Below the pieces are notes generated by a model. It saw only the letters and a list, made by a program, of their open reading frames with translations. It had not been told where the DNA came from and did not search any database. Below, one piece after another: positions 1 through 64,000 of a stretch of 64,000 nucleotides of DNA. Source of the stretch: Planctomycetota bacterium (GTDB lineage Bacteria; Planctomycetota; UBA11346). Within the stretch, counting starts at the first letter, position 1, and each line of letters starts with the position of its first letter. The stretch covers positions 3,362-67,361 of the forward strand of contig JALHRW010000002.1 of assembly GCA_022841245.1 (NCBI GenBank). The letters are read 5' to 3'. The translations under genes and the position numbers were made by a program.

Positions 1-1324
1 GGTGCAGCAGCACGACCAGGAAGCCGGAGATGCCGAGACTCAACGACACTTCGCTGGCGATGAAGTAGGCCAGGCCGATGACGGTGAAGTAGATCGAGCC
101 GTGCGCCAGGTTCTCGATCCCGCCGCTCTGCGCCACGCCGGGCAGCACGGTCAAGATCGCTTCATAGTTCTGCCAATGCAGGGTGATCCATGGCACGCGG
201 CCGGGGAACCACATGGCCAGGTAGTCGATGGCGTGCACGCCCAGCACCGGCACGAAGCCCCACCAGAACAACCGTGTGGTGAATATGTCGCTGATCAGCC
301 GGCCGGGCGAGCGCTGCAGCAGCGCGGTGGAGACCTGGGCGATGGGATAGGTCAGCTGCTCGTGCGAGGACCATTGGCGATGCACCAGCAGCGACAGCAT
401 CAGCACCGCGAGAGCGAGGAAGATGACCAGCGGCGCCCAGTAGGCGAAGGTCGGCAGCCATGCCCCGAACGGCACCTCGGACAGCGGCAGGGTGCGGTCG
501 CCCACCGTCAGACCTTGCATCGAGCCGGTATAGACGCGCTCGAACTCGTGCTTCGCCGCCGGCAGCCGCTCGCTCATGCCGGCGGTCAGGCGCGTCCTCG
601 CCCCACGCCAGGCGGCTGGCGCAGCGGGGTCGGCGAGGCTGGCTGGCAGCGTCTGCAGCAACGCACCCGCTGCGCTCCAGCGCTCGGGCTGGTCGGCGTT
701 GGCGCGCACCCAGGCCCGCTGCAGGTTGCTGCGCGCCAGTTCCTGCGATTCCTCGTCCAGCCATAGGCGCGGCGGCACCAGACCAGCGAGATCGAGGGCG
801 ACGGTGTAGGCGGCACGATCGGTGCCAGCCGCAGCCAGCTCGGCATCGCGCGAGCCGGCTGCGGATGCAGCCCGCTCGGCCGCAATCGCCGCATTCAGCG
901 CGGTCGCCTCGGCGCTGCCGTCGAGCGGGAATATGCCCTGCGGCAGATGGCCGAGGGTGTCGTGCGTGCGCCAGTCCGGCCGACCGTCGGCCTGCACCTG
1001 CGGCGTAACCACCACGCGCTGGAAGTAGCGGTAGAGGCTGGAATAGGGTACCCAGGCGCAGAGCAGGGTGAGGCCGAGCGCGACCACCAGCTCGCGGGTG
1101 GAGAAGCGCAGCCAGGCGAGCCGTCCGGCGGTGGGATTCCACAGCAGGGCGAGGATGACGACGAAGGCGAAGGGCGCTGGCGGCAGATGGTTGCCGATCA
1201 GCGACGACTGGTTGTTGTCGATCAGATTGCTGATCGCCGCTCCAGCGACTATGGCGCATACCCCGGCCAACCCGAACAGGACGGACTTCAGGGTGAAGGC
1301 CGTGCCGCTGTGCGCCTCAATCAC
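1..1324 (-). CDS. integral membrane protein of unknown function (3' end runs off the window)
   Basis: Absent from the ORF track because no stop lies inside the window. My own translation of the minus frame gives a GTG start at 1324-1322 preceded by GGAGGAG (1334-1328). The product reads IEAHSGTAFTLKSVLFGLAGVCAIVAGAAISNLIDNN ... FAYWAPLVIFLALAVLMLSLLVHRQW ... GSIYFTVIGLAYFIASEVSLSLGISGFLVVLL, with several hydrophobic helices. The listed ORF 162..1259 (-) is an Arg-rich shadow frame. Confidence 0.65.
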   Translation of the reverse strand, partial: MIEAHSGTAFTLKSVLFGLAGVCAIVAGAAISNLIDNNQSSLIGNHLPPAPFAFVVILALLWNPTAGRLAWLRFSTRELVVALGLTLLCAWVPYSSLYRYFQRVVVTPQVQADGRPDWRTHDTLGHLPQGIFPLDGSAEATALNAAIAAERAASAAGSRDAELAAAGTDRAAYTVALDLAGLVPPRLWLDEESQELARSNLQRAWVRANADQPERWSAAGALLQTLPASLADPAAPAAWRGARTRLTAGMSERLPAAKHEFERVYTGSMQGLTVGDRTLPLSEVPFGAWLPTFAYWAPLVIFLALAVLMLSLLVHRQWSSHEQLTYPIAQVSTALLQRSPGRLISDIFTTRLFWWGFVPVLGVHAIDYLAMWFPGRVPWITLHWQNYEAILTVLPGVAQSGGIENLAHGSIYFTVIGLAYFIASEVSLSLGISGFLVVLLH

Positions 1325-1609
1325 GGACTCCTCCCCTGGTAGAAAGCCCTTCGCCGCCACCTGTCCAGCTGCTGCGCACGGATCGGACTCCTCCAGCCAT
1401 GGCTGATGCAGCAGTCATACCGGTGCTCCTATGGTCAGCCATAGTTCTTGCTGCTTTTCCCATGTGAAATCACGACACCGGCGTTGCACCCGCCTGTCAC
1501 ATAAGTTCTATTTAGACGTTTGGCCATGGCCCAGGAATGCATCTGCAGCGGGCCCGGACGGCAATCCGTTGATTGTCACAATTAGTCAGTTTACATCACC
1601 ATTATCTCC

Positions 1610-1628
1610 GGTGCACCGACGATGCTCC
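1610..1628 (+). promoter_or_regulatory. copy of the GGTGCACC-N6-GCWCC element upstream of the AraC-family gene
   Basis: GGTGCACCGACGATGCTCC read directly. It lies in the 465-bp AT-richer divergent intergenic region, about 160 nt upstream of the ATG at 1790. Confidence 0.5.
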
Positions 1629-1789
1629 AGAGGCAGATGGTGGCCTTGCCACGCATCCGGACATCAGATTCTCTTGCACACATAATTGACATTACCAACT
1701 GGTTGGTTAGCATCACTGACGTCCCCCTCAGCAGCTATCGCTGCCGTTCCCGGCCGGGTGCCCAACCGCGTCAACAGGGAGTGCGAACC

Positions 1790-2635
1790 ATGTTCGACCA
1801 CAGCCATACCGCCAGCGCGTCTACCACTGCCGGCGAGACTCCGCCCCAGGCTGCCCCGGCCTGGCGCCTGCATGGCGTCGGCCGCTTCCGCGGGCACCCC
1901 GGCGAGATCGCCAACGAGGGCCCGCATCCGTACACCTCGATCCGCTACATCGAGGAGGGGCATGCCACCGCCTGGATCGACGGCTCGGTACGCAAGCTCG
2001 GCGCCGGCGATGTCTGCATCGTCCACCGCGAAGCCCGAGTGCAGATCTACCACGACCCGGCGCATCCCATCGCCGGCATCATGGTCGACTGTTCCGGCCC
2101 GTTGATCGCCCAGTTGATCGCAGCCTATCGCCTGACCGACCGCGCCCACATCGCCCAGGCCTCGATCGGCCCGGCCATCCGCAGCCTGCAAGGCATGGCC
2201 AGCACCAGCGACATCCCGCGGCGGGCCGGCCTGGCCTTGCACGAACTGCTGGCCCAGCTTGGCGAACGGGTCGAGGAACAGCCGGCCTGGCCGGAAGTCG
2301 TACGCTTGAGCAAGGCCTACATCGACGACAATATCGACTCGCCGCTGCGCTTGGCCGACGTCGCCCGCCACGCCCGCTGCTCGGAGGCCCACCTGAGTCG
2401 CATGTTCCGCCGCTACCTCGGTGTCCCTCCCGGCGACTACGGCCTGCGCCAGCGCATGGCCCTGGCCAAGCGCCTGCTGCTGACCACCGACGCTTCGATC
2501 AAGTCGATCGCCAATCGGCTCGGCTACCGCGACACCTTCGCCTTCTCGCACGCCTTCAAGAATGTCGAGGGCACCGCGCCGACGCTCTGGCGCACCGCCG
2601 ACCAGCGCTCGCGGGGGCTGGCCCGCGCCTCATGA
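1790..2635 (+). CDS. AraC-family transcriptional regulator (cupin-type N-domain plus AraC HTH)
   Basis: Part of ORF 1622..2635. I chose the internal ATG at 1790, preceded by AGGGAG. C-terminal HTH: HLSRMFRRYLGVPPGDYGLRQRMALAKRLLLTTDASIKSIANRLGYRDTFAFSHAFK. The N-terminal part is cupin-like (YIEEGHATAWIDGSVRKLGAGDVCIV). Confidence 0.85.
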   Translation: MFDHSHTASASTTAGETPPQAAPAWRLHGVGRFRGHPGEIANEGPHPYTSIRYIEEGHATAWIDGSVRKLGAGDVCIVHREARVQIYHDPAHPIAGIMVDCSGPLIAQLIAAYRLTDRAHIAQASIGPAIRSLQGMASTSDIPRRAGLALHELLAQLGERVEEQPAWPEVVRLSKAYIDDNIDSPLRLADVARHARCSEAHLSRMFRRYLGVPPGDYGLRQRMALAKRLLLTTDASIKSIANRLGYRDTFAFSHAFKNVEGTAPTLWRTADQRSRGLARAS

Positions 2636-3930
2636 ACAGCCTCCCCGTCGGCCTCGGCGCGCGCATTGCGAGCGCACAACCGGCCTTGTGGTGCAACCCA
2701 GGGCGACGACCGCTGGCCAGGCTCGCAACCCATCTCGCCGCGTGCCCGGCGGCGATCGACGATGCCGAGAACCGCCTGCGCCGCTTCGCTCCCCTGCTCG
2801 CCCGGCTTTTCCCCGAGCTAGCCGCCAGCGCCGGGCTCATCGAATCGCCGCTCATCCCGCTGCCGGGTTTCGCTGAGCGGCTCGGCGCGGGATCGGCACG
2901 GGTGCTGCTCAAAGCCGACCACGCCCTGCCGGTATCCGGATCGGTGAAGGCCCGCGGCGGCATCCATGCCGTGCTCGCCGCCGCCGAGCGCGTCGCAGCC
3001 GCAGAGGGGCTGCTGGGCATCGGGGAAGACCGCCTGGTGCTCGGCAGCGAGCGCGCCCGGGCCATCTTCGCCGAGCGCACCATCAGCGTCGGCAGCACCG
3101 GCAACCTCGGCATGTCGATCGGCATCGCCGGCCGGGCCCTCGGCTTCCGCGTCGTCGTGCACATGTCCGCCGACGCCAAGGCGTGGAAACGCGATCGGCT
3201 GCGTCGGCTGGGCGCGGTGGTGGTCGAACACGCCGGCGACTACCTCGCCGCCTGCGCCACCGCCCGGGCCGAGGCCGCGCAAGATCCGCGAACCAGCTTC
3301 ATCGATGACGAGAACTCGCCCGATCTGCTGTTCGGCTATGCCGTCGCCGGACGCCGGCTCGGGGCGCAGCTCGCCGCACTGGGCATCGTGGTCGATTCCA
3401 ACCGGCCGCTGGTACTGCATCTGCCGTGCGGCGTCGGCGGCGCACCGGGCGGCGTCGCGCTAGGCACCCGCCTGGCCCTGGGCGATGGGGCGCTCGCCAT
3501 CACCGCCGAGCCGGTGCAGGCCCCCTGCCTGCTGCTCGGCCTGGCCAGCGGCTGCCATGACGGCATCGCCGCCGCGGATCTCGGCCTGCACGGACGGACC
3601 CTGGCCGACGGCCTTGCGGTGCCGCGCGTCTCCGGCCTGGTCAGCCGCCTGGTCGAGCCGCTGCTCGACGGTTGCGCCACCGTCACCGACGAGGAGCTGT
3701 GCACGCATGTCGCCACGCTGCACCGCCACTATGGCCTGCGACTCGAACCGTCGGCTACGGCCGGCGTCGGCAGCCTGCGCCTGCTGCTCGCCTCGGCAGA
3801 CGGCACCGCCATGCGCACCACGCTGCGCCAGACCTGCGCCATCGACGAAGCGGTGCATATCCTCTGGGCCACAGGCGGTTCGCTGATCCCCGACGAGGAG
3901 TTCGCCACGATCCTCGCCCGCGCCGGCTGA
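2632..3930 (+). CDS. dsdA: D-serine ammonia-lyase (PLP-dependent, DsdA family)
   Basis: ORF 2632..3930. It is collinear with the DsdA family as I recall it: RLRRFAPLLARLFPE, the PLP-lysine motif SGSVKARGGIHAVL, SVGSTGNLGMSIGI, VHMSADAKAWKR, FIDDENS, LPCGVGGAPGGVA, LEPSATAG and WATGGSLIPDEE. The ATG overlaps the AraC stop (ATGA 2632-2635). Confidence 0.88.
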   Translation: MNSLPVGLGARIASAQPALWCNPGRRPLARLATHLAACPAAIDDAENRLRRFAPLLARLFPELAASAGLIESPLIPLPGFAERLGAGSARVLLKADHALPVSGSVKARGGIHAVLAAAERVAAAEGLLGIGEDRLVLGSERARAIFAERTISVGSTGNLGMSIGIAGRALGFRVVVHMSADAKAWKRDRLRRLGAVVVEHAGDYLAACATARAEAAQDPRTSFIDDENSPDLLFGYAVAGRRLGAQLAALGIVVDSNRPLVLHLPCGVGGAPGGVALGTRLALGDGALAITAEPVQAPCLLLGLASGCHDGIAAADLGLHGRTLADGLAVPRVSGLVSRLVEPLLDGCATVTDEELCTHVATLHRHYGLRLEPSATAGVGSLRLLLASADGTAMRTTLRQTCAIDEAVHILWATGGSLIPDEEFATILARAG

Positions 3931-3945
3931 CCAGGAGACCCGACG

Positions 3946-4917
3946 ATGTTCGACGACGTGATCACCAGGGATGACGACGCGACTGGATGGCCGGCGCGAC
4001 GGGCGCGCATCCGCCAGCGCATCCTCGCCAGCATGGGCACGCCGTCCTGCCCGCTGCCGGGCGCGGTCGCCTGCCGCAGCGAAGGCCACCTGGTCGAGTA
4101 CGGTCTGCAGCGCGAGGACATCGCCTTCGAGGTGCTGCCCGGCCTGGTCTGCCACGGCCACTTCTACCACGGCGGCGGCACCGGCCTGCCCGGGGCGGTG
4201 TGCATCCACGGCACCAACCGCGATCTCGCCTGCAAGGCCGTCGCCGCGCCCGAGCTGAAGCCGGACATGGCCTACGCCATCGAACTCGCCCGACTCGGCT
4301 TCCTCGCCATCACCGTCGACCAGTTCGGCTTCGGCCGCTGGTGCGGGAAGGACGGCGAAGAGGCGTTGTACCGGCGCTTCTTCGCGGCGCACCCCGACTG
4401 GTCGCTCGACGGCATGCGCCTGCACGTGCAGCGCTGCGCGGTCGACGTGCTGCGCGCGCACCCCCTCGCCGATCCGACGCGCACCGTCTGCATCGGCAAC
4501 TCGCTCGGTGGGCGCTCGGCCCTGCACCTGGCAGCCTTCGATGAGCGCATCAACGCTGCTGCCGTCTCCACCGGCGTCAGTCCGAACCTGACCAACGTCT
4601 ACCGCAACACCGCGACCGATCCGTGCCTGGCGCTGAGCCCCCGGCTCAACGCCGCGATCGCCGAGGACGGCCGACCGCCCTGGGAATACCCGGAACTGCT
4701 CGCCCTGGTCGCGCCACGCACGCTGCTGCTGATCGAGCCGTTCAACGATCCGTACAACCCGTTCATCGAGGCGACCACCGCCTGCTTCCTGGCGGCGCGG
4801 CGGGTCTACGAACTGCTCGGCGCACCGCAACGCCTGTCGCTGCTCTGCCACGGCAACGGCCATGGCACGGCCGAACCGCTGCGCGCCTACGCCTACGCCA
4901 TGCTGCGCACGGCCTGA
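3946..4917 (+). CDS. alpha/beta-fold hydrolase (esterase / dienelactone-hydrolase-like)
   Basis: ORF 3946..4917 with AGGAG at 3933-3937. Nucleophile elbow GNSLGG. General alpha/beta hydrolase layout. Substrate unknown. Confidence 0.6.
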   Translation: MFDDVITRDDDATGWPARRARIRQRILASMGTPSCPLPGAVACRSEGHLVEYGLQREDIAFEVLPGLVCHGHFYHGGGTGLPGAVCIHGTNRDLACKAVAAPELKPDMAYAIELARLGFLAITVDQFGFGRWCGKDGEEALYRRFFAAHPDWSLDGMRLHVQRCAVDVLRAHPLADPTRTVCIGNSLGGRSALHLAAFDERINAAAVSTGVSPNLTNVYRNTATDPCLALSPRLNAAIAEDGRPPWEYPELLALVAPRTLLLIEPFNDPYNPFIEATTACFLAARRVYELLGAPQRLSLLCHGNGHGTAEPLRAYAYAMLRTA

Positions 4918-4920
4918 TCG

Positions 4921-7900
4921 TCAGCGCGACAGCTGGGCGATGCGCCACTCGGCAAAGCGCTCGATCAACGGATCCGGCCACGGCGCGGCGAGCCGGCGCT
5001 TGTGCCCGGGTAGGGCGAGGAAGGCCTTCCAGCCGGCCAGGGCCACGGCGGTGTCGCGCTGGGCGTCGGCACACATCGCGTCGCCCACGATGCGCCAGGC
5101 TTCGGCCTCGACCTGCATCGGTTGGGCGAGCAGGGCCTGGACCGGATCGGTCCCGTCGCAGTAGCGGGCGAGATGCCAGGCGCGACGGGCGAATCGGGTA
5201 TCGAAGGCCTGGGCTGCGGTCAGCCCGCGCCGCCAGGCACCCTCATTGCCGGCCAGCTCCTGCTGCAGCGGGATGGCGAAAAGCGGGAGGAACCAGTGGC
5301 GATCGAGCGGCGAGCGCCGGATGTCCTCGCCCAGCGTCCCGGCTTCGGCCCGTCCTTCCTCGATGGCGCGCAGCCAACGGGCCTGCTTGCGATGACGCGG
5401 TTCGTAATCGGTGAGGAAGCCCTCCTCCCAGCGGCCGAGACGATAGAGCGCTTCGCACGGCACCCAGGTGACGCCGGCCGGATCGGCGGCCTCCTCCCAG
5501 CGGCCGGCCAAGGCGAGCAAGGCTCGATTGCGCGCCCAGCCTGGCCTGGCCAGGGCCGCATCCACCTCACCACGCGCGATGTGGGCATAGACGCTGTCAG
5601 CCTGCGTGGTCGCCAGTTCCGACTGCAGATAGCGCCCGGACATGAGCAGGAGCACGGCGCGGCGGCCGGTCTCCAGGCCATCGAGGGCCAAGGCGTTGTC
5701 GACATCACCCAGTTCGACGAGGGCTTCACCGCGTTCGATGATCAGCGCCTCGGGGCTGTCGGCCACCTCGCGGCAGCGGCCCAAGGCGAGCAGAGCCGCG
5801 CAGCGCTCGCGTGGCAGGACGTACGGATCACGCAGCAGCTCTTCAGCCCGGTCCAGGCGCACCAGCATGCTCGCGGTGATCATCGCCGACGCCTGGTCGG
5901 CCGGCATGCAGCTGCGGCGGAGTGCGATCAGTTGGGCGCAAACGTCCTCCGCCGCCTCGCCTGGAATCTTGTTCCAACGCTGGGCCCAGCCCTGCCAGAG
6001 GTTGGACAGCATGGTGGCCAGCTGCGGCGCGCGGCGGTGCAGGGCGACGAAACGCTCGCCGATGCGGGGATCCCAGTCACCCGCTGCAGCATGCGTCAGC
6101 CGGTGGGTCTCGGCCCGATCGTTCCAGATGCCAGGTGGCAGCGCCGACCACAGGTCCAGGGCGCGCGCGGCGCGCTGGTCGCGGAAGGCGGCGAGCCCCT
6201 GCAGATAGCGCGCCTCGGCGCCCAGCTCGCCGGTGCGCATGGTGTCGGCGACCTGGCCCCAGCGGTGCTCGGCGCTGGCGAAGCGGCCCTCGGCGAAATC
6301 GGCCTCGCCGACCGACAGCACGCTGATCAGCTCGGCCGGCTGGCGGTTGTAGATGCGGATGTTGGAGAAGGCCTTGCCCGGATGGTAGGCGTAGAGCTCG
6401 AGGTGGCCGTTGCCCACCGTGGTGACGTCGTCGTTGAACGACAGCAGCTTGCGCCCGTCGATCGACAGCGAGAGGTTGCGGCCATCGATCTCGGCACGCA
6501 GTCGGTAGCGCCGCCCCGGCTCGAGACGCAGCGGCGAGAAGGCGACGAACTCGTTGGCGGGCAGGCGCAGGATCGCGCAGTGCGAATTCTGGAAGGCGCC
6601 GGCCTTGATCGCCCAGCCCGCCTTCGGCTTGCCGTCATCGGGACCATCGACCAGCCACTGGATCGAGAGGTCGCCGGGCACGGCGTTGGGCAGGAATTCG
6701 GCGTCGTATTCGATGGCCAGCTGCGGATTGAGCGGCCGCTTCAGGCGCAGGCGCGAGTCGTAGCCGCCGCGGCTGACCATCAGGCCCGGCCGGCGGTCCC
6801 AGGTGCCGACGAGGTCTTCTTCCCAGCGCTGGCGCCAGCCGTCGTCGCGGAAATCCTCGACCACCAGCGGCTCGCCCCAGCGCGCCACCTGGCGCATGCG
6901 TTCGCCATAGACGTACCAGCCGGCGGCGAGCAGGCATAGCGCGACCGCCGCCGCGATGGCGATGCGGCCGGCGTGCGCCCGCAGGCGCACGAGGGCGCGT
7001 TCGGCCAGACCGGGACGGTAGGCGCGCAGGGCCAGACCCTGCTGCCAGCGCGACAGCTCGGCGCCGAGCTCGCCGGCGTCGGCGTAGCGCCGCTCGGGAT
7101 CCGGATCGAGCGCTTTGCGCACCACGGCGAGCAGTTGGCGTCCGACGCGTTGCTCCTCGGCCGGCGACGGCCACGTGACGGCGCCCCGGCGCTTGCGCTC
7201 CCAGAACGCGGCGGGGTCGTCCTCATGGATGGGGACGCGCAGCAGCAGGGCCTGGAACAGCGAGCAGCCGATGGCGTAGACGTCGCTGCGCCGGTCGGCC
7301 GGTTCGCTGCGCGCCTGCTCCGGGCTCATGAAGTACGGCGTGCCGACCAGCCGGCCGATCGACGCCGAGGCCTCGCCGATGACCCGGGCCTCGCCCCAGT
7401 CCACCACCTGGACCTCGCCGTGCAGACCGAGCATGATGTTGTCGGGCTTGATGTCGCGATGGACGATGCCGCGGCTGTGCGCGCGGGACATCGCTTCGCA
7501 CACCTTGATGAACACGCCGACCACCTGCCCCGGCGTGGTCAGGTCGGCGACACTGCCGCCGCTGGTGGCCTGCGCGATCGCGTTGCCCAGGCTGCGCCCG
7601 ACGATCCGGCGCATGGTCAGGCAGGCCTTGCCATCCGGCTCGACCAGCAGGTCGTAGATCGGCACGATGTTGGGATGGTCGAGGCTGGCGGTGATGCGCG
7701 CCTCGCGCAGGAAGGCCTCGCCCTGCCGACCGGTGGTCGCGGCGAGCATCTTCAGCGCCACCTGGCGGCCGAGTACCGTGTCGCAGGCCTCGTAGACCGG
7801 TCCGCTGACGCCGCGACCGAGTTCGCCACCAAGGACATAGCGGGAGGCGGGCGTGCCGCCGGCGGCAGTCGCTTCGGCCGGACCCTCGCGGATCGTCTCC

Positions 7901-7929
7901 TCCAGTTCGTCCTGCCAGGGCCCGCTCAT
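4921..7929 (-). CDS. Hanks-type Ser/Thr protein kinase with one TM helix and a large extracytoplasmic C-terminal region
   Basis: ORF 4921..7929. Kinase motifs: GRGVSGPVY, VALKML, HRDIKPDN, DWG (DFG-like) and GTPYFMSPE. TM segment IAIAAAVALCLLAAGWYVY. A roughly 170-aa beta-sandwich-like segment follows (GWRQRWEEDLVGTWD ... GHLELYAYHPGKAFSNIRIYN), then helical repeats. The ATG overlaps the upstream stop (ATGA 7926-7929). Confidence 0.9.
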   Translation of the reverse strand: MSGPWQDELEETIREGPAEATAAGGTPASRYVLGGELGRGVSGPVYEACDTVLGRQVALKMLAATTGRQGEAFLREARITASLDHPNIVPIYDLLVEPDGKACLTMRRIVGRSLGNAIAQATSGGSVADLTTPGQVVGVFIKVCEAMSRAHSRGIVHRDIKPDNIMLGLHGEVQVVDWGEARVIGEASASIGRLVGTPYFMSPEQARSEPADRRSDVYAIGCSLFQALLLRVPIHEDDPAAFWERKRRGAVTWPSPAEEQRVGRQLLAVVRKALDPDPERRYADAGELGAELSRWQQGLALRAYRPGLAERALVRLRAHAGRIAIAAAVALCLLAAGWYVYGERMRQVARWGEPLVVEDFRDDGWRQRWEEDLVGTWDRRPGLMVSRGGYDSRLRLKRPLNPQLAIEYDAEFLPNAVPGDLSIQWLVDGPDDGKPKAGWAIKAGAFQNSHCAILRLPANEFVAFSPLRLEPGRRYRLRAEIDGRNLSLSIDGRKLLSFNDDVTTVGNGHLELYAYHPGKAFSNIRIYNRQPAELISVLSVGEADFAEGRFASAEHRWGQVADTMRTGELGAEARYLQGLAAFRDQRAARALDLWSALPPGIWNDRAETHRLTHAAAGDWDPRIGERFVALHRRAPQLATMLSNLWQGWAQRWNKIPGEAAEDVCAQLIALRRSCMPADQASAMITASMLVRLDRAEELLRDPYVLPRERCAALLALGRCREVADSPEALIIERGEALVELGDVDNALALDGLETGRRAVLLLMSGRYLQSELATTQADSVYAHIARGEVDAALARPGWARNRALLALAGRWEEAADPAGVTWVPCEALYRLGRWEEGFLTDYEPRHRKQARWLRAIEEGRAEAGTLGEDIRRSPLDRHWFLPLFAIPLQQELAGNEGAWRRGLTAAQAFDTRFARRAWHLARYCDGTDPVQALLAQPMQVEAEAWRIVGDAMCADAQRDTAVALAGWKAFLALPGHKRRLAAPWPDPLIERFAEWRIAQLSR

Positions 7930-8999
7930 GACCGGACATCCTGAGCCGCCCCGCTGACCGGCAATGGCCGCACCGCCAGCCGGAACGGCGGACCAGCGAC
8001 ACCGGCGAGATTGAGCGAGCGCAGCGACAGCGCGATGCCCTTGGCCGGCAGGCGCAGCGAGAACAGTTCATGGCAGGCCTGCCAGGTCGCGCCGTCGGTC
8101 GACACCTGGTAGGCGGCGAGATTGGGCGTGCACGAATCGATGCGCACCTGCAGCAGGCCGCTCTCGATGCGCAGATCGCAGGCGAGCACGTTCGGCGTCC
8201 ACTCGATCCACGAGCGGTGCACCGTGCGGATGAAGAAGCCGGCCTCGTAGGCCCAGTGCGGCTTGCCGTCGCGGATCCAGGTGCCGGCGCGGAAGGCCTC
8301 GTCGTCGAGCACGACCAGGCTCGCCTGCCCGCTGCACGGCAGCGAGCTGAAGGCGGCGGTACCGGGCTCCCACGACAGCCAGCGGTAGAACGAAGCGTCC
8401 TCGCCACCGCGGCGCGGCCCCTCGCGGCGCTCGGGACCATAGACCAGTCGCACGCCGGTCGCGCCGTCGCGCAGCACCTGGTCGCGGATCTCCAGGGCCG
8501 AGAGCGGAACGCCGTCGAGCTCGTAGTGCAGGTCGTACTTGGCGTCGACCACCACCCATTTGCGCAGAGCGTTGACCCACACCTCGTTGACCCCGTGGTG
8601 GCGCCCGTCCTGCAGCGTACCCGGGCCGACGCCGAGCCGCCGGCAGACGTGGCCGTAGGCGTTGAGCACCGTGTCCTGCACCACGGTGAAATGCGCGCAG
8701 TGGAAGCGCCCGCCCTGCGCCGCCGCATCGAGGATGGCGACCGCGTGGCCATGCAGGGTCGGAGTCGGATTGGCGTCCTCGATGCCGATGCGCCGGGCGA
8801 TCCAGTGCCGCAGGGCGAGGATGCGCGCCAGCTCGTCCTCGACTCCGGCGACGGCCTCGTCGATGGCGAAGCGCGCACGCAGCGCAGCGAAGCGGGGATC
8901 GCGCAGGTCCTCGTAGGCGGGGAACAATTCATTGCGGCGCAGCTCGGGGTTGCCCGACTGGTCTATTTCGAATCCCGGGTGAGTCGCTTGGGACGTCAT
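7926..8999 (-). CDS. transglutaminase-like (Cys-His-Asp core) protein, paralog 1
   Basis: ORF 7926..8999. Papain/transglutaminase-like triad context: GGRFHCAHF ... GRHHGVNEVW ... VVDAKYD. No obvious signal peptide. It is clearly paralogous to 48912..49994. ATGA overlaps occur at both ends. Confidence 0.7.
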   Translation of the reverse strand: MTSQATHPGFEIDQSGNPELRRNELFPAYEDLRDPRFAALRARFAIDEAVAGVEDELARILALRHWIARRIGIEDANPTPTLHGHAVAILDAAAQGGRFHCAHFTVVQDTVLNAYGHVCRRLGVGPGTLQDGRHHGVNEVWVNALRKWVVVDAKYDLHYELDGVPLSALEIRDQVLRDGATGVRLVYGPERREGPRRGGEDASFYRWLSWEPGTAAFSSLPCSGQASLVVLDDEAFRAGTWIRDGKPHWAYEAGFFIRTVHRSWIEWTPNVLACDLRIESGLLQVRIDSCTPNLAAYQVSTDGATWQACHELFSLRLPAKGIALSLRSLNLAGVAGPPFRLAVRPLPVSGAAQDVRS

Positions 9000-11899
9000 T
9001 GATCCACCGCCGAACGCAGGCCCTGGTAGCGATTGCGCAGCCAGCGCTGGAAGAGGACGTGGCTGTCGGACATGCCGGTACCGGCGGCACGAACGGCAGG
9101 CGTGCTGTAGACGAAGTTCCGGTCCACCACATCGCCATCGGGATCGACGACGTACACCGTCTCGAGGTTGTCTTGCGCAATGGCGACGCCACGCACCTCG
9201 TCGAACACTTCGCCACGCACGAAGATGCGGTAGAACCGGCTCTTCTGGAAATCGATGTAGCCGGTCAGGGAGAAGCGCTTCATCGCAGCACCGGCCACGC
9301 TGGCGGCTGGCACGTTGCCCCCCGAATAGCAGCTGCAGCGCACGATGCCGTCATCATCGAGATCCAGCGGCCGGAAGTCGGGGTAGGATGGACTGGCGCC
9401 GAAGAAGCTCATGCGCATGTCGTTGACCACCAGCTCCATCAAACCGGCCTCATCGGTCTGACCACCCAGACGGATCGTCTTGATCGTCGCGCTCTGTACC
9501 GTGGCCAACGGCGTCATATCCACCAACTCTATCGCCGGCGGCTTCTCACTCGTTCCCTTCAAGACGCGAATACCATCCACCGGAACCGTCGGGCGGCTAC
9601 CCGTTGCATATTCAAGCGGACTTTCTCCGAGATTCCGAAGGAATTGCGCGTCTACTTCACGCACCGTATCGAAGGTCGACGGCACATCCGGTACACCATC
9701 GCCATCGACGTCACGGTCACGGGCGAAGCCGTCAACGGAGAAGTTCGGTGCGTCGGCAACCGGGAAGTATCCTGCAGGTATGTACCTCGCCGTCGATGAC
9801 GAAGGCCAACGCGGCACACCCGAACCAGGGGTCAACGATGTAGCACCAACCAACTTGTCGCACCAGGCCCAGTGGGCCAACGCGAGAGCATTCATCATCG
9901 AGGCATGCAGATCCTGCCAATAGGTAACGAAGTACGAAGTCTGATTCACCAGTTCGATGTACGCGCCATCGGTTATCGCCGCGTTCTGCACTTGCTTCAG
10001 CACCGTTTCCGAGAGCGCATTCTTGAGCGGGATGGTATACGTCGCATCCGATCCAACTTGGCTGATGCCTGCATCATCAAGATACCTCGTCGAATCCCAG
10101 AAAGCGTTCCCATTGCGATCCAACCACGAATGGGGCTCCCATCCCCCGGGGCCTGATCCAGGGTGGTTGCACGGCGAGCCACCTGGCCTTTCCGCTGGAT
10201 TCTGGATATCGTCACCATTCGGATCGCAAATCGGACAGGTCTTGTCCCACATCGTGATGACGGTGTCGGGTTCATTGTGGGACAGCACTCGCATGCCCAG
10301 ATCCGAAGCCCATCCTGGCATACTCGCCAGATCGCTGCCCGGATACGGAGCTCCGGGATGGATCCCGCCACGATCCGCGAAGTAGGCCTCCCCAGCCATG
10401 GCGGAGAAGAGCCGCACATGGTGGGCCTCCAGCATCCACGGATTGCCGACAGGCGCGTCCTCATCTGGGCAACCGGCATCATCCCAGGTCGAACCGGTCC
10501 AGTTGGATTTCTTCTTCTTCAGATAGGCACGAGCAAGGAATTCGGCTGGCATGTAAGCGGTGACCATCTGGGCGAGCGCGCGTGGCGCCGCCGTGGGCAG
10601 GTTGATCCGCCAGGGGCAGTCGACATAGCCCTGGTTCCACGCCATCGGAGTTGCCGCCGGCTCCGGGATCCTGCCGAATGGCGTGAACAGCAGTTGCAGC
10701 CAGCAGATGTTCCCATCCGTCGTCATCTGCTGCAGATGCATACGATGGAAGCTGGGCATCGGGCCCAGGGCGAAATAGTCGAATACGCCACTGTCCGATC
10801 TGCGCGCGTTGGGGCGTCTGTCCGCTTCGCCAGGATCGGTCGCATTGATGTAGTCCTGCCAACGCTGCAGATCGCCGGCGGGGCCAACCCCTCCGAGCAG
10901 ACGTCGGGATCGCCCGCCCGACAAGCCGGTGCCCGAATCCGACCCGGGAGGCGACACCATCGGCGTTCCAAGACCGCTGAAGGCGAGATCGAGCAATTCG
11001 CCATAATTTCCCACGCTCGACGGATGGGTGTGCCGTGCGAGATTGTTGATCGCACCGGCATAGCGTCGGGAGAGCACCGGATCAACTTCGGCAGCACGCG
11101 TCTGGTCGGCATCCGCCGGCACCGTCGGGGGGGTGGCGGCAGCGGAGCGGGCCGCAGGATCGTAGGATCCAGGAGCCGCGGCCAGCAGATGACCGCCGAG
11201 GTCCTCGACAGCCACCGCATAGCGCAAGCGGTAGCGACGTTGCGCCGGATCCTCGGTGGCGACGAAGGACGCATCGTACCACAATGGCGCATTGATGTCC
11301 GGCGACCAGTTCTCTCCAGCGCGTCGCGCCGGATCGAGACTGGCGGGCTGCGACGGACAGGGATGCGGCAGATGGAAGGACAGCGGCTGTGCCAACGGAT
11401 CCGTTGTCAGCACCCCCGGCTCGTACCAGCGAGCATTCCCGCTGTGGAGGAGGTAGCCATATCTGATGGCATTGTCGCGTTCACGGTAGCCGCTGCCCCT
11501 CGGGTGGCGGTCCATGTACAGATCGAGCAGCCGGCTCTCCCACTGGACATCGTTCCCGTTGACATCCTCTGGCGATCCCGCTTCGCCCAACGGCGCCTTC
11601 TGACTCGACGGCGGGCTGGTGTACCGAACCTTCATCGCATCAATCGGCCAGAAGTGGGTCCGCCAGGCATCGGTCAGCTGCGTCGGGATCGCCTTGCGGT
11701 TGTCGAATTGCCTGCGGATCACGCCGATGGCGTGATCGACCCCCTCCTGGGCGGCGAGTTGGGCGAGCGCCGGGGCCTGCAGGGTGCGTTGTCCTGCATA
11801 CGCCGCCCGCGCCGAGACCAGCATGGCGAAGGCCAAGGCGATGATGATGCCGAGCAGTCCGAGGATGGTGAGGAAGACGAGTCCGGATGCGGTCTTCAT
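8996..11899 (-). CDS. giant (967 aa) pseudopilus-associated protein, GspK-like N-terminus
   Basis: ORF 8996..11899. The N-terminal anchor MKTASGLVFLTILGLLGIIIALAFAMLV resembles a prepilin helix but lacks Glu5, as in GspK-type minor pseudopilins. The large extracellular part has Asp-rich Ca-binding-like segments (DRDVDGDGVPDVP). It is translationally coupled on both sides. Confidence 0.6.
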   Translation of the reverse strand: MKTASGLVFLTILGLLGIIIALAFAMLVSARAAYAGQRTLQAPALAQLAAQEGVDHAIGVIRRQFDNRKAIPTQLTDAWRTHFWPIDAMKVRYTSPPSSQKAPLGEAGSPEDVNGNDVQWESRLLDLYMDRHPRGSGYRERDNAIRYGYLLHSGNARWYEPGVLTTDPLAQPLSFHLPHPCPSQPASLDPARRAGENWSPDINAPLWYDASFVATEDPAQRRYRLRYAVAVEDLGGHLLAAAPGSYDPAARSAAATPPTVPADADQTRAAEVDPVLSRRYAGAINNLARHTHPSSVGNYGELLDLAFSGLGTPMVSPPGSDSGTGLSGGRSRRLLGGVGPAGDLQRWQDYINATDPGEADRRPNARRSDSGVFDYFALGPMPSFHRMHLQQMTTDGNICWLQLLFTPFGRIPEPAATPMAWNQGYVDCPWRINLPTAAPRALAQMVTAYMPAEFLARAYLKKKKSNWTGSTWDDAGCPDEDAPVGNPWMLEAHHVRLFSAMAGEAYFADRGGIHPGAPYPGSDLASMPGWASDLGMRVLSHNEPDTVITMWDKTCPICDPNGDDIQNPAERPGGSPCNHPGSGPGGWEPHSWLDRNGNAFWDSTRYLDDAGISQVGSDATYTIPLKNALSETVLKQVQNAAITDGAYIELVNQTSYFVTYWQDLHASMMNALALAHWAWCDKLVGATSLTPGSGVPRWPSSSTARYIPAGYFPVADAPNFSVDGFARDRDVDGDGVPDVPSTFDTVREVDAQFLRNLGESPLEYATGSRPTVPVDGIRVLKGTSEKPPAIELVDMTPLATVQSATIKTIRLGGQTDEAGLMELVVNDMRMSFFGASPSYPDFRPLDLDDDGIVRCSCYSGGNVPAASVAGAAMKRFSLTGYIDFQKSRFYRIFVRGEVFDEVRGVAIAQDNLETVYVVDPDGDVVDRNFVYSTPAVRAAGTGMSDSHVLFQRWLRNRYQGLRSAVDQ

Positions 11900-12894
11900 G
11901 GGCCAAACTCCGGCAGCATGGGGGCGGTACGGATGGTGAAGGTGCAGGTGCGGGACGGCTCATGCGCCAGGTCGGCCGGTTCGAGCTGGTTGGCGGTCAC
12001 CAACCCGAACGAGATGCGCATGAGGAGCGGGCGCTGCGCCGATGCCAACCTGGCGCTGCCGACGGCGGCGAGCGGGCGAGCGTCGAGCCAAGCCCCATCC
12101 AGGACGTGATTGAACCCGTCGGCCCAGGGCTGGCCGATCGGCACCTGCGCGGCGCCGAGACGGTTGCGGATGGTGACTCCGGAATCGGGGCCGGCGCGGA
12201 CTGCATAGCCATCGCCATCGACCCACTCGATGACCAGTCGGCGGACCTGGTTGAACGGCAAGTGCATGAGCCGCAGGTTGCGGTCCAGATCGGCGCCGTT
12301 GCCCGGCAACTGCAAGGCGGCATAGACGCCTGCCGTCATACCTGGCAGGTGCCGCAGGTCATTGTCGTCCATGTCCCGGCGACGGTCGCGCCGCGCCTGC
12401 GGACCGGTACGGACCGACCCGGAGCTGGTCGAGGCCGCCGGTGAAGCGATGGACTGAGACAAGCGAATGGGGCTGGACACGGCGTACTCCAACCGGCCGC
12501 CGTCCTTGCCGCTGCCACGACCAGTCCAGCGCAGGCGGTTCCAGACCAGATCGGATACGTGGCCCGGCTGGACGTCCATGGTCGGCTCGTCCACATCACC
12601 CTGGGCCGACATCCAGGTCAGCTCGACCACCTCATTGCCATCGTCCCACACCGCCGGGCTCTCGCCCGGATCGACGCGCAACCGGACCTGGGCCGGGTGG
12701 TACATCGCCGACAGCGACCGGGCGAGCCGCTGGTGGATGGACGCCGCCAGATCGCAAGCCTGCAGCATGGCGATATTGCGATTGAACGCCCGGCTGACGT
12801 GCAAGAGGGCGTTGGTGCCCAGAGCGATCAGCGCCAGGCCGATGGCGATGCTGATCAGCAGTTCGATGAGCGTGAAGCCGTTGCGACGCGGCAT
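11896..12894 (-). CDS. prepilin-type N-terminal cleavage/methylation domain protein (minor pseudopilin, GspJ-like position)
   Basis: Within ORF 11896..12993. I chose the ATG at 12894 because it gives MPRRNGFTLIELLISIAIGLALIALG, the canonical G/FTLIE prepilin motif. This ATG shares one base with the upstream TGA (TGATG). Confidence 0.8.
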   Translation of the reverse strand: MPRRNGFTLIELLISIAIGLALIALGTNALLHVSRAFNRNIAMLQACDLAASIHQRLARSLSAMYHPAQVRLRVDPGESPAVWDDGNEVVELTWMSAQGDVDEPTMDVQPGHVSDLVWNRLRWTGRGSGKDGGRLEYAVSSPIRLSQSIASPAASTSSGSVRTGPQARRDRRRDMDDNDLRHLPGMTAGVYAALQLPGNGADLDRNLRLMHLPFNQVRRLVIEWVDGDGYAVRAGPDSGVTIRNRLGAAQVPIGQPWADGFNHVLDGAWLDARPLAAVGSARLASAQRPLLMRISFGLVTANQLEPADLAHEPSRTCTFTIRTAPMLPEFGP

Positions 12895-13340
12895 CAGGGC
12901 CCCCGCGGAATGCAACGCAGGACCCGTCGACGGATCGAGGTGAGGTGCTCGTCCTCCTGACCGGCGTACACATGCACCGTCACCATCGACCAACGGCTGG
13001 CATCATCGATGAGGTCGGCGGCACTCGAGGATTCCTGACGCACGACGTAATAGCCGTCGAGCCAGCCGTAGACGGAGAAGTCGTAGGTCGCTGCCGCCGT
13101 GACCGCTAGCGTGCCAGAACCGTACCAACCATCCTTGTCGGCATCACCGGCATCCGCCGTACGCCCTCCCGGCAGCGGATCGTAGAGGACGGTCTCGGCC
13201 GCCGCGACCGCCGTCATGCGCAACTGCGCCGTCACGCCCAGGCGGGTGGCGTAGCGCATCATGCCGATGACGGCCGCCACACCCATGACCGCCAGCAGCA
13301 GGCTGGCGAGGATTTCCAGCAGGGTGAAGGCGCGCCTCAT
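12894..13340 (-). CDS. small prepilin-type protein (minor pseudopilin, GspI-like size)
   Basis: Within ORF 12894..13526. The internal ATG at 13340 gives MRRAFTLLEILASLLLAVMGVAAVIGMM. ATGA overlap with the upstream gene (13337-13340). Confidence 0.8.
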   Translation of the reverse strand: MRRAFTLLEILASLLLAVMGVAAVIGMMRYATRLGVTAQLRMTAVAAAETVLYDPLPGGRTADAGDADKDGWYGSGTLAVTAAATYDFSVYGWLDGYYVVRQESSSAADLIDDASRWSMVTVHVYAGQEDEHLTSIRRRVLRCIPRGP

Positions 13341-14845
13341 TCGTCGAACCACCAGATGCGGTCCGCAAGCATGCGCTCGGTGACGATATAGTTGATCGGT
13401 TTCCCGGTACGCTGCAGGGCATAGCCGGTCGTTGCCTTGTCTTGATGCAGCCAGCCGAGTCGGCAGCGGCGGAACACCGGATTGCCCGCCGACGTCTGCA
13501 GCCAATCGCTGGGATTGGCCGGCCACACCGCATGCCCGTCCAGGTAGGCGTCCTGGCGGCGCTGCACCCGCATCACCTGCACCGCACCCGATGACCCGAC
13601 GTAGACGCGATAGGCTGGCGTGATCGCATCGAGCACCGCCCGGGCATCAGGGAAATCATTGCCGTCGACCACGGCGTCTGGTCCCAAGGTGATGTGGTAC
13701 CCGGCATTGTGGCCCTCGAAATGCACCACCTCGGCATTGCAGTCCTCCTGGAGGTAGTCCCAGCGGCTGATGGTGTACTGTTTGCCCTGTCCGCCCTGGT
13801 CGACGAGGCTCTGATCGCTGCAGTTCTTGGCCCGGTCATTGCACCCATTCTTGCGGAACTGCGGCCAGTTCTCGTCTCCTGGCGTCGGTGCCGTGGACTG
13901 CACCGGCTCATAGGTCCGACGCCCCTGGTTCCACTCGAGGAAGGTCGCCTGGCCAAGCGGATTGAACACGATGCAGGCATCCATCCAGTCGGCGTTGACC
14001 AGCGGGCGCGGCTCGCCGATCCGCCAGAGCGCAAAGCCGACTTCCCGTTCGCGCAGGTCGTCGACATCGCCGTCCCCGTTCATGTCGACATCCTGGAACA
14101 CGCCATCGAGCAGCTCCGCGCGGCGGAAGCTGTTGTTGAACACGCGGCTGTCTGGATTGCGCGAATCGCCGATCGGGCCGCCGCTACCTTCGTAGTAGAA
14201 ACCGGAATATTTGACCGCCTGCTGGTAGCCGCCCCATGGCCACCACTTCTTCGCCGCCGGATCGAACCAGCCGAACCAGGGACGCGGATAGGTCCGTTCG
14301 CCGCCATCCCCGTAATAGATGTCGATCGGGCCAGGAGAATTGTTGAAGCGCGGGGCCTGGGTGCGGCGCGGCCCCTCATCGATGTCGGCCAGGGCGAGGA
14401 AGCGCACCTGCCGCGCAGGCAGGCGCACCGGCTCGCTCACCCAGCTGTCTGCGATATTGGCGATGTAGTCGGGGAAGTTCGGCTGGAAATGGCGATTGGC
14501 GTCGTCGCGCAGATTCCACACCGGCGCGATCAGGGCGCGCGAATTCAGGTTGCCGCCCAGCTGGTGCGGTCCGATGACCCGGTACCAATGGCCACCCGAC
14601 CAGTTGTTGAGCACCAGCCCCGAGGTACCGGGCTGGTTCTGGATGTTGAAGACGACGCCGAAGGCGGCCTGTTCGCTCATCGCCCGGCTGCGCGTCTGGC
14701 GCAGCACCGCGGCGAGGCCCTCGGCAGCGCCGCGTACCTGGGCGTCCTTCTCATCGCGCTTCATCGAGCGCATGCCGATACCCATCAGCAGCAGCACGAT
14801 GCTCAGCACGACCAGCAGTTCGACCAGACTGAAGGCCCGCCTCAC
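13337..14845 (-). CDS. large (502 aa) prepilin-type N-terminal domain protein
   Basis: ORF 13337..14845. The GTG start overlaps the upstream stop (GTGA). N-terminus: MRRAFSLVELLVVLSIVLLLMGIGM. The globular part is unusually long and contains DVDMNGDGDVDD. Confidence 0.8.
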   Translation of the reverse strand: MRRAFSLVELLVVLSIVLLLMGIGMRSMKRDEKDAQVRGAAEGLAAVLRQTRSRAMSEQAAFGVVFNIQNQPGTSGLVLNNWSGGHWYRVIGPHQLGGNLNSRALIAPVWNLRDDANRHFQPNFPDYIANIADSWVSEPVRLPARQVRFLALADIDEGPRRTQAPRFNNSPGPIDIYYGDGGERTYPRPWFGWFDPAAKKWWPWGGYQQAVKYSGFYYEGSGGPIGDSRNPDSRVFNNSFRRAELLDGVFQDVDMNGDGDVDDLREREVGFALWRIGEPRPLVNADWMDACIVFNPLGQATFLEWNQGRRTYEPVQSTAPTPGDENWPQFRKNGCNDRAKNCSDQSLVDQGGQGKQYTISRWDYLQEDCNAEVVHFEGHNAGYHITLGPDAVVDGNDFPDARAVLDAITPAYRVYVGSSGAVQVMRVQRRQDAYLDGHAVWPANPSDWLQTSAGNPVFRRCRLGWLHQDKATTGYALQRTGKPINYIVTERMLADRIWWFDE

Positions 14846-15720
14846 GGCAGCTCTCCGCGGATCGTCCTGAGAGCGACGTTGTCGCGATTCGCCACTTCAT
14901 CACGCTGCGCGGCGATCAGCCCGTCGGGGCCCATGCTGACCAGCTCGAAGGTGCGGCACAGGCGCGGCGGAGCCGTGGTGCGCATGTCCGATGCCGCCGT
15001 GCTGGCAGGCAGCCGGCCACTGCCCGTCATGCCATACCAGTCCAGCCGCACGAAGAAGCTGCAGTCGGCTGGCACACGCGAGCGCATGCCGGGGAGCACA
15101 GGGCTGATGTAGACCAGTGGCCGCCGCCAGGCATCGACCACCGCATCGCCCTGCCTGACGTCGACGGCCAAGCCATCGAGGTAGGCATCGGCATAGCCGC
15201 GCGATTTCGGATTCGGCACCACCGCCGTGGTCGGCTTGTTGCGCAGACCGGTGACCGCGGTGTTTCCGGAGAGGATGGCCAGCGTCGCGCGTTCCGCCCC
15301 CATGCGGTTCACCATCGCCACATGCGGCGGCTTGAGGTCGCCGGCCGCGGTTTCCGGATTCAGATCGGCCTGGCCGAACACATGCGAACCACCGAGCTGG
15401 TACGCAGCCTTGGCGGTGGCGAGGTCGTCGTCCAGATCCTGGCGTTCGGCAGTGGTCAGCGCGTGTCCCAGGACCCAGGCCAGGCGATTGTCGGCGGCGG
15501 GGAATGCCGAGGCGGTCGGATGGTCCTGGAACGGCAGCACGTTCATGTCGGCCTGGAACAGGCCGATCGCGGTCTCCACCTTCGCCAGCACGGCCCGAGT
15601 GTTGGTCAGCGCTGCCGTGCGCCGCGCCAGCACGGTGATCGGCGCCGCCAGTCCGATCAGCACGGTGATGATGGCCATCACCATGATCAGCTCGATCAGG
15701 GTGAATCCGCGGCGCCTCAT
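14842..15720 (-). CDS. prepilin-type N-terminal domain protein (292 aa)
   Basis: Within ORF 14842..16011. The internal ATG at 15720 gives MRRRGFTLIELIMVMAIITVLIGLAAP. ATGA overlap with the upstream gene (15717-15720). Confidence 0.8.
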   Translation of the reverse strand: MRRRGFTLIELIMVMAIITVLIGLAAPITVLARRTAALTNTRAVLAKVETAIGLFQADMNVLPFQDHPTASAFPAADNRLAWVLGHALTTAERQDLDDDLATAKAAYQLGGSHVFGQADLNPETAAGDLKPPHVAMVNRMGAERATLAILSGNTAVTGLRNKPTTAVVPNPKSRGYADAYLDGLAVDVRQGDAVVDAWRRPLVYISPVLPGMRSRVPADCSFFVRLDWYGMTGSGRLPASTAASDMRTTAPPRLCRTFELVSMGPDGLIAAQRDEVANRDNVALRTIRGELP

Positions 15721-16274
15721 CGTCCGCCCTCGCACAGGATCCAGCGTTCCGCGTCCTCGGACTTGCCGCCGTTCCCAAGCGACCAGAGATAGGCGAACGG
15801 CAGCGCACCTTCGATGCGCTTGAGTGGATCGGTCGGATCCGGCCGCACCCCCCAGCCTCGCTCGCGACCGGCCGCGGCGTCCCAGTTCCAAGCCGACAGT
15901 TCCGTCGATCCAGTCGCCGGCACGGGCCTGGCCAGGGCGTAGCGATAGAAGGCGCCCCAGGGGTCGAGCAGGCGACCATCGACATCGACCTTCCGTTGGC
16001 TGCGCTGCCACATGCGCTTGTCCTCCAGATGCTCCTGGAGCGCTGTGCCGATCGACAGGTCGACCGCCACGGCCGGGAAGCGGCGGCGGGCATCCTCGTT
16101 GCGGTACAGGTCGAAGGCGGTCTGCAATTCCCGCAGCGTCTGCTTCGTCTCGGTAACCCTTGCGCGGGTGCGCACCAGACCGACGGCAGGGATGAGGATG
16201 CCAGCGAGCAACGTGATGATGCCGACCACGACGAGCACTTCGATCAGAGTGAATCCGCCGCGCGCCGTCGCCAT
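15717..16274 (-). CDS. gspG: type II secretion major pseudopilin GspG-like
   Basis: Within ORF 15717..16928. The ATG at 16274 gives MATARGGFTLIEVLVVVGIITLLAGILIPAV plus the GspG-like LLDPWGAFYRY motif. An alternative in-frame ATG at 16340, inside the GGTGCACC element, would add a 22-aa leader. Confidence 0.8.
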   Translation of the reverse strand: MATARGGFTLIEVLVVVGIITLLAGILIPAVGLVRTRARVTETKQTLRELQTAFDLYRNEDARRRFPAVAVDLSIGTALQEHLEDKRMWQRSQRKVDVDGRLLDPWGAFYRYALARPVPATGSTELSAWNWDAAAGRERGWGVRPDPTDPLKRIEGALPFAYLWSLGNGGKSEDAERWILCEGGR

Positions 16275-16329
16275 GCGTCCACTATAGGCGGACCAACCGG
16301 GTTGCCCAGTCCATCGCGCCGTGGCGTAT

Positions 16330-16375
16330 GGCGATCCCATGGTGCACCATATATCGCGCGGCACTGGCCTCACAA
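16330..16375 (-). promoter_or_regulatory. candidate promoter plus GGTGCACC element of the pseudopilin operon
   Basis: The minus strand reads TTGTGA (16375-16370), a 16-nt spacer, then TATATG (16353-16348) running directly into GGTGCACCATGGGATCGCC (16348-16330). Confidence 0.5.
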
Positions 16376-16530
16376 CGCCTATTGCGTCATTCCTCAACCC
16401 GATTCCGGCCATCGCTTTATCGATATTTTGCTTGAAAGAGCAACTGTTTTCCGCCATCCTGATGAAGCTACCCATTACCCCTAAGCAACTTGCAGATATC
16501 AGTCGCATAGCTGCCTCCAACCATATAGTG

Positions 16531-16550
16531 TGGTGCACCATGGGTTCACT
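16531..16550 (+). promoter_or_regulatory. GGTGCACC element overlapping the oxidoreductase start codon
   Basis: TATAGT (16523-16528), then GTG, then GGTGCACCATGGGTTCACT (16532-16550). The embedded ATG (16540) is the only plausible start of the downstream CDS. Confidence 0.5.
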
Positions 16551-17622
16551 TACACACAATCTGGAAAGCCTCCCTCTCGCCACTGGTGCACCACAGCGCC
16601 GGACACGTCGGCCGGCCCGACTGGCCTTCGTCGGATTGGGCAAATTCGCGCAGGAACTCGCCACTGCCTGCACCAAGCAGCCACGGCGGATCACCATAGC
16701 CTCGTGCTTCACCCGCACCGCCGCCACCCGCGACGCGTTCGCCCGGACCTTCGCCTGCGGCCAGCACGACTCGTTCGAGGCCCTGTGCGCCGATCCCGAT
16801 ATCGATGGTGTGGTCCTGGCGACACCCAACGACACGCACGGCGACCAGACCGTCGCCCTGGCGCGCGCCGGCAAGCACGTCTTCGTCGAGAAGCCGCTGT
16901 GCAACACCCTCGACGAGGCCGATCGCATGATCGCCGCCTGCGCCGAAGCCGGCGTGATCCTGGCGGTGGGTCACCAGGAGCGTCGGCACAGCGTCTACCG
17001 ACGGATGAAGAACATGCTGACCAGCGGCGCGCTCGGCCGCGTCCTCGCCTTCGAGGCCAACCACTGCGGCAACCTGGTCGGAATCTGGCCGAAGGACGAT
17101 TGGCGCTTCGACACGGCGCGCGGGGTCGGCCCGCTGCTGCACAAAGGCATCCACAAGATCGACATCCTCAACTACCTCTTCGGTCGCGCCGAGACGGTGG
17201 CGACGCTGACCATCCCGCTGGCGATCAATCCGGCCATGCCGGGCACCACCGTCTCGGTGCTCGGCTTCCGCGGCGGCATCATCGGCAGCCTGACCTCGGG
17301 CTTCGAGCACAACAACTCCTCCTTCACCATCAGCGGCAGCGTACGCTCGATCGCCTACTCCGGCCACGGTCCGAGCATCCGGGTGAAGGACGAGCGCACC
17401 TGGACCTTCCAGGAGATCGATTGCGGGGCCGACGATCCGCTCGGCGAGGAGCTCGGCGAGTTCGCCGAGGCGGTGCGCGGCGCCGGCCCGGTCGAGGTCG
17501 ACGGTCAGGCCGCCCGCGAGGCCATCGCCGTCGCGGTGGCGGCGCAGAGCGCAGCCGAACGTGGAGCCGTGGTCCAGCTCGACGAGTTCCGCCACGCCGC
17601 GATCGCGGCCGAATCCGCTTGA
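16540..17622 (+). CDS. Gfo/Idh/MocA-family NAD(P)-dependent oxidoreductase
   Basis: Within ORF 16321..17622. Rossmann start LAFVGLGKFAQ. Family motif HVFVEKPL and AVGHQERR. Start placed at ATG 16540; no ATG lies closer to the Rossmann fold. Confidence 0.8.
   Translation: MGSLTHNLESLPLATGAPQRRTRRPARLAFVGLGKFAQELATACTKQPRRITIASCFTRTAATRDAFARTFACGQHDSFEALCADPDIDGVVLATPNDTHGDQTVALARAGKHVFVEKPLCNTLDEADRMIAACAEAGVILAVGHQERRHSVYRRMKNMLTSGALGRVLAFEANHCGNLVGIWPKDDWRFDTARGVGPLLHKGIHKIDILNYLFGRAETVATLTIPLAINPAMPGTTVSVLGFRGGIIGSLTSGFEHNNSSFTISGSVRSIAYSGHGPSIRVKDERTWTFQEIDCGADDPLGEELGEFAEAVRGAGPVEVDGQAAREAIAVAVAAQSAAERGAVVQLDEFRHAAIAAESA
16584..16593. promoter_or_regulatory. third TGGTGCACCA palindrome, 53 bp downstream of the second and inside the 5' end of the CDS
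   Basis: Exact TGGTGCACCA read at 16584-16593 (codons ACT GGT GCA CCA). It lacks the GCWCC extension. Confidence 0.35.
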
Positions 17623-17677
17623 CCGTGCCTGCGCCTGGATCACCTGCGGTGCGCCAGCCAAGGTACGAGGAGAGCCC

Positions 17678-18718
17678 GTGAGCAAGGCCAGCGACATCGC
17701 CGACACCATCCTGAAGCGCGTCCGCACCGGCGCCTACCCGGACAAGGTCCCCGGCGAACGCAGTCTGGCCGAGGAGTTCCGCGCCGATTTCAAAACTGCA
17801 AATCGCGCCATCGGTCTGCTGGTCGAGCAGGGCGTGCTGGAGCGCCGCCGCGGGCAGGGCACCTTCGTCAAGCGCCTCGACCAGCGCCGCGACGCCACCC
17901 TCTCGCTGTGCTTCTACAAGTTCGCCGATCTCGGCCGCGATCCGGTATTCACCCGCTTCTTCGCCGGCATGAACAGCGCCGTCACCAGCCACCGCGTGCG
18001 CCTGCACGTCACCACGCTCAAGGATGTGGTCGGCGACGACAAGCTCGATCCGGCGCAGAGCGCCGAGCGCTTCGTGCGCGATGCGCTGGCGGTCGATCCC
18101 GACGGCATCATCTACCTCGGCAACGTCGACATCCCGGTGATCGAGCGCCTGCGCGCCGACCGGCCGCTGATCGCGGTCGCCGAATGCCCGCCGTCCCTGG
18201 CGGTCGACAGCGTGCGGCGGAACATCCGCGCCGGCACCGCCGACGCCGTGCGGCGCTTCGCCAAGGCCGGCCACCAGCACATCGCCCTGGCGACCTACCG
18301 CCACGATGCCACCTCCTTCGACCTGGCCGAGAAGGAGCGCGGCTACCTGGAAGCGATCGAGGAGCTCGGCCTGCAGCCGCGCATCCTGCACCGCACCAGC
18401 CCGGCCGAGGAGCAGCTGACGCAGCAGCTCCTCGCGGTGACCCCGCGTCCGACCGCCGTGGTCGCCAGCGAAAGCACCATCGGCCTGGCCCTGGTGCGCA
18501 GCGCTCCCGGCCTCGGCCTGCGCATTCCGCAGGATCTCGCCGTCACCTCGTTCGACGACGGCGACATCGGCTCGTTCACCCAGCCGCAGATGTCGAGCAT
18601 CCACGCCTTCGGCGAGGAACTCGCCACGCTGGCGGTCGAGCGCATGATCGGCCGGCTCGATGGCCGCATCACCGGCCGGATCGACGACGTCCTGCCCTGC
18701 CCGAGCATCGAGCGTTGA
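17678..18718 (+). CDS. hybrid transcriptional regulator: GntR-type winged HTH plus LacI/PBP1-type sugar-binding domain
   Basis: Within ORF 17561..18718. GTG at 17678 is preceded by GGAGAG. N-terminus: ERSLAEEFRADFKTANRAIGLLVEQGVLERRRGQGTFV. The C-terminal domain is LacI-like (IALATY ... LAVTSFDDGDIG). Confidence 0.8.
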   Translation: MSKASDIADTILKRVRTGAYPDKVPGERSLAEEFRADFKTANRAIGLLVEQGVLERRRGQGTFVKRLDQRRDATLSLCFYKFADLGRDPVFTRFFAGMNSAVTSHRVRLHVTTLKDVVGDDKLDPAQSAERFVRDALAVDPDGIIYLGNVDIPVIERLRADRPLIAVAECPPSLAVDSVRRNIRAGTADAVRRFAKAGHQHIALATYRHDATSFDLAEKERGYLEAIEELGLQPRILHRTSPAEEQLTQQLLAVTPRPTAVVASESTIGLALVRSAPGLGLRIPQDLAVTSFDDGDIGSFTQPQMSSIHAFGEELATLAVERMIGRLDGRITGRIDDVLPCPSIER

Positions 18719-18759
18719 AGCGGAAGCGTCACGACCGGGATTGTGCCGCATTCTGTGTT

Positions 18760-18779
18760 AGGTGCACCATAGGTTAACC
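18760..18779 (+). promoter_or_regulatory. GGTGCACC element upstream of the jelly-roll / heparinase operon
   Basis: TGTTAG, then GGTGCACCATAGGTTAACC (18761-18779), 15 nt before the ATG at 18794. Confidence 0.5.
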
Positions 18780-18793
18780 ATTCTAGAGGCCAC

Positions 18794-19828
18794 ATGCGCT
18801 ACCTGACCTGCTCCGTCCTGTTCGCCGCCCTTGCCGCCCAGGAGCCTGGCATCGCCGCGCGCTACGCTGGTGACGTCGGCATCGACAAGGACCCGGCCGT
18901 CGTCTTCAGCGAGGACTTCGAGAAGCCGGACCTGCAGGCGCGTTGGCAGAATGTCTCCAAGGTCGGTGACGACGGCCCCCTCGCCTTCGACGCCCAGGTG
19001 AAGACGGTCGGTCGTCCGGGCACGGCGATGCGCATGACCGCGACCAAGGGCAAGAACGAGGGCGGGTCGCTCTACAAGGTGCTCAAGCCCGGCTACGACG
19101 AGCTGTTCGCCCGCATCTACGTCCGCTTCGACGAGAAGGCCGGCGGCTTCGCCCACTTCGTCAAGCTGGGTGGCGACAAGGACGTGAAGAACTGGTGGGT
19201 CGGCCGCGCCGGCACCAAGCCCGACACCTGGTTCATGACCGGACTCGAACCGGTCGGCTACCTCACCCACACCTGGCCGGGCAAGAGCTACCCGCTGCCG
19301 GGCTTCTGGGCCTTCTACACCTACTGGCCAGAGATGCATTCCTGGCAGACCGAAGGCGGCGAGAGCAACGGCAAGCCGAACCCGTACTACGGCAACCGCT
19401 TCGCCCCCGCCACGCCGGAACCGATCAAGCGTGGCGAATGGATCTGCATCGAATGGTCGGTGAAGCTCAATTCCGCCCCGGACAAGAGCGACGGTTCGCA
19501 GCGCTTCTGGGTCGACGGCAAGCTGGTCGGCGAGTGGGGCCCGGGCACGCCGGACGGCTACTGGATACGCGAGAACTTCCGCATCCGCCCCGACCAGCCG
19601 GACAAGCAGAAGCCGTTCGGCGGCTTCCGCTGGCGCACCGATCCGGCGGTGAAGATCAACATCCTCAAGCTGGAGAACTACGTCAACGAGGGCGCCTTCA
19701 AGGGCACCGAGGGCTACGCCAAGGAGCACCCGGAATATCCGCTCGACACCGAGCGGGCCACCGTGTGGTTCGACCACCTCGTCGTCGCCACCACCTACAT
19801 CGGGCCGATGGCTCCTGCGAAGAAGTGA
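18794..19828 (+). CDS. secreted beta-jelly-roll (ConA-like) protein, candidate polysaccharide lyase
   Basis: ORF 18794..19828. Signal peptide MRYLTCSVLFAALAAQ. Composition and length resemble the generic Polysacc_lyase / ConA-like fold. It has paralog-like relatives at 23519, 33187 and the N-terminus of 41012. The function is inferred, not proven. Confidence 0.5.
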   Translation: MRYLTCSVLFAALAAQEPGIAARYAGDVGIDKDPAVVFSEDFEKPDLQARWQNVSKVGDDGPLAFDAQVKTVGRPGTAMRMTATKGKNEGGSLYKVLKPGYDELFARIYVRFDEKAGGFAHFVKLGGDKDVKNWWVGRAGTKPDTWFMTGLEPVGYLTHTWPGKSYPLPGFWAFYTYWPEMHSWQTEGGESNGKPNPYYGNRFAPATPEPIKRGEWICIEWSVKLNSAPDKSDGSQRFWVDGKLVGEWGPGTPDGYWIRENFRIRPDQPDKQKPFGGFRWRTDPAVKINILKLENYVNEGAFKGTEGYAKEHPEYPLDTERATVWFDHLVVATTYIGPMAPAKK

Positions 19829-20613
19829 CCTACCACAAGACCATCGACGAGCACCGCGCGATGCTGTATGGCCTCGTGCGCCTGCAGCTGCACTTCCTGC
19901 ATCGCTGGTGTGCGACGCATCCCAGCGAGCCATTCGCCGAGACGCTGGCGAAGCGGGTCGACATCTGGCGCAAGACCGACCTCAACCATGGCGGACTGGT
20001 CGCCGAGCCGAGCGATCCCGGCGGCATCTGGGCCGCGCTGTCGGCGCAGCTGGCCGCGATCCACGCGCGCTGCGGCGATGCCGACGCCTTCGAAGAGCAG
20101 GCGCACGCCGTCCTCGCTGCGCGCATCGATGCCCGCGCCGCGCTCGACCTGCAGCTCGAGATCGATCGCGACCACCTGCGTGACTACACCTACGGCAGCC
20201 TGCGCTTCCACGACTGCGCGCCCGCCGAGCCGGGCACGGTGTTCATGCACATCGCCAACGCGATCGCGCCGCGCTCGATCTTCGAGGATCCCGCCTATCT
20301 GCCCGGCTGCCTGCGCCGGCTGCTCGACCGCGCCGAAGCGATCGGCGCCAACCGCGTGCGTACCGAGACCTGGCTCAACTCCCACCCGGCCTGGCTGGCG
20401 CTGCTGCCCGCCTGCTGGAGCGAACGTCTCGGCCCGCCGCTGCATGACGTGCAGTGGCACTACGGCTACTGGGGCCAGTTCCTCAATGCCCGCGGCTGCC
20501 TGAACACGCGGCTCGCGGCAGCCTTCCGCGCCAGCGGCGTCCTGCCCTACGCCCCGCGCACCTCGTGGGCGACGATCGCGGAATTGCGCGCCCATCTCGC
20601 AGGCCAACCATGA
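19825..20613 (+). CDS. hypothetical protein
   Basis: This is the C-terminal part of ORF 19195..20613; the 5' part of that ORF overlaps the previous gene out of frame. GTG at 19825 overlaps the upstream stop (GTGA). An alternative ATG lies at 19861. I recognised no motif. Confidence 0.55.
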   Translation: MTYHKTIDEHRAMLYGLVRLQLHFLHRWCATHPSEPFAETLAKRVDIWRKTDLNHGGLVAEPSDPGGIWAALSAQLAAIHARCGDADAFEEQAHAVLAARIDARAALDLQLEIDRDHLRDYTYGSLRFHDCAPAEPGTVFMHIANAIAPRSIFEDPAYLPGCLRRLLDRAEAIGANRVRTETWLNSHPAWLALLPACWSERLGPPLHDVQWHYGYWGQFLNARGCLNTRLAAAFRASGVLPYAPRTSWATIAELRAHLAGQP

Positions 20614-21329
20614 AACTTGTCGATCTCCTGGTCGTCGCAGCGCATCCCGATGACGAGGTCGCCACCTTCGGCGCCATCATCCCGCACAGTCTCGTCCTCG
20701 GTCGCACGGTGGCGGTGGCCTGCCTGACCCGCCAGGCGGACCTGGAGATCGCAGCGCAGCGCGAGAACGAGTTGCGTGCCAGCCTGCATGCCTGCGGCCT
20801 GCCCGGCGAACCGGTGCTGGGCAGCTTCCCCGACTGCGGCTACGTCGGGCCGGGCCGCTTCGAGAGCCTGGCCTGGGTATGGGAGCGCTGGGGCGGACGC
20901 GACGCGGCCAAGGCATACATCGCATCGCTCTACCGCCGCTTCCGGCCGAGGGTCGTCTTCGCGCATCACCCCGAGACCGGTGAATACGGCCACCCCAACC
21001 ACATGGCCGCCGGCTGGGCCTGCGTCGACGCATGGGACGAGCTGCATGCCGCCGGTGATCCGGCGACACCGTGCAAGATCTACGCCCGCAGCGATGCCGC
21101 CGACGCCTGGCACCCCGACTGGTTCGCGCCGCAACCGGCCCTGGACGGACGCAGCCCGGCCGAGCTCGGCGCCGCGGCCCTGCGCTGCCACCGCAGCCAG
21201 AGCTGCGCCGATGCCGGCATCCGCCCGTATCTGCGCTACCGCACCATCCGCAGCCGCGTCGGCGACGATGCGCTGCGTTGCGACATCTTCGAGAACTGCC
21301 AGACCGTGGAGGCCCCATGCGCATCCTGA
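20610..21329 (+). CDS. PIG-L/LmbE-family N-acetylglucosaminyl deacetylase
   Basis: Within ORF 20454..21329. ATG at 20610 (ATGA overlap). Hallmark motif VVAAHPDDEV and a later HPNH metal-binding motif. Confidence 0.8.
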   Translation: MKLVDLLVVAAHPDDEVATFGAIIPHSLVLGRTVAVACLTRQADLEIAAQRENELRASLHACGLPGEPVLGSFPDCGYVGPGRFESLAWVWERWGGRDAAKAYIASLYRRFRPRVVFAHHPETGEYGHPNHMAAGWACVDAWDELHAAGDPATPCKIYARSDAADAWHPDWFAPQPALDGRSPAELGAAALRCHRSQSCADAGIRPYLRYRTIRSRVGDDALRCDIFENCQTVEAPCAS

Positions 21330-23512
21330 TCGCCTGCCTCCTCGCCGTCTGCGCCGCCGCCGGCGAGCACGGCGTGGCCGCGACCCATCCGCGCATCCTG
21401 GTCAACAAGGCCGGGCTGCCCGCCCTCGCCGCGCGCTGCGCCGGGCCGCTCGCCCGCGAGTACGCCAACATGAAGGAGCAGGCCGATGCGGCGGTGAAGA
21501 ACGGCCGCATCCGCTACCTCGACAACAAGTGGGGCACGCCCACCGACCTGATGTCCTGCGGCCTCGCCTACCTGGTCGAGCGCGAGGCGGGGCGCAACGC
21601 CAAGCCCTACGCCGAGGTCATCCTCAAGGCCTGGGGCGACGGCCGCATGCTGGGCAACAAGGACAACTGCGTCTTCGGCTGGCACGCGCTGGCCTACGAC
21701 TGGATCTACGACGCCATGGATGAGGCGCAGCGCAAGCGCTACGGCGACGCGCTCGGCGGATGGCTGACCTGGTTCACCAACGAAGCGGCGATCACGCTCA
21801 AGGCCGGCAGCTGGGACTACAACCAGACCTGGGGCCCCAGCCACCTGAACGTCATGCACAGCCGCGACGCGATCACCCAGAAGCTGTTCATCAGCCTGGC
21901 CATCACCGGCGCCGGCACCGCCCGCGAAGCCGAAGCGAAGGCATTCCTCGCCTCGTGGGCGACGCGCATCCCGCGCGACTGCATCCCCTATTTCGACGCC
22001 ATGGGCGGCTCGTGGTCGGAGAGCCACGGCCACGGCGCCTACGGCCCCATCCAGGTCGTCCCCCTCGCCTTCGAGGCCTGGCGCACCGCCACCGGCGACA
22101 ACCTCTTCGCCGCCGGCAAGCCGTGGAGCTACCTCAACGAGATGTCGCGCTGGCTGGTCCTGCTGCAGCTGCCGCATAACGGCCGCCAGGCCTACCTCGA
22201 TGACGGCGGCGGCGGCGAGGACTCCGGCTTCGGCGTCGTCGCCCCCTTCGTCGCCCGCGCACTCAAGGATCCACTGGCGCAATGGTGCGCCGACCGCGCC
22301 GATGCGCGGGGCGCGGGGAAGTGGGCTCCGTGGCAGCGCGTGGTCGGCTACGACCCGTCGGTCAAGGCGCTGTCGCCCGGCGAAGCGAAGCTGCCGCTCG
22401 GCTACCTGCTGCAGGGTGCCGGCCACGTCTTCATGCGCTCGGCCTGGGACGACCCCGACGCCACCTGGGCCTTCTTCGGCGCCGGTCCGCACCGTGTCGG
22501 ACACCAGCACGACGACGAGGGCCACTTCATGATCAGCAGCCGCGGCGGCCTGGTCTCCAAGGGCGCAGGCCAGGGCGGCAACGACGACGATCACTACTGG
22601 GGCGGCTCGCTCGCCTTCAACGTCCTGACCATCTTCGATCCCAAGGAGCAGTTCCGTCGCAACGAGAAGAACGAGAACGACGGCGGCCTGCTCCGCCACG
22701 TCTACGACAACAGCATCAAGGAGCGCGGCAGCATGGTCGCGTTCTCGCACGCCAGCGAATACACCTACGCCGCCGCCGACCTGACCAAGGGCTACAACGC
22801 AGCCAAGGCCGGCGAGGTGACGCGCCAGTTCCTCTGGCTGCGCGGCAAGCCGGGCGGGGACGAGTTCTTCGTCGTCTGCGATCGCGTCGCCTCGACCCAG
22901 GCGTCGTTCGCCAAGCACTTCATGCTGCACGTGCCCGACGAGCCGACCGTCTCCGGCACCGCCACCGAGCGCGTGCCCGGCCACGTCAGCGAGCACGCCG
23001 GCCCGGACCTGACCAGCACCTGGCTGAGCCTGCCCGACGATTTCGGTCCCGAGGTCAAGGTGCAGAGCACCGGCCGCAGCCGCATGTTCCTGCGCACGCT
23101 GCTGCCCAAGGAGGCGGTGATCACCAAGCGCGGTGGCGACGGGCACATGAACTGGGGCCATCCGCTCGAGCCGACCGCGCAGTACGACCACGCCACGCCG
23201 GGCCGCGCCAAGCCGCCGTTCTGCCGCTGGCGCCTGGAGGTCGCCGCCCCCGCCGCGGAACGCACCATGTTCCTGCACGTCTTCCAGGTCACCAAGGAAG
23301 GCGCGACGGCGATGGCGCCGGTGCAGCTGCTCGACGACAAGCCGCAGGTGCGGCTGGAGATCGGCCCGGCCGGCCACACCTGGAAGGTATCGATGCCGAC
23401 CAGCGGCCCGCTGACCGCCAGCGTCACCCCGCCCGGCGCCAAGGCCGAGGTGCGCATCCCCGCCGCCATCGACGTCGCCGACCAGTTCCCGGCGGCCAAA
23501 GGCAAGCGCTGA
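21317..23512 (+). CDS. heparinase II/III-like polysaccharide lyase
   Basis: Within ORF 21071..23512. ATG at 21317 follows GGAGG. Signal peptide MRILIACLLAVCAAAG. The N-terminal region is alginate-lyase/DUF4962-like (THPRILVNKAGLPAL). The C-terminal signature HQHDDEGHFMISSRGG is heparinase II/III-like. Confidence 0.75.
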   Translation: MRILIACLLAVCAAAGEHGVAATHPRILVNKAGLPALAARCAGPLAREYANMKEQADAAVKNGRIRYLDNKWGTPTDLMSCGLAYLVEREAGRNAKPYAEVILKAWGDGRMLGNKDNCVFGWHALAYDWIYDAMDEAQRKRYGDALGGWLTWFTNEAAITLKAGSWDYNQTWGPSHLNVMHSRDAITQKLFISLAITGAGTAREAEAKAFLASWATRIPRDCIPYFDAMGGSWSESHGHGAYGPIQVVPLAFEAWRTATGDNLFAAGKPWSYLNEMSRWLVLLQLPHNGRQAYLDDGGGGEDSGFGVVAPFVARALKDPLAQWCADRADARGAGKWAPWQRVVGYDPSVKALSPGEAKLPLGYLLQGAGHVFMRSAWDDPDATWAFFGAGPHRVGHQHDDEGHFMISSRGGLVSKGAGQGGNDDDHYWGGSLAFNVLTIFDPKEQFRRNEKNENDGGLLRHVYDNSIKERGSMVAFSHASEYTYAAADLTKGYNAAKAGEVTRQFLWLRGKPGGDEFFVVCDRVASTQASFAKHFMLHVPDEPTVSGTATERVPGHVSEHAGPDLTSTWLSLPDDFGPEVKVQSTGRSRMFLRTLLPKEAVITKRGGDGHMNWGHPLEPTAQYDHATPGRAKPPFCRWRLEVAAPAAERTMFLHVFQVTKEGATAMAPVQLLDDKPQVRLEIGPAGHTWKVSMPTSGPLTASVTPPGAKAEVRIPAAIDVADQFPAAKGKR

Positions 23513-23518
23513 AGCGGC

Positions 23519-24532
23519 TCAGCGGCCGGTCAGCTCCGCCGGCTCGCTCCCCGACCAAGTGATGCGCGACATGTGGAAGGTGGTGTCGCGGTCGAAGCCG
23601 GAGTTGGCCCAGCCCATCAGGTAGCCGTTGCACCACTGCTGCTGGCCGGCCGGCGCGTCGCTGCGCCTATCGAGTTCGGCATTGGCGATGTCGTGGTGCC
23701 TGCGGTAGTCCTGCTCGCCCTCGCGGCGCACCCAGCTGCGGATGACCCCGTCCTTGGCGCCGGGCTTGCTGCAGAAGCGGCCGTGGAAGATGATGTCGAT
23801 GAATTTCCCGCGATCAGCCTCGCTGACCAGCACCCCGGCGGTCGCCGGAGCGCGGCTGACAGTGTGGTTGCCGGCGGAGTAGCCGACGGTGAAGATGCTC
23901 TCCTTCTTGCCGTCGCCCCAGTTCAGATCGGTCTGCCAGATCAGCGTCGGTCCCAGGCCCTTGGCCGAGTAGCCGTCGGCCCAGATCGCCAGCAGCTTGT
24001 TGTTGGCCCCCCACTGCGAGCGCCCGGTGCTGGGCAGCGTGCTCGTGCGCGTCAGGTTGGTGATGCCGCCGACCCACGACTCGTTGTAGTACGAACGCGA
24101 GGCGTAGCGCAGGAAGATGCCCTTGGCATCGACCTGCGAGATGACGCCCTTCGCCTCGGCGACGGTGCCGCGCACCTCGTCGCCGATCTGCCAGCCGGCC
24201 GTGTCGGCTCCGACGATATCGAGGTGGGTGTCGTGGCGGTGGTGGTAGTCGGCCGGGATGTGCCAGCGGAAGCCCAGCCAGAAGGCGTCGGCCGGCGGCA
24301 TGGTGAAGCGCATCTCGCGCATGCCGTAGTTGCCTGGCCTGGTCCCGGTGAACTGGAAGGGCAGACCCTGGCCCTTGCGATCCGCCAGCGGCGTCAGCGC
24401 CCAGTTGGGTTCGGCGAAGGCCCATCCGCCCTTGGCTGCCAGCGTGTCGCCAGCGGCGAAGTCGTAGACCACGCCCTCGGCGGTCGTACCGGCGGCATGC
24501 AGCATCAGGCAGGCGATGAGTATATGGCGCAT
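23519..24532 (-). CDS. secreted beta-jelly-roll (ConA-like) protein, candidate polysaccharide lyase
   Basis: ORF 23519..24532. Signal peptide MRHILIACLMLHAAG. The C-terminal YLMGWANSGFDRDTTFHMSRI matches the corresponding YLLGAANSGFAEDTDFYIDDV in 33187..33969. Confidence 0.55.
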   Translation of the reverse strand: MRHILIACLMLHAAGTTAEGVVYDFAAGDTLAAKGGWAFAEPNWALTPLADRKGQGLPFQFTGTRPGNYGMREMRFTMPPADAFWLGFRWHIPADYHHRHDTHLDIVGADTAGWQIGDEVRGTVAEAKGVISQVDAKGIFLRYASRSYYNESWVGGITNLTRTSTLPSTGRSQWGANNKLLAIWADGYSAKGLGPTLIWQTDLNWGDGKKESIFTVGYSAGNHTVSRAPATAGVLVSEADRGKFIDIIFHGRFCSKPGAKDGVIRSWVRREGEQDYRRHHDIANAELDRRSDAPAGQQQWCNGYLMGWANSGFDRDTTFHMSRITWSGSEPAELTGR

Positions 24533-24547
24533 GTGGTGACCTGTGGA

Positions 24548-26353
24548 TCAGGGGGACAGATCGGCGTCGCGGCCGTGGCTGTGGCGCCATGGCGAATCAG
24601 CGGGGAGATGGCCGTCGCCATCGAGCACCACCTTGCCCTGGACGCCGTTCACATCGACGCCGCAGGCGCGCAGCCCGCTCCACTTCATCACCGTCTTGGA
24701 GTAGCCGGCCTTGATCATCGCAGCCTCGTCGACCAGGTTGCGGTCGCACCAGACGAAGCGCCAGCGGTTGGCGAAGTCGATGCCGGCCGGCACCCGGCTG
24801 GTGAAGAAGCCCTGGTCCGCATCCGCCGGCCGGGCGATGGCGTTGGCCCAGGCGAAGATCAGGCGCTGTTCGCGCGGATAGTCGCGGACCAGGGCCTGGC
24901 ACTCCGGATCGGCGGGGCCGTCGAGGGCCCGGCCAGCCGGATCGACCTTGTCGGGCCCCAACGCGCCGCCGCCCATCATCTGCAGGGCGCCGCGCACGGC
25001 ATTGTGGTGGAACCAGATGTTGCGCACCCAGCCCGGCTGCTTGCCGAGCGTGACGTGCCCGTCGATGAAGTTGTGGTGGATGTCGATGCCGTCGGTGCAG
25101 CCCTGGGCGGAGATGTTGAAATCACCCAGGAACACGTTGTTGCGGTAGGTGTTCTCCCAGCCGTTGTCCTTGTCGCTGATGGTCACGCCGTGGTGCATGC
25201 GTTCGAAGCGGTTGTCCTCGATCAGGCTGCCCTGGGTGGTGTACCAGGTGATGCCGCCGCCATGGCCGGCCTGCTTGAAGGTGTCGTAGGGGCGGTCGGA
25301 GAAGGTGCACTCCTGCACCACCGTGTGGAGGTAGGGTTGCGCCTGCGGCCGTCGGCCGAAGGGGCAGGCCTCCTCCTTCGAGCGCTTTTCCATCCCCGGC
25401 ATGCGTTCGTAGGTCCGCTCGGCGGCATAGCCGAAGATGAACGAGGGATTCTCGCCACCGTCGGCGTACATGTGGTGCAGATTGCAGCGCCGCCAGGTGA
25501 GGCCACGGCGCTGCCCGTGCCACATCACGAACATGTAGTAGTTCGCGTTCTTCACTTCCAGGCCGTCGAAGAGCAGGTCGTCCGTACCCGCGTCGATGAA
25601 GACGCGATGGCCATGGTTCATCGTGGTGACGTTGTCGTACGTCTTCTTGGGATCCGTGGCTGGATCGGCTGCGGCCTTGGCGTCGGCCTCGGCCATCAAG
25701 CCAGCCAGCGTGCTCTTCCACACCGCCTCGGTGAAGCCGAGGTCGATCACCGGCTTGTCGCCGGGCCAGGCCACCCAGCGGCGCGGCGAGGTGTCGGCGA
25801 TGCGCAGCACATTGCGGTTGGTCTTGCCCGGAGTCGCCGGGACCTCGACCAGGTAGGTGCCGCTGCGCAGGTACAACGTCGCCCGGGCGGCATCGGCCAC
25901 CGGTTGGGCGGCGCGCACCACCGTCTTCCACGGCTGCTCGAAGGTGCCGGGGTTGGCATCGTCGCCGGTCGGGCTGACGAAGAAGAACCCCTCCTTCCCC
26001 ACCGTGATGGTGAACGACTGCTCGGCCTTCCTGCTCGCCTGGTCGACCAGGGCCACCGTGACCGGCACCTCGCCCGCGCTCTGCGGAACCTGCCAGGTGA
26101 TGGTGCCCGTCCGGGCATCGATCACCATGCCGGTCGGGCCAGCGCGCAGCATGAATCGGTAGGGCCAGGTGCCGCCGGTTACCGCCGGGCGCATGTTGAA
26201 CTCGACCCCCGGATAGGCCCGCGGCAGTGGCAGCGAGATGAAGGTCGGCTGGCGGAAATAGGGAGCGTCTTCGGGCCGCGCGAAGCGATCGGATTCCTGG
26301 GCTCCAGCCATGAGACACATACTGAGCATTGTCAGAACATGACTTGCGCGCAT
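24548..26353 (-). CDS. secreted Ig-like domain plus right-handed beta-helix protein (family A)
   Basis: ORF 24548..26353. It has a signal peptide. A putative Ig domain follows (YPGVEFNMRPAVTGGTWPYRFMLRAGPTGMVIDARTGTITW). Then comes the pectate-lyase-fold entry motif FFFVSPTGDDANPGTFEQPWKTV. Paralogs lie at 50003 and 52970. Confidence 0.7.
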   Translation of the reverse strand: MRASHVLTMLSMCLMAGAQESDRFARPEDAPYFRQPTFISLPLPRAYPGVEFNMRPAVTGGTWPYRFMLRAGPTGMVIDARTGTITWQVPQSAGEVPVTVALVDQASRKAEQSFTITVGKEGFFFVSPTGDDANPGTFEQPWKTVVRAAQPVADAARATLYLRSGTYLVEVPATPGKTNRNVLRIADTSPRRWVAWPGDKPVIDLGFTEAVWKSTLAGLMAEADAKAAADPATDPKKTYDNVTTMNHGHRVFIDAGTDDLLFDGLEVKNANYYMFVMWHGQRRGLTWRRCNLHHMYADGGENPSFIFGYAAERTYERMPGMEKRSKEEACPFGRRPQAQPYLHTVVQECTFSDRPYDTFKQAGHGGGITWYTTQGSLIEDNRFERMHHGVTISDKDNGWENTYRNNVFLGDFNISAQGCTDGIDIHHNFIDGHVTLGKQPGWVRNIWFHHNAVRGALQMMGGGALGPDKVDPAGRALDGPADPECQALVRDYPREQRLIFAWANAIARPADADQGFFTSRVPAGIDFANRWRFVWCDRNLVDEAAMIKAGYSKTVMKWSGLRACGVDVNGVQGKVVLDGDGHLPADSPWRHSHGRDADLSP

Positions 26354-26376
26354 ATATCGCTTTCAGGATAGGCGTT

Positions 26377-26399
26377 ATGGTGCCCCATTGGTGCACCAA
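26377..26399 (-). promoter_or_regulatory. GGTGCACC element upstream of beta-helix gene 24548..26353
   Basis: The minus strand reads TTATTG, then GGTGCACCAATGGGGCACC (26397-26379), 25 nt before the ATG at 26353. Confidence 0.5.
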
Positions 26400-26438
26400 T
26401 AACGGACGCGATACGCTTCTGTGACGTTACCTTGTGCT

Positions 26439-27527
26439 TCAGCTGTGCATCTGCAGCAACCGCGCCGGGTTGTCGACCAGGATGGCACGGATGTCGGCCT
26501 CACTGACACCGTGCCGGCGCAGGCCGGGTACGGCGAAGTCGAGCATGCCGGCATAGCCGAAGCCGCCGCCGGCACGGGTCAGCGCTTTCTGATAGACGTC
26601 GTTGCCGATGACGATCTGCCGCGCGTAGCCGGCGCGCAGCAACAGGATCAAGCCGGCGAGACGTACATTGTCCTCGTGGTCGGAAGGCGAGCCGAAAAGG
26701 TCGATGCATACGTTGACCCCGGCATCGAGAAGACGCTTGGCCCAGTCGAGATCGATGGACTGCCGACCTGGCTCCAGTAGCAGGCCAACCGGATCGGCCT
26801 GCAGGAAGGTGAACTGCAGGTGGCAGAACAGCAGACGCGAAGGATCCATGCCATATTCAAGGAAGGCGTCGAGCATGGCCTGCCGGCGGGCCGGGGCGGT
26901 GTAGCCACTGGTGTGCGCCGTGACCAGCATGCCCATCTCGCCCGCCACCTCGACGGTCGGACGGAGGAAGCACATCTCCTCATCGACGCCGTGGCGGATC
27001 GCCGTCTTGATGTGGCCGGCGCGGATATCCGTACCGTCCATGCCCTCGCCGATTTCCTGACGCAGATAGGCACGGAAACCGTCCGCATCCATACCGTGGA
27101 AGCGGGCTGGCCACGAATCGCGCACGTAGAGACCGGTGCTGGCAATGATGTGCACGCCGGTGGCCTGGGCGATGCGGCGCAGACCCGAAACATCGCCGCG
27201 GATGCCCGGGGCGCCTGGCTCAAGGATGGCTCCGCCGCCACGCGCCTTGAAATGAGCCACCTCGCGCTCCATCATCGCCTCATCGGCCAGCTCCCAGTTG
27301 TCGAGGTTCCTACCGCGCAGGCCGCACCGGTTGAGATAGCACAGATTCTCGATACCGAGCGGCGCATCGATGTCGATCGGACAGGCAGCCCGCTCCTCGG
27401 CGCTCAGCGGCTTGTGGAAGAACGGCGCCAGCACTGCCAGCACGTGGTCGTGCATCGAGGTGGTGCCGAGCGCGGCGGCCTGGACTGGGCCGCACACGGT
27501 CATGATCTGTCCCGTCGGTTGCATCAA
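26439..27527 (-). CDS. phosphotriesterase-family (amidohydrolase superfamily) protein
   Basis: ORF 26439..27527. The TTG start may really be the ATG at 27524 or 27503. HxH metal motif GTTSMHDHVL. TIM-barrel landmarks ASTGLY, GHIKTAI and VTAHTSG. Confidence 0.7.
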   Translation of the reverse strand: MMQPTGQIMTVCGPVQAAALGTTSMHDHVLAVLAPFFHKPLSAEERAACPIDIDAPLGIENLCYLNRCGLRGRNLDNWELADEAMMEREVAHFKARGGGAILEPGAPGIRGDVSGLRRIAQATGVHIIASTGLYVRDSWPARFHGMDADGFRAYLRQEIGEGMDGTDIRAGHIKTAIRHGVDEEMCFLRPTVEVAGEMGMLVTAHTSGYTAPARRQAMLDAFLEYGMDPSRLLFCHLQFTFLQADPVGLLLEPGRQSIDLDWAKRLLDAGVNVCIDLFGSPSDHEDNVRLAGLILLLRAGYARQIVIGNDVYQKALTRAGGGFGYAGMLDFAVPGLRRHGVSEADIRAILVDNPARLLQMHS

Positions 27528-27588
27528 CGTGATCTATCGGCTGGGTCTGGCGAGGACAGTCACCAGGCAACCAGGGTTGCGCACCTCC

Positions 27589-27607
27589 GCATAGCCCGAC
27601 GTGCACC
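27589..27607 (-). promoter_or_regulatory. degenerate copy of the GGTGCACC element upstream of the phosphotriesterase-family gene
   Basis: The minus strand reads ATGGTGCACGTCGGGCTATGC. There is one mismatch in the octamer and the second half is poorly conserved. Confidence 0.3.
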
Positions 27608-27631
27608 ATTCGACGACACGCGCTCGCCTGA

Positions 27632-30271
27632 TCAAGGCACGTCGCCCTCCAACGTGGGCATCAGCCAGAGCAGCTGCGCGATCACCTGGTTGCGCGTGAC
27701 GTTGTTGCCGATGCCGCCGGGCGCGTCGAAGACCAGTTTCTCGAGGGTGCGGAATGGCAGTGGCCACACGCCCTCGGGCAGGACGTCGGCGCTCATCGCA
27801 TCGCGGAAGCTGGCCGGCTTGCGCTTGGCCCAGGCGAAGAACTGCGCGCGCACACCCTTGTCGGGGAAGAGGGTCTCGAGGTCCTTCTTCAGCCGCTCAC
27901 GCCACTGCGTCTCGCCCTGCGAGAGCAGGTAGGCGCGCACGAAGGTCGCCGAGGGATCGTCGATCTCGGCCCAACCCTTGAGCCGATCGCGCACCCCACC
28001 GTGGGTGCGGATGTCGTGCAGCATCAGCGCCATGCCGCTGTCGAAGATCAGGCGGCCATAGCCGACTCCCGGCTTCACCTGCTTCTGCAACGCCTCGTCG
28101 ATCAGCTGCTGATCCCCGAGCGCATCGGCCATGTACAGGGCCGAGAGCACGCCCTCGTTCTCGTAGCGGTTCTTGCGCAACAGCCACGGGGCGAAGGCGC
28201 GCATCGCATCGAGGTCGCGGCCCTCGCCGGTGAGGAAATAGTGGTGCGCGACGGCGATCGAGGGGATGCCATAGCTGGTCATGTAGGTGCCCCAGTGCTG
28301 CTGGTCGTGGCGGTGGCCGCCACCGAGGCGCTCGCCGCCCTTGTTGTCGGTCGGCCGCGGCCCGTCGTCGGGGGTGTCCCAGAAGCAGCCGTCGACATCG
28401 CGGTGATGGCGCAGCCAGGTCTCGGCCTCGCGGAAATAGCGGTCGCGGCCGCTGCGCAGGTACTGCACGAACATCCACTGCCCGGTGCGGTAGGCCTCCT
28501 GGCCCCAGCCGCTGTAGCCCCAGTTCTGGAACAGGCCGGGATTCTCCGGCGCCTCCAGCTCCCAATTGATCGATTCGTACTCCAGCAGGTGGTCGCCATG
28601 GTCGAGCCAGCCGTACCAATGGAACTCCTGCGCCGCGCGCAGCGGCCAGGCGAAGGACAGGTCGACGTAGTTCTCGATGCGGGCGAAGCGCTTGGTGTCG
28701 TAGGGCGCCAGCGGACCGAACACGCCGGTGGCGCAGCTCCACGCCGGATCGGCGTAGGGGCGCAGCGGCTCCTGGAAGGCGCGGAAGGACTCGTCGACCT
28801 TGGCCGCCGCCTGGCCGCCGGCGTGGAAGCGGAAGAACAGCTCGCTGCTCTTGGCCAAACCGACCGCCGAGCCGGGATTGTTGAACTCGCGCCGCGCCGC
28901 CTTGCCGAAACTACCGCCCTTCTTCGGGCCATTGCCGCGAACGTCCTCATAGCGCCGGCGCAGATCGAGCGTGCGGTCGCCGTGGTCGGGCCACAGCCAC
29001 ACGCCGATGCGCCCGTCGCGGTACTGCACCTCCTTGGGATGCTCGCGCCAGAAATCGCGCAGGCCGACGGCGATGCCGAGCGTGCCGTTGGACACGTCAG
29101 CCCAACCGGAGGGATGGAAGCCCTTCTGCCGGCTGGTGCCGTCCTGCACCACCTCGTACTCGACGCGCAGGTCGTGGCTGGCCGGGACGTTGTGGTAGTA
29201 TTTGTCGGGACCGACGGACAGCAGATGCGCCGCGCCCTTCCGCGCCACTGTGCCGGCGATGATCTCGCTCGGACCGCGCTCGACCGGGATGTACGGGATG
29301 CTGTCGAGGCCGGGATTCAGCACTACCGGCTTGCCGGACTGCTCGAATGGTCCACCGAAGGCGTAGGCGAACTGCTCGCCGCTGAAGCCCACCGGCACCT
29401 CGATGGCCATGCGACGGATGAAGTTCTTGTCGGGATCGCCGGTCATCACCCAGGTGTGGTGCACGCGCACCGCATCCTGACCGGCGCTGAAGTGCAGGTA
29501 GAGGGTATACGCGCCGAACTGGCGGCCCTTGGCCGAGCGGTGCATGCCTTCCATGCGCAGCACCGTCTCGGTGGGACCGCTGCGGAAGACGCTGACCGCG
29601 TAGTCGCCGGCCGAGGCGAGGTAGCGCTCGCTGGTCTTGGCCTGCGACTTGCGCAGCCAATTGCCCCCCTCCATGCCGAAATACCACTTCCGGGGATACT
29701 CGCGCTCGCCGGCATCGCGCTCGCCGGGCGGCGCGTCGTCGAGGTCGATGAGCATCTCGCCCGGACCGTCGACCACCCGCTCGGCGGCGGCGTAGCTGCC
29801 GTCGCCATTGGCATCGACCCAGACCTGGCCGAGGAAGGCGAAGCGCTTGCGCTCGATCACCGCCTTCAGCCTGCCGGTATCGACGGTGATGGCGTCGGCG
29901 GTCTCGCTGACCCGGATGCCCTTGGCCTGACGGGCGGCCGGAGCCAGACGCAGGGTGTAGGCGCTGCCGCCACCGGCCGGCACATGGGCGAGGAAGTCGA
30001 GCAGCAGCCAGCGCACGCTGCCGTCGTCCCAGCGGCCGAGGACGGTGCCACGCTGCAGGCTGTCGACCGGCTTGCCGGCCTGGTCGAGCAGCTGCAGGCG
30101 GTCGAGCTGCGCCTCGCTGAGCGCCCCGCGCGGCATGGGGATGCCGCCCGAGACCGGCGCAGCGCGTCGCTGCACGCCGGCGTGCTCATCAACGCGGATC
30201 GGCACGCTGAGCGTGTCCGCCGCCCCCAGCAGGGCAGTCAGCAGGCAGAGGGCGGCAGGCGCATGGTCCAT
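27632..30271 (-). CDS. large secreted protein (879 aa), possibly a lyase/hydrolase of unassigned family
   Basis: ORF 27632..30271. Signal peptide MDHAPAALCLLTALLGAADT. The N-terminal VPIRVDEHAGVQRRAAPVSGGIPMPRG weakly resembles what I recall of bacterial exo-rhamnogalacturonan-lyase-like proteins. That assignment is weak. Confidence 0.45.
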   Translation of the reverse strand: MDHAPAALCLLTALLGAADTLSVPIRVDEHAGVQRRAAPVSGGIPMPRGALSEAQLDRLQLLDQAGKPVDSLQRGTVLGRWDDGSVRWLLLDFLAHVPAGGGSAYTLRLAPAARQAKGIRVSETADAITVDTGRLKAVIERKRFAFLGQVWVDANGDGSYAAAERVVDGPGEMLIDLDDAPPGERDAGEREYPRKWYFGMEGGNWLRKSQAKTSERYLASAGDYAVSVFRSGPTETVLRMEGMHRSAKGRQFGAYTLYLHFSAGQDAVRVHHTWVMTGDPDKNFIRRMAIEVPVGFSGEQFAYAFGGPFEQSGKPVVLNPGLDSIPYIPVERGPSEIIAGTVARKGAAHLLSVGPDKYYHNVPASHDLRVEYEVVQDGTSRQKGFHPSGWADVSNGTLGIAVGLRDFWREHPKEVQYRDGRIGVWLWPDHGDRTLDLRRRYEDVRGNGPKKGGSFGKAARREFNNPGSAVGLAKSSELFFRFHAGGQAAAKVDESFRAFQEPLRPYADPAWSCATGVFGPLAPYDTKRFARIENYVDLSFAWPLRAAQEFHWYGWLDHGDHLLEYESINWELEAPENPGLFQNWGYSGWGQEAYRTGQWMFVQYLRSGRDRYFREAETWLRHHRDVDGCFWDTPDDGPRPTDNKGGERLGGGHRHDQQHWGTYMTSYGIPSIAVAHHYFLTGEGRDLDAMRAFAPWLLRKNRYENEGVLSALYMADALGDQQLIDEALQKQVKPGVGYGRLIFDSGMALMLHDIRTHGGVRDRLKGWAEIDDPSATFVRAYLLSQGETQWRERLKKDLETLFPDKGVRAQFFAWAKRKPASFRDAMSADVLPEGVWPLPFRTLEKLVFDAPGGIGNNVTRNQVIAQLLWLMPTLEGDVP

Positions 30272-30349
30272 GCCGGAGAACCATGCCGAGGCGCGCCTGT
30301 GACGCCAGATGCCATGGAGCTTCCTGACCGGGCGATGTCGGATCGCGAC

Positions 30350-31633
30350 TCAGCCACGGACGCGCATCACCGACGGCACCAGTCCAAGGGTGACCACCAG
30401 CAGCATGACCATGATGCCGCTGAGCATGAGGATGGCGTCGTATGGTCCGAGATGCAGGCCGAACAGCGACCATGTCTGGCTGAACACGCCGATCTTGAGC
30501 AGTGCCGAGCTGCAGATGCCTGACAACGCGATGCCCAGGCCGGCCAGCGACTGGTTCACCGCCGTGGCCATCGGCTTGTTGTCGACCGGGATCGCCGAGA
30601 GCATCTCGGTGGTCATGGCGACGCTCGAAGCGGCCTGGACCAGCCCGAAGAGCACTGAGAGCGCGCCGATCACCACGCCGACGTGGACCGGGGGCAGCTC
30701 GCGGCCGAGGAAGGCGAGCAGCACCAGGGCGAAGGAGAAGTGGCAGAGGACGAAGATCGCCTTGGTGCCGATGCGGTCGATCAGCCGGCCGGAGACGAGG
30801 AAGCCGACCAGCGAGCCGAAGGTCGCGCAGTTGCCGATCACCAGCACCTGGCTCTGCGGCAGCAGCAGAGTGTCCTTGGCCAGCAGGCTGAACAGGGTGG
30901 TGCACGAGCCGGTGAACAGCGAGAGCAGGAAGACGTAGGCGCAGAACGGCAGATAGCCGGCGTGGCGCAGGGCGGCGACGAGGCTGTCGCGCAGGCTGGC
31001 GGCCCCTTCGCTGACGCGACGCACCTCCGGGATCCTGGCGAACTGCACCGTGCCGGCGACGCGCAGGACCAGCGCCACGCCGAGGAAGATCTGGAACACC
31101 AGCACCGTCGAGTGCCGTTCCAGGCTCCAGCTGGCGATCAGGGCGAAGACGATCGAGGCGGTCTGGTAGAGGAAACGCAGCATGCCGAAGAAGCGCCCCC
31201 GCTGCCCGTCGGGGACGATGTCGGAGATCAGCGGGAACCACGCATTCATGTACATGCCCGAACCCAAGCCGACGCAGACCATGGCCATGGCGGTCAGGGA
31301 CTCGACCGCCCAGCCCGGTGCCGAGCCCGCGGCGATGAGCAGGACCAGCGACAGCGAACCGAACGAGATGCCGATGGCGCCAAGCCGGACCTTGCCGATG
31401 CGCTCGGTCCACTGCGCGAACGGCACCAGGGTGAGGATCTTGAGCACCGACGGCAGAGCCAGCCAGACGAGGATGCGCTCGCTGGGGATGCCCAGTATCG
31501 CCAGGTACAGCAGCATGAAGCTGTTGGCATACAGCAGGTCGCTGATGCCATACTGCATGGTCGACAGGCGGATCGACCACTCCAGGCGACGATAGGCCCC
31601 GGTGCCCGGCGGCGGAACGGCGTCGGTGGGCAT
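30350..31633 (-). CDS. MFS transporter
   Basis: ORF 30350..31633. About 12 hydrophobic segments. MFS motif-A-like GRLIDRIGTK. Confidence 0.8.
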   Translation of the reverse strand: MPTDAVPPPGTGAYRRLEWSIRLSTMQYGISDLLYANSFMLLYLAILGIPSERILVWLALPSVLKILTLVPFAQWTERIGKVRLGAIGISFGSLSLVLLIAAGSAPGWAVESLTAMAMVCVGLGSGMYMNAWFPLISDIVPDGQRGRFFGMLRFLYQTASIVFALIASWSLERHSTVLVFQIFLGVALVLRVAGTVQFARIPEVRRVSEGAASLRDSLVAALRHAGYLPFCAYVFLLSLFTGSCTTLFSLLAKDTLLLPQSQVLVIGNCATFGSLVGFLVSGRLIDRIGTKAIFVLCHFSFALVLLAFLGRELPPVHVGVVIGALSVLFGLVQAASSVAMTTEMLSAIPVDNKPMATAVNQSLAGLGIALSGICSSALLKIGVFSQTWSLFGLHLGPYDAILMLSGIMVMLLVVTLGLVPSVMRVRG

Positions 31634-31693
31634 GCGGCGGCACCATACCGGCTGAGCGGGCCGGCACCAGCCGGCCGCAGAAGTGTTGTGGCC

Positions 31694-33112
31694 TTACGAT
31701 TTCGCGGTCTGGGCGACCGCCTTCGTCGACTGCGCCTGCGCAGCGTCCCAGCTCGCGCGCAGTCGGCTCGCATCGACCGCCGGGAACGTCTTGCCGCTGC
31801 CGGGCACCAGGCTCTTCTTCTCCAACTTCGGCAGAAGGTCGCCATGGGCCGCGATCATCTCGTCGCACATCTCGACGATGCGGTCCGGGGTCAGGGTCGC
31901 AGCGGTGAGCGGGTCGAACATGCAGGCCTGATAGACGTGGTCACGCCGGCCTTCCATGGCGGCACGGATGAAGAGTTCGTGCTGGATGAGGTGCGGCTGG
32001 ATGTAACCGACCAGCTCGGGCGGCAGCTCGCCGACCCGGGCATGATGCAATCCGGTGCGATCGACCAGGGTCGGAGCCTCGACGATGGCGGTCGGCGGCA
32101 GGTTCGGGATCGTGCCGCCATTGGGCAGGTTGCCGTAGACGACGCGCGGGACCCCGGTGCACATCGCGTGCATGATGGTCGAGCCATATTCATGCGAGAA
32201 CTTCACCTCGGTGACCGGCTCCGAACCGGCGGCGAAGGCCTTCAGCTTCTCGAACTCATGCACGCTGCTGTCGCAGCGCCGGAGGTACTCGTCGATCGGG
32301 ATGCCGAGCTTCGCCTGGCAGCCGCGCCCATGCGGGATGAACCAGCCACTGTATTCCGCAGTGTGCTCGCTGGACTCGGCGACGAAGCGACCAAGGCGCC
32401 GCATCAGTTCGAAGCGGACCTTGTTGGTGTTGTAGATCTCCTCCTGCTCCATCGCCGCGAACAGGCGCGGATACAGATCCACCCCATCCTTCTCCAGCTT
32501 GAGATAGAAGGCCAGATGGTTGATGCCGGCGCAGGTGAAGGCGATCTTGGCCGGATCCTCGCCCAGGTAACCCATGAGCTGGTCGAAGGTGGCCTGGACG
32601 CTGTGGCAGAGGCCGACCGCGCTCAGCCCGGGGGCGGTGCGGAACACGGTCTGCATGTTCATCGACATCGGGTTGGAATAATTGAGCAGCGTGGCGCGCG
32701 GGCAGACCTCCTGCATGTCCCGGCACAGCGACGACAGCATCGGAAATGTGCGCAAGGCGCGGAACAGCCCGCCAGGGCCGGTGGTGTCGGCGATGGTGAA
32801 CTCGAGGCCGAACTTGCGCGGGATCTCGAAGTCGACCAGGGTCGAGTCGAAGCCGCCGATCTGCACCATGTTGATGACGAAATCAGCGCCCTGGAGCGCC
32901 TCGCGACGATCCATCGTTGCCGTGATCGTCGGCTTGGCGCCCATCGCCTCGGCCTGCTTCCGGCAGAGCTGCTGCGAGACCTCGAGCCGCTCGCGGTCGA
33001 TATCCATGTAGGCGATATGGATGTCGCGGAACTCGGGGATTCCGAGGATATCGCCGGTGAGGGCGCGCGAGAAAACCACGCTGCCCGCACCGATCATGGC
33101 GACTTTGATCAT
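31694..33112 (-). CDS. glycoside hydrolase family 4 (NAD/Mn-dependent alpha-glucosidase/alpha-galactosidase type)
   Basis: Within ORF 31694..33556. ATG at 33112 gives MIKVAMIGAGSVVFSRALTGDIL, a typical GH4 Rossmann N-terminus. Also NYSNPMSM and CHSVQ. Confidence 0.8.
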   Translation of the reverse strand: MIKVAMIGAGSVVFSRALTGDILGIPEFRDIHIAYMDIDRERLEVSQQLCRKQAEAMGAKPTITATMDRREALQGADFVINMVQIGGFDSTLVDFEIPRKFGLEFTIADTTGPGGLFRALRTFPMLSSLCRDMQEVCPRATLLNYSNPMSMNMQTVFRTAPGLSAVGLCHSVQATFDQLMGYLGEDPAKIAFTCAGINHLAFYLKLEKDGVDLYPRLFAAMEQEEIYNTNKVRFELMRRLGRFVAESSEHTAEYSGWFIPHGRGCQAKLGIPIDEYLRRCDSSVHEFEKLKAFAAGSEPVTEVKFSHEYGSTIMHAMCTGVPRVVYGNLPNGGTIPNLPPTAIVEAPTLVDRTGLHHARVGELPPELVGYIQPHLIQHELFIRAAMEGRRDHVYQACMFDPLTAATLTPDRIVEMCDEMIAAHGDLLPKLEKKSLVPGSGKTFPAVDASRLRASWDAAQAQSTKAVAQTAKS

Positions 33113-33186
33113 GGATGTGTTCCTGCCCGCATGGGGCGTTCTGCAGAGTTGATACAGGACTGGAATGGAGGGATGGCCCCTGGGAC

Positions 33187-33969
33187 TCAGCGGGACGGCA
33201 GCGCCTGGCCACCGGGCGGATGGGCGGGCAGGTCGACATCGGCCCTCGTGGTACCGAAGACCACGTCGTCGATGTAGAAGTCGGTGTCCTCGGCGAAGCC
33301 GCTGTTGGCGGCACCCAACAGGTAGCCCTGCTTGTAGGCGTGGATGCCGCTTTCCTTGTACAGGGCCACCTGATTGGGGTTGTCGATGATCAGAGTTCCG
33401 TTCTTCCAGATCTGGATCGTCCCCTTCACCTCGGCGGTGGCGGCCTCGCAGTGGATCATGATCCGCATCCACGTCCCGAGGTCGGCGGCGGCAATGAAGT
33501 TCGGATGGCCCTTGCCCGCCTCGCCCATGCCACCGCCGGTGGCATCCCAGTCGCACCTCAGGCGGGAGAATCCGTCGGCCGGGTTGTTGCCCCAGGTCGA
33601 GGCGCCGATCTTCTCCTTGTCGCCGTAGTCAGTGCCCCAGAGGCGGAAGAACTTGTTGTTGGCCCCCCGACGGTGGGTGTAGTTCTTGGGGATGTAGAGC
33701 GAGTACGCGAACCACAGATCACGATACGGCTTGCCGAGGTCGAAGCGCAGCTCGGCCCAGGCGTCGCCATTGGGATCGGGCTTGCCGGTGAAGTGGAAAC
33801 GTGCGGCCTTCGTGCCGCTGACCGCCTGGCCTTCGACGACCGAGACGTGGGGATTGCCGATCCACAGTGGCTTGCCCAGCATACCGCTCTCGAAGTCCTC
33901 TTTGGCGATCTCGCTGCTCCAGGCAGCGCCAGCGAGGAGGCAGCAGAGGGGCAGGATGCGGAGGTTCAT
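33187..33969 (-). CDS. secreted beta-jelly-roll (ConA-like) protein, candidate polysaccharide lyase
   Basis: ORF 33187..33969. Signal peptide MNLRILPLCCLLAGAAWS. C-terminal YLLGAANSGFAEDTDFYIDDVVFG. Confidence 0.55.
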   Translation of the reverse strand: MNLRILPLCCLLAGAAWSSEIAKEDFESGMLGKPLWIGNPHVSVVEGQAVSGTKAARFHFTGKPDPNGDAWAELRFDLGKPYRDLWFAYSLYIPKNYTHRRGANNKFFRLWGTDYGDKEKIGASTWGNNPADGFSRLRCDWDATGGGMGEAGKGHPNFIAAADLGTWMRIMIHCEAATAEVKGTIQIWKNGTLIIDNPNQVALYKESGIHAYKQGYLLGAANSGFAEDTDFYIDDVVFGTTRADVDLPAHPPGGQALPSR

Positions 33970-33988
33970 GGTTGGGGTTCCGTGGAAT

Positions 33989-34999
33989 TCAGCACGGGTA
34001 CTTCAGGCAGTAATCGACGAGTTCCTGCACCTTGCAGGTGGCGACGCAGCAGACCGAATCAGCAGCGCCATAGTAGACGAAGAGGGTGTCACCGATGACC
34101 ACGTTGCCGCAGGGGAAGACCACGCGATTCACCGCCCCCTCCAGTTCGAAGGGCTCCTCCGGCTCCATGATGAAGTCCGGGGCGCGGGCGATGATGCGCG
34201 CCGGATCGTAGAGGTCGTGCAGCATGACCCCGGCCCGGTAGGCCTGGCCCTTGCCATCGATGTCGCCCACCGCGTGGTAGATGTCCAGCCAGCCGGCCGC
34301 GGTACGGATGGGCGGGGCGCCGGCGCCGATGCGCAGGGCCTCCCACGGCTGCTCCGAGCGGGCGATGCAACGGTCGCCGGTCCAGGTCTTCAAGTCGTCC
34401 GAGTAGGCGATCCAGATCGCCGGGGTCTTGTACTGCGCGTACTTCTTCTCGGTCCGGTCCAGAGCGCGATGCAGCATCACGTACTTGCCGGCGATCTTCT
34501 CCGGGAACAGCATCACGTCGCGGTTGTCGACATCATCCGGCGTGCACGGCCCCAGGCGGTCGAAGTGGCGCAGGTCCTTCGAGCTGGCGAGGCCCGAGCG
34601 GGTCCAGTTCTCGGTCCAGGTGGGCGTCTGCGCCGGCAGGATCTCGCGCTTGCGCCCGCCCCAGTGGGCATGCGGGGGATGGGCGCGGGCGGCATAGGCG
34701 ACGATGTACTCGTCGCCGAACTTGACGATGCGCGGATCCTCGATGCAGCCGGCGTCCCAGCCCTCGACCGACGGCGCCAGTACCGGCTCGGTCCCGGTGC
34801 GCTCGAAGTGGAAGCCGTCGCGGCTCTCGGCCAGGCCGAGGTAGATGCGGTAGTCGATGTCCTCGCCAGCAGCGCGGTAGAGCAACTTGACCGTACCGTT
34901 GTCGTACCAGGCGCCGGGGTTGAGCACCGCCATCTTCTCCCAGGGGCTGCCGGGACGGGCGCGGAGGATGGGGTTGCCGGGCCATTTCGTGAGACGCAT
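33989..34999 (-). CDS. glycoside hydrolase family 130 (mannoside phosphorylase/hydrolase type)
   Basis: ORF 33989..34999. GH130-like landmarks: NPGAWYDNGTVKLLYRAAG, LGLAESRDGFHFER, GCIEDPRIVKFGDEYIVAY, DNRDVMLFPEK and VVFPCG ... LFVYYGAADS. Confidence 0.8.
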   Translation of the reverse strand: MRLTKWPGNPILRARPGSPWEKMAVLNPGAWYDNGTVKLLYRAAGEDIDYRIYLGLAESRDGFHFERTGTEPVLAPSVEGWDAGCIEDPRIVKFGDEYIVAYAARAHPPHAHWGGRKREILPAQTPTWTENWTRSGLASSKDLRHFDRLGPCTPDDVDNRDVMLFPEKIAGKYVMLHRALDRTEKKYAQYKTPAIWIAYSDDLKTWTGDRCIARSEQPWEALRIGAGAPPIRTAAGWLDIYHAVGDIDGKGQAYRAGVMLHDLYDPARIIARAPDFIMEPEEPFELEGAVNRVVFPCGNVVIGDTLFVYYGAADSVCCVATCKVQELVDYCLKYPC

Positions 35000-35007
35000 G
35001 ACGATTC

Positions 35008-36486
35008 CTAGGGTTTCGCTGTGGTGATGACGTGGCCCTTGCCGGGCACCGGCTTCACCAGGCTGCCGTCGGGCTTGAGATTGCCCTCGCGGGCATCGAA
35101 CAGCAGGTTGCCGGAGGCTACGATCGCCGAGGCCGGCCCAGTGACGCCGATGTTGTCGACCACGGCGTTCTTGGCGTCCGGCTTGCGGGGTTGGCCGACC
35201 AGCACGTTGTCGCGGAAGGACATGGCCGGGTAGTCCGGCGAGTAATGGAAGAGGTGGATGCGTCCGATGATCGTGTTGCGGTAGATGTAGGACGGAAGTT
35301 CGACCGGAGCCCCGGATTGGTGGATCGTCAGAGCATAGGCATCCGGACCATCGCCGGCCTCGATCAGATTGTAGGCCACTTCCATCTCGCCATAGGGGTT
35401 CGACGACTTCTCGTGGTGGGCGTAGTACAGCCAGACATTCTGCACCGCGTTGCGGGCGAAGCGGTTCTCCCGGATCACCCAGCGCTGGCAGTCCACCTTG
35501 GGGCCGACCGGCAGCGAACTGGTCCCGGTCGGATCATCCATCTCGGTGAAGCTGGAGCGGCCGACCAGCAGCTTCTCGACCGCATAGCCGATGATGCCGT
35601 AGCCGTGATGGACGCGGGTGAAATCGCAGTCGAGAATCGCCCAGCGTTTTCCGTCGCCGCCATTGCAGGCCATGATGCACGACTGGTTGTCCGAACCGGT
35701 GCTCGCGGCGAAGTCGCTGAAGCGGGTGCGCCAGAAGGTGACGTCCGACGAGCTGCCGGTGAGGCGGAAGCCGAACTTCGCGGTCATCGGGCCGACGTCG
35801 AAGCCGTCGAGGTAGAAGTTGTCGAGCGTGCTGTCGGCGAAGAGGAAGCTGCCAGTCAGGTCGAGCTTCGGCCGCGTCCCCGGATAGGCGAGGAACACCA
35901 CCGGTTGGCGCTGCGTCCACTGCACATCGCCGCCGTTGGGCGTCCACCCGTCCAGCAGGTAGGTGCCCTCCTTGACGTAGACGAAGCGATCCTTGTGCGC
36001 TTCGGAGTATTTGCCTTCGCGCGCCTTGGCGCCGTAGACCTGCAGCATGGTCTTGAACGGGGCTTCGCGCGTGCCCGTGCCGCCCTCGGCCGCGGCGGCA
36101 TCGACGAACAGCCAGCCCTCGCTGGTCACCGTGATCGGCCAGCGCACCTGCTGCACGGCCTGCGCCGCATCGGTCACGGTCAGCGTCACCTCGACCTTCC
36201 CCTCGGCGGGGCTCGGCCAGGTGATGACGCCGGTCGCGGCATCGATGGTCATGCCGGCCGGCGCCGCGGTCAGGGCGTAGCGATAGGGGAAGACCCCGCC
36301 GATCGCCGACACCGGGACGCTGTATTCCAGGCCTGGGTAGGCGCGATAGAAGCGGTTGCGCGTGTCGAGGCCGGCGTGCGGCTGGATGATCTCCAGCGCG
36401 AACGGGGTGTAGGCGACGACGCCTTCGGCCGCCTGGATGGCGGCGGCGAGCATGAGCATGGGCAGCAGCAGGCGGTATGGGGTCAT
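35008..36486 (-). CDS. secreted Ig-like plus beta-helix protein (family A-like, tandem array member 4)
   Basis: Within ORF 35008..38049. ATG at 36486 (ATGA overlap) gives the signal peptide MTPYRLLLPMLMLAAAIQA. The Ig-like segment is YPGLEYSVPVSAIGGVFPYRYALTAAPAGMTIDAATGVITW. It is followed by WLFVDAAAAEGGTGTREAPFKTM. Confidence 0.7.
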   Translation of the reverse strand: MTPYRLLLPMLMLAAAIQAAEGVVAYTPFALEIIQPHAGLDTRNRFYRAYPGLEYSVPVSAIGGVFPYRYALTAAPAGMTIDAATGVITWPSPAEGKVEVTLTVTDAAQAVQQVRWPITVTSEGWLFVDAAAAEGGTGTREAPFKTMLQVYGAKAREGKYSEAHKDRFVYVKEGTYLLDGWTPNGGDVQWTQRQPVVFLAYPGTRPKLDLTGSFLFADSTLDNFYLDGFDVGPMTAKFGFRLTGSSSDVTFWRTRFSDFAASTGSDNQSCIMACNGGDGKRWAILDCDFTRVHHGYGIIGYAVEKLLVGRSSFTEMDDPTGTSSLPVGPKVDCQRWVIRENRFARNAVQNVWLYYAHHEKSSNPYGEMEVAYNLIEAGDGPDAYALTIHQSGAPVELPSYIYRNTIIGRIHLFHYSPDYPAMSFRDNVLVGQPRKPDAKNAVVDNIGVTGPASAIVASGNLLFDAREGNLKPDGSLVKPVPGKGHVITTAKP

Positions 36487-37994
36487 TTGCGTCGTCCGTC
36501 GTAGATGTGGTATCCGCGCTGGCCGCGGAACCGCTCCAGCGCAGCGCCTGTCAGTTTTCCGGCCTGATCGACGATGCCGTCCTTGCCATGGCACTCGCCG
36601 TCCCGCACCGCGAAGCCGGCGGAATCGTTGGCCAGTCCGCCTTGCGGGTTCTGCATGACGTTGGCGACGAAGTCGACGTGATTGGACTTCTTCCAATCCT
36701 TGGCCACCACGGCAGCGCCGATGTAGGTGTTGCGATAATCGTGGCACGCTTTGGTCGCGGCGGTGGCCGAGGCGTTCCAGAACGCCGCCGCTCCATCCGC
36801 CCTGGCACGGACGAAGTTGTAGCGGATCTCGCCCGAGGCGGTCCCGTTCTCCACATTGTTGGACGCATCGAGAACCCCGTACGGCGGAGCCCCGGTTCCT
36901 GGATTGTCGAAGCGATGGCGGCGCAGGTCGAAGTCGCAAACCGCCTTCGGGAACCAGACCGGCTCGACGATCTTCGCCTCGGTGGTGGTAAAGACGTCGC
37001 GCTCGGAGAGCAGCGGACCGACGGCATAGAAGACGAACGCGGCGATGTCGACGCAGCCCTCGAAAGTGTTCTCGGCCAGCATCACATGCTTGCGCTTGAC
37101 GCTGCCCTCGGTGCGGGCGCAGAACCAGATGGACTCGTTGTTGTTGACCTTGGGATCGCCGGCGCAGTCGACGAAGCTGTTGCGCCACACGGACAGGCGC
37201 TCGACGTGGTTGTAGGTGGAGATGATGCCGGCATTGCTGATGCGGAAGCCGCGCAGGCGCAGACCGGTCAGCATGATGTCGTTGCTGTTGGCGAGGAATC
37301 GCACCCCGGGCGCCTGGGCGACGATCTCCGGCCGGTCGCCCGGATAGGCCATGATCGAGACCGGCTTGCCCCAGGCCGCCACCAGATGGAAGGCTGTGGT
37401 CAGCGGGTAGCTGCCGGTGGCGAGCACCACCACCTTGCCCTTGGCCGGGCTGGGATCCTTGTCCGAGGCCCCATACACGCCGCTGAAGGCCGCCTGGTCG
37501 GCACGGCTCGATCCATCCCCCTTCCCGGTCGCGACCGGGGCGACGAAATAGTGGTGCTGCTCGTCCACCACCAGGGTCCAGGTGCAGTCGACCGTCTTCC
37601 CCTCCTGATCGGTGATGCGCACCGCGATGGGATGCGTCCCAGCCGATGGCTTCAGCCAGGTGAGCGTGCAGTACGCCGCGTCCTCGGTCAGTTCCCCATC
37701 CGGCTGCTTCGCCAGCCACGAGCCGATGGTCATGCCGGCCGGCCCGGTGACGATCTGGGCGTGGTAGGGATAGGCGCCGAAGGCGGCCCGCACCGGGCAA
37801 TCCCAGCGCATGCCGGGATGGGCGACGCGGTGGTAGGCCTCGGGCGACGTCTCGCTGTCCGGTCGCGGATGGATGGCGGTGAGCGGGAAGCGCGCCGGTT
37901 CGAAATGGCCGGCAGGCAGGCGCCAGTCCTCGGCACCCCAGACGGCGCTGACCAGCAGGACGAGGAGCGTCAGGGGCAGGCGATGATGGTTCAT
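36483..37994 (-). CDS. secreted Ig-like plus beta-helix protein (family B, tandem array member 3)
   Basis: Within ORF 36483..38447. ATG at 37994 (ATGA overlap) gives MNHHRLPLTLLVLLVSAVWGAEDWRLPAGHFEPARF. HHYFVAPVATGKGDGSS marks beta-helix entry. It is a close paralog of 39496..40995. Confidence 0.7.
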   Translation of the reverse strand: MNHHRLPLTLLVLLVSAVWGAEDWRLPAGHFEPARFPLTAIHPRPDSETSPEAYHRVAHPGMRWDCPVRAAFGAYPYHAQIVTGPAGMTIGSWLAKQPDGELTEDAAYCTLTWLKPSAGTHPIAVRITDQEGKTVDCTWTLVVDEQHHYFVAPVATGKGDGSSRADQAAFSGVYGASDKDPSPAKGKVVVLATGSYPLTTAFHLVAAWGKPVSIMAYPGDRPEIVAQAPGVRFLANSNDIMLTGLRLRGFRISNAGIISTYNHVERLSVWRNSFVDCAGDPKVNNNESIWFCARTEGSVKRKHVMLAENTFEGCVDIAAFVFYAVGPLLSERDVFTTTEAKIVEPVWFPKAVCDFDLRRHRFDNPGTGAPPYGVLDASNNVENGTASGEIRYNFVRARADGAAAFWNASATAATKACHDYRNTYIGAAVVAKDWKKSNHVDFVANVMQNPQGGLANDSAGFAVRDGECHGKDGIVDQAGKLTGAALERFRGQRGYHIYDGRRK

Positions 37995-39499
37995 GGGGCG
38001 ATCTCGAAGCCGACCGAGCCGACCCGCGTGCGGTCGACCAGCGTTCCATCCGCCGTGACCACGCCGTCCTTCGGCGCGGCCAGCAGGTTCGGCACCACCG
38101 TCTTCATGCCGGCCACGTCCCAGTGCTTCGCCTGGGCGGTGACCACCACGTTGCCATCGGTCTCGTACGGGATGCGGCCGGGGAAGCGGACGCTGGCGAA
38201 GCCGTTGACGAAGGTGTTGCGGTAGATGAACGAGTTGTAGTGCTGGCCCTTGAAGTGGTCGCTGCCGCAGAACTGCATCGCCGGCCCGTCGGTGCCGCTG
38301 ACCACCACGCGGTTCCAGCAGATCTCGTGATCGTGCGGCAAACCGCCGCCGGCCACGCCATAACCGATCGTGACCTGCCTGCCGCCCACCCGCTCGAAGG
38401 CCTGGTTGGCGCGGATGGTGCTGAAGCCGATGCTGCACTTCAGCCACAGGCCGTAGTCGGTGACGCTGTCGCGGATGGTGTTCTCCTCGACCAGGATGTG
38501 GTTGGCGCGGTAGATGTCGAAGTAATGGCCGTTGCCCTTGCTGTTGCGGATGCCGCTCAGCAGGTTGCCCTTGTAGAGGATGTTCTCCTTGACCGTCTCG
38601 CTGCGCGAGATGAACACCGGTCCGGTGTTGTCGTCGCCGGCGGTGCCCGGTCCCATGTCCGTGAAATGGTTGCGCCAGAAGGTGCAGCGGCTGACCTCGC
38701 CGGTCAGCCAGAAGTAGTGGGCGTTGGCGACATCCTGGCGCGCATTGCGCCAGGTGATGCCGGCGACGAAGATGTCCTGCAGATCGCCGACCATCACCTT
38801 CGAGCGCGAGGCGTCGACCACCGGCACCTCGCCGGGGAAGCCGATCAGGCTGGGGGTCTTGGTCTCGGGCTTCAGCCGCAGGTTGCCCTTCTCCGCCGGG
38901 TTGCCGATCTGCTCGTAGGACCCGCCGCGCAGGACGACGATGCGGTTGCGGAAGGTCGCGTCGTCGACGCTATCCTTGTACCACTCGGCCAGGCTGGCCA
39001 GCGGGGCGTCGATGGTGCCGGTGCGCTCGCCGGTCCAGCCGCTCTTGATGAAGAGGAACGGGGCCGCATCCACCGTCACGCGCCAGACGGCCTCGACGGT
39101 GTGCAGCTCCTGATCGGTGATGCGCACGGTGAAGGTCACCGGATCGGCGGCAGCAGGCGTCCAGCTGACCACGCCGTAATCCGCCTCGCCGGGCAACGCA
39201 CCGATGCGCGCGCCGGCCGGGGCGCCGACCAGTTCATAGCGGAAGGGCCAGGCCCCGCCCTGCACGCCGATCGGGATCTCGTAGCGCATGCCTGGATGGG
39301 CCCAGCGGTGGCGGGCTTGCGTCTGCGTCTCGGCATCAGGCCGCGGAAAGACCAGATGCATGGGCAAGCGCGCCGGGATGAAGCGCCCGGCCGGCAACGG
39401 GAACTCCATGGCCGCAAGCGGCAGGACGGACAGCAGCAGGAGGAAGCAGGCGGGGAGCATGGACATGTGGGACATTCCGCGTGATGACACGTGATTCAT
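37991..39499 (-). CDS. secreted Ig-like plus beta-helix protein (divergent family B, tandem array member 2)
   Basis: Within ORF 37991..39598. ATG at 39499 (ATGA overlap). The signal region is MSMLPACFLLLLSVLPLAA. FPLPAGRFIPARLP parallels the family B N-terminus. Repetitive N-rich turns are typical of parallel beta-helices. Confidence 0.65.
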   Translation of the reverse strand: MNHVSSRGMSHMSMLPACFLLLLSVLPLAAMEFPLPAGRFIPARLPMHLVFPRPDAETQTQARHRWAHPGMRYEIPIGVQGGAWPFRYELVGAPAGARIGALPGEADYGVVSWTPAAADPVTFTVRITDQELHTVEAVWRVTVDAAPFLFIKSGWTGERTGTIDAPLASLAEWYKDSVDDATFRNRIVVLRGGSYEQIGNPAEKGNLRLKPETKTPSLIGFPGEVPVVDASRSKVMVGDLQDIFVAGITWRNARQDVANAHYFWLTGEVSRCTFWRNHFTDMGPGTAGDDNTGPVFISRSETVKENILYKGNLLSGIRNSKGNGHYFDIYRANHILVEENTIRDSVTDYGLWLKCSIGFSTIRANQAFERVGGRQVTIGYGVAGGGLPHDHEICWNRVVVSGTDGPAMQFCGSDHFKGQHYNSFIYRNTFVNGFASVRFPGRIPYETDGNVVVTAQAKHWDVAGMKTVVPNLLAAPKDGVVTADGTLVDRTRVGSVGFEIAP

Positions 39500-40995
39500 G
39501 GGGCGGCGATCTCGCAGCCGCGGCGCCCGAGGAAGCGGCGGCGCAGGTCGCCGGCGAGCCGGCCCTGGGCGTCGACGATGCCGGTCTTGCCATGGCATTC
39601 GTCGGCGGTGACGGTGCAGGCCGCGGCGCTGCGCGGGGAGATGCCGCCGTCGGCGTTCTCGATGACGTTGCCGGCGAAGGCGACGCGAGCCCGCTTGGTG
39701 TGATCGAGGGCCATCACCTTGGCGCCGAGGTAGGTGTTGCGGTAGTCATGGCAGTCGGTGGCGATGGCGGTGGTGGCGTTGTTCCATTTCGCGGTGGCAC
39801 CTTCACCCGGGGCGGTACGCACGAAGTTCCAGCGGATCTCGCCGCTGCTCAGCGGCTGGTCGCCGGAGGTATTGGCGTTGTAGCCGGCCATCACCCCGGA
39901 GCCGGGCGCGACGGTGGCAGAGATGTCACAGACGTGGCGGCGGATGTCGTAGTCGCACATCGACTTGGGGAACCACAGCGGCTCGCTGAGACTGCTCTGG
40001 GTGGTGGTGAACACATCGCGCTCGGAGAGCAGCGGCCCGACCGTATAGAAGTCGAAGATGGCGACATCACGGCAGTCGTGGTAGCGATTCTCGGCCATCA
40101 GCAGGTGGCGGCGCTTCCCCTTGTCCAGACGGCTGCAGTACCAGACCGACTCGTTGTCGCTGATCTTCGGATCGCCGAACAGGCCGGTGAAGGCATTACG
40201 CCACACCGTCAGCCGATGCACGGTGTCGAAGGTGAATATGCAGCCTTTGGGACCGAAGTTCCGCAGATGCAGACCGGCGAGGAAGCCGTCGTCTGACTTG
40301 AAGGCGAATCGCGCCTCGGGCGTGGTGGCGGTTATTTCCGGGGTCTCGCCGGGCATCGCCACGACGGCGGTCGGCTTGCAGCGTGCATCCAGGCGGAATG
40401 CCTGCGCCAGGGTGTAGGCGCCGCCAGCCAGCATCAGCACCTTGCCACAGGCTGGGCTGACCGCCTCATGCGAGTCGCCATACACCGTAGCGAAGGCGGC
40501 GCGGTCCGCTGGGCTTGAGCCGTCGCCCTTCCCAGCCGCCTCCGGACCGGCGAAGTAGTGGTGCAGCGCATCGACGGTCAGCGTCCAGACGCACTCCACC
40601 GATGCACCCTGCTGGTCGGTGATGGTCACGGCGATGCGATGCGTCCCAGCCACCGGGGCTGGCCAGCTCAGAGTGCCATACGCCGGGGTCTCCCGCAGGG
40701 TGCCATCCGGCTGCCGTTCCAGCCAGGCGCCGATGGTCATGCCCTGCGGAGCAGTGGTCAGGCGGTAGTGGTACGGGTAGGAGCCGAATGCCGCGCGCAC
40801 CGGGCAGTCCCAGCGCAGTCCGGGGTGAGCGACGCGGTGGTAGGCCGTCGGGGCGGTCTCGGTCTCGGGCCGAGGGTGGATGGCGGTCAGGGCGAATCGC
40901 GCCGGCTCGAAATGGCCGGCAGGCAGGCGCCAATCCTCCTGGGCAGTGAGCTGCAGGGCGGCCAGCAGCAGGACGCAGGCAGGCAGGTGGCGCAT
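39496..40995 (-). CDS. secreted Ig-like plus beta-helix protein (family B, tandem array member 1)
   Basis: Within ORF 39496..41034. ATG at 40995 gives MRHLPACVLLLAALQLTAQEDWRLPAGHFEPARF. It aligns along its whole length with 36483..37994, including the C-terminal ECHGK(T/D)GIVD motif. Confidence 0.7.
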   Translation of the reverse strand: MRHLPACVLLLAALQLTAQEDWRLPAGHFEPARFALTAIHPRPETETAPTAYHRVAHPGLRWDCPVRAAFGSYPYHYRLTTAPQGMTIGAWLERQPDGTLRETPAYGTLSWPAPVAGTHRIAVTITDQQGASVECVWTLTVDALHHYFAGPEAAGKGDGSSPADRAAFATVYGDSHEAVSPACGKVLMLAGGAYTLAQAFRLDARCKPTAVVAMPGETPEITATTPEARFAFKSDDGFLAGLHLRNFGPKGCIFTFDTVHRLTVWRNAFTGLFGDPKISDNESVWYCSRLDKGKRRHLLMAENRYHDCRDVAIFDFYTVGPLLSERDVFTTTQSSLSEPLWFPKSMCDYDIRRHVCDISATVAPGSGVMAGYNANTSGDQPLSSGEIRWNFVRTAPGEGATAKWNNATTAIATDCHDYRNTYLGAKVMALDHTKRARVAFAGNVIENADGGISPRSAAACTVTADECHGKTGIVDAQGRLAGDLRRRFLGRRGCEIAAP

Positions 40996-41011
40996 GAGGG
41001 TCCTGGATGAT

Positions 41012-43300
41012 TCAGCGTGCAGGTACGCGAGCATCGTAATCGTCGGGGTCCGGCCCCTGCAGCGAGCCGACGCCGAAGCCGTCGCCGTCGCAATCCATCA
41101 CCTCCGGACCCGGCGGATCGGAAACGACGTTCGAGAGCAGGCCGGCCTGTCCCGCCTGGTCGATGGCGCGCACGGCCACGTGCCAGGTCTTACCTTTGGG
41201 CAGCCCCTCGAGGATGATGCGCTCCTCTGTACCGCTCTTCTGCGGCGCAGGCGGATTGGCCAGGCGCGTGGCCGTCTCCCAGGTGGAGACGGTCAGCGGC
41301 CGGTCCGACCAGCGGATGTCGTAGGACGCGGCCTGGCCGTGACGGCCATCCTCGCCCGGGGCGCCGAACGACAGCTCGACGGCATTGTCCGAGCTGCGCT
41401 TGAGGCTGCAGAGGATCTTGCGCGGAGCCAGGGTGTCGCCGCAGGTGAAGGTCGCGTCGGGCGTGACCGTGCGGTTGCCCAGGCCATCGACCGCGGTGAC
41501 CCGCCAGTGGTAGGTCCTGCCGACCTCCAGCTTGCCGAGCTTGATGAACGGATAGCGGCCGTCGCCCTTGGCGCTCTTCCCGTACGCAGTCGTTTCCCCG
41601 AACTCGATCGTGGCCTCGACCTCGGTCGACCAGCGACCGCAATACGACGGTTCCTCGGGCTTGTGGAAACGGGTGCTGTAGATGGCCTGCGCCAGGCACT
41701 GCGGGGGATCGGCGCCGGGGCCCGGCGTGATGCGGAAGGCCACCTGCTTGCTCGCACTCTGCTCCCAATCCTTTTCGCGCCAGACGGTGTGCTCGACCAC
41801 CAGATCGTGCTCGCCGGCGGCCATGTCCCGGCGCAGCATGCCGGTGTTGCTGTGGTGGCCCTGCGTCCGGTTCACCCGGTCATGCAGCACTGCGCCATCG
41901 AGAGTGATGCGCAGGCCGTCGTAGGCTGCGAAGCGGACGACGTGCGGCCCGCCGGCGAAGCGCGCCCGCTTGCTGTAGCGGATCGACAGCGCCTGGGTGG
42001 TGTCCAGTCCGAGCTCGGCGTCGACCCCGGGCCAGGATACCGAACTGAGCGACTCGAATGTGCGCACCATGGCCGGGGCGCCGCTGAAGCCGCGGCCGAG
42101 GAAGATCTCGCCCTTCCACGCCCCGGCTGCGCCAGCGGCATCGACCGCCGCCGCCTTGCCGGGGATGAGATCGGGGTACGAGTCGGCGCGGGCGGCGACG
42201 ACCAGCGGCGACGACTCGAGCCGGCGCCCCTTGGCGTCCTCGACGATGGCGACCAGGGCATAGCGCTTGCCGGGTTTCATCCCGGCGAGGTCGACAGCAT
42301 GGAAATAGCCGGGAGCCTCGACCGTACCGGCAGTGGTGACCGCCGTCTTCCGCCAGTCGGGCCCCTCCTCGCCCCACAGCACGGCGATGCTGCGCGCCGG
42401 CACCGTGCTGTCGAAGCGCAGGGTCAGCGCATCGGGCTTGAGCCCGGTCATGCGCAGGCGCTCGATCTGCGCCCGGTTCGGTCCGAACTCGACGAACTGC
42501 TTCGAGATGATCAGGTTGTCGAGCAGGATCTCGAAGGCCGGGTGCGGCGGAGCGGTGAACGACTCGAAGACGTTGGAGACGGTGTCCTTCGGCACATACT
42601 CCATCGAGTGCCAGTAATTGCTGATCCAGAAGGTGTCGAATGAGGAGATGGTGTCGTGCTTGCAGAAATTCGACAGCACGCCATCGACCCACACCTTCAT
42701 GCGTCCGACCGCCGGATCCTTCTGCGACGGCACGATCATCACCTGGTAGGAGTGCCATTCCCCGCGCCGACCCGGCTCATGACCTTCGAACGAGCGCAGG
42801 ATGCGATGATAGCCGGAGCCGCGCAGGACGGAGAAGCCGTGGGGGTCCCATTCCGGATCGAGCCAGGGACGATGGTCGGTGGCATGATCGACCACCGCCA
42901 TGCCGCCGTCCTTGCCGCCCTTCCCCTTGGTCGCATCGAAGAGATAGTAGCCGTGATCGCCGCGACCGATGTAGAAGTTCGCCGGCACCTGCACCATGTA
43001 ATGGGCGAAGAGCACGCCGTCGTGGCGCGGGAAGCGCACCTCGGGGTATGGCGGCAGGCCGTTGTTCTCGACCAGCACATTGCTGTAGCCGAAGCCCGAT
43101 TTCCAGCCGGCTCCGGCGCGCACTCCGTGCCGGCCGGTGATCGAGAACGGCGGCAGGGCGCCGGTCTGTTCACGCCCGGACTCGAAGTCCTCGCAGTAGA
43201 GGTAGTCGGGGTTGCCCTTGTCCGGCAGGACGGCGGTCTCGCCGGCCCAGGCTCCGGCCCCGGCCAGGGCCAGCGATGCAGCCAGGCGCAGGCCGCTCAT
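41012..43300 (-). CDS. secreted multidomain protein: jelly-roll N-domain, FN3-like modules and a PA14-like module
   Basis: Within ORF 41012..43378. ATG at 43300 (ATGA overlap with the ald stop) gives the signal peptide MSGLRLAASLALAGAGAWA. The middle segment WKGEIFLGRGFSG ... FAAYDGLRITLDGAVLHD is PA14-like. The C-terminal FN3-like repeats include YHWRVTAVDGLGN and WHVAVRAIDQAGQ. Confidence 0.6.
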   Translation of the reverse strand: MSGLRLAASLALAGAGAWAGETAVLPDKGNPDYLYCEDFESGREQTGALPPFSITGRHGVRAGAGWKSGFGYSNVLVENNGLPPYPEVRFPRHDGVLFAHYMVQVPANFYIGRGDHGYYLFDATKGKGGKDGGMAVVDHATDHRPWLDPEWDPHGFSVLRGSGYHRILRSFEGHEPGRRGEWHSYQVMIVPSQKDPAVGRMKVWVDGVLSNFCKHDTISSFDTFWISNYWHSMEYVPKDTVSNVFESFTAPPHPAFEILLDNLIISKQFVEFGPNRAQIERLRMTGLKPDALTLRFDSTVPARSIAVLWGEEGPDWRKTAVTTAGTVEAPGYFHAVDLAGMKPGKRYALVAIVEDAKGRRLESSPLVVAARADSYPDLIPGKAAAVDAAGAAGAWKGEIFLGRGFSGAPAMVRTFESLSSVSWPGVDAELGLDTTQALSIRYSKRARFAGGPHVVRFAAYDGLRITLDGAVLHDRVNRTQGHHSNTGMLRRDMAAGEHDLVVEHTVWREKDWEQSASKQVAFRITPGPGADPPQCLAQAIYSTRFHKPEEPSYCGRWSTEVEATIEFGETTAYGKSAKGDGRYPFIKLGKLEVGRTYHWRVTAVDGLGNRTVTPDATFTCGDTLAPRKILCSLKRSSDNAVELSFGAPGEDGRHGQAASYDIRWSDRPLTVSTWETATRLANPPAPQKSGTEERIILEGLPKGKTWHVAVRAIDQAGQAGLLSNVVSDPPGPEVMDCDGDGFGVGSLQGPDPDDYDARVPAR

Positions 43301-44403
43301 GCCGCCGCCCTCTCGAAGCGTCCCGCCTGCAAGCCGTGCGCCTGCGCCACCGCCGGCAGCACGATCTGGCGCTGCCACACGTTCACGCCCTCGCGCAGGC
43401 CGGGACGGCGGCGGCAGGCTTCGGCCAGCCCGTGGTTGGCGAGCAGCTCGATGTACGGGGCGGTGACATTGCCGAGAGCCTGGGTGGCGGTGCGGGCGTA
43501 GGCGCCGGGCATGTTGGCGACGCAGTAGTGGATGACCCCCTCTTCGACGTAGACCGGATCCTGGTGCGTGGTCGGGCGCGAGGTCTCCAGGCAGCCGCCC
43601 TGGTCGATGGCGATGTCGACCGCCACCGAACCGGGCCGCATCAGGCGCAGCATCTCGCGCGTCACCAGGCGCGGCGCGCGCGCGTTGGGCACCAGCACGG
43701 CGCCGATCAGCAGGTCGACCTGCGGCAGCAGCTGGGTCAGGTGCGCTTCGCTGGAGTACAGCGTGCTGGCCGAGGCGATGGTGATGTCGAGGAAGCGCAT
43801 GCGCTCGACGTCGACCTCCAGGATGGTGACGTCGGCGCCCAGGCCCTGGGCCATGCGCGCGGCGTTGATCCCGGCGGTTCCGCCGCCGAGCACGCAGACC
43901 TTGCCGGGCAGCACGCCGGGCACGCCGCCGAGCAGCACGCCGGTGCCGCCGTTGCTCTTGGCCAGCCAGTGCGCGCCGACCACCACGCTCATGCGCCCGG
44001 CGATCTCGCTCATCGGTTCGAGCAGCGGCAGGCGGCGGTTCTCCACCACCGACTCGTAGGCGATGCCGGTGACGCCGCTGTCGCGCAGGGCGAGGGTCAG
44101 CTCGCGCGCCGCGGCGAGGTGCAGGTAGGTGAAGAGCAGCTGGCCGGGGCGGAACAGCGCCACTTCGGACATCTGCGGCTCCTTGACCTTGACCACCAGG
44201 TCGGCGGCGAAGGCCTCGGCATGGCTGTCGACCAGCCGGGCGCCGGCGCGCAGGTACTCCTCGTCGATGAAGCCGCAGCCGGCGCCGGCCTGCCGCTCGA
44301 CCAGCACCTCGTGGCCCTGGCGGACCAGCTGGTGGGCGATGGCGGGCATCAGGGCGACGCGGTACTCGCCCGCCTTGATCTCCTTGGGGACGCCGATGAT
44401 CAT
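43297..44403 (-). CDS. ald: alanine dehydrogenase
   Basis: Within ORF 43297..44463. ATG at 44403 follows AAGGAG and gives MIIGVPKEIKAGEYRVALMP. NAD-binding loop VLGGGTAGINAA. DIAIDQGGC. Length 368 aa is typical of Ald. Confidence 0.88.
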   Translation of the reverse strand: MIIGVPKEIKAGEYRVALMPAIAHQLVRQGHEVLVERQAGAGCGFIDEEYLRAGARLVDSHAEAFAADLVVKVKEPQMSEVALFRPGQLLFTYLHLAAARELTLALRDSGVTGIAYESVVENRRLPLLEPMSEIAGRMSVVVGAHWLAKSNGGTGVLLGGVPGVLPGKVCVLGGGTAGINAARMAQGLGADVTILEVDVERMRFLDITIASASTLYSSEAHLTQLLPQVDLLIGAVLVPNARAPRLVTREMLRLMRPGSVAVDIAIDQGGCLETSRPTTHQDPVYVEEGVIHYCVANMPGAYARTATQALGNVTAPYIELLANHGLAEACRRRPGLREGVNVWQRQIVLPAVAQAHGLQAGRFERAAA

Positions 44404-44419
44404 GTGGACTCCTTGGGTG

Positions 44420-46474
44420 TCAGGCGCCGATTTCGGTCGCCTCGTACTGATCGTTGAAGGCATGCAGCCGCGCCAGGTAGCCGTCGAGGTCGAGGAGATC
44501 CTCGTCGACCATCAGATAGCGCATGTCGGCGGTGCGGTTGGCGAAGTGGCGGGCGCGCTCCGGACGCCACATGTAGGTGCGCCCGTCGGCGGCCAGACCC
44601 TTGGGCAGGCGGGTGCGCTCCCAGCAGGCGACCAGCTCGCGGTAGACGCGCTCGCGCTCGGCGATCAGTCCGCCCAGCACCTCCTCCATGCCGCGCAGGC
44701 AGCGCAACGCGCCGGCACGGTCGATGACGTGCAGATCGTAGGAGGCCGTCTTGAGCAGCTCCTCGACCCGGCCGAGGCCGAGGATGAGGTCGACGTTGTG
44801 ACGCATCAGCGCGACGCAGGACAGCATCACCTCGAGGTCGTAGGCATGATGCGCGCCGTGAGCCAGGTTGGCGCGCAGGATCGACTCGGCGCGTTCCAGG
44901 CCCTGACGCTGCTCGTGCGCTCGGCGCAGCATCGGCGCATAGCGTTTGCGCCAGAAGGTGTCGTATTCCAGCCCGGCGCGCGGGAGGTCGGGGAGGTGCA
45001 CCTTGCCGACATCGCCCCAGTGCCAGACGCGGCGCTGCAGCGTGTCGTCGTAGAACAACGCCCCCTCCTGCAGCAGGCGCTGGCATTCGCGCATGCTCCC
45101 GGCCTGGGCGCCGAAGTAATGCAGGTAGAAGCGGTCGATCCAGGCGTCGAGGTCGGGCTCGTCGGGGTTCCAGCTCCAGGCGCAGGCGCAGGCGAAGTGC
45201 GGCATGAACATCTGGTTGTGCAGGCCGGAGTCGTCCCACGAGGTGGTGATCGAACCGCGCACCGAGCCGTCGCGCGCGGCGCGGCGGATGGCGTCGCTGG
45301 TGCGGGCGAAGCCGCCGACCCAGCGCTCGCCCGGCCAGTCGCTCCACATCGACGACTTGACCCACGGCAGCTGGAAATCGATCAGCGCGGTGACACCGGT
45401 GTTGGGAGCGTAGATCCAGCAGGGATAGCCGGCCTCGGCCGAGGCCTTGACCACCTCCGGCCGCTCACCGTCGCACCACACCATGCCCGGACGCGGTGGA
45501 CGGCCGCCCGGCTTCCACTGCCCGCCCCACGACAGGCAGGTGCGGCCCTGCGCTTCGACCCAGTCGGTGCAGCGGTCGATGAACAGCCGCATCAGGTCGT
45601 CCTTGCCGTGCGCCGCCGCGTGCGCGGCGCAGCCGCAGGCGGTGCCCAGGCCCAGCTCGTAGGTTTCGTCCGAGCCGATGTGCAGGAAGCGGCTGCCCGG
45701 CGTCGCCTCGATCGCCTCGCTCCACAGCTGGAAGAGCAGCTCGTAGCTGCCCTCCTTGAGCGGGCAGAATTCCCAGTCGGAATCGGGGATCTCGCGCAGG
45801 TGGCGGAACTCGCGGTGCTTGAGGATGAAGGGCACGTGGCCGAGGCCCTGCACCAGCGGCACGATCTCGACGTGGTGACGGCGGGCGTAGGCGGTCAGCT
45901 CGGCCATCTGCGCGATGGTGAAGGCGCCGGGCGCGCCGAGCTGCGGGTGCCGACGCCAGGCGAGCTTGTCCTCCCACTCCCACACCAGGATGTTGGCCTT
46001 CCACGCCGCGATCTCGCGGATGAACGACTGCACGTAGGCGTAGGTGTCCTGGTGGTGCTTGGTGTCGTAGTGGATGGCGCGATGGGCCAGGGCCGGCGCG
46101 TCGTCGATGCGCAGGCAGGGCAGGCGCCGCCCGTCGAGGCACTGGATCAGCGTCTGCACCGCGTAGTAGACGCCGGCCGCGTCGTTGCCCACGATGCGGA
46201 TGCCGTCGGCCGCGATGTCCAGGCGGTAGCCCTCGACCGGACCGTCGCCCCGGGCGATGCTGACCAGCGGCGCTGCGCCGCCGATCATCGCCGTGATGCC
46301 GAGCTCGTGCAGAGCCTCGATCAGACAGGTGGCAGCGAAGGCATCCTCGTCGTCGTCAGCGGCAATGCGGATGGCCAGGCGCGCAGGAAGCACCAGCTCC
46401 CCGCCGGTGAGGTTCAGTGAACGCGGCGTCGGGATGAGGTTGGGCGTCATGGGCTCGGTCTCGGTCGAGCTCAT
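44420..46474 (-). CDS. glycoside hydrolase family 20 beta-N-acetylhexosaminidase-like
   Basis: ORF 44420..46474. The N-terminal domain is GH20b-like (IPTPRSLNLTGG ... GYRLDIAADGIRIVGNDAAGVYYAVQTL). The catalytic region carries the H-x-G-x-D-E motif (FLHIGSDETYELG). The ATG overlaps the upstream stop (46471-46474). Confidence 0.75.
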   Translation of the reverse strand: MSSTETEPMTPNLIPTPRSLNLTGGELVLPARLAIRIAADDDEDAFAATCLIEALHELGITAMIGGAAPLVSIARGDGPVEGYRLDIAADGIRIVGNDAAGVYYAVQTLIQCLDGRRLPCLRIDDAPALAHRAIHYDTKHHQDTYAYVQSFIREIAAWKANILVWEWEDKLAWRRHPQLGAPGAFTIAQMAELTAYARRHHVEIVPLVQGLGHVPFILKHREFRHLREIPDSDWEFCPLKEGSYELLFQLWSEAIEATPGSRFLHIGSDETYELGLGTACGCAAHAAAHGKDDLMRLFIDRCTDWVEAQGRTCLSWGGQWKPGGRPPRPGMVWCDGERPEVVKASAEAGYPCWIYAPNTGVTALIDFQLPWVKSSMWSDWPGERWVGGFARTSDAIRRAARDGSVRGSITTSWDDSGLHNQMFMPHFACACAWSWNPDEPDLDAWIDRFYLHYFGAQAGSMRECQRLLQEGALFYDDTLQRRVWHWGDVGKVHLPDLPRAGLEYDTFWRKRYAPMLRRAHEQRQGLERAESILRANLAHGAHHAYDLEVMLSCVALMRHNVDLILGLGRVEELLKTASYDLHVIDRAGALRCLRGMEEVLGGLIAERERVYRELVACWERTRLPKGLAADGRTYMWRPERARHFANRTADMRYLMVDEDLLDLDGYLARLHAFNDQYEATEIGA

Positions 46475-47514
46475 GCCGCCCGCTGCGCCGCTGCAGCGGT
46501 CCAGGCCAGGCGTCGAGCCTGCTCGATCAGCGGCGCGCCGGTGAAGCCGGGCGGATAGGGCAGCCAGTCGTAGCGCATGGCGTCGAACGCCGACGAGGGC
46601 ATGAAGTCGTCGGATGCGCTCAGGCGCAGCGGCAGATCGCCTTCGGCTCCGGGCGGCAGACCGTGTTCAGCCAGCAGCGCGGCGAGATCGCGCCGCTGGC
46701 CGGAACGCTCGCGATGCAGGGCGGCGAAATCGATGTTGCGCAGATCGCGGCGGGCCTTCAGCCAGTCGAGCCAGCCGGAGCAGCGCCGCTGGTAGCGCTC
46801 GACCTCGTCGGCCGGACGCAGCGGCGCTGGCGGGCAGTCGGCGATGGCGCGGCGACGGCCTTTGGCGAAGGCCTGGTCCCAGAAATCCGCCGTCACCAGC
46901 CGGGTGGGATGGGTGTAGAGCACGATGACGCCGTCGGCCGGCGTGGCCGCGACCAGCTCGTCGATGCGCTGCTCGAACGCGCCGGGCATGAAGCGGCTGT
47001 CCTCGTAGAAATCCTGGAAATCGAGATCGTAGTTCGACACCAGCAGGCCGCAGTACCAGTGCGGCGTGCGCGGGAAACCCGCCAGCTTGTCGTTGCAGAA
47101 CACCTGCAGGCCCATGCGCGCCATCGCCAGCAGGGTCGCCGGCGTCCACGAGTCGCCGGGCGAGCAGTAGCTCACCGGCCAACGCCCGAAGGCCTCGGCG
47201 ATGCTCGCCAGGCCGGGCGCCTCGCGGCGCAGCACATGCGCGATGCCGTCGCGCAGGCTGAGATCCTGCACTGCTTCGGGATGGGTCGGCGGCTGCGAGT
47301 GGCGGTCGGTGTGGAAGCCGATCTCATGCCAGGCGATGGCGTCGATCACGTCCTGGCGATCCCAACGCCGCAACGCGCGCACCAGTTCGCCGACCAGCTG
47401 GAACGAGCCGCGCAGCCCGCGCCGGCTCAAAGCCTGGGCCCACCACAGTTCCGCCTCCGCCGCCTGCGGCGTGAGGTAGTCCTCGCTGTCGAAGGAAATG
47501 ATCAGGTCTGTCAC
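46471..47514 (-). CDS. NodB/CE4-like polysaccharide deacetylase family protein
   Basis: ORF 46471..47514 with a GTG start. NodB-like motif 1 is SFDSED and motif 2 is H-T-D-R-H (EIGFHTDRH). It is the first gene of the long minus-strand train. Confidence 0.55.
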   Translation of the reverse strand: MTDLIISFDSEDYLTPQAAEAELWWAQALSRRGLRGSFQLVGELVRALRRWDRQDVIDAIAWHEIGFHTDRHSQPPTHPEAVQDLSLRDGIAHVLRREAPGLASIAEAFGRWPVSYCSPGDSWTPATLLAMARMGLQVFCNDKLAGFPRTPHWYCGLLVSNYDLDFQDFYEDSRFMPGAFEQRIDELVAATPADGVIVLYTHPTRLVTADFWDQAFAKGRRRAIADCPPAPLRPADEVERYQRRCSGWLDWLKARRDLRNIDFAALHRERSGQRRDLAALLAEHGLPPGAEGDLPLRLSASDDFMPSSAFDAMRYDWLPYPPGFTGAPLIEQARRLAWTAAAAQRAA

Positions 47515-47515
47515 T

Positions 47516-47562
47516 GGAGCACCTATGGTGCACCTTATACGCGACGGCTACCTCATATTCAA
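47516..47562 (-). promoter_or_regulatory. candidate promoter plus GGTGCACC element of the 24-kb minus-strand gene train
   Basis: The minus strand reads TTGAAT (47562-47557), a 17-nt spacer, then TATAAG (47539-47534) running directly into GGTGCACCATAGGTGCTCC (47534-47516). An A follows, then the GTG start at 47514. Confidence 0.55.
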
Positions 47563-47692
47563 GTCGTCAGGCCCTTAGCAATTGCAGGCAATGGACTAAT
47601 GACTCATCCGTGAGCACAGAGGACGCAGAAGGCGAAGAGCTGGGTTGGGTCCTCCTCGAGCCTCCTTCTGTGCAAGGCCTATGATCAGCACC

Positions 47693-48793
47693 TCACCGGC
47701 CCTTCAGCACGCGCGCCGCGACCTGTTCGCCCAAAGCGCGCGCGGTGGTCCACTTGCCGCCCAGCACGGTGGTGACGCGGCCCTGCGCTTCGATGACGTA
47801 CTCGCGGGTGGCGCGGCTGGGGTCGGCAGCCGAGCGCAGCAGCGGACGCAGGCCGGCGAAGGTCGAGACGACGTCGCTGACGCCCGCCGGCGTGCGCATG
47901 ATGCGGTTGTGGAAGGCGAGCATGTACTCGCGCTCGGCGTCGCTGCAGCGCGGCTCGTGATCCAGCGCCTGCCGCTCCTCGGTGGTGCCGACCAGGGTGC
48001 GGCCCTGCCACGGCAGGACGAAGGCGATGCGGCGCTCGCCCTGGACCTCGGCCAGCACGCCGGCCGGGCAGGGGCGGTCGAGGATGAGGTGGCTGCCGCG
48101 CACCAGGTCGAGGGTGTGGGCGCAGGCGATGCCGCTGACGCGCAGCAGCTCGCAGGCCCACGGCCCGGCGACGTTGACCACGCGGTCGAAGGCGGTGCGG
48201 CTGCCGGACAGCCACAGGCCGCCGTCGGCATCGATGCGCTCGACCGGCGCGTTCTCGTGCATGCGCACTCCGGCTTCGCGCGCGCGCTCGGCAGCCCACA
48301 GGCCGAGCGCACGGTCGTCCATCTGCCCGTCCCAGAAGGTGAAGCCGCCGCGCAGACCTTCGGGCGCCAGATCGGGCTGCAGGCGCAGCAAGGCGTCGCG
48401 ATCGTGCCAGCGGTGCTTGCCCAGCGAACGGTCGCCAGACAGCCAGTGGTACATGCCCAGGCCGATGCGTACCATCCACGGCGGTCGGCGCGACCAGTCG
48501 TACACCGGCAGGATGATCTCCAGCGGATGCGCCAGATGCGGCGCCTGGCCGATCCACCAGGCGCGCTCGCGCAGGCCTTCCTGGACCAGGCGGAACTCCA
48601 TGTTCTCGAGATAGCGCAGGCCGCCGTGCAGCAGCTTGGTCGAGGCCGAGCTGGTCGCCCCCATCAGCGTGCCGCGTTCGTAGAGCTCGACGCTGTGGCC
48701 AGCCTTGGCCAGCGCCCAGGCGCTCATCACACCGTTGATGCCGCCGCCGATGACGGCGACGCGCAGGGCTTGGACGGTTACGGCTCGGCTCAT
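47693..48793 (-). CDS. FAD-dependent oxidoreductase, GlpD/GlpO-like (short form)
   Basis: Within ORF 47693..48847. ATG at 48793. Signature VIGGGINGVMSAWALAKAGHSVELYE ... TSSASTKLLHGGLRYLE, typical of glycerol-3-phosphate dehydrogenase/oxidase. It lacks the C-terminal domain of the long GlpD forms. Confidence 0.7.
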   Translation of the reverse strand: MSRAVTVQALRVAVIGGGINGVMSAWALAKAGHSVELYERGTLMGATSSASTKLLHGGLRYLENMEFRLVQEGLRERAWWIGQAPHLAHPLEIILPVYDWSRRPPWMVRIGLGMYHWLSGDRSLGKHRWHDRDALLRLQPDLAPEGLRGGFTFWDGQMDDRALGLWAAERAREAGVRMHENAPVERIDADGGLWLSGSRTAFDRVVNVAGPWACELLRVSGIACAHTLDLVRGSHLILDRPCPAGVLAEVQGERRIAFVLPWQGRTLVGTTEERQALDHEPRCSDAEREYMLAFHNRIMRTPAGVSDVVSTFAGLRPLLRSAADPSRATREYVIEAQGRVTTVLGGKWTTARALGEQVAARVLKGR

Positions 48794-48911
48794 GGGAGCA
48801 TCGTACCCGTTCAGCACCGGACCGAGGCCGTGTCCGGCGAGCTGCACGATGACTCAGTCGCGGCAACAACTTGCAACGGAGGTGCGTTGTCGGAGGCCGC
48901 CGACATGGCCC

Positions 48912-49994
48912 TCAGGGCAGCGGCATGATGGCGACGCGATGCGCCGGTCCGGCGACACCAGCGAGGTTCTCGACGCGGAACTCCAGACGCAGACCGGTCG
49001 CGGGAATGGGCAGTTCGATGGTCTCAGCGCACGGCTGCCAGTCGGGCTCGCTGCGCATGGCGTAGCTGCGGAAGTTGGGCGCGCAGCTTCCGAGGCGGAT
49101 GTGCACGCGATCGCCAGCACAACGTACGCCGCAGGACACCACATTCGGCGTCCACTCGAACCAGCCGCGGTGCGGGACGGTGACGAAGAAGCGGGCGTCG
49201 TAGGCCCAATGCGGTTTGCCGTCGCGGTACCAGATGTTGGCCTTGGCGTAGTCGTCCTCGTACAGCGCCAGAGCCGAGGAGACATGGGCGGGGAAGGCGC
49301 TGAAGGCGTCGCCGTTGAACTCCCACGACAGCCAGCGGTAGGTCTCCAGGACCTCGGCATGCGGGCCGGGCCGGCGCTCGCGCCGTGGTCCGTAGGCGCG
49401 CTCGACCTTGGCCCCGCCGTCGGCGAGGATCTCGGCGCGCATCTCGATGGCCGACAGCGGCACGCCGTCCTTCTCGTAGTGCAGATCGTACTTGGCGTCG
49501 CTCAACACCCACTTGCCCAGCTCGCCCACCCACACCTCGTTGACGCCGTGGTGGCGGCCGCGCTCCTGGCGCCCGTCGCCGACGCCGAGACTGCGCGTGA
49601 CATGGCCGTAGGCCGAGAGCACGGCCTGCTGCACCAGGCGGAAATGCGCGCAGTGGAAGCCGCCGCCGGCCTCGGCCGCCACCAGGATGTCCCAGGCGTC
49701 CTGGTGCGCTATCGCGGTGGGATTGTCGTCCTCGATGCGGATGCGGGCATGGATCCATTGGCGCAACGCCAGGATGCGGGCGAATTCGCCATCGACGCCG
49801 CGCACCACATCATCGAGCTTGAAGCGGCTGCGCAGCTCGGCGAAGCGCGGCGAGCGCAGATCCTCGCAGGCGAAACGCAGCTCGTTGATGCGCAGCTGCG
49901 GCCCCTCCTGCACGACGCGGTAACGCGGCGCGGGATCCTCGCCGGCAGCAAGGGCGAGGGCGGCGAGCAGCGGCACTGCCGGGCGCAGGTCCAT
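48912..49994 (-). CDS. transglutaminase-like (Cys-His-Asp core) protein, paralog 2, with signal peptide
   Basis: Within ORF 48912..50054. ATG at 49994 gives MDLRPAVPLLAALALAAG. Core: GGFHCAHF ... GRHHGVNEVW ... LSDAKYD. It is collinear with 7926..8999. Confidence 0.7.
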   Translation of the reverse strand: MDLRPAVPLLAALALAAGEDPAPRYRVVQEGPQLRINELRFACEDLRSPRFAELRSRFKLDDVVRGVDGEFARILALRQWIHARIRIEDDNPTAIAHQDAWDILVAAEAGGGFHCAHFRLVQQAVLSAYGHVTRSLGVGDGRQERGRHHGVNEVWVGELGKWVLSDAKYDLHYEKDGVPLSAIEMRAEILADGGAKVERAYGPRRERRPGPHAEVLETYRWLSWEFNGDAFSAFPAHVSSALALYEDDYAKANIWYRDGKPHWAYDARFFVTVPHRGWFEWTPNVVSCGVRCAGDRVHIRLGSCAPNFRSYAMRSEPDWQPCAETIELPIPATGLRLEFRVENLAGVAGPAHRVAIMPLP

Positions 49995-50002
49995 GACGAT
50001 CC

Positions 50003-51754
50003 TCAGGGTTTCGGCGGTTCGAGGCCAGCATCGCGACCGAAACGCGCACGCCACGGCGAAGCGGCGGGCAGGCGTCCCTCATCGTCGAGGACGACGGCGC
50101 CGCTCGCTCCGTCGATGTCGAAGCAGCCCTTGAGTGCGCTCCACGGCGTGCGCTTGCCGCCCCAGCCGGGGATGAACTCGGCGCGCTCATCGACCAGGTT
50201 GCCGTTCCAGGCGACGTAGCGGAAGGCCTTGGCGAAGCCGCTGTCGTGCGGCAGGCGGGCGAGGAACGGCACCTCCTTGCCGGTCTGCGCCGGCACGGCG
50301 ATGGCGTTGGCCCAGACGTGGATCAGGCGGCGGTCCTTGGGGAAATCGCGGACGATCGCCTGCGCATCGGGGTCGTTGGGCCCGGCCAGCTTGCGGTCGC
50401 CAGCCTCCAACGGCTCGGGCGCGGCGGCCGCCCCGCCCATCAGCGTCACCGAGCCACGCAGGGCGTTGTGGTGGATCCAGATGTTGCGCACCCAGCCCGG
50501 CTGGCTGCCGATCTGCAGGTCGCCGTCGACGAAGTTGTGGTGGAAGTCGATGCCATCGTTGCAGCCCTGGGCGGCGTACATGACGTTGCCCTTGAAGACG
50601 TTGTTGCGCACCGTGTTGTCCCAGCCGTTGTCCTTGTCCATGAAGGCGTGGCCGCGGGTGCGTTCGAAGCGGCTGTCCTCGACCAGCATGCCCTGGGTGG
50701 TGTACCAGTGGAAGCCGGCGCCGGCCTCGCCGAGCACGTCGGAGATGGTGCACTCCTGCAGCACGATGTGGCGGTAGGGCAGCGACTCGGGCCGCTTGCC
50801 GAAGGGGAAGGTCTCGCCGGGTGCGGCCTTCTCGTACTTCCGCTCGGCGGCGAAGCCGAAGATGAACGAGGAGTTCTCGCGCCAGTCGCCCCACAGGTGG
50901 TGCAGCTTGCAGCGCCGCCAGGTCAGGCCGCTGCGCTTGCCGTCCCACATGACGAACATGTAGAAGCAGGCGTTGCGGAACTCCAGGCCGTCGAAGACCA
51001 GGCCGTCGACCTGGTGGTCGATGTAGACGCGGTGGCCGTAGCCGGTGGTCGAGGCCCCCTCCTTCTTCACCGCGCGCTCGGCGGCCAGGGCCGCCGACCA
51101 CTTCTCCTCGCTCCAGCCGAGGTCGATCACCGGCTGCTCGCCCGGCCAGGCCGCCCAGCGCCGTGGCGAGGTCTTGCCGATGGTCAGGACGTTGGCGTTC
51201 TTCTTGCCCGCCGCGGCGGGCACCTCGACCGCATAGGTGCCGCCACGCAGGTACAGCGTGGTGCCGGCCGGATCTTCCACCGGCTGCGTCGCGCGCATCA
51301 CCGTCTTCCACGGCTTGGCGAAGGTGCCGGGATTGGCGTCGTCGCCCTCGGGGCCGACGAAGACGAAACCCGCGGTTCCCACCGCGATGCTGAAGGTCTG
51401 CTCGGCCTGCCGTCCGGCCAGGTCGGCCACCGTCACGGTCACGGGCACGCTGGCCTCGGCCTGCGGCGCCGTCCAGGTGATCGCACCGCTGCGCGGGTCG
51501 ATGGCCATGCCGGCCGGCGCCCCGCGCAGGGCGAAGCGGTACGGCCAGGTGCCGCCGGTCACCGCCGCACGCGCCTCGTAGCGCGCGCCGGGATAGGCGC
51601 GCAGCGGCGGCGAGGTGATGAAGGCCGGCTGGGCGAAGGCCGGCGCGTCCTCGGGCCGGACGTAGCGGGCATCGCCCTCGGCGGCGCCGAGGCAGGCGGT
51701 GAGCAGCAGACAGGCGAGTGTGAAGCGATGCATGGTTCCGTTCCCAGGTTTCAT
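50003..51754 (-). CDS. secreted Ig-like plus beta-helix protein (family A)
   Basis: Within ORF 50003..51784. ATG at 51754 (ATGA overlap); an alternative ATG lies at 51733. The Ig-like segment is YPGARYEARAAVTGGTWPYRFALRGAPAGMAIDPRSGAITW. It is followed by FVFVGPEGDDANPGTFAKPWKTV. Confidence 0.7.
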   Translation of the reverse strand: MKPGNGTMHRFTLACLLLTACLGAAEGDARYVRPEDAPAFAQPAFITSPPLRAYPGARYEARAAVTGGTWPYRFALRGAPAGMAIDPRSGAITWTAPQAEASVPVTVTVADLAGRQAEQTFSIAVGTAGFVFVGPEGDDANPGTFAKPWKTVMRATQPVEDPAGTTLYLRGGTYAVEVPAAAGKKNANVLTIGKTSPRRWAAWPGEQPVIDLGWSEEKWSAALAAERAVKKEGASTTGYGHRVYIDHQVDGLVFDGLEFRNACFYMFVMWDGKRSGLTWRRCKLHHLWGDWRENSSFIFGFAAERKYEKAAPGETFPFGKRPESLPYRHIVLQECTISDVLGEAGAGFHWYTTQGMLVEDSRFERTRGHAFMDKDNGWDNTVRNNVFKGNVMYAAQGCNDGIDFHHNFVDGDLQIGSQPGWVRNIWIHHNALRGSVTLMGGAAAAPEPLEAGDRKLAGPNDPDAQAIVRDFPKDRRLIHVWANAIAVPAQTGKEVPFLARLPHDSGFAKAFRYVAWNGNLVDERAEFIPGWGGKRTPWSALKGCFDIDGASGAVVLDDEGRLPAASPWRARFGRDAGLEPPKP

Positions 51755-52968
51755 CGGACGAGTTCCACCGCACCGATGTCGCAACGGCCATCGGCCGCGT
51801 CCTTGGCGTCCTCCGGCGAGCCGGCGTCGATCAGCGGCGAACCGGGCTTGGGCGCGTAGGCCGAACGATAGCGCTGCAGGACCGCGGTCACGGTGATGCT
51901 GCCATCCAGCATCTGCTCCATGCTGTACGGGAAGGGGTAGCCGAATTCCGGATCGACGCAGACCGCGCCGATCGCGGCGGCCTCGAGCGAATGCTGCTCG
52001 CAGCCCGCCTCGCCGGGCTTCCTGGCGCTCATCACCACGCCCTTGTGTCGCACCGGCGCATCGGCGAAGAGGTTGTAGTCGGTGCTGGCGATGGCGTCCG
52101 GGGTCTTCTCCTCGTCGTGGATGCCGACGCAGCGCATGAACAGGTTGTTGCGCAGGACCAGGCCCTTCGCCTTGGGCTCGGTGAGGTGGAACATGTGCCC
52201 GCTGCCCTTGCCGTTGCGCATGTCGATGGTGTTGTTGCGGATCAGCGCGCCCTCGCCGTTGTGCCGGCCGATCGACATCACGGCGGCGTAGCTGCGGCCG
52301 ACCAGGATGTTGCGCTCGATGCGCGCCTTGGGATGGACGCCGCAGATGTGCTCATGGGTGAAGTCGTTCTGGCTGGCGCCCTCGGGGACCGCCTGGGAAA
52401 TGAAGACGCAGCCGCTGATCGTCCCGCCCAGGGCCTTGCTCACCCAGGCGCCGCCGCTGAACACGCAATCGCTCACCTGCGAGCCGGGCGGGATCTCGAC
52501 CACCGCGTACTTGTTGCGCCCGGCGTCGACGAAGGTGCGGCGCACCTCGACCGGGTTGTTGTAGCAGGCCAGCTGCGCATCGACGATGACGCAATCCTCC
52601 AGCCTCAGATTTGGCCCTTCGCCCTGCAGATACCACGAACCGACGCCGACCTGGGACAGGCGGCAGAAGGCCAGGCTGATGCGGCCGCCGTTGGCGCCCA
52701 TCCCACCCGGGCCGGTCATGCGGATCGGCTTCTCCGCGCTGCCCTGGCCGCGGAAGTGGCCGCCGCCTTTGACGGCGATGCCGAACTTGCTCTGGAAGGT
52801 GATGACGGTGCCGGCTTCGACCGTCACCTCGGCGCGCAGCTCGACCTCGCCGGTGATGGCAACCTCGCCGCTCCAGTTCTCGGGCTTGGCAATGAGGCCG
52901 CTCTTCTCGCTCTTCTCGGCGGCCTGCGCCGCTACCAGCAGCACGCAGAGGATGATGCAGCGCAGCAT
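51751..52968 (-). CDS. secreted right-handed beta-helix repeat protein (no Ig domain)
   Basis: ORF 51751..52968. Signal peptide MLRCIILCVLLVAAQAAE. It has repetitive short beta-helix-like turns (NNTIDMRNGKGSGH, VLRNNLF). Confidence 0.6.
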   Translation of the reverse strand: MLRCIILCVLLVAAQAAEKSEKSGLIAKPENWSGEVAITGEVELRAEVTVEAGTVITFQSKFGIAVKGGGHFRGQGSAEKPIRMTGPGGMGANGGRISLAFCRLSQVGVGSWYLQGEGPNLRLEDCVIVDAQLACYNNPVEVRRTFVDAGRNKYAVVEIPPGSQVSDCVFSGGAWVSKALGGTISGCVFISQAVPEGASQNDFTHEHICGVHPKARIERNILVGRSYAAVMSIGRHNGEGALIRNNTIDMRNGKGSGHMFHLTEPKAKGLVLRNNLFMRCVGIHDEEKTPDAIASTDYNLFADAPVRHKGVVMSARKPGEAGCEQHSLEAAAIGAVCVDPEFGYPFPYSMEQMLDGSITVTAVLQRYRSAYAPKPGSPLIDAGSPEDAKDAADGRCDIGAVELVR

Positions 52969-52969
52969 G

Positions 52970-54724
52970 TCAGGGCCTGTTCTGGCCGGCGTCGCGGCCG
53001 TAGTTGGTGCGCCATGGCGACTTCGCCGGCAGACGGCCCTCGTCGTCGAGGACCACCGCGCCGCTGGCTCCGCTCATGTCGAAGCAGACTTTCAGCTCGC
53101 TCCACTTCACCCGCTTGGCCGACCAGCCGACGACCAGCTCGGCAGCCTCATCGACCAGGTTGCCATCCCACCAGACATGGCGGTGGGAATTGGCGAAGCC
53201 GGCGTCGGGCGAGACGCGATTGAGGTGCGGCTTCTCGCCGCCGGGCTTCTGCTCAGGCACATCTATGACGTTGGCCCAGGCGAAGATCAGACGCTGCTCG
53301 CGCGGGTTGTCGCGGATCGCGGCGAGGCTGTCAGGATCGGCTGGCCCGGCCAGCTTGCGGCCGGCTGCATCCAGCTTGCCGGGGCCGCCCGTCGCCCCGC
53401 CCATCAGCGACACGCCGCCGCGGATGGCGTTGTGGTGCAGCCAGAGGTTGCGCAGCCAGCCCGGCTGGGCGCCCAGGTGCAGATCGCCATCGATCCAGTT
53501 GTGGTGGATGTCCAGCCCATCGTTGCAGCCCTGGGCGGCGATCATGACGCCGCCGCGGATGACGTTGTTGCGGTAGGTGTTGTCCCAGCCGTTGTCCTTG
53601 TCGAGGATGGCCATGCCGCGGGATATGCGCTCGAAGCGGGTATCCTCGACCAGGCAGCCCTGCGTGGTGTACCACACCAGCCCGCCGCCGTGCCAGGCCC
53701 CTTCGCGGACGTTGTGGTAGGGCCGGTCGGTGATGGCGCAGTCCTGCACGACCATATGGCGATACGGCTTGACCCCCGGCCGCTTGCCGAAGGGGAAGCT
53801 TTCCCCCGTCTCGGTCTTCTCGTACTTCCGATCGGCGGCGAAGCCGAAGATGAACGAGGAGTTCTCAGCGTAATCGCCATAGAGATGGTGCATGTTGCAG
53901 CGCCACCAGGTCAGGCGCTCGCGATTGCCCTCCCACATCACGAACATGTAGTAGGCCGCGTTCTTCACTTCCAGGCCGTCGAACAGCAGATCGTCGATCT
54001 GATGGTCGATGGAGATGCGATGGCCGTAGCCTTGGGTGGTGACGACATCCTTCCTCTTGGCGTCGACCTCGGCCTGCTCCGCCGCCAGCGCCGCCTTCCA
54101 CTTCTCCTCGGTCCAACCGAGATCGATCACCGGCTTCTCGCCGGGCCAGGCCCGCCAGCGGCGCGGCGAGGTACGCTGGATGCCGAGGACGCCGTCGTTC
54201 TTCTTCCCCTCTTTGGCCGGAGCATCGATCGTGTAGGTGCCGCCGCGCAGGTAGAGCGTGCTGTTCGCCGGATCCTCGACCGGCTGCGCCGCGCGCGTCA
54301 GCGTCTTCCACGGCTTGGCGAAGGTGCCTGCATGGGCGTCGTCGCCGTCCGGAGCGACGAAGTGGAAGCCTGAAGTGCCCACGGTGATGGTGAAGGACAG
54401 CTCGGCCGACCGCTCGGCCAGATCCGTCGCCGTCACCGTCACCTCGACAGGACCCTCAGCCGCCGGTGCCTTCCAGGCGATGGCGCCGCTACGCGGATCG
54501 ATGGTCATGCCCGCTGGCGACGCCCGCAGGGCGAAGCGGTACGGCCAGGTGCCGCCAGTCACCGCGGCCCGCGTCTCATAGAGCGCGCCGGGATAGGCCC
54601 GGGGCGGCGGCTGGGTGATGAAACCCGGCTTGGCCAGAGCCGGTGAGTCCTCGGGCCGGACGTACCGTCCGTCGTCCTGGGCGGCGAGGGTCAGACAGGC
54701 GAGCAGCAGGAGTACGTAATGCAT
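52970..54724 (-). CDS. secreted Ig-like plus beta-helix protein (family A)
   Basis: Within ORF 52970..54739. ATG at 54724 gives the signal peptide MHYVLLLLACLTLAAQ. The upstream in-frame ATG at 54739 lies inside the GGTGCACC element. FHFVAPDGDDAHAGTFAKPWKTL. Confidence 0.7.
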   Translation of the reverse strand: MHYVLLLLACLTLAAQDDGRYVRPEDSPALAKPGFITQPPPRAYPGALYETRAAVTGGTWPYRFALRASPAGMTIDPRSGAIAWKAPAAEGPVEVTVTATDLAERSAELSFTITVGTSGFHFVAPDGDDAHAGTFAKPWKTLTRAAQPVEDPANSTLYLRGGTYTIDAPAKEGKKNDGVLGIQRTSPRRWRAWPGEKPVIDLGWTEEKWKAALAAEQAEVDAKRKDVVTTQGYGHRISIDHQIDDLLFDGLEVKNAAYYMFVMWEGNRERLTWWRCNMHHLYGDYAENSSFIFGFAADRKYEKTETGESFPFGKRPGVKPYRHMVVQDCAITDRPYHNVREGAWHGGGLVWYTTQGCLVEDTRFERISRGMAILDKDNGWDNTYRNNVIRGGVMIAAQGCNDGLDIHHNWIDGDLHLGAQPGWLRNLWLHHNAIRGGVSLMGGATGGPGKLDAAGRKLAGPADPDSLAAIRDNPREQRLIFAWANVIDVPEQKPGGEKPHLNRVSPDAGFANSHRHVWWDGNLVDEAAELVVGWSAKRVKWSELKVCFDMSGASGAVVLDDEGRLPAKSPWRTNYGRDAGQNRP

Positions 54725-54728
54725 GTTA

Positions 54729-54747
54729 GGTGCCCCCATGGTGCACC
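54729..54747 (-). promoter_or_regulatory. GGTGCACC element upstream of the second beta-helix operon
   Basis: The minus strand reads GGTGCACCATGGGGGCACC (54747-54729), then TAAC, then the ATG at 54724. Confidence 0.5.
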
Positions 54748-54817
54748 GTTTGTGTCCTCAATCAACGTCTGAGCCCAGGGCTTGTGACCCTATGGCCCTT
54801 AAACCAATGCAACTACA

Positions 54818-55226
54818 TCAGATGCGATAAACCAAACGGCTGCCCGGGACCACGGCCTCGTCCCATTCCAGACGGAGTCTGCGCTCGAGCAGCCCTGGCT
54901 GGGCGGCGAGCAGCGCGAGTTCGCGGCGGACGATGCCGCGCATGGCCTCGGGGTCGAGCGGCTGGAAGGCGATGATGCGGTCGATGCGGTTGACGAACTC
55001 GGGACGCCAGGCCGACAGCGCCAGGCGCGGGTCGGGCACCGACGCGGCACCGAAACCGACCGGCGGCGAGGCGTCGGCGCCGAGGTTCGCTGTCATCACC
55101 ACGATACTGCTGCGGAAGCTGGCGACGCGTCCCAGCGCGTCGGCCAGGCGGCCGCCAGCCGCTGCGCGCACAACGCCTGGCAGGCCGCCTGCGGATCGCT
55201 GTCGCGGGAGATATAAGCTGACCGTT
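54818..55226 (-). pseudogene. fragment of a ClpA/ClpB-type AAA+ ATPase (part of the D2 module only)
   Basis: In ORF 54818..55411, the stretch GGRLADALGRVASFRSSIVVMTANLGA ... RPEFVNRIDRIIAFQPLDPEAMRGIVRREL matches the Clp D2 sensor region (DGRLTD..GR.VDF.NT.IIMTSN.G ... PEFLNRID.II.F..L). There are no Walker motifs or N-terminal parts. Upstream, the frame runs into the heptamer array. Downstream, homology stops about 10 codons before the stop. Confidence 0.6.
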
Positions 55227-55317
55227 GGGCGCTGGGCCCTGGTCGCTGGGCGCTGGGCGCTGGGCGCTGGGCGCTGGGCGCTGGGCGCTGGGCGCTGGGC
55301 GCTGGGCGCTGGTCCGC
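55227..55317 (+). repeat. heptanucleotide tandem array R1, unit GGGCGCT (13 units, 9 of them perfect at 55248-55310)
   Basis: Counted directly: GGGCGCT GGGCCCT GGTCGCT, then 9 x GGGCGCT, then GGTCCGC. Confidence 0.95.
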
Positions 55318-55428
55318 AAGCGTAGGATGAAGCTGCAGTTCGGCTCCTTGCTACACCTACCTTACCGCACGTGCTCGGCATCAAGGCGATGGTCTCGGAA
55401 CCCCATACCACGCGCAGGAGCAGGCCAC

Positions 55429-55491
55429 CCAGCGGCCAGCAGCCAGCAGCCAGCAGCCAGCGGCCAGCGGCCAGCAGCCAGCAGCCAGCGG
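55429..55491 (+). repeat. heptanucleotide tandem array R2, unit CCAGC(G/A)G (9 units, 63 bp), approximately the reverse complement of R1
   Basis: Counted directly: CCAGCGG, CCAGCAG x3, CCAGCGG x2, CCAGCAG x2, CCAGCGG. The reverse complement C(C/T)GCTGG matches the R1 phase GCGCTGG at 5-6 of 7 positions. Confidence 0.95.
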
Positions 55492-55593
55492 CATGCCTTT
55501 CGAGACTGCAAGGCTAGCCGCAACGACCCGGGCAATGCAATTGACCCAGGGGCAGCCCCCTCTATTCTCCCCGGCCCTTCTGAGGAAGCTCAT

Positions 55594-56865
55594 ATGCCAA
55601 CCGCCGCGCTGCCCCCCTGCGCCCAGGTCCTCGCCGCCGCCGAGAAACCGACCCCGGCCCAGATCCGCCGACTGCGCATCGCCGTCGGGCAGGATGTCGA
55701 GGAACGCGCCCGCCTCGCCGCCGCCGTCGCCGATGGCCACGGCTTCGGTAAGGACAAGTCGCGCCTGGCGATCGCCAACTTCGCGCTCGGCCGCTTCGCC
55801 GACGCCGAAGACCTGCTCGACCCCAAGGACGCCTACAGCGCCCTGGTCCTCGGCCTGATGGAAGTCGAACTGGCCGAGCACGCCGAAGCCAAGACCCATC
55901 TGACCGCTGCCGGCAAGAGCATCCCCGAGGCCAAGGCCGAACTGGTCCGCGCCCATCTCGCCGCCGGCAGCCCCGAGGACGCCGAGAAGGCCCTCGCCGG
56001 CGTGCCCAACGGCGCCGACCGCGAGTACCTCGCCGGCGCCATCGCCGAAGCCAAGGGCAACGTCGAACCGGCGATCAAGGCCCTTGAAGCCGCCCTCGAA
56101 GCCGACGGCGAGCACATCGAAGCCGCCTTCAAGCTCGGCGTCCTGCTCGACCGCATCGGCGACGACGAACTCGCCGCCGAGCACTACCTGGTCTGCGCCG
56201 ACGCCTGGCCGGCCTACCTGCCCGGCGCGCTCAACCTGGGCATCCTCTACGAGGAGCGCGGCGAGCCGAACGCGGCGATCGACTGCTTCCGCCAGGTGCT
56301 GGCCTACAACCCGCGCCACCGCCGGGCCCTGACCCTGCTGCGCGACGCCAAGAGCAGCCGCTCGATGCACTACGACGAGAAGGAGGAGCGTGAGCGCGAG
56401 CGCATGGAGAAGATCATGCGCACCAGCGTCAACGACTTCGAACTGTCGGTGCGTTCGCGCAACTGCCTGGCGAAGATGAACATCTTCACCCTCGGCGACC
56501 TGCTGCGCATCTCCGAGAGCGAGATGCTCTCGTACAAGAACTTCGGCGAGACCTCGCTGAAGGAAGTGCGCGAGATGCTGGCCGCGCGCAACCTGCGCCT
56601 GGGCATGTTCCGCGACGAGTCCGAGCACGGCCCGACCAAGGCCGACCAGAAGATGCTCGGCGAGAGCGTCGACAAGCTCGAGCTGACCCCGCGCGCCGTC
56701 CAGGTCGTCACCGACCTCGGCATCACCCGCATCGGCGACCTGGTGCAGTACACCGACCTCGACCTGTACAAGGCCAAGGGGTCGGGCCAGAGCGTGGTGC
56801 AAGAGCTTTCGACGGCCCTTGGCGCCTGCGGCGTCAACCTCCGCAAGCCCGACGTCAGGTTCTGA
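55594..56865 (+). CDS. TPR-repeat protein with two RNA polymerase alpha-subunit C-terminal-domain-like (HhH) modules
   Basis: Within ORF 55225..56865. ATG at 55594 follows GAGGAAG. FELSVRSRNCLAKMNIFTLGDLLRISESEMLSYKNFGETSLKEVREMLAARNLRLGM closely matches the RpoA alpha-CTD. A second, weaker copy is LELTPRAVQVVTDLGITRIGDLVQ. The N-terminal half is TPR-like. Confidence 0.8.
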   Translation: MPTAALPPCAQVLAAAEKPTPAQIRRLRIAVGQDVEERARLAAAVADGHGFGKDKSRLAIANFALGRFADAEDLLDPKDAYSALVLGLMEVELAEHAEAKTHLTAAGKSIPEAKAELVRAHLAAGSPEDAEKALAGVPNGADREYLAGAIAEAKGNVEPAIKALEAALEADGEHIEAAFKLGVLLDRIGDDELAAEHYLVCADAWPAYLPGALNLGILYEERGEPNAAIDCFRQVLAYNPRHRRALTLLRDAKSSRSMHYDEKEERERERMEKIMRTSVNDFELSVRSRNCLAKMNIFTLGDLLRISESEMLSYKNFGETSLKEVREMLAARNLRLGMFRDESEHGPTKADQKMLGESVDKLELTPRAVQVVTDLGITRIGDLVQYTDLDLYKAKGSGQSVVQELSTALGACGVNLRKPDVRF

Positions 56866-56887
56866 TCCCAGGATCAGCCTGACCTCT

Positions 56888-56922
56888 GCACCCCAGGCCA
56901 ATGGCCTGGGGTGCTTCGTTTC
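56888..56922 (+). terminator. rho-independent terminator after the TPR/alpha-CTD gene
   Basis: Perfect 12-bp stem GCACCCCAGGCC / GGCCTGGGGTGC with a 3-nt loop (AAT), followed by TTCGTTTC. Confidence 0.7.
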
Positions 56923-57151
56923 AACCGTTCGGAGCGTGTGTACCGCTATGACGGCGCAGGCGTAAGCCGAGCACGTCCCCGCCGACATCGTCCGCGCAAT
57001 ACGCGAGCGCGTGAAGCGCAAGCGGGGGGCTCCGGGACGCGGCCAGCAGTCCCGCAGGGGGTCGCGGGGGACGCCCCGCGTCGGGGGTCCTAGGGGGGCG
57101 AGACCCCTAGATGCAGACGTGCCCCGAAAACGGAATACTACGCCGCCTCCC

Positions 57152-58534
57152 CTACCGCACGGCCTCTGCAATCATCTCAAACAGCTTTTCCCGAAGCGCC
57201 GAGCCCCATCCCCAGTTCGAAGCAGTCCCCTGGCCGAGTAGAATGGCAAAGGCCAGGCGTCCACCGCGTCCGTCGACGTAGCCGGCGAGGCAGCTGGCGG
57301 TCGCTAGCGTGCCCGTCTTGACCTGACCGGTGACGCCGGCGTGGGGCTTATCCTTGAGGCTGGCCGCGAACAGCGGTCCGAAGCGGTGCGCGTCCATTGA
57401 CGCGAGCAGCCGGCACAGGGCCCGAGCGCTGGCCACGTTGCCGTAGCTCAGACCTGAACCGTCGAGAACGGTCAGGGTGGCGACGTCCTCGCCCATGAGC
57501 GGCGCACAGGCCTCGCGCACAGCGCGGGAACCAGCAGCGACCGAACCCTCGCCGAGGCGACGGAAGCCGAGGATGCGCAGGATCTGCTCGCCGTAGAAGT
57601 TCTGGCTGCGCTGGTTCATCAGCGTCAGCGCCGGGACCAGTTCGGAACGCTGGTCGACCAGCTTCGCCCCCAGACGCGGATCGACCGGCCCGATGCGCAC
57701 CTTCCCGGTCAGCTGGATCCCGGCGTCGCGCAGGGCGGCGGCGAAGGCGTCGCCGGCGAGCAGATCCGGATCCTCGTGGATCGCGACCGGGAACCACGCC
57801 GTGGCACGGGCGAAGCTGCCGCCCACGGTCACCACGTTGGCCTCGGCGGCGCGATCGACCATGAACCTGGCGTCGCCCGAGCCGGCCGCGGTGCGCGTAC
57901 GGTTCTCGATCTGGATGCGCGGGCTGCGCGGGCGCGTCTCGATCCGGCACGACTCGCCCGGGGCGGTCGGCACGGCGCGCACATCGATGCAGTTGTCGTT
58001 GTAGGCGAAGGCGCTGGCCGGGGCACTGAACCATTTGGTCAGGTTGCCGCCATCGCTGGGGTAGCTCGCCGGGCGGATCGGGCCGCGGAACAGGCGGTTG
58101 TCGATCACCAGGTCGCCATCGATGCGGGTGATGCCGGCGACGCGGATCCGCTCGGCCCATTGCCGCAGGCAGCGTTCCGGCTCGCCGTTCCAGAAGTGCT
58201 CGTCGAGGGTCGGATCGCCACCGCCGATCAACCCCAGCCCGGGGATGGTGGCCCCCTGCTGCGGGCCAAGAGCGTGCAGCCGAGTGATGAAGCGGAAATC
58301 GGGGGTCAGCTCAGTCAGGGCCGCGGCTGCAACGAGGAGCTTGGTGGTGGAGGCCAGCCGCAGCGGTCCTGGGTCGCCGGCGATCACCACCCAGGCCGAG
58401 GTCCGGCAGTTCCACACCGCCACGGCAGCCTCGCCCCCGCGCGGAACCTGCGCCATCGCGGCCCGCAGGCGGTCATCGAGGTCAACCGCCCCGACCAGGC
58501 TGGCAAGACATAAGGCCAGGATGGACCGCTGCAT
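57152..58534 (-). CDS. dacB: D-alanyl-D-alanine carboxypeptidase/endopeptidase (PBP4, peptidase S13)
   Basis: Within ORF 57152..58588. ATG at 58534 gives the signal peptide MQRSILALCLASLVGA. SxxK motif ASTTKLL. KTG motif QVKTGTL. Overall PBP4-like length. Confidence 0.75.
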   Translation of the reverse strand: MQRSILALCLASLVGAVDLDDRLRAAMAQVPRGGEAAVAVWNCRTSAWVVIAGDPGPLRLASTTKLLVAAAALTELTPDFRFITRLHALGPQQGATIPGLGLIGGGDPTLDEHFWNGEPERCLRQWAERIRVAGITRIDGDLVIDNRLFRGPIRPASYPSDGGNLTKWFSAPASAFAYNDNCIDVRAVPTAPGESCRIETRPRSPRIQIENRTRTAAGSGDARFMVDRAAEANVVTVGGSFARATAWFPVAIHEDPDLLAGDAFAAALRDAGIQLTGKVRIGPVDPRLGAKLVDQRSELVPALTLMNQRSQNFYGEQILRILGFRRLGEGSVAAGSRAVREACAPLMGEDVATLTVLDGSGLSYGNVASARALCRLLASMDAHRFGPLFAASLKDKPHAGVTGQVKTGTLATASCLAGYVDGRGGRLAFAILLGQGTASNWGWGSALREKLFEMIAEAVR

Positions 58535-58585
58535 GTGGCGGGATGATCGGGCCGAAGCGGCAGACGGCAACCGGCGGCCGGCGGC

Positions 58586-58612
58586 CATTCATCATTCCTT
58601 CATATGAAGATG
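58586..58612. promoter_or_regulatory. candidate control site in the dacB/pstS divergent region (TTCAT direct repeats 11 bp apart; 12-bp palindrome CTTCATATGAAG)
   Basis: CATTCATCATTCCTTCATATGAAGATG read directly. TTCAT occurs at 58588 and 58599. The palindrome spans 58598-58609. The site lies about 75 nt upstream of the pstS ATG. Confidence 0.3.
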
Positions 58613-58683
58613 GACAAGCCGGGCATTCACATCTTCTGAACCTGCGGGGCGACCTTGCCGCCTCACCCATCCACGGAGACCAC

Positions 58684-59640
58684 ATGTCCCGGACCCCCTT
58701 CGCCTGCGCCGGCATCCTCGCCATCGCCTGCACCGTCAACCTCTCGGCCGCGGTCGAACTCGACCCCAAGCTGCCCGAATACACCAAGGTCGCCGGCGTC
58801 AGCGGCAACCTGAATTCGATCGGCTCGGACACCCTCAACAACCTCATGACCCTGTGGGCCGAAGGGTTCCAGGAGATCTACCCCAACGTCAACATCCAGA
58901 TCGAAGGCAAGGGCTCGTCCACCGCCCCGCCAGCGATGATCGAAGGCACCGCCCAGCTCGGCCCGATGAGCCGTGAGATGAGCTCGAAGGAGATCGACGC
59001 CTTCGAGAAGAAGTACGGTTACAAGCCGACCGGCATCAAGGTGGCGATCGACGCCCTGGCCGTGTTCGTGCACAAGGACAACCCGGTCAAGGGCCTGAGC
59101 ATGGCGCAGGTTGACGCGATCTTCTCCAAGACGCGCAAAGCCGGCTTCGCCAGCGACATCACCGACTGGGGCATCGTCGCTCCGGAGTGGCAGGGCAAGG
59201 CACTGTCGCTCTACGGCCGCAACTCGGCCTCGGGCACCTACGGTTTCTTCAAGGAAGTCGCGCTGAAGAAGGGCGACTACAAGCCCACCGTCAAGGAACA
59301 GCCGGGGTCGTCGGCCGTCGTCCAGGGCGTCGCCAGCGACCTCGCCGGTGTCGGCTACTCCGGCATCGGCTATGTCACCTCCGGCGTCCGTCCGCTCCCG
59401 CTCTCAGCCAAGGATGGCGGTGAGATGATGGAGCCGAGCTACGAGAACTGCCTGTCGAACAAGTATCCGCTCGGCCGCTTCCTGTTCGTGTATGTCAACA
59501 AGAAGCCGAATGAGCCGCTGCCGACCCTGGTGCACGAGTTCGTCCGCTTCGTCGAGTCGAAGCAGGGCCAGGAGGTCGTCGTCAAGGATGGCTACTACCC
59601 GCTCAAGGCCGAGATGACCTTTACCGCCGGCGCCAAGTAG
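58684..59640 (+). CDS. pstS: phosphate ABC transporter substrate-binding protein
   Basis: Within ORF 58543..59640. ATG at 58684 follows GGAGA. It has a signal peptide. PstS-family motifs: SIGSDTLNNLMTLWAEGF, IEGKGSSTAPPAMIEGTAQLGPMSREM and YGRNSASGTYGFF. Confidence 0.85.
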   Translation: MSRTPFACAGILAIACTVNLSAAVELDPKLPEYTKVAGVSGNLNSIGSDTLNNLMTLWAEGFQEIYPNVNIQIEGKGSSTAPPAMIEGTAQLGPMSREMSSKEIDAFEKKYGYKPTGIKVAIDALAVFVHKDNPVKGLSMAQVDAIFSKTRKAGFASDITDWGIVAPEWQGKALSLYGRNSASGTYGFFKEVALKKGDYKPTVKEQPGSSAVVQGVASDLAGVGYSGIGYVTSGVRPLPLSAKDGGEMMEPSYENCLSNKYPLGRFLFVYVNKKPNEPLPTLVHEFVRFVESKQGQEVVVKDGYYPLKAEMTFTAGAK

Positions 59641-59662
59641 TCGGCAGCCGACTCCACGACTG

Positions 59663-59690
59663 CTCCGGGGCAGGTCAGCCTGCCCCGGAG
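59663..59690 (+). terminator. strong stem-loop between pstS and pstC (attenuator or mRNA-stabilising hairpin)
   Basis: Perfect 12-bp stem CTCCGGGGCAGG / CCTGCCCCGGAG with loop TCAG. There is no T-tract, so it is probably a partial terminator or processing/stability element. Confidence 0.5.
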
Positions 59691-59692
59691 CG

Positions 59693-61951
59693 ATGTGCTC
59701 CCCAACCACCCCGCAGCCAGGCGGCCGCATGCCCGATCCCGACCGCTTCCAGACCGCGCGCTCGACCCTGATGGTCGACCGCTTCATGACCTCGTTCATC
59801 AAGGTCGGAGGTCTGGCGATCATCGCCGCCGTATTCGGCATCTTCGTCTTCATCCTGATCGAGATCCTGCCGTTGTTCCGCCAGGCCTCGGTTGAGCCGA
59901 CGGGAGAGCGCCAGGGACCGCAGGCGCCGGCCGCGGTCATCGGTGTCGACGAATGGGGTGAACTCCCCTTCGTCCTGACCGAGGACGGCACCCTCCACTT
60001 CCTGCCCGCGACCGGCGCACCTAGCGCCTTCAAGCTGCCGCTGAACGATGGCGAGCGGATCAGCGCCACCGACTACAATCAGAAGGAGCAGTTCCTCTCG
60101 GTCGGCACCAGCACAGGACGCGTGCTGCAGGCGAGCCTCAACTACAAGAACGCCCCGATCGCCAACGCCAGCACCAATGCTGTCGTCGCCGCGCCAGAAA
60201 TCCTCGCCGAGCTCGCCATCGGCCAGTCCGGCAAAGCGATCACCGGCCTGGGCTTCGGCGAGGCAAGCGAAGCCAAGCTGCTGGCCGTGATCCAGGACGG
60301 CAAGGTCCATGCCACCGCCTTCAACGTCGCCCGCACCATGATGGGCAAGGGCGCGGTGGAGAAGCTGTGGGAGAAGGACATCACCGGCCTGCTGCCGGCC
60401 ACACCGACGCGTATCCTGGTCGACGACCGGGCTGAATCGATCGTTACGGCGGACGCCGAGGGCCGCGTCACCGCGCTCGCGGCCAGCAGCGACGATGTGA
60501 CGGTATTCCAACCCCCCTTCCAGCCGTTCGCCGACCTCGCCGACCGGCGCATCGCCTCGATCGACTTCCTCTTCGGTGACGTGTCGCTGGTGCTCACCGC
60601 GCCCAGCGGCGAGAACCGCATCTTCTCGCTGTTCATCGACCCGGTTTTGCAGAAGCGCCAGTACGGCAAGACCAAGGATCTGCCCAAGCTGCAGGCCGGC
60701 GCCACCGCCTACGTCAACAGCGTGCGCAACAAGTCCTTCCTCCTCGCCGACGGGCAGGAGGTGTCGCTGCGCTTCGCCACCTCGGCGACGGTGCGCTGGG
60801 AAGGCACCGTACCCTACCCGGTGCGCGACGCGGCGATCTCCGGCAAATACGACCGCATCTTCCTGCTCGACGAGCGCGGCACGATGCACGACTTCTCCCT
60901 CTCCGATCCGCACCCCGAGGCCGGCATCCAGGCCTTCTTCGGCAAGGTCTGGTACGAAGGCGGAGACTCGCCCGAATACAGCTGGCAGAGCAGCGGCGCC
61001 ACCGACGACTTCGAGCCGAAGCTCTCGCTCATCCCGCTGATCGTCGGCACGCTCAAGGGCACGCTCTATGCGATGCTCTTCGCCGTGCCCATCGCCCTGC
61101 TCGGCGCAGTCTACACCAGCGAGTTCATGCACCCACGCTTCAAGATCTGGGTCAAGCCGACCATCGAAGTGATGGCCTCGCTGCCGTCCGTCGTGCTCGG
61201 CTTCCTCGCCGCCCTGTGGCTGGCCCCGCTGATCGAGGAGCGCGTGCCGGCCGTGCTCGTCTGCATCATCGGCCTGCCCGCCGCCGCCCTGCTCTTCGGC
61301 TGGATGTGGAGCAGCCTGCCCGACCACATCCGCAGCCGCATCCGTCCCGGCTACGAGTTCATCGCCTTCGCGCCGGTCATGCTGGTGACACTGGTGGTGT
61401 GCTGGAACCTGGGCGGCCCGATCGAGCAACTGCTGTTCCGCGGCGACTTCCGCAGCTGGTGGCCGCAGGCGACCGGCGCCGCCTTCGAGCAGCGCAACTC
61501 GCTGGTGGTCGGCTTCATGATGGGCTTCGCCGTCATCCCCATCCTCTTCACCATCGTCGAAGACGCCCTGACCAACGTGCCGCAGGCGCTGCGCTCGGGC
61601 TCGCTTGCCCTCGGCGCCAGCCGCTGGCAGACCGCCATGCGCGTGGTCGTGCCGACAGCATCTGCCGGCATCCTCTCGGCGATCATGATCGGTCTCGGCC
61701 GTGCCGTGGGCGAGACCATGATCGTGGTCATGGCCACCGGCAACACGCCGGTGATGGACCTCAACATCTTCAACGGCATGCGCACCCTCTCGGCCAACAT
61801 CGCGGTAGAACTGCCCGAGGCGCCGCACGGCGGCACGCTCTACCGGGCGCTGTTCCTCGGCGCGATGCTCCTGTTCCTGATGACCTTCCTCGTCAACACC
61901 GCCGCGGAGGTGCTGCGCCAGCACCTCCGCGAGAAGTACAAGACGGTCTAA
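59693..61951 (+). CDS. pstC: phosphate ABC transporter permease PstC, long form with a large N-terminal extension
   Basis: ORF 59693..61951; an alternative ATG lies at 59729. The C-terminal third has the PstC core (LIPLIVGTLKGTLYAMLFAVPIALLGAVYTSEF ... ALGASRWQT ... VMATGN). Confidence 0.8.
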   Translation: MCSPTTPQPGGRMPDPDRFQTARSTLMVDRFMTSFIKVGGLAIIAAVFGIFVFILIEILPLFRQASVEPTGERQGPQAPAAVIGVDEWGELPFVLTEDGTLHFLPATGAPSAFKLPLNDGERISATDYNQKEQFLSVGTSTGRVLQASLNYKNAPIANASTNAVVAAPEILAELAIGQSGKAITGLGFGEASEAKLLAVIQDGKVHATAFNVARTMMGKGAVEKLWEKDITGLLPATPTRILVDDRAESIVTADAEGRVTALAASSDDVTVFQPPFQPFADLADRRIASIDFLFGDVSLVLTAPSGENRIFSLFIDPVLQKRQYGKTKDLPKLQAGATAYVNSVRNKSFLLADGQEVSLRFATSATVRWEGTVPYPVRDAAISGKYDRIFLLDERGTMHDFSLSDPHPEAGIQAFFGKVWYEGGDSPEYSWQSSGATDDFEPKLSLIPLIVGTLKGTLYAMLFAVPIALLGAVYTSEFMHPRFKIWVKPTIEVMASLPSVVLGFLAALWLAPLIEERVPAVLVCIIGLPAAALLFGWMWSSLPDHIRSRIRPGYEFIAFAPVMLVTLVVCWNLGGPIEQLLFRGDFRSWWPQATGAAFEQRNSLVVGFMMGFAVIPILFTIVEDALTNVPQALRSGSLALGASRWQTAMRVVVPTASAGILSAIMIGLGRAVGETMIVVMATGNTPVMDLNIFNGMRTLSANIAVELPEAPHGGTLYRALFLGAMLLFLMTFLVNTAAEVLRQHLREKYKTV

Positions 61952-61955
61952 CGCT

Positions 61956-63605
61956 ATGGCGAATCCCATGCCCCTGCTCAAGAGCAATGGCCGACCGGCC
62001 GGCGAGCCGATGGTCTGGCTGACCTCGATGGGCTTGGCCGTCGGCCTCGCCATGGTCGTCTTCCTGCTGTATACGATCATCGTCAACGGCGCATCGGTGT
62101 TCTGGCCCAAGCGCGTCCATGCCTGGACCATCGAAGTCGATGGCAAGCAGGAGGTGCTGTGGGGCGAACTCGCCCGGGTTCAGGACAAGCGTGTCGGCGT
62201 AGGCGAAGAGATGCAGATCTTCACCGGCAACCGCGACGCCTTCAACGCCAGCTTCCGCTTCGTCGACTTCGCTGCGGTGAAGTCGCAGGAGACCCCGGCC
62301 GGCATCATCGACATCGAACGCATGGAATATGGCGACGCCATCGGTCTGCCGGTGAAGCTGATGCTGGCCGACGGCACGACCCTGCCGGTCGAGGACCCGG
62401 CCTTCCGCGAGCGCCTGGCGGCGCTGGTCGCTGAAGTCAGCGCCCGCCGTGACGAGATCTCGCACCTTGAGAAGGGCCTGATCGGCGAGAACAGCCGTGA
62501 CATCTACCGCCAGGACATCCAGGTCCGGCGCGGGAAGCGCACCGGCGACACCGCCCTGGTCGCCAAGGCCGAAGCGGAGATCGCCCGGCTCAAGACGATC
62601 TTCGATGCACTCTCGGCCAAGGCCACCACTCTGCGCGATCAGCAGTCGGCCAACCGGCTGGTCATCCGCCTGTGCAACGGCAAGGAACGCCGCATCGTCC
62701 TCGGCCAGATCGCATCGTACTACTTCCCCAACGAACTGGACCTCGGCAGCCGGCTGAGCAAGACGGTGGCGAACGTGGGGGCGTTCCTGTTCGAGAATCC
62801 GCGCGAGGCCAATACCGAAGGCGGCATCTTCCCGGCCATCGTCGGCACCTTCGTCATGACCATGCTGATGAGCGTGGCGGTGACGCCCTTCGGCGTCCTC
62901 GCCGCCATCTACCTGCGCGAGTACGCGCGCCAGGGTCCATTCGTCCGCGCCGTGCGCATCGCCATCAACAACCTGGCTGGCGTTCCCTCGATCGTCTTCG
63001 GCGTCTTCGGACTCGGCTTCTTCGTCTACGGCGTCGGTGGGGCTCTCGACAACATGCTCTTCGAAGACCGCCTGCCCACGCCGACCTACGGCACCGGCGG
63101 CATCATCTGGGCCGCTGCAACCCTGGCCTTGATGACCGTGCCGGTGGTCATCGTCGCGACCGAGGAGAGCGTCGCAGCTGTGCCGCGCGGCGCCCGCGAG
63201 GGTTCGCTGGCCTTGGGCGCCTCGAAGTGGCAGACCATCCAACGCATCGTCCTGCCTGCAGCAGTACCGGGCATCCTCACCGGGCTGATCCTGGCGATGG
63301 CGCGCGGAGCCGGCGAAGTAGCCCCGCTCATGCTGGTGGGCGTGGTCAAGCTGGCGCCTGGTCTGCCCATCGACGGGACGTGGAACGACACCGACCTGCT
63401 GCCGTTCATGCACCTCGACCAGAAGTTCATGCACCTCGGTTTCCACATCTACGACCTCGGTTTCCAGAGTCCCGACTCGGACGCGGCCAAGCCGATGGTC
63501 TACGCCACCACCTTCTTCCTCATCTGCCTGGTCCTGGTGCTCAACCTGACCGCCATCCTCATGCGCGAGCGCCTGCGCAAGAAGTTCGCAACCGGAGCAT
63601 TCTAA
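61956..63605 (+). CDS. pstA: phosphate ABC transporter permease PstA, long form
   Basis: ORF 61956..63605. PstA core: [35 protein letters not shown] ... [27 protein letters not shown]. Confidence 0.8.
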
Positions 63606-63606
63606 A

Positions 63607-64000
63607 ATGTCCGCCTTCTCGCCAACCACCGCCTCGCCCTCGGCCGCTCTGCCCCAGCCGGTCACCGACCAGCCACCGTACAACGGCAACCCGGCCTACA
63701 TCAAGATCAGCAAGTTCGACTTCTTCTACGGCGCCAACCAGGCGTTGTTCGACATCAACATGGACATCCCGGAGCGCCAGGTGACGGCGTTCATCGGACC
63801 ATCCGGCTGCGGCAAATCGACGCTGCTGCGCAACATCAACCGCATGAACGACCTGGTCGATGGCGCCCACCACCGTGGCGACATCACCGTCGGTGGCCAG
63901 ACCATCTACAACCGCAACCTCGAGGTGACCAGCCTGCGCAAGCGCATCGGCATGGTCTTCCAGAAGTCGAATCCGTTCCCCAAGTCGATCTACGAGAACG
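63607..64000 (+). CDS. pstB: phosphate import ATP-binding protein PstB (5' part; runs off the window)
   Basis: Not in the ORF track because no stop lies in the window. My translation from ATG 63607 reads MSAFSP ... [51 protein letters not shown] ... [22 protein letters not shown]. It has the Walker A motif and PstB-specific motifs. Confidence 0.85.

Follow-up and report, generated by a model that had tools for sequence, protein, structure and literature searches.

The window analysed here, 64 kb of DNA from a Planctomycetota bacterium, carries operons for glycan degradation and pseudopilins together with the following gene:

17678 to 18718, plus strand: candidate regulator gene (346 aa), encoding an N-terminal GntR-type winged helix-turn-helix (HTH) and a C-terminal LacI/GalR-type sugar-binding domain

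The octamer GGTGCACC occurs ten times exactly in the window, with first bases at 1610, 8216, 16341, 16532, 16585, 18761, 26390, 44995, 47527 and 54740, compared with a mean of 2.07 (maximum 5) in dinucleotide-preserving shuffles of the window. A preliminary description of the sequence had arrived at the same ten copies, with one position to be amended (8216 for 8217). As noted there, seven copies lie in intergenic DNA, which by the gene map amounts to 3,561 nt (5.6%) of the window (earlier estimate about 3 kb), and the copies at 8216 and 44995 lie deep in genes. Chance alone predicts about two such coding copies. The octamer had been thought to carry an oriented extension on one side, giving an element of 19 nt. 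This extension is real, but it represents a second copy of the palindrome: GGTGCACC-N3-GGTGCACC with up to three mismatches was found nine times, where 1.01 matches (maximum 4) would be expected. The element is more aptly seen as a pair of palindromes, (T)GGTGCACC(A), 11 bp apart. Eight of the nine tandem matches precede transcription units and seven of these are located within approximately 65 nt of a start codon, the match at 1610 being about 180 nt away; the ninth (8205–8223) is intragenic and at chance level.

The window was also scanned with a weight matrix trained solely on sites from other loci. Nine sites in the window scored at least 15 bits, whereas the best match in 30 shuffled windows reached 14.6 bits. 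Seven of the eight sites originally listed were supported and two that had been missed were added (1422–1440 and 17637–17655). The eighth, a degenerate site at 27589–27607 on the minus strand, was rejected: it scored 2.3 bits, a value also reached by random matches in coding sequence, and has six mismatches to the tandem consensus. Tandem sites and remaining octamers are as follows:

1422 to 1440, minus strand: tandem site GGCTGACCataGGAGCACC (gene orientation), 18.6 bits, newly added
1610 to 1628, plus strand: tandem site GGTGCACCgacGATGCTCC in the divergent DUF6785/AraC region, 15.7 bits
8216 to 8223, no strand assigned: octamer within coding sequence, 2.8 bits, a chance copy outside the system
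16330 to 16348, minus strand: tandem site GGTGCACCatgGGATCGCC in front of the pseudopilin operon, 26.4 bits
16532 to 16550, plus strand: tandem site GGTGCACCatgGGTTCACT in front of the GFO/IDH/MocA oxidoreductase and regulator unit
16585 to 16592, no strand assigned: single octamer within the GFO coding region, 53 bp (about five helical turns) 3′ of 16532
17637 to 17655, plus strand: tandem site GGATCACCtgcGGTGCGCC, 22 nt 5′ of the regulator GTG, 15.4 bits, newly added
18761 to 18779, plus strand: tandem site GGTGCACCataGGTTAACC, ending 14 nt before ATG 18794, 30.8 bits
26379 to 26397, minus strand: tandem site GGTGCACCaatGGGGCACC, ending 25 nt before ATG 26353, 30.2 bits
44995 to 45002, no strand assigned: octamer in GH20 coding sequence, not among the top matrix matches, a chance copy outside the system
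47516 to 47534, minus strand: tandem site GGTGCACCataGGTGCTCC, 1 nt before GTG 47514, 32.5 bits, the top score
54729 to 54747, minus strand: tandem site GGTGCACCatgGGGGCACC in front of the second He_PIG/beta-helix unit (52970–54721/54739 through DAO 47693), 21.8 bits

The top-scoring site heads a train of approximately 21 kb, which begins with genes for a 347-aa deacetylase-like protein, GH20 and AlaDH, continues to GH130, GH4, MFS and PcRGLX, and possibly includes the PTE gene. Directly 5′ of this site TTGAAT-17-TATAAG was read by eye, and the motif is also present at the homologous heads in L174, L171, L172, L002 and L089. The unit behind 18761–18779 encodes a 344-aa protein, a PIG-L deacetylase and a heparinase II/III-like protein, and here the block GGTGCACCATAGGT..ACC is unchanged across four genomes. 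Behind 26379–26397 follow a He_PIG/beta-helix protein (601 aa) and a 337-aa gene. The first gene of the pseudopilin operon (15717–16340) is GspG-like, with an N_methyl motif and Pfam matches to N_methyl/T2SSG. Its site forms the invariant block CCCATGGTGCACCAT in an alignment of orthologous promoters (alignment A2), as does the divergent site 16532–16550, where a −10-like TATAGT ends 2 nt 5′ of the site and ATG 16540 in the spacer is the called start codon in relatives. If the GFO/IDH/MocA gene starts at this ATG, the single octamer at 16585 lies 45 nt into the coding sequence, as previously stated. It has the same 53-bp spacing in L081, is missing in L084 and L085, and may be an auxiliary operator, although this assignment is weakly supported. 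The newly added site 17637–17655 is kept in L081, L084 (exact octamer) and L085 although the flanks diverge, and is probably an autoregulatory operator.

At the left end of the window, site 1422–1440 is located about 60 nt 5′ of the probable start (GTG 1360) of a gene for a DUF6785 membrane protein (Pfam match), which runs past the window edge; DUF6785 genes are also found elsewhere in motif-bearing operons (L090). Site 1610 had been assigned to the AraC gene at a distance of 12 nt. It does lie in the upstream region of this gene, but the alignment of homologues places the start near position 1790, at Met57 of the long ORF, and thus the site approximately 180 nt upstream. Neither 1610 nor 1422 is conserved in L175, the locus of an AraC orthologue with 63% identity, and 1610 is the weakest of our site assignments. 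The view that the element marks the heads of glycan and pseudopilin units is supported.

We examined the protein encoded by 17678–18718 for its domain structure. Its N-terminus matches PF00392 (39 bits, cut-off 27, residues 5–64) and its C-terminus PF13377 (83.7 bits, cut-off 26.5). The C-terminal domain resembles the LacI, CcpA and PurR cores in the PDB, the LacI-family structure 4o5a also being matched, while the nearest PDB domains to the HTH are those of NagR (YvoA), DasR and FadR, followed by AraR (4egy). The recognition helix reads ...DFKTANRA..., of which KTANRA is common to all motif-carrying loci. A GntR-type HTH joined to a LacI/GalR core is the composition of the AraR-type chimeric subfamily. 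On the other hand, no NCBIfam equivalog reaches its cut-off for this protein, no arabinose genes are present among the targets in the window, and the operator differs from that of AraR in sequence and spacing. Thus, the regulator appears to work like AraR, yet is no AraR orthologue.

Across Planctomycetota and Kiritimatiellae metagenome-assembled genomes (MAGs), the tandem motif is present at 14 of 15 distinct regulator loci, where the regulators span 29–90% protein identity and the DNA 44–70% GC. The loci with both the KTANRA helix and the motif are L001, L002, L003, L081, L084, L085, L087, L089, L090, L092, L093, L094 and L095 (the last with N4 instead of N3 between the copies). The motif lies either no more than about 150 bp away from the regulator gene or at the heads of adjacent operons, and in L001, L002, L003, L085, L090, L092, L094 and L095 sites are found 30–122 nt 5′ of the regulator start. 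The sole exception among the regulator loci is L096, a helix-sharing relative without the motif. With up to two mismatches, 20 sites were counted in 181 kb of orthologue loci plus six in the window, compared with two in 2.04 Mb of control DNA (151 loci of similar GC); with up to one mismatch there were nine sites and none in the controls. Tandem sites are thereby approximately 100-fold enriched over the control loci. In alignments of orthologous promoters (A2–A4), the motif blocks stand as invariant islands amid diverged intergenic DNA. The scan covered the 64-kb window and contigs of up to 21 kb. Most loci were retrieved via the regulator, and whether the motif implies the regulator was tested in four loci fetched via a target gene: L174, L171 and L172 carry the motif before the 347-aa gene, with the regulator gene also adjacent in L171 and L172, and L173 has neither the motif nor a regulator within 10 kb.

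A logo built from 29 sites reads wwaT-GGTGCACC-A and contains GT-N2-AC. The GG of each half-site is invariant in all 29 sites and the spacer between the octamers is unconserved. In FadR and NagR, two consecutive guanines are read by two arginines (PMC4333415). The 10-bp units T-GGTGCACC-A, as a rule paired 11 bp apart, are exposed on the same helix face, and in seven of the nine gene-heading tandem sites of the window the copy closer to the promoter matches better. With its palindrome, A/T-rich periphery and GT-N(0–15)-AC signature, the element has the features of GntR-family operators, for which (N)x-GT-N(0–15)-AC-(N)x has been described (PMC1950556; PMC4494728).

The position of the sites relative to promoters was also determined. 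Twelve sites have a sigma-70-like promoter (score of at least 8/12), and in 10 of them the −10 hexamer ends −3 to +3 nt from the first octamer, as in TTGACC-17-TAGGAT+3, TTGACC-18-TAAAAT+1 and TTGATT-17-TAATAT+0; for L095, TTGACC-17-TTCAAT+8 was read by eye. Where such a promoter can be made out, the site starts about 3 nt or less from the −10 box, which suggests repression. Some of the A/T-rich sequence 5′ of the octamers may be operator rather than −10 box, and the repressor geometry is suggestive only. Sites before regulator genes often have no recognizable promoter or lie 5′ of the −35 box. In L002 and L172 the flanks, read by eye, place the site upstream of the −35 box, where promoter scoring finds no strong promoter.

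From these comparisons we consider it likely that the element is the operator of the 17678–18718 regulator, an AraR-type GntR/LacI chimera. The preliminary description had predicted a GntR-type operator of the local regulator, and this prediction gains comparative support from the co-occurrence, the site at the regulator's own gene, the footprints and the controls. Most likely, the regulator would switch about ten glycan-degradation and pseudopilin operons together. The predicted regulon includes the oxidoreductase and regulator unit, in which the regulator gene has an additional site immediately in front of it; the pseudopilin operon, which diverges from this unit; the operon for the heparinase-like protein; both He_PIG/beta-helix operons; the glycoside-hydrolase train of 21 kb; the DUF6785 gene; and possibly AraC. 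In the absence of its sugar effector the regulator would occupy each tandem site, as a cooperating pair of dimers or as a single oligomer that reaches across both copies; two LacI-type dimers on one helix face with a distance of only 11 bp may come into steric conflict. By covering the −10 box and the transcription start of its target promoters, the bound protein would block RNA polymerase. Binding of a glycan breakdown product to the LacI-type domain would then release the repressor.

The closest functional parallel is AraR, a repressor with the same GntR/LacI chimera architecture, palindromic GT..AC operators, autoregulation and cooperative in-phase operator pairs (PMC1950556; PMC4494728). 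In Bacillus subtilis, AraR likewise combines a GntR winged HTH with a LacI/GalR effector domain, responds to sugar as a repressor of glycan and sugar utilization genes, and has several operators per regulon, one of them at its own gene. However, AraR recognizes one 16-bp palindrome, ATTTGTACGTACAAAT (GT-N4-AC), and here TGGTGCACCA (GT-N2-AC) is repeated at 11 bp. The similarity is remote (HTH against 4egy, E = 1e-4), AraR is not among the listed full-length matches, and AraR has been described from Firmicutes, whereas the present loci stem from Planctomycetota and Kiritimatiellae MAGs. The LacI/GalR repressors CcpA, PurR, CytR and RbsR share the homologous C-terminal sugar-binding core and the logic of a promoter-sitting repressor released by sugar, but they read 14–20-bp palindromes with a central CG through a LacI-type HTH and hinge helix, in contrast to the GntR-type DNA-binding domain found here. 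NagR (YvoA) and DasR of the GntR-HutC type, the closest solved HTH domains (E about 1.4e-5), are amino-sugar utilization repressors whose operator arms are of the TGGT...ACCA type. Their dre consensus is TGGTCTAGACCA. They differ in having a UTRA/HutC-type instead of a LacI-type C-terminal domain and single instead of tandem sites, and most HutC sites have 4 nt between GT and AC (PMC4494728), compared with 2 nt here. FadR-type regulators (HTH 8pqm, E = 2e-5) resemble the present system in TGGT/ACCA arms and a short GT..AC spacing, NyGTM-N0-1-KACNy (PMC4494728); unlike it, they have an all-helical effector domain, act in fatty-acid or organic-acid metabolism and bind single palindromes.

What is described here would be a gene switch of a fairly ordinary bacterial kind in a little-studied phylum, not a new kind of mechanism. 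To our knowledge, no transcription-factor regulon has been experimentally defined in Planctomycetota or Kiritimatiellota, and full-text literature searches yielded no description of the motif. The regulator and its putative operator form a testable pair: about ten promoters in this window alone are candidate targets, and sites are conserved in over a dozen uncultured relatives. Genes without known function (for the 344-aa, 347-aa, He_PIG/beta-helix and DUF6785 proteins and the pseudopilin operon) would be grouped with GH20, lyase-like beta-helix proteins and deacetylases in one co-regulated module, which narrows the hypotheses on the substrate. Such a module lends weight to a role of pseudopilin-like systems in glycan acquisition by these bacteria. 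The pair could also be used as an inducible promoter/repressor tool in a phylum with few genetic tools. More speculatively, and with odds that we put well below even, the regulators may constitute an undescribed AraR-type branch of the PVC superphylum in which one sugar-sensing repressor couples a type II-secretion-like pseudopilin operon to many glycan-degrading enzymes. The two 10-bp palindromes 11 bp apart would then point to a four-headed complex or a binding mode new to the family, and the position of the operator over the transcription start, in several genes over the start codon, to leaderless or near-leaderless mRNAs.

Another factor inherited together with these operons might bind the element, for example the AraC-family protein (about 1790–2635) or an unlinked regulator. 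The AraC gene lies in the window with one site in its upstream region. However, AraC/HTH_18 is absent from the called genes of the six motif loci L081, L084, L085, L087, L089 and L090, all of which contain the GntR/LacI regulator, and AraC is therefore an unlikely binder. The AraC orthologue locus L175 has no motif, and L173 contains an AraC-type gene without the motif. AraC proteins typically bind direct repeats 5′ of the −35 box, unlike the short palindrome seen here, which fits the GT..AC rule of GntR proteins. Taken together, a different binder of either kind is improbable.

Less probable still is a general promoter or initiation element of the lineage, or a site read by an alternative sigma factor. 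Planctomycetota promoter architecture is poorly known, and the element does adjoin −10-like boxes near start codons. Its distance to −10/−35-like boxes is variable, though, extending to the sites 5′ of −35 in L002 and L172, and a palindromic tandem does not resemble the bipartite −35/−10 logic of sigma factors. By the matrix scan the non-glycan units of the window (TPR/alpha-CTD protein, S13 peptidase and pst operon) are without the element, as are the ABC transporter, kinase and RND operons on the L087 contig, and two Planctomycetota loci with distant regulator paralogues only (L041 and L060) have no octamer.

It is also very unlikely that the element acts as RNA, i.e. as a 5′ leader hairpin of 8 bp with a 3-nt loop controlling translation or stability. 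Perfect tandem copies are self-complementary, several sites lie 1–25 nt from start codons, and in three sites the hairpin loop is an in-frame ATG. Across 36 sites, 82.6% of the cells pair, but column shuffles gave 81.9%, with 147 of 500 shuffles as high. Covariation (0.066) equalled the shuffle mean (0.065), and there were no compensatory base-pair changes among these sites, deviations in one octamer being uncompensated in the other. Moreover, the would-be loop is the unconserved spacer, single-octamer and N4-spaced versions exist, and the sites 5′ of the −35 boxes in L002 and L172 would stay untranscribed. These comparisons gave the RNA hairpin no support.

Finally, a dispersed (REP/MITE-like) repeat or a compositional accident without regulatory role, as might be suspected given the shortness and GC-richness of the palindrome, the 68% GC of the genome and the two coding copies at chance level, is effectively refuted by the control-locus counts, the footprint alignments and the 29-site logo: the copies share no sequence past about 21–25 nt, with information near zero beyond about 3 nt on either side, they hold orthologous positions at gene heads across genomes with diverged flanks, and the element persists in genomes of 44–52% GC.

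Ten exact copies of the palindromic octamer GGTGCACC were counted in the window (first bases at 1610, 8216, 16341, 16532, 16585, 18761, 26390, 44995, 47527 and 54740), as claimed in the preliminary description, where the second copy was placed at 8217 and was thus off by one. Dinucleotide-preserving shuffles of this sequence, which has a GC content of 68%, gave a mean of 2.07 copies and a maximum of 5. By a gene map based on GC3 frame analysis and Pfam, intergenic DNA comprises 3,561 nt (5.6% of the window) and holds seven of the ten octamers, which bears out the mostly intergenic location claimed for them. Two copies lie deep in coding sequence, which equals the chance expectation, and the copy at 16585 is located 45 nt inside a GFO/IDH/MocA gene. 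The latter is 53 bp (approximately five helical turns) from the copy at 16532 and is kept only in the closest relative. Among the other site pairs (~188, ~202 and 122 bp apart) no consistent helical phasing was found.

The intergenic copies had been described as carrying an oriented extension. Such an extension is present, but it is not one-sided: it represents a second, weaker copy of the octamer exactly 11 bp downstream, as in GGTGCACC-atg-GGGGCACC, GGTGCACC-ata-GGTGCTCC and GGTGCACC-ata-GGTTAACC. With up to three mismatches, GGTGCACC-N3-GGTGCACC occurs nine times in the window compared with 1.01 expected (shuffle maximum 4). The logo of 29 sites from the window and related loci reads w-w-a-T-GGTGCACC-A-w-n-GGTGCaCC-a, with a variable 3-nt spacer and no flank information beyond approximately 3 nt; information within the octamers is inflated because octamer matching was how the sites were found. 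Logo and tandem counts together therefore define the unit as TGGTGCACCA, a palindrome of 10 bp that recurs after 11 bp. In seven of nine gene-heading tandem sites (1422-1440 counted, 8205-8223 left out) the better octamer copy is the promoter-proximal one.

A symmetrized weight matrix, trained solely on sites from other loci, reached at least 15 bits at nine window sites (47516, 18761, 26379, 16330, 54729, 1422, 16532, 1610 and 17637), all of them intergenic or abutting a start codon. The best score over 30 shuffled windows was 14.6 bits, with a mean of 0.23 matches at 10 bits or more. Two tandem sites found with the matrix were absent from the preliminary description:

17637-17655, 22 nt before the GTG of the regulator gene
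1422-1440, before a DUF6785 gene running off the left edge of the window

A degenerate copy proposed at 27589-27607 scored 2.3 bits, the same as random coding matches, and was rejected. The leftmost gene (2-1360, minus strand) is truncated at the edge of the window and encodes a DUF6785 membrane protein; a mechanically listed ORF at this gene, 162-1259, is in the wrong frame. The matrix scan gave no site in the gaps of the long operons (30272-30349, 31634-31693, 33557-33988, 48848-48911, 50055-50186 and 12994-13336), nor at three non-glycan units encoding a TPR/alpha-CTD protein, an S13 peptidase and the pst operon.

The product of the regulator gene at 17678-18718 (plus strand) combines a GntR-type winged HTH with a LacI-type sugar-binding domain in one chain. 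Its HTH is nearest to NagR, DasR and FadR, followed by AraR, and its C-terminal half matches LacI/CcpA/PurR-type structures; none of the curated NCBIfam families claims it. Homologues range from 99% down to 45% identity, and the genome-contig search gave relatives at 58% or less. Comparison loci were taken around regulator homologues in genomes, metagenomes and assemblies. Wherever the regulator has the recognition helix KTANRA, with the exception of locus L096, the tandem motif was found near the regulator gene or at the heads of neighbouring operons. These loci included:

L003, Kiritimatiellae MAG, regulator 34% identical: a perfect GGTGCACCcctGGTGCACC ~50 bp before the gene
L090: tandem site ataacGGTGCACCaatGGTGCACCgttat
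L001 and L002 (Planctomycetota MAGs) and L089 (46% GC): one to four sites apiece
L095, regulator 29% identical: the palindromes recur with 4 nt between them, shortly after TTGACC-17-TTCAAT

As controls we used the 151 remaining loci, which contain distant GntR/LacI paralogues and are of similar GC content. Allowing two mismatches, the orthologue loci (181 kb) contained 20 tandem sites and the window six, compared with two in 2.04 Mb of controls; with at most one mismatch the numbers were nine and zero. At L096 (KTANRA helix, 29% identity, 46% GC) the tandem motif was not found, and the DNA specificity of this regulator may have shifted. The promoter region at L096 2040-2075 (TTGACT-17-TATAAT) holds a CCATAATGATGG palindrome instead.

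Because these loci had been picked through the regulator, further loci were retrieved through a target gene, that for the 347-aa deacetylase-like protein heading the ~21-kb glycoside-hydrolase train behind site 47516-47534 (minus strand). The homologue with 81% identity (L174) has GGTGCACCataGGAGCACC 14 nt before its ATG. At L171 and L172 (65-66% identity; L172 with 52% GC) the motif lies upstream of the homologue and a KTANRA regulator adjoins. The locus of a 50% homologue (L173) is free of the motif throughout, and no KTANRA regulator is encoded within 10 kb. Conversely, at L002 and L089 the gene directly 3' of the regulator, behind an operator-like site, is a member of the 347-aa family, followed in L089 by GH20 as in the window. 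L172 also carries a tandem site (1676-1694) 1 nt past the near-consensus promoter TTGACC-18-TAAAAT and before an ECF-type sigma factor gene (Sigma70_r2), which suggests a regulatory cascade in this organism.

For phylogenetic footprints, the divergent pseudopilin/oxidoreductase region and the gaps before and after the regulator gene were aligned between the window and L081 (90%), L084 (87%) and L085 (68%). The motif blocks stand out as invariant islands in DNA that has otherwise diverged and acquired indels. Co-occurrence with KTANRA regulators, the controls and these footprints support the earlier proposal of a GntR-type operator bound by the local regulator, and we regard the tandem element, with good confidence, as the predicted operator of this GntR/LacI-type family. 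Basic residues read two consecutive guanines in FadR and NagR (PMC4333415), to which the invariant GG of each half-site corresponds. R28, K39 and R43 do not vary across the aligned regulators and, by inference, would make these contacts. The arms of the element resemble FadR and DasR/NagR sites.

By architecture the regulator falls into a minor, AraR-type subfamily of GntR proteins, without being orthologous to AraR. The proposed model is consistent with Bacillus subtilis AraR, a repressor of the same chimeric architecture. AraR recognizes palindromes of the GT..AC type, one of them at the araR gene, and its binding to operator pairs is cooperative when these are properly phased (PMC1950556; PMC4494728). 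The 53-bp spacing of octamers 16532 and 16585 recalls these in-phase pairs. The AraR operator, ATTTGTACGTACAAAT, differs from TGGTGCACCA in being a single palindrome with 4 nt between GT and AC, whereas the spacing here is 2 nt and the copies are in tandem at 11 bp. The preliminary description knew no matching named motif, and full-text literature searches likewise described neither the motif nor a GntR regulon in Planctomycetes; the octamer string gave only unrelated primer and sequence matches. The regulon is a well-supported in-silico prediction in a poorly studied group and involves no new principle.

Binding of the element by the AraC protein is unlikely. Site 1610 had been placed before the AraC gene. 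ORF 1622-2635 is over-extended: the homologues, all of 271-287 aa, align from Met57, so that the true start is most likely at ~1790, 180 nt from the site. Moreover, the AraC gene is missing among the called genes at six motif-bearing regulator loci, the locus of a 63% AraC orthologue (L175) is without the motif, and the AraC-proximal site is not conserved. A separate conserved block, GCACA(C)ATAATTGACATTACCAACTGGTTGGTTA, precedes the true AraC start (window 1676-1716; L175 ~4055-4095). It contains the -35 TTGACA and, in the stretch separating this from the -10 box, the inverted repeat ACCAAC-TG-GTTGGT, and is nearly identical in L175 although the AraC proteins share only 63% identity. This block probably serves a different factor as operator, possibly AraC. 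The motif is missing from unrelated operons in the window and on related contigs, which makes a generic promoter element likewise unlikely. An RNA hairpin is not supported, since pairing is at the column-shuffle level and covariation is absent, and a dispersed repeat is excluded by copies that share no flanks and occupy fixed orthologous positions.

With the tandem element as predicted operator, its position relative to promoters was analysed. A scan for consensus sigma-70 promoters around the window sites was almost empty. A looser scan covered 60 nt on the upstream side of every site and required at least 8/12 matches, including A2 and T6 of the -10 hexamer; it gave usable promoters at only 12 of 38 sites. 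At 10 of these 12 the end of the -10 hexamer falls between -3 and +3 nt relative to the first octamer (for example TTGACC-17-TAGGAT+3, TTGACC-18-TAAAAT+1, TTGATT-17-TAATAT+0 and TTGACC-17-TACACT+3). The tandem site would thereby cover approximately the -10 box to +20, a classical repressor position, and this geometry makes repression the somewhat likelier mode of action. In front of some regulator genes (L002, L172) the site precedes the -35 box. Flanks are symmetric at L090, L087 and window site 26379, and some of the A/T-rich flanking sequence could be operator and not promoter. Either each palindrome would take one dimer, or a single oligomer would span both; at a distance of 11 bp on the same helix face, two LacI-type dimers might clash.

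The 3-nt spacer is an in-frame ATG at three window sites (16540, 16340 and 54739), and may be the real start of these genes. Gene callers use it as start at oxidoreductase and pseudopilin heads (L081 7137, L084 8306, L085 6352 and 6103); alternative downstream starts exist for two of the window genes (16274 and 54721). Given the -10-like box just upstream, such mRNAs could have little or no leader. As a conserved start-codon part of the motif the ATG was rejected, spacers being ATG, ATA, AAT, TGT, CCT, TAT and others.

In the conserved regulon core (window 43297-47514, 47693-48847 and 2632-3930; also L171, L174 and L090), GH20 hexosaminidase and deacetylase-like proteins are mixed with alanine-related enzymes, namely alanine dehydrogenase, a DAO-type FAD oxidoreductase, a PLP enzyme and, in relatives, alanine racemase-like proteins. 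This combination hints, purely speculatively, at a substrate that contains both alanine and amino sugars, for instance a peptidoglycan-like glycan or one decorated with amino acids. The motif-headed operon 4921-16340 (minus strand) begins with a GspG-like pseudopilin, and its last gene codes for a Ser/Thr protein kinase of 1002 aa; it also encodes two more N_methyl proteins and large unknown proteins, and the order of its first five or six genes is kept in L081, L084 and L085. The region 55225-56865, which has no motif upstream, is of unusual architecture.

Follow-up and report, generated by a model that had tools for sequence, protein, structure and literature searches.

Judged by sequence similarity and gene order, six of eight overlapping genes (g1–g6) at positions 4921–16274 of the window—the whole 64-kb stretch of DNA analyzed here—appear to be one copy of a conserved, multi-copy T2SS-type pseudopilin cassette in the order G, G-like, H, I, J, K. 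This six-gene pilin-like set has no name, and three of its members are oversized. The best explanation of the whole, to which we give a probability of roughly 0.5, is a locus-specific filament module that captures glycans, with g8 sensing. If true, Planctomycetota would possess a locus-specific device for glycan capture or enzyme export that has been placed repeatedly in sugar-polymer-degrading islands.

A Coupled Pseudopilin Set with Oversized Subunits

A preliminary description of this DNA reported eight codirectional genes joined by 1- or 4-nt stop-start overlaps, and the ORF coordinates and junction sequences agree. All eight lie on the minus strand where they were first read (Table 1), coupled from g1 to g8 by 4-nt ATGA or GTGA overlaps at six junctions and a 1-nt overlap at g4/g5. 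The G-H-I-J-K-type assignment was upheld as well, with one extra G-like gene and with GspH, GspJ, and GspK matches within the families, as was the remark that minor subunits are enlarged: the proteins at the H, J, and K positions have 502, 332, and 967 aa, compared with 169, 195, and 327 aa for GspH, GspJ, and GspK of the Escherichia coli K-12 T2SS. GC3 is lower in g1–g6 (0.73–0.83) than in neighboring genes (0.87–0.92).

Table 1. Features of the window (positions counted from its first nucleotide)
Feature	Positions	Strand	Description
g1	15717-16274	-	185 aa; GspG-like, probable major pseudopilin; N terminus MATARGG/FTLIE
g2	14842-15720	-	292 aa; second G-like prepilin, larger globular part
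g3	13337-14845	-	502 aa; GspH/FimU-like minor pseudopilin; globular domain ~440 aa, fold unmatched
g4	12894-13340	-	148 aa; minor pseudopilin of GspI/PilV size
g5	11896-12894	-	332 aa; enlarged minor pseudopilin at GspJ position
g6	8996-11899	-	967 aa; GspK-position giant; Glu5-less N-terminal anchor
g7	7926-8999	-	357 aa; transglutaminase-fold putative cysteine hydrolase; no signal peptide
g8	4921-7929	-	1002 aa; Hanks Ser/Thr kinase 31-282, TM 323-341, ectodomain ~345-1002
g7 paralogue	48912-50054	-	380 aa, 53% identity, signal peptide; inside beta-helix/DAO/GH20 operon; Transglut_core E 0.0013
GFO/IDH/MocA oxidoreductase	16321-17622	+	divergent from g1; Pfam domains from ORF residue 100
GntR-HTH + Peripla_BP_3 regulator	17561-18718	+	Pfam GntR E 8.9e-10, Peripla_BP_3 E 2.8e-23; start codon uncertain
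Three palindromes, divergent g1 promoter region (16339-16594)	16339-16350, 16530-16541, 16583-16594	.	TGGTGCACCA; putative operator
Palindrome, 1 mismatch	18760-18770	.	upstream of gene 18794-19828
Tandem palindrome pair	26377-26399	.	upstream of He_PIG/beta-helix gene 24548-26353
Palindrome	47525-47536	.	upstream of gene 46471-47514, head of GH20 operon
Palindrome	54738-54749	.	start of He_PIG/beta-helix operon 52970-54739

The N termini of g1–g5 have the form of class III signal peptides, in which a short basic leader precedes the motif (G/A)-F-(T/S)-L-(I/V/L)-E and a hydrophobic helix comes next; Glu5 is retained in all five. In g3 and g4, Ala replaces Gly at −1, which may reduce cleavage by the peptidase. 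Pfam N_methyl scores above its cut-off for g1 (23.8 bits), g2 (30.8 bits), and g5 (29.7 bits), whereas g3 and g4 fall short of it (E 0.034 for g4). None of the matches to the GspG/H/I/J/K HMMs reaches its curated cut-off, and most are confined largely to the N-terminal helix. For g1 they amount to 18.1 bits with T2SSG (cut-off 21) and 46.7 bits over residues 7–114 with GspG TIGR01710 (cut-off 88.85), and its likeness to E. coli GspG is limited to the N-terminal 52 aa; g2, whose position is kept in nearly all related loci, has an N-terminal GspG match of 38.6 bits. The g4 protein matches PilV N-terminally (E 0.002), and its gene stays between the H-like and J-like genes in related loci, while g5 shows weak N-terminal matches to GspJ and PilV, and in eight related loci the gene in the g5 position is hit by E. 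coli GspJ (tblastn).

The g3 family numbers at least 137 homologues, and all 68 members tested match GspH TIGR01708 (best E 3e-14). The AlphaFold model of g3 (pLDDT 89, pTM 0.90) places a beta-rich body after an N-terminal helix at residues 7–58; Foldseek found no PDB match at E ≤ 0.001, with XcpH, FimU, and EpsH among the top-ranked, nonsignificant structures (E 0.5–7). Beyond the helix, no pilin-fold match was seen for the globular parts.

The GspK-like anchor of g6 had been read as lacking Glu5, and it does: the N terminus MKTASG/LVFLT has Thr at +5, and none of eight aligned relatives has Glu there. The protein itself matches nothing in Pfam or NCBIfam, carries two Asp-rich, Ca-loop-like motifs (DRDVDGDGVPD at 728 and DLDDDG at 846), and yielded no usable fold (AlphaFold pLDDT 28). 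Its family comprises 270 cluster representatives at E ≤ 0.001, 860–1250 aa long, and 3 of 45 members match T2SS_GspK (best E 1.6e-6). When the family profile is compared with E. coli GspK, only the N-terminal helix aligns (probability 6%). Two of the 45 match EF-hand and two weakly match CBM_5_12, which may be hints of binding modules in a few members; no carbohydrate-binding domain was detected in the window's own proteins.

Assembly Machinery Presumably Encoded Elsewhere

Where might the machinery for such subunits be encoded? Pfam scans of ~40 ORFs in the 64-kb window revealed no secretin, GspE/PilB, GspF/PilC, or prepilin peptidase, and tblastn with E. coli K-12 GspC, D, E, F, L, M, and O found none of these within 10 kb in the window and 91 related loci (824.5 kb). 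The early view of an orphan operon thus holds for the window and extends to its relatives. Presumably, other parts of the genome supply a prepilin peptidase to process the subunits and an ATPase, platform, and secretin to polymerize them. We consider it likely that the cassette is a locus-specific, exchangeable pseudopilin module relying on trans-encoded machinery—in effect, a plug-in for a core machine supplied in trans.

The same proteins might form no filament: the prepilin leader would only anchor them in the inner membrane or signal their export, and periplasmic proteins, for instance binding proteins or unrecognized enzymes, would make up a membrane-tethered complex. PVC bacteria have many DUF1559-type "pilin-like" proteins, to which this alternative likens the cassette proteins, and it gains from the lack of assembly genes nearby, the −1 Ala of g3 and g4, the absence of a pilin-fold match past the helix, and a DUF1559 pilin-like gene in a related island; the TM-anchored g8 ectodomain could join such a complex. 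However, a complete, translationally coupled G/H/I/J/K-like set in canonical order, its K-type subunit lacking Glu5, marks a polymerizing tip-plus-stalk system, and g1–g5 preserve Glu5, which leaves a filament-free complex quite improbable.

Diverged Cassettes in Different Glycan Islands

The layout, first taken to be undescribed, turns out to belong to a large family that exists in multiple copies. The g1–g6 order is kept in ~85 metagenomic and MAG loci; all named relatives are Planctomycetota, and both the source of the window and the related loci probably belong there. Two cassettes in MAG UWPOB_PLANC5 have g6 proteins that are 30% identical, assembly JFJP01 holds at least seven cassette lineages (29–46% identity), and in one JGI metagenome the cassette occurs on >35 contigs. 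By these comparisons, the cassettes are deeply diverged paralogues.

Every Pfam-annotated context with a full or nearly full cassette, the window included, contains CAZymes and a local regulator; one partial locus has CAZyme-type neighbors and no regulator in view. The proposed dedication to beta-helix enzymes did not survive this comparison: other copies adjoin GH9 (flanking the cassette in loci L007 and L008), GH3/GH31/GH2, sulfatases/GH5, or rhamnosidase/GH20. A DUF1559 pilin-like gene is also present in one related island.

An upstream element common to the cassette and the surrounding glycan operons had been noted, and the counts bear this out. The palindrome (A)TGGTGCACCA has 16 sites in the window at ≤1 mismatch vs. 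0.86 expected (≥16 in 0 of 100 shuffles), with three at g1 and others just upstream of the operons starting at 18794, 26353, 47514, and 54739; several are in tandem at 11-bp spacing. The equivalent intergenic region of locus L004 has the same palindrome twice. The element looks operator-like and would connect the cassette promoter with adjacent glycan operons, and the GntR/Peripla_BP_3 regulator is the candidate binder. Together with the GFO/IDH/MocA gene, whose true start is probably near 16600, this regulator also flanks the cassette in syntenic loci L001 and L004. Overall, the copies examined lie in CAZyme islands that differ from one another and have regulators of their own, and the cassette looks locus-specific because the islands differ, the copies are diverged paralogues, and the palindrome is common to cassette and glycan operons.

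Genes Attached to the Cassette

Are the kinase and transglutaminase-like genes part of the module? For the kinase, the coupling stands in part. Homologues of g8, some sharing only 27–32% identity, adjoin the cassette in 11 loci, among them 7 of the 17 loci with ≥2.5 kb read downstream (~40% of loci with adequate flanks); a search from the kinase side placed P0297 immediately after a cassette, and two other relatives had no cassette within the flank available. The association is not accidental. In the window, the kinase is strong (Pfam Pkinase 131.6 bits) with intact catalytic motifs (GRGVSG, VALK, HRDIKPDN, DWG, and SPE), and a single TM segment leads to a beta-sandwich-like domain followed by helical/TPR-like repeats, in which sub-threshold DUF6250 matches recur in four members and TPR matches are weak. 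Among cassette-adjacent homologues, however, five have no kinase domain at all and in two it is degenerate; what is conserved in the partner is only the extracytoplasmic domain, not the kinase.

The transglutaminase-like gene is chained to the operon by its overlap in the window, but the link exists only in the closest clade, and a paralogue lies elsewhere. Pfam Transglut_core scores 22.1 bits for g7 (cut-off 23), with Cys101, His134/135, and Asp152 invariant in the alignment, and the protein has no signal peptide, in contrast to its paralogues. It follows the cassette in 2 of 18 loci with ≥1 kb read downstream and in L004, where the contig ends within the gene; altogether it is found downstream only in L001/L002, L003, and L004/L012, which makes it look clade-specific. 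Because of this restriction, and because the signal-peptide paralogue sits in the beta-helix/GH20 operon, g7 is probably a locus enzyme rather than a fiber component; it would be a substrate-specific transglutaminase-fold hydrolase of its clade's island with no part in the filament.

Could the filament be a general adhesion or biofilm pilus, attaching to particles or cells, with its CAZyme setting a product of island-wise gene transfer? Adhesive type IV pili typically feature modular pilins and large minor pilins at the tip (PMC8179133), type IV pili of Fimbriiglobus assist adhesion to chitin according to the summary in PMC11131199, and the lower GC3 of g1–g6 would fit an evolutionary history apart from that of their neighbors. 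Yet CAZymes and a local regulator occur in all Pfam-annotated contexts bar the one partial locus, the operator is common to cassette promoter and glycan operons, and the frequent TM sensor partner argues for functional integration. We regard such a pilus as improbable.

Proposed Function

In the locus-specific module that we prefer, the I-J-K(-H) proteins would form a tip priming assembly, with g1 (and g2) polymerizing beneath. Since H, J, and K are two to three times canonical size, globular domains peculiar to the family would account for ~1,800 residues of the tip. The tip would be the locus-specific element, at which the island's glycan might be caught at the cell surface and passed into the periplasm. 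The g8 ectodomain would sense the glycan or the filament state in the periplasm, and in the window the signal would pass on through the intact cytoplasmic Hanks kinase; the odds that g8 is a sensor coupled to the cassette seem to us even. A role in glycan capture or uptake is more tentative. Canonical T2SS pseudopili remain periplasmic and serve secretion, which counts against surface capture.

The cassette might instead be a piston for secretion, a locus-specific T2SS pseudopilus exporting the island's signal-peptide CAZymes (beta-helix/He_PIG, GH20, GH9, and others), with an enlarged tip that recognizes cargo. The gspGHIJK gene order and weak HMM affinities to T2SS rather than T4aP families fit export, as do the many secreted enzymes encoded in the islands and their coregulation with the cassette via the common palindrome; moreover, the GspK-I-J tip of a T2SS touches both secretin and substrates. 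But a lone T2SS, equipped with just one set of pseudopilins, normally handles the export of dozens of unrelated enzymes, so many deeply diverged cassettes per genome would have no obvious reason; nor would export need tip domains three times canonical size, and the cassettes lack a GspC-type cargo adaptor. We therefore think export rather unlikely and slightly favor glycan capture, although both are proposals.

Precedents for capture come from other glycan users. Glycan accumulation in Akkermansia requires MUL genes, pilus genes among them (PMC12418764, PMC13174399), and Planctopirus, as summarized in PMC11131199, binds dextran at crateriform structures and has an enlarged periplasm. We propose that the cassette may be a functional analogue of two known systems: the SusC/D proteins that serve binding and uptake in the PULs of Bacteroidota, and mucin uptake in Akkermansia, which depends on pili.

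A translationally coupled block of pilin-like, transglutaminase-like and kinase genes

The preliminary description of this stretch had reported eight co-directional ORFs joined by stop-start overlaps, and both points are borne out: the genes lie on the minus strand at exactly the coordinates first assigned to them, with 4-nt ATGA/GTGA overlaps at six junctions and a 1-nt overlap at g4/g5. All eight (g1 to g8) are translationally coupled. The first six, hereafter the cassette, encode pilin-like proteins, g7 a transglutaminase-like protein, and g8 a Hanks-type kinase. A six-frame motif scan of the 64-kb window found exactly five prepilin-type N-termini, every one of them inside the block. The products of g1 to g5 each have one N-terminal hydrophobic helix with Glu5 within it, and g6 has a like helix after Gly, but with Thr at +5; g7 is without a hydrophobic segment, and g8 has a single transmembrane (TM) segment (323-341). 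N_methyl was matched by g1 to g5 in Pfam/NCBIfam (g1, g2, and g5 exceeding the cut-off, g3 and g4 falling short of it), and the same databases returned weak N-terminal matches of window proteins to GspG, GspH, PilV, and GspJ. The g6 protein had no Pfam or NCBIfam match.

Third-position GC is 0.73-0.83 in g1 to g6, clearly below the 0.87-0.92 of g7, g8, and the neighboring genes, a difference that either faster evolution or a separate origin of the cassette could explain. At its far end the block abuts a convergent glucuronyl-esterase-like gene: g8 ends 3 nt from that gene's stop codon (window 4917-4921), leaving no space for separate terminators.

Positions of the eight-gene block and of other features of the window
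Feature	Positions	Strand	Length	Description
g1	15717-16274	minus	185 aa	pilin-like
g2	14842-15720	minus	292 aa	pilin-like
g3	13337-14845	minus	502 aa	pilin-like
g4	12894-13340	minus	148 aa	pilin-like
g5	11896-12894	minus	332 aa	pilin-like
g6	8996-11899	minus	967 aa	pilin-like
g7	7926-8999	minus	357 aa	transglutaminase-like
g8	4921-7929	minus	1002 aa	Hanks-type kinase
Convergent neighbor of g8	3946-4917			glucuronyl-esterase-like
g7 paralogue	48912-50054	minus		signal peptide
Paralogue set 1	24548-26353; 50003-51784; 52970-54739	minus		secreted; He_PIG Ig-like plus right-handed beta-helix
Paralogue set 2	35008-38049; 37991-39598; 39496-41034	minus		secreted; significant He_PIG match only in 35008-38049
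Amino-acid enzymes, among	43297-44463; 47693-48847; 57152-58588			alanine dehydrogenase, DAO FAD oxidase, S13 carboxypeptidase
Tandem repeats	55217-55333; 55429-55499			14-nt period
Gene with the repeats at its 5' end	55225-56865			TPR repeats fused to two RNA-polymerase alpha C-terminal domains

Subunit identity

What kind of subunits does the cassette encode? Class III (prepilin) signal peptides are complete in g1, g2, and g5, while g3 and g4 have Ala at -1 and keep F+1 and E+5. The g6 protein has the K-type feature, Thr at +5, and Glu occupies that position in none of eight relatives (0/8); across the related loci, a g6-type gene always comes last. Scores fall well short of the equivalog cut-offs: g1 reaches 46.7 bits against 88.85 for GspG, g3 25.4 against 80 for GspH, and g5 15.9 against 64.85 for GspJ. 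At the family level, all 68 of the 68 g3-family members tested matched the GspH model (best E 3e-14) and 66 of the 68 matched Verru_Chthon protein D, in both cases at the N terminus; E. coli GspJ matched the g5-position gene in eight loci; and T2SS_GspK was matched by 3 of 45 g6-family members (best E 1.6e-6). Aligned to E. coli GspK with hhalign, the g6-family profile matched over the N-terminal helix alone, with a probability of 6%. As for the type IVa minor-pilin operon (fimU-pilV-W-X-Y1-E), no protein had a PilY1, PilW, or PilX family match, and PilV gave weak N-terminal matches below the cut-off to g4 (E 0.002) and g5 (E 0.0007).

From these matches and the gene order, the set looks like a gspGHIJK operon plus an additional G-like gene (i.e., G-G'-H-I-J-K), and its profile scores place it outside the GspG/H/I/J/K equivalog families. 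Oversized members had been claimed for it, correctly: the E. coli K-12 GspG/H/I/J/K proteins measure 145/169/125/195/327 aa, against 185 (+292)/502/148/332/967 aa in the window, so that H, J, and K are ~3x, 1.7x, and 3x canonical size. The main rival to the role that we favor below—glycan capture—starts from this resemblance and makes the cassette a cargo-specific secretion piston. Such a secretion module would still be unusual, as it would imply cargo-specific, exchangeable pseudopili serving one T2SS.

Folds of the enlarged subunits

An AlphaFold2 model of g3, built with 68 homologues, is confident (pLDDT 89, pTM 0.90) and shows a large beta-rich body bearing a pilin-type helix (residues 7-58). 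A Foldseek search with it returned no solved structure in the PDB at E<=0.001, although XcpH, FimU, and EpsH were among the top-ranked, nonsignificant matches; the model thus suggests a fold without a PDB match. Against PDB sequences, the g3 profile matched N-terminal pilin helices only, and the g6 profile returned a chance EutN match alone (E 0.14). The AlphaFold2 model of g6, with eight homologues, was unusable (pLDDT 27.7). Two Asp-rich loops (DxDxDGDGxxD and DxDDDG) are conserved in the g6 family, a few members of which have weak EF-hand and CBM_5_12 matches. Apart from the short N-terminal N_methyl, the ~500-aa H-like and 900-1200-aa K-like proteins belong to no Pfam family, and they had no structural relative. 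The cassette reveals two large protein families.

Conservation, copy number, and assembly machinery

How widely is the cassette conserved? A word-indexed search found nine relatives of g6, and HMMER over 1.84 billion representatives found 270 in its family at E<=0.001, of which 155 passed E<=1e-30. Full-length members of this family measure 860-1250 aa; g3 has at least 137 full-length homologues. Scanning a genome collection with the g6 alignment yielded three true loci only, in two MAGs. We compared window proteins by tblastn with loci from annotated contexts, the genome scan, and a metagenome scan (80 loci). The order g1-g2-g3-g4-g5-g6 was kept wherever the contig was long enough, and the records bearing names were Planctomycetota MAGs. 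Copies are multiple and deeply diverged: the MAG UWPOB_PLANC5 contains a pair of cassettes with 30% identity between their g6 proteins, the assembly JFJP01 at least seven cassette lineages at 29-46% identity, and one JGI metagenome more than 35 cassette contigs.

As had been noted from the sequence, the window has no Pfam match to a secretin, GspE/PilB, GspF/PilC, or prepilin peptidase; nor did E. coli K-12 GspC/D/E/F/L/M/O match it by tblastn. Assembly genes are likewise absent near the other copies: 91 loci (824.5 kb, window included) held no GspC/D/E/F/L/M/O homologue and no GspE-type Walker A motif. A less likely reading, set against its prepilin features, is that the cassette encodes a non-polymerising periplasmic complex. 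More probably, the subunits are processed and assembled by machinery encoded elsewhere.

Glycan islands and a shared palindrome

The rest of the window, roughly 35 ORFs by Pfam, is a glycan-catabolic island. Its enzymes include GH20, GH4, GH130, heparinase II/III-like, PcRGLX-like, and glucuronyl-esterase-like proteins, accompanied by an MFS transporter, ABC permeases, AraC and GntR/Peripla_BP_3 regulators, and amino-acid enzymes (DAO oxidase, alanine dehydrogenase, and S13 D-Ala-D-Ala carboxypeptidase). Two triplets of paralogous He_PIG and/or beta-helix-type proteins are also encoded, some of them with a significant Pfam match. Both sets form long, diverged direct repeats (60-80% nucleotide identity), and the two triplicates of secreted paralogues suggest a locally amplified enzyme family. 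Elsewhere in the island, 14-nt-period tandem repeats (GCTGGGCGCTGGGC... and CCAGCAGCCAGC...) occupy the 5' end of the unusual gene that fuses TPR repeats to RNA-polymerase alpha C-terminal domains.

The cassette had been said to carry the same upstream element as the surrounding operons, which proved to be so. The operator-like palindrome TGGTGCACCA occurs 16 times at <=1 mismatch when both strands are taken together, against 0.86 expected. The divergent promoter region between g1 and the oxidoreductase gene contains three copies, and others immediately precede genes or operons whose starts are at 18794, 26353, 47514, and 54739; a tandem arrangement with 11-bp spacing is seen for several. In the closest related locus (L004), two copies occupy the equivalent intergenic region. 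The adjacent GntR-HTH/Peripla_BP_3 regulator (17561-18718) would be the obvious candidate binder.

A dedicated tie between the cassette and the beta-helix enzymes, proposed at the outset, is not upheld, as other copies adjoin varied CAZymes and the link is to CAZyme islands as a class. Neighbors at the related loci include rhamnosidase, GH20, alanine racemase, GntR/Peripla_BP_3, and GFO_IDH_MocA (L001); PIG-L deacetylase and a heparinase-like protein (L003/L004); sulfatases, GH5, AraC, and a GDSL esterase (L010); GH3, GH31, a GH2-like protein, LacI, and a kinase (L011); and, on the contig of P0297, a relative found from the g8 side, LacI, a DUF1559 pilin-like gene, beta-helix, rhamnosidase, and GH3. 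Secreted GH9 + CelD_N proteins adjoin the cassette/sensor pair in two distant Planctomycetota MAG loci (L007, 7847-10336; L008, 15007-18105), the gene being placed between g6 and the kinase in L007; the cassette thus travels with different CAZyme families.

Two further features of these islands deserve mention. The DUF1559 (SBP_bac_10) prepilin-like gene on the P0297 contig (JGI 3300059473, 14081-14779) sits in the cassette's island beside the beta-helix protein and rhamnosidase, so two kinds of pilin-leader protein co-occur in glycan islands. In addition, the D-alanine and amino-acid genes (including the alanine racemase beside GH20 at 19496-20728 of L001), the PIG-L deacetylases, and the transglutaminase-fold hydrolase together hint at a glycopeptide or peptidoglycan-like target polymer.

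A recurrent membrane partner and a clade-restricted enzyme

Is the kinase a chance neighbor? The recurrence of its homologues beside cassettes, in 11 loci, rules this out. The g8 protein is a Hanks-type kinase (Pkinase 131.6 bits against a cut-off of 31.7) with all catalytic motifs kept: GRGVSG at 38, VALK at 57, HRDIKPDN at 157, DWG at 177, and SPE at 202. Of the 17 loci read for at least 2.5 kb past the cassette, 7 (L007, L008, L011, L016, L018, L025, and L047) have a g8 homologue directly downstream, on the cassette's strand; in L032, L052, L054, and L055 the homologue is upstream and divergent. One relative found from the kinase side, P0297, directly follows a 404/576/128/310/969-aa cassette; two others, P0298 and P0299, had no cassette within the flank covered.

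The homologues beside cassettes share only 27-39% identity with g8, over its extracytoplasmic part. Those of L008, L016, L018, L025, and L054 consist of a short cytoplasmic tail, a TM segment, and an ectodomain, with no kinase, and L047 (10891-13785) and P0297 have a degenerate, partial kinase domain (Pkinase 17-19 bits). Relatives of the sensor therefore come in three forms—intact Hanks kinase, degenerate kinase-like, and kinase-less—with the TM segment and ectodomain common to all. The proposed coupling of pseudopilus and kinase thus survives for the partner gene, present at 11 cassette loci, and does not hold generally for the kinase domain, absent from five and degenerate in L047 and P0297. 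Because the matches fall in the ectodomain and kinase-less homologues exist, the recurrent partner of the cassette is a membrane-anchored periplasmic domain, and the kinase is its optional output. A word-indexed search with the ectodomain found six relatives, tblastn on the fetched loci being more informative. Matches to the concanavalin-like DUF6250 sensor domain fall in the same region of the model (window, E 0.055; L016, 0.0051; P0297, 0.0011; L047, 0.0008), all below the 26.9-bit cut-off, and the ectodomain also gave weak TPR matches.

The coupling of pseudopilus and transglutaminase does not generalize. The g7 protein matches Transglut_core at 22.1 bits (E 1.9e-4), just below the cut-off of 23, and Cys101, His134/135, and Asp152 are invariant across six sequences. 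The gene comes after g6 in the nearest clade alone (L001/L002, L003, and L004/L012): of 18 loci read for at least 1 kb past the cassette, 2 have it there, and a further instance is L004, where the contig ends within the gene. Its paralogue in the window (Transglut_core E 0.0013; 53% amino acid identity and ~73% nucleotide identity over long stretches) lies in an operon that also encodes He_PIG/beta-helix proteins, a DAO-type oxidase, and GH20. Like this paralogue, the L001 and L003 homologues have a signal peptide, in L003 only from an upstream start at 8529, and the window and L004 copies are without one. A part in the pilus is therefore unlikely for g7; its restriction to one clade and its paralogue in an enzyme operon make it look more like an enzyme of this island type than a filament component.

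A proposed role in polysaccharide acquisition

What might the cassettes do? Among the major degraders of polysaccharides are the Planctomycetota and other PVC bacteria, which take up whole polymers. To our knowledge, they lack the SusC/D and TonB machinery that accounts for polymer uptake in Bacteroidota. Arguing from genomic context, as for every functional statement here, we favor capture of glycans and their hand-over into the periplasm, because one cassette per island parallels one SusC/D pair per PUL and because PVC bacteria offer precedents (Akkermansia MUL, Planctopirus dextran binding, and Fimbriiglobus chitin adhesion). The H-I-J-K subunits would form a very large tip providing each island's own specificity. 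A general adhesin is a less likely reading, for which the chitin adhesion of Fimbriiglobus is also a precedent and against which stand the recurrent CAZyme and regulator context and the shared palindrome.

The fullest form of glycan capture, to which we give a probability of roughly one in four, is that the cassettes are the missing glycan-acquisition apparatus of Planctomycetota: a per-island pseudopilus with a polysaccharide-binding tip, uptake on a shared motor, and a sensing partner. A giant H-J-K tip would bind the polysaccharide of its own island; a shared T2SS/T4P-like motor would extend and retract the pseudopilus, pulling the polymer across the outer membrane into an enlarged periplasm (i.e., "selfish" uptake without SusC/D); and the protein with the partner ectodomain would monitor filament or glycan load and, where a Hanks kinase is fused, tune expression or motor activity. 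If true, this would add a new functional class to the type IV filament superfamily and a PUL-equivalent organizing principle for a whole phylum. Conserved and multi-copy, island-specific, wired into the glycan regulon, and often paired with a membrane sensor, the cassette is in any case a concrete, testable candidate and genetic handle for polysaccharide acquisition by Planctomycetota.

Comparison with known systems

The open-access literature searched contained no paper on pseudopilin cassettes in Planctomycetota CAZyme clusters and, in full text, no description of the cassette family, its embedding in CAZyme islands, or its sensor partner. Among known systems, the cassette is closest to the T2SS pseudopilin operon (e.g., E. 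coli K-12 gsp, Pseudomonas Xcp, and Vibrio Eps). Common to both are the gspG-H-I-J-K order, a Glu5-bearing G-type major subunit, H/I/J minors, a Glu5-less K that is last and largest, tightly overlapping genes, and a weak, consistent HMM affinity to GspG (g1 and g2), GspH (the g3 family), GspJ (the g5 position), and GspK (the g6 family). Unlike a T2SS operon, the cassette does not adjoin gspC-F, L, M, or O, either in the window or at the related loci; it has an additional G-like gene and enlarged H, J, and K, every score being under the equivalog cut-off; it is multi-copy, with at least two deeply diverged copies in one MAG; and it sits within CAZyme islands, frequently accompanied by a TM sensor or kinase.

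Of annotated systems, the nearest analogue is the Verru_Chthon cassette, an uncharacterised multi-copy prepilin-like cassette of Verrucomicrobium and Chthoniobacter (proteins A-D; NCBIfam/TIGRFAM models TIGR02596, TIGR02598, TIGR02599, and TIGR02600). Both have PVC-superphylum hosts, multi-copy prepilin-leader cassettes, and one very large protein, and window proteins weakly match proteins C and D at the N terminus. The present cassette, however, has six genes in G-H-I-J-K order rather than four, and scores far under the cut-offs rule out membership: 17-24 bits against 70 for protein D and 12-14 against 256.5 for protein C, over the N-terminal helix only, with no match to A or B and none between protein A and any g6-family member.

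Large modular pilins are already known (PMC8179133). In such type IV pilins, and in large minor pilins located at the tip (e.g., Streptococcus sanguinis PilB; PMC8179133), large extra globular modules on a pilin N-terminus would give the filament tip specific binding, and the g3 model has the same layout. In the cassette, by contrast, the extra domains on g3 and g6 have no match among known modules, and several subunits of one tip are enlarged together. A functional precedent, not drawn from sequence likeness, comes from Akkermansia muciniphila, a PVC bacterium without SusC/D in which MUL genes, including pilus genes, are genetically required for accumulation of mucin in the cell (PMC12418764 and PMC13174399). 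MUL2, unlike the cassette, consists of a PilM-like protein, an archaeal-type pilin, and two uncharacterised genes, and the MUL loci are single rather than one per CAZyme island. As summarised in PMC11131199, Planctopirus binds dextran at crateriform structures and the pili of Fimbriiglobus help chitin adhesion. Finally, the Bacteroidota PUL (SusC/D, enzymes, and a dedicated sensor/regulator) has entirely different proteins, including a TonB-dependent transporter that the cassette lacks, and the comparison is inferential only. By analogy of organization, each glycan island would nonetheless possess its own nonenzymatic surface apparatus, enzymes, regulator, and, often, TM sensor.

Follow-up and report, generated by a model that had tools for sequence, protein, structure and literature searches.

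A probable polysaccharide utilisation cluster without SusC/SusD, rich in secreted beta-helix proteins, in a Planctomycetota bacterium

A 64,000-nt stretch of a Planctomycetota genome (GCA_022841245.1, JALHRW010000002.1:3362-67361; hereafter the window) carries what is probably a polysaccharide utilisation cluster lacking SusC/SusD and directed at an anionic glycan that contains N-acetylhexosamine (HexNAc), possibly a bacterial exopolysaccharide. A sequence-only reading of this DNA had proposed a PUL-like system without SusC/SusD, and our analysis agrees: about 45 ORFs across the window gave no Pfam match to TonB-dependent receptor or SusD families, CAZymes share the cluster with a GntR/sugar-binding regulator and an importer of the MFS type, and the core of the cluster is syntenic in several related contigs. 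The split between secreted and cytoplasmic proteins, with signal peptides called by inspection, is as a utilisation pathway predicts.

Extent and layout of the gene train

GC3 frame analysis and start-codon inspection resolved the interval 23519-47514 into exactly 16 genes, all on the minus strand (g1 to g16; Table 1), the number counted in the sequence-only reading, but the train does not end at 47514 as proposed there: five more minus-strand genes (g-5 to g-1, 47693-54739) prolong it to 21 consecutive genes over ~31 kb, from 23519 to 54739, with spacings of -4 to 178 nt. The widest gap inside the 16-gene part is the 104 nt given earlier with a TTG start at 27527, or 107 nt with an ATG start at 27524, and the five ATGA junctions all read on the coding strand as 4-nt overlaps (46471, 43297, 39496, 37991 and 36483). 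Inside the train, neither sigma-70-type promoter signals nor intrinsic terminator signals rose above shuffled controls. The nine secreted proteins earlier called unassigned do make up more than half of the coding capacity of the 16-gene part (4835 of 7830 residues, 62%), although several now fall into described families, namely the 879-aa PcRGLX-like protein, a jelly-roll Polysacc_lyase protein and the 762-aa PA14 and fn3 protein.

Table 1 Genes of the train and of the adjacent plus-strand operon, with the evidence for each assignment
Gene	Coordinates	Strand	Product	Evidence
g-5	52970..54739	-	Secreted Ig (He_PIG) + beta-helix, 589 aa, long subtype; first gene of extended train	Pfam He_PIG 3.2e-11; 57% identity to g15; signal peptide by inspection
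g-4	51751..52968	-	Secreted, beta-helix-like, 405 aa, without Ig domain or family	NCBIfam choice-of-anchor-Q weak, below cut-off (1.1e-3); GC3 0.90
g-3	50003..51733	-	Secreted Ig + beta-helix (seventh paralogue), 576 aa, long subtype	Frame set by GC3 analysis; Pfam He_PIG 2e-11, Beta_helix 7e-4
g-2	48912..49994	-	Secreted, transglutaminase-core-like, 360 aa	Pfam Transglut_core 1.1e-3, below cut-off
g-1	47693..48793	-	Cytoplasmic FAD oxidoreductase (DAO family)	Pfam DAO 1.4e-53; start placed from L016 homologue
g1	46471..47514	-	Cytoplasmic NodB/CE4-fold metal hydrolase, deacetylase-like, 347 aa	No Pfam match; AF2 model, pLDDT 94.6
g2	44420..46474	-	Cytoplasmic GH20 beta-N-acetylhexosaminidase-like, 684 aa, without signal peptide	Pfam Glyco_hydro_20b 3.5e-19, Glyco_hydro_20 2.8e-14
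g3	43297..44403	-	L-Alanine dehydrogenase	Pfam AlaDh_PNT_C/N; NCBIfam TIGR00518 equivalog, 470 bits (cut-off 391.85)
g4	41012..43300	-	Secreted multidomain, 762 aa	Pfam Pur_ac_phosph_N and fn3
g5	39496..40995	-	Secreted Ig + beta-helix, 499 aa, short subtype	No Pfam match; 57% identity to g7
g6	37991..39499	-	Secreted Ig + beta-helix, 502 aa, short subtype	No Pfam match; 29-32% identity to g5, g7
g7	36483..37994	-	Secreted Ig + beta-helix, 503 aa; reference member for modelling	AF2 model, pLDDT 90.6
g8	35008..36486	-	Secreted Ig + beta-helix, 492 aa	Pfam He_PIG 1.1e-10; 25-28% identity to g5-g7
g9	33989..34999	-	Cytoplasmic GH130	Pfam 6.5e-49
g10	33187..33969	-	Secreted jelly-roll, Polysacc_lyase (PF14099), 260 aa	Pfam PF14099 2.2e-9, 37.9 bits (cut-off 29.9)
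g11	31694..33112	-	Cytoplasmic GH4, NAD-dependent	Pfam Glyco_hydro_4 and 4C
g12	30350..31633	-	MFS transporter	Pfam MFS_1 5.7e-29
g13	27632..30271	-	Secreted PcRGLX-like, 879 aa; RIFT barrel, beta-sandwich, alpha/alpha toroid	Pfam PcRGLX_2nd 9.2e-19, PcRGLX_3rd 3.3e-7, PcRGLX_1st 1.2e-3
g14	26439..27524	-	Cytoplasmic phosphotriesterase (PTE)-family, amidohydrolase fold	Pfam PTE 3.5e-37
g15	24548..26353	-	Secreted Ig + beta-helix, 601 aa, long subtype	Pfam He_PIG 3.8e-11, Pel9A-like cap 5e-4
g16	23519..24532	-	Secreted jelly-roll, 337 aa; last gene of train	No Pfam match
d1	21317..23512	+	Secreted heparinase II/III-like, 731 aa	Pfam Hepar_II_III_C 4.1e-6
PIG-L	20610..21329	+	PIG-L (LmbE/CE14-type) de-N-acetylase, 239 aa	Pfam PIG-L 1.9e-17; AHPDDE motif
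d2'	19861..20613	+	250 aa, start uncertain	GC3 frame analysis; no Pfam match
d3	18794..19828	+	Secreted, 344 aa, without family match	
d4	17678..18718	+	GntR-HTH + periplasmic-binding-protein-type sugar-sensing regulator	Pfam GntR 8.9e-10, Peripla_BP_3 2.8e-23
d5	16540..17622	+	Gfo/Idh/MocA sugar oxidoreductase, start approximate	Pfam GFO_IDH_MocA 6.9e-27

A plus-strand operon runs convergently towards the train, the stop codons of d1 and g16 lying 6 nt apart. The PIG-L and heparinase-like genes assigned earlier to 18794..23512 are both present, but that span also takes in two other genes, d3 and d2'. The suggested tie between this operon and the train is supported: we link the two because in contig L013 (GCA_028280785.1) counterparts of the regulator, g1, GH20, d1 and d3 form one operon. 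Homologues of d1 (59-77% identity) are co-located with g1/GH20 in L013, L004 and L012, where homologues of d3 (40-76%) come after the heparinase-like gene; homologues of d5 occur in L004 and L012 (62-64%), and a regulator with the d4 architecture likewise borders the cluster in L001, L012 and L013. The d3 protein bears a weak likeness to the N-terminal domain of g4 (hhalign E 4.6e-4, probability 33%).

Cytoplasmic enzymes and predicted substrate

All the GH20, GH130, GH4, MFS, alanine dehydrogenase and PTE members named in the sequence-only reading were matched by Pfam, and its NodB-like deacetylase was recovered by structure. Foldseek ranks ArnD, CE4 esterases, peptidoglycan deacetylases and GH57 first among the PDB matches of the g1 model (E about 1e-7); D9, E11, D12, H63, H68, H72 and H202 are invariant, the Asp/His/His motif is conserved, and three homologues carry the JGI name PgdA/CDA1. 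In the GH20 protein the HxGxDE motif is intact, as HIGSDE, and the catalytic pair D269-E270 is kept. The GH130 protein is closest to beta-1,2-mannoside phosphorylases (PDB 9fj8, a 1,2-beta-oligomannan phosphorylase, 1e-56; NCBIfam beta-1,2-mannobiose phosphorylase, 231 bits, below cut-off), and the GH4 protein belongs to the alpha-galactosidase subfamily (NCBIfam PRK15076, 542 bits against a cut-off of 486). For the flavoenzyme g-1 the nearest counterpart is the N-terminal portion of glycerol-3-phosphate dehydrogenase (NCBIfam, 258 bits, under the cut-off of 360). NCBIfam matches of g14, possibly a lactonase or phosphoesterase, all lie far under cut-off. The transporter g12 is presumed to import oligosaccharides; its homologue in L010 (90% identity) adjoins GH130 and a PcRGLX-like gene.

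The intact GH20 motif, the NodB-fold enzyme and the PIG-L enzyme make HexNAc a plausible constituent of the substrate; PF14099, the PcRGLX-like domains and the Lys/Arg-rich conserved site of the beta-helix proteins strengthen the case for a uronic acid, and GH130 and GH4 point to additional beta-mannoside and alpha-galactoside linkages. Most plausibly, the substrate would be a glycan of HexNAc and uronic acid with mannose and galactose, possibly a bacterial exopolysaccharide or capsule. The window contains no gene for a GH88/GH105 unsaturated-uronyl hydrolase or for KduI/KduD, which counts against the utilisation-cluster reading, as such genes are expected in a pathway based on lyases.

Secreted proteins and the Ig plus beta-helix family

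The g4 protein consists of a conserved, jelly-roll-like N-terminal region of ~270 aa followed by fn3, PA14 and fn3 domains and an Asp/Gly-rich C-terminal tail; its family profile matches the PA14 of RsgI3 in the PDB (2.8e-6), and the g4-like homologues P0239 and P0241 each carry a fused PF14099 lyase domain (a Rosetta-stone fusion). The g16 protein is a distant paralogue of g10 (BLASTP 1.3e-5), with which it has a C-terminal GY(L)xGxANSGF motif in common. PcRGLX-like g13 matched no PDB sequence. A paralogue of g-2 lies at 7926-8999 (d10, 54% identity), and its homologues in L003 and L016 (70-78%) adjoin beta-helix genes. Repetitive N-rich rungs, read by eye, make g-4 look like an eighth beta-helix protein, one without an Ig domain. 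No characterised homologue was found for g4, g16, d3, g-4 or any member of the beta-helix family.

Ig plus beta-helix proteins number seven (g5, g6, g7, g8, g15, g-3 and g-5) and not five as first counted, the two extra copies lying at 50003-51733 and 52970-54739. Modelled g7 has an Ig domain and a right-handed beta-helix, with weak fold matches to GH28 and PL6 in the PDB (best E 2e-4, TM about 0.25) and phage beta-helix tail proteins as its best structural neighbours in BFVD; queried with g7, the family comprises 808 cluster representatives at E<=1e-30. Its profile matches PL9 BT4170 (2.8e-8, over the N-terminal third of the helix only, the catalytic region lying outside), GH110 (5e-5) and GH141 (0.03), and g15 itself matches PL9 5olq (4e-4, 55 residues only), which suggests a remote relationship to these three families. 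Among 127 members K350 is conserved in 100%, N286, Y323, R358, N393, R421 and N422 in 89-98%, and E331 and E389 are acidic in 84-86%, at spacings that roughly equal successive rungs.

We infer an endo-acting depolymerase role for the beta-helix proteins, in which a lyase-like mechanism is likelier than a hydrolase-like one. An alternative interpretation is that they are non-catalytic surface proteins (adhesins, S-layer-like or glycan-binding) and that only the recognisable CAZymes are enzymatic: beta-helix adhesins are known, the He_PIG Ig domains are adhesin-like, with SraP, cadherins and Rib domains as the highest-probability PDB matches of the N-terminal domain, no Pfam catalytic family reaches cut-off in the paralogues, and the 127-member comparison has no strictly conserved carboxylate pair. 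We consider this improbable because rung-spaced polar residues and an invariant Lys across paralogues only 20-30% identical are a pattern typical of an active site, because the remote homologues are enzyme families, and because the genes are closely packed between CAZyme genes and translationally coupled. Phage contigs argue the same way, as they carry full-length homologues (34% identity) between tail/endolysin-like genes and a spanin, and beta-helices in phage tail/lysis modules are usually depolymerases.

Genomic context in Lysobacterales, where a beta-helix trio adjoins two GGDEF diguanylate cyclase genes without CAZymes, counts against the utilisation-cluster reading and raises another interpretation, that the cluster serves to remodel or turn over exopolysaccharide or biofilm matrix made by the cell itself, through biosynthesis-associated lyases, epimerases and deacetylases, and does not forage for external glycans; in alginate and PNAG systems, beta-helix epimerases/lyases and CE4 deacetylases belong to exopolysaccharide biosynthesis. 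This seems very improbable here, since the roughly 45 ORFs of the window have no Pfam match to glycosyltransferase, flippase, polymerase or export-protein families, whereas the cluster does encode clearly catabolic cytoplasmic enzymes (GH130 phosphorylase-like, GH4, GH20 and alanine dehydrogenase), along with an importer and a regulator of the sugar-sensing, repressor type.

Synteny in related contigs

The cluster comes from an uncultured bacterium of the PVC group, and the closest relative is a Lentisphaerales MAG, which retains g-5, g-2, g7, g5/7, g8, GH130, PL, g4, g1, GH20, d5, d1 and d3. Related Lentisphaerales contigs hold a shuffled core of g4, g1, GH20, beta-helix genes, GH130, transporter and PcRGLX-like gene, ordered g8-g4-g1-GH20-g5-g6-GH130-MFS-g13 in L010, and relatives have an ABC system in place of the MFS transporter. 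Contig L018 (98.2% nucleotide identity, collinear over g2-g6) shows this arrangement again in an independent assembly. Gene order and content nevertheless differ between strains at 95-98% nucleotide identity: L017 lacks GH130 and PL, with g8 running directly into GH4, and in L016 an extra 7.8 kb separates g-1 from g1 while an alanine racemase gene lies between g1 and GH20. This makes the 21 genes a modular island and not a fixed operon, and to describe 16 of them as a single unit, as at first, was too strong.

Such shuffling in close relatives (L010, L017 and L016) could mean that the island is a mosaic of independently acquired and regulated CAZyme modules (candidates being g-5..g-2, g-1, g1-g3, g4-g10 and g11-g16) that act on different glycans and merely lie on the same strand. 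The wider gaps (60-178 nt) are concentrated at g-2/g-1, g-1/g1 and g10 through g15, a near-identical 18-nt junction ahead of both g9 and g-2 suggests recombination joints, and the linkages implied by GH4, GH130 and GH20 differ in their chemistry. However, g4, g1, GH20, the beta-helix genes, GH130, the transporter and the PcRGLX-like gene re-associate after every rearrangement, one regulator type goes with these families, and a locus for a complex heteropolysaccharide typically has to cover many linkage specificities; we thus consider separate modules for separate glycans unlikely.

A model of glycan utilisation

In the utilisation pathway that we infer, including the catalytic roles of the uncharacterised proteins, their order of action and their co-regulation, about 15 secreted proteins (the seven Ig plus beta-helix proteins, g-4, g10, g16, d3, g4, g13, d1 and transglutaminase-like g-2) would attack a complex, probably anionic heteropolysaccharide outside the cell, and oligosaccharides would enter through g12. 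Inside the cell, GH20 would act on beta-HexNAc, g1 and the PIG-L enzyme would de-N-acylate, GH130 would phosphorolyse beta-mannosides and NAD-dependent GH4 would act on alpha-galactoside-type linkages, with the PTE-family and Gfo/Idh/MocA enzymes joining in oligosaccharide dismantling. By-products would pass to central metabolism via alanine dehydrogenase and the GlpD-like flavoenzyme g-1, and d4 would control expression. Most of the secreted proteins, the seven beta-helix copies included, have never been characterised, and they serve here in what would be a system of an ordinary kind.

Gene layout of the cluster

Because the G+C content computed from the window's composition is 64-72%, mechanically derived ORF lists abound in spurious frames, and genes were defined by third-position GC together with inspection of start sites. 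Genes defined in this way include exactly 16 on the minus strand at 23519-47514, as the sequence-only reading had placed them, with five 4-nt overlaps, each ATGA, and a largest gap of 107 nt, or the 104 nt originally reported if an alternative TTG start is used. The minus-strand run does not end at 47514, the boundary given there, and continues through five more genes upstream of g1; the full train spans 31.2 kb and counts 21 genes, separated by -4 to 178 nt. A gene initially called at 50187-51791 was rejected as lying in the wrong frame, GC3 analysis placing it at 50003-51733. Secreted proteins described as unassigned, said to exceed half of the coding capacity of the 16-gene train, account for 62% of residues. 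The train is convergent with a plus-strand operon encoding a heparinase-like protein, and the two stop codons are 6 nt apart (23510-23512, plus strand; 23519-23521, minus strand). A short hairpin across this junction (23507-23524) is terminator-like, yet such hairpins occur at chance frequency, and promoter and terminator scans of the train returned signals at chance level.

Features of the window in order of position (coordinates relative to the window)
Feature	Coordinates	Strand	Assignment
	1622-2635		AraC-family regulator
	2632-3930		PLP-dependent enzyme
	3946-4917		glucuronyl-esterase-like alpha/beta hydrolase (CE15-like, weak)
	4921-7929		Ser/Thr protein kinase, 1002 aa
	7926-8999	-	transglutaminase-core-like paralogue of g-2
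d5	~16540-17622	+	Gfo/Idh/MocA oxidoreductase
d4	17678-18718	+	GntR-HTH/sugar-binding regulator
d3	18794-19828	+	secreted protein, no family match
d2'	19861-20613	+	no family match
	20610-21329	+	PIG-L deacetylase
d1	21317-23512	+	secreted heparinase II/III-like protein
g16	23519-24532	-	distant g10 paralogue
g15	24548-26353	-	Ig + beta-helix, long
g14	26439-27524	-	PTE-family
g13	27632-30271	-	PcRGLX-like, 879 aa
g12	30350-31633	-	MFS
g11	31694-33112	-	GH4
g10	33187-33969	-	Polysacc_lyase PF14099
g9	33989-34999	-	GH130
g8	35008-36486	-	Ig + beta-helix, short
g7	36483-37994	-	Ig + beta-helix, short
g6	37991-39499	-	Ig + beta-helix, short
g5	39496-40995	-	Ig + beta-helix, short
g4	41012-43300	-	PA14/fn3 protein
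g3	43297-44403	-	AlaDH
g2	44420-46474	-	GH20
g1	46471-47514	-	NodB-fold candidate
g-1	47693-48793	-	DAO-family flavoenzyme
g-2	48912-49994	-	secreted transglutaminase-like protein
g-3	50003-51733	-	Ig + beta-helix, long
g-4	51751-52968	-	secreted, beta-helix-like (weak sub-threshold match and sequence inspection only)
g-5	52970-54739	-	Ig + beta-helix, long
	54818-55411	-	short ORF
	55225-56865	+	TPR/RNA-polymerase alpha-subunit C-terminal-domain protein
	58543-64000	+	phosphate-type ABC uptake operon

By eye, the short ORF beyond g-5 resembles, in its C-terminal half, the C-terminal region of a Clp/AAA+ ATPase. It is preceded by 7-nt tandem repeats (55226-55312, 12.4 copies; 55429-55492, 8.7 copies) that encode PAPSAQR-type repeats, and has the look of a remnant gene bordering the train on its upstream side. 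Its divergent neighbour, which probably truly starts near 55591, has an unusual architecture of TPR repeats followed by two RNA-polymerase alpha-subunit C-terminal-domain stretches. The ABC uptake operon lies 3.8 kb from the cluster; it encodes a PstS-like PBP_like_2 protein as well as two permeases of unusual length (752 and 549 aa), and an ABC ATPase begins within it. The paralogue of g-2 near the other end of the window, 54% identical to it, adjoins a 967-aa protein without a family match and three prepilin-type N_methyl proteins (11896-16011), and these last fit a PVC-group organism.

A near-identical 18-nt junction on the minus strand, GAAACCCT[A/G][G/A]G[A/G]ATCGTC followed by ATG, is present at 35000-35017 and 49995-50012, covering the '...KP-stop' end of g8 or g-3 and the start of g9 or g-2. 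None was expected by chance (100 shuffles). Recombination or duplication may have produced this joint, or it may serve translational coupling at both sites.

Related loci and strain-level mosaicism

A genome scan for relatives, based on an 8-sequence alignment, identified an uncultured Lentisphaerales MAG (GCA_964417715.1) as the nearest genome. Its homologues are arranged in an order different from that of the window, with an alanine racemase gene between g1 and GH20 and with ABC permeases in place of the MFS transporter. Homologues of g4 also occur in Phycisphaeraceae and Kiritimatiellae. The JGI contig L018 is collinear with the window across five genes and independently confirms the window assembly.

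Loci related to the cluster
Locus	Identity	Gene content
Lentisphaerales MAG	55-96% aa	homologues of g-5, g-2, g7, g5/7, g8, GH130, PL, g4, g1, GH20, d5, d1, d3 and the regulator
L010	81-95% aa	g8-g4-g1-GH20-g5-g6-GH130-MFS-g13
L018	98.2% nt	collinear across g2-AlaDH-g4-g5-g6
L017 (JGI Ga0172380_10043484)	94.9% nt	g8 straight to GH4, without GH130 and PL
L016	91-97% aa	g-2 and g-1, separated from g1-alanine racemase-GH20 by a 7.8-kb insert with a glycerophosphodiesterase at its g1 end
GCA_028280785.1 (more distant)	40-64% aa	regulator, g1, GH20, heparinase-like protein and d3 as one operon

Aligned with one another, the window (33000-49900), L017, L018, L016 and L010 are mosaic at the strain level. 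The shared strand, the five ATGA overlaps and the short gaps, none above 178 nt, are compatible with a single predicted operon; the strain-level rearrangements argue for several predicted units instead. The sequence-only reading had also held that the adjacent heparinase-like operon belongs with the train, and this is backed by GCA_028280785.1: because that genome unites homologues of the two convergent operons in one operon, we consider the two to be functionally tied.

Recognizable enzymes and proteins described as unassigned

Pfam and NCBIfam agree with the GH20, AlaDH, GH130, GH4, MFS and PTE-family identities assigned from the sequence by eye. The GH20 protein scores 53.7 bits against a Pfam cut-off of 22.3 and has an intact HxGxDE catalytic motif (H265-I-G-S-D269-E270), and AlaDH scores 470.4 bits against 391.85 for the equivalog TIGR00518. 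GH130 (167 bits against a Pfam cut-off of 26) has beta-1,2-mannoside phosphorylases as its nearest PDB relatives and, in NCBIfam, scores 231 bits with a phosphorylase model, below that model's cut-off, versus 91 bits with the BT3780 mannosidase model. Both GH4 domains are matched in Pfam (190 bits N-terminal, 164 bits C-terminal), and the NCBIfam alpha-galactosidase model PRK15076 gives 542 bits against a cut-off of 486. The PIG-L/LmbE (CE14-type) protein scores 64.4 bits in Pfam against 28.2 and carries VVAAHPDDE at residues 8-16. In the heparinase-like protein d1, Pfam detected the Hepar_II_III C-terminal domain (26.9 bits against 24) but not the N-terminal alpha/alpha toroid. NCBIfam did not support g-1 as a D-amino-acid dehydrogenase partner of AlaDH: its nearest model there is a glycerol-3-phosphate dehydrogenase, and the D-amino-acid dehydrogenase model is far weaker.

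Several of the proteins described as unassigned, g13, g10 and g4 among them, do receive assignments. In Pfam, g13 matches PcRGLX_2nd (68.1 bits against 23.5) and PcRGLX_3rd (30.4 against 23.8), with PcRGLX_1st slightly under its cut-off (19.1 against 22.1), and a PDB search with the single g13 sequence gave no match. The g10 protein matches Polysacc_lyase PF14099 in Pfam (37.9 bits against a gathering cut-off of 29.9), and a weak BLASTP match (1e-5) marks g16 as its distant paralogue. NCBIfam gave no match for g1, g5, g6, g13 or g16, and matched g4 and g-4 far below cut-off only. The fn3 and PA14 domains recognized earlier in g4 were both matched; its N-terminal domain of ~270 residues is highly conserved and has no known relative. 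Comparison of the g4 family with g10, g16 and d3 by hhalign gave non-significant or weak similarity throughout, so that a jelly-roll origin common to all four is a suggestion only. Two homologous proteins, P0239 and P0241, have a PF14099 polysaccharide-lyase domain fused to a g4-like protein (Rosetta-stone); the window encodes g10 and g4 separately. Inspection of N-termini revealed signal peptides on the depolymerase-like and binding-type proteins, and none on GH20, g1, GH130, GH4, PTE, AlaDH or g-1.

A divergent NodB-fold candidate

The earlier assignment of g1 as NodB-like stands for its predicted fold and for the sequence pattern of its putative metal ligands, but not for membership of the PF01522 sequence family. 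The model (pLDDT 94.6) has ArnD, CE4 esterases and peptidoglycan/chitin deacetylases as its top Foldseek folds (probability 1.0, E values of 1e-7 to 1e-5), and none of D9, D12, H68 and H72 varies among 27 homologues. No Pfam family, including Polysacc_deac_1 PF01522, matched g1 even at E<=5, and its family profile found no sequence relative in the PDB; since fold matches thus come without sequence matches, g1 is placed within the NodB fold but outside PF01522, as a candidate divergent NodB-fold enzyme. It resembles CE4/NodB deacetylases in its distorted (beta/alpha) barrel and Asp...His-x-x-x-His metal-binding pattern, but differs from them in a ~100-residue C-terminal extension, in being cytoplasmic, and in having an alanine racemase gene immediately downstream in L016 and the Lentisphaerales MAG.

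A large Ig + beta-helix family

Five Ig + beta-helix proteins had been counted; there are seven paralogues in two subtypes, a long one of ~580-600 aa (g15, g-3 and g-5) and a short one of ~500 aa (g5, g6, g7 and g8). In the model of g7 (pLDDT 90.6), an Ig domain precedes a right-handed beta-helix; its neighbours among solved structures are weak (GH28, 2e-4; PL6, 5e-3), and its best viral structural matches are phage beta-helix tail proteins (BFVD). A word-indexed search returned 17 relatives, versus 7307 matches at E<=1e-3, 808 of them at E<=1e-30, in an exhaustive profile search, which rules out the view that the family is very rare; clustered at 50% identity, it numbers 808 clusters or more, and the majority of matches are full-length and ~500 aa. 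No characterized member was found in the PDB, PHROGs or the literature: PHROGs holds no family for these proteins, a PDB search with the single g7 sequence gave no match, and literature searches on the family, on PcRGLX relatives and on new beta-helix lyase families found nothing specific. One homologue, P0013, has an additional N-terminal extension of ~85 residues.

A profile of 70 family sequences matched the PL9 enzyme BT4170 (2.8e-8), GH110 (5e-5) and GH141 (0.03), the BT4170 match being limited to its residues 3-159, the N-terminal third of the helix. The best Pfam match to the Pel9A-like domain, at 19.5 bits, is below the cut-off of 25.2 and covers profile positions 10-63 only; a sub-cut-off match that excludes the catalytic coils leaves these proteins outside PL9. 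Among 127 members, K350 is conserved in 100%, N286 in 98%, N422 in 97%, N393 in 92%, Y323 and R421 in 90% and R358 in 89%, while E331 and E389 are acidic in 84-86%; the conserved positions are spaced ~30-37 residues apart, fitting successive rungs, and neither K350, the conserved Arg and Asn residues nor the two mostly acidic positions could be aligned to PL9 catalytic residues. Because an invariant Lys and conserved Arg/Asn occur with no strictly conserved carboxylate pair, we infer a putative site nearer to that of a lyase than a hydrolase.

Two IMG/VR phage contigs (L006 and L007; UViG_3300020044) encode full-length homologues with 34% identity to the family, the one in L007 lying 3' of tape-measure, tail and endolysin-like genes and 5' of a spanin gene. 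A third contig, L002 (JGI 3300020047), was also counted among those with phage-encoded full-length homologues, for an identity range of 34-38%. On Lysobacterales-type contigs (L005, L008, L009, L019-L021, L025 and L026), a tandem trio made up of one g6-like, one g15-like and one g7-like gene is found repeatedly with no neighbouring CAZymes; in L019, the sole trio contig with scanned flanks, it adjoins two GGDEF diguanylate cyclase genes.

Predicted function and substrate

PVC-group bacteria are major, poorly understood degraders of complex glycans. Four features fit a SusC/D-less polysaccharide-utilisation cluster, built as a modular island instead of a rigid operon: the genes present, the division of their products between secreted and cytoplasmic forms, the presence of a regulator and a transporter, and the re-association of the same families after repeated rearrangement. 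The system type named in the sequence-only reading is supported, and its boundaries and annotations are amended here; Pfam found no TonB_dep_Rec, Plug, CarboxypepD_reg or SusD family in ~45 ORFs across the window. With CAZymes assigned by Pfam, the locus is a CAZyme gene cluster in the dbCAN-CGC sense, combining GH20, GH130, GH4, PF14099 and PIG-L proteins with the MFS transporter g12 and the GntR/PBP regulator d4.

Clues to the substrate are of four kinds. GH20, the NodB-fold g1 and PIG-L would point to HexNAc; PF14099, the PcRGLX-like and heparinase-like proteins and the lyase-like beta-helix site to an anionic sugar or uronic acid; GH130 to a beta-mannoside; and GH4 to an alpha-galactoside-type linkage. 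The lack of GH88/GH105 and Kdu genes in the window counts against a pure lyase pathway. A hint that the targets may be polysaccharides of the bacterial surface or matrix comes from the phage homologues and from the c-di-GMP setting of the family in Lysobacterales.

In three of the four close-relative loci that show the g1-GH20 module (the window with L018, L016 and the Lentisphaerales MAG, but not L010), an alanine-converting enzyme is embedded in it: AlaDH in the window and L018, and an alanine racemase straight after g1 in L016 (11041-12189) and the MAG (L001, 19735-20871). This embedding weakly suggests that the substrate releases alanine. A divergently oriented glycerophosphodiesterase (GDPD) gene adjoins g1 in L016, and a GlpD-like flavoenzyme is encoded immediately upstream of g1 in the window. 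Alanine-amidated acidic EPS has been described for Colwellia and Vibrio (PMC5852497), and GlpQ can exo-degrade D-alanylated teichoic acids only after their D-Ala and sugar substituents have been removed (PMC7086022). A more specific reading, which we consider unlikely, is that a new lyase-type beta-helix family, spread over PVC bacteria, Lysobacterales and phages and using the invariant Lys as its base, acts within a cluster for alanine-carrying bacterial surface glycopolymers. It draws on the alanine-converting enzyme wedged into the module, and on the L016 glycerophosphodiesterase, the GlpD-like flavoenzyme, the PTE-family esterase and the secreted transglutaminase-fold protein, which could be an amidase; g1 would strip an alanyl or acyl decoration from the substrate. 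Candidate substrates under this unlikely reading would be amino-acid-amidated acidic exopolysaccharides or capsules of the kind described for Colwellia and Vibrio, or D-alanylated, GlcNAc-substituted glycerol-phosphate teichoic acids.

The system type is already known, and the locus offers no new principle; its worth is in well-delimited, uncharacterized candidate enzyme families. Its compact set of candidates for new families of carbohydrate-active enzymes, backed by synteny, comprises the Ig + beta-helix proteins, the g4 N-terminal domain, g16, d3 and the divergent NodB-fold g1. The phage homologues and embedded alanine metabolism are testable clues to a bacterial surface polysaccharide; if that is the target, the locus would be a system for turnover of bacterial necromass or EPS and a source of biofilm-degrading enzymes.

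Comparison with known systems

Beta-helix lyases have a conserved basic residue (Lys) in the helix, and the Ig + beta-helix proteins resemble them in a conserved Lys within theirs. They share with PL9 (BT4170, PDB 5olq) a right-handed beta-helix and the type of N-terminal cap, but differ in their N-terminal He_PIG Ig domain; the BT4170 match spans ~140 N-terminal residues only, the catalytic Lys and Ca-binding aspartates of PL9 are not alignable, and similarity to solved enzymes is weak. The beta-helix enzymes of GH110 and GH141 are a looser likeness. Phage tailspike depolymerases belong to the same fold class, and the phage homologues lie beside tail and lysis genes; unlike tailspikes, the window proteins have Sec-type signal peptides, no virion-anchoring domain and a catabolic cluster setting. 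Similarly, g13 has the three-domain Pfam architecture of the PL26 exo-rhamnogalacturonan lyase PcRGLX, but has diverged too far for a PDB sequence match.

With Bacteroidota PULs (Sus), the cluster has in common its overall logic: the glycan is depolymerised at the surface or outside the cell, the products are imported and exo-degraded within, and a regulator is dedicated to the system. It differs in lacking SusC/SusD, import being by MFS (ABC in relatives), and in its GntR-HTH/PBP hybrid regulator, where Bacteroidota PULs use a hybrid two-component system, SusR or an ECF sigma factor. The cluster also resembles the CAZyme gene clusters and PUL-like loci of Planctomycetota, Verrucomicrobiota, Kiritimatiellota and Lentisphaerota, for which surveys exist (PMC11131199, PMC10880615, PMC11361711). 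Common to both are CAZymes beside a transporter and a sugar-sensing regulator, many secreted enzymes, cytoplasmic exo-enzymes and phosphorylases, and no SusC/SusD. The present cluster stands apart from such loci in that more than half of its secreted proteins are in families without a characterized member, that one such family is expanded seven-fold, and that three of four loci carry an alanine-metabolising enzyme within the g1-GH20 module.
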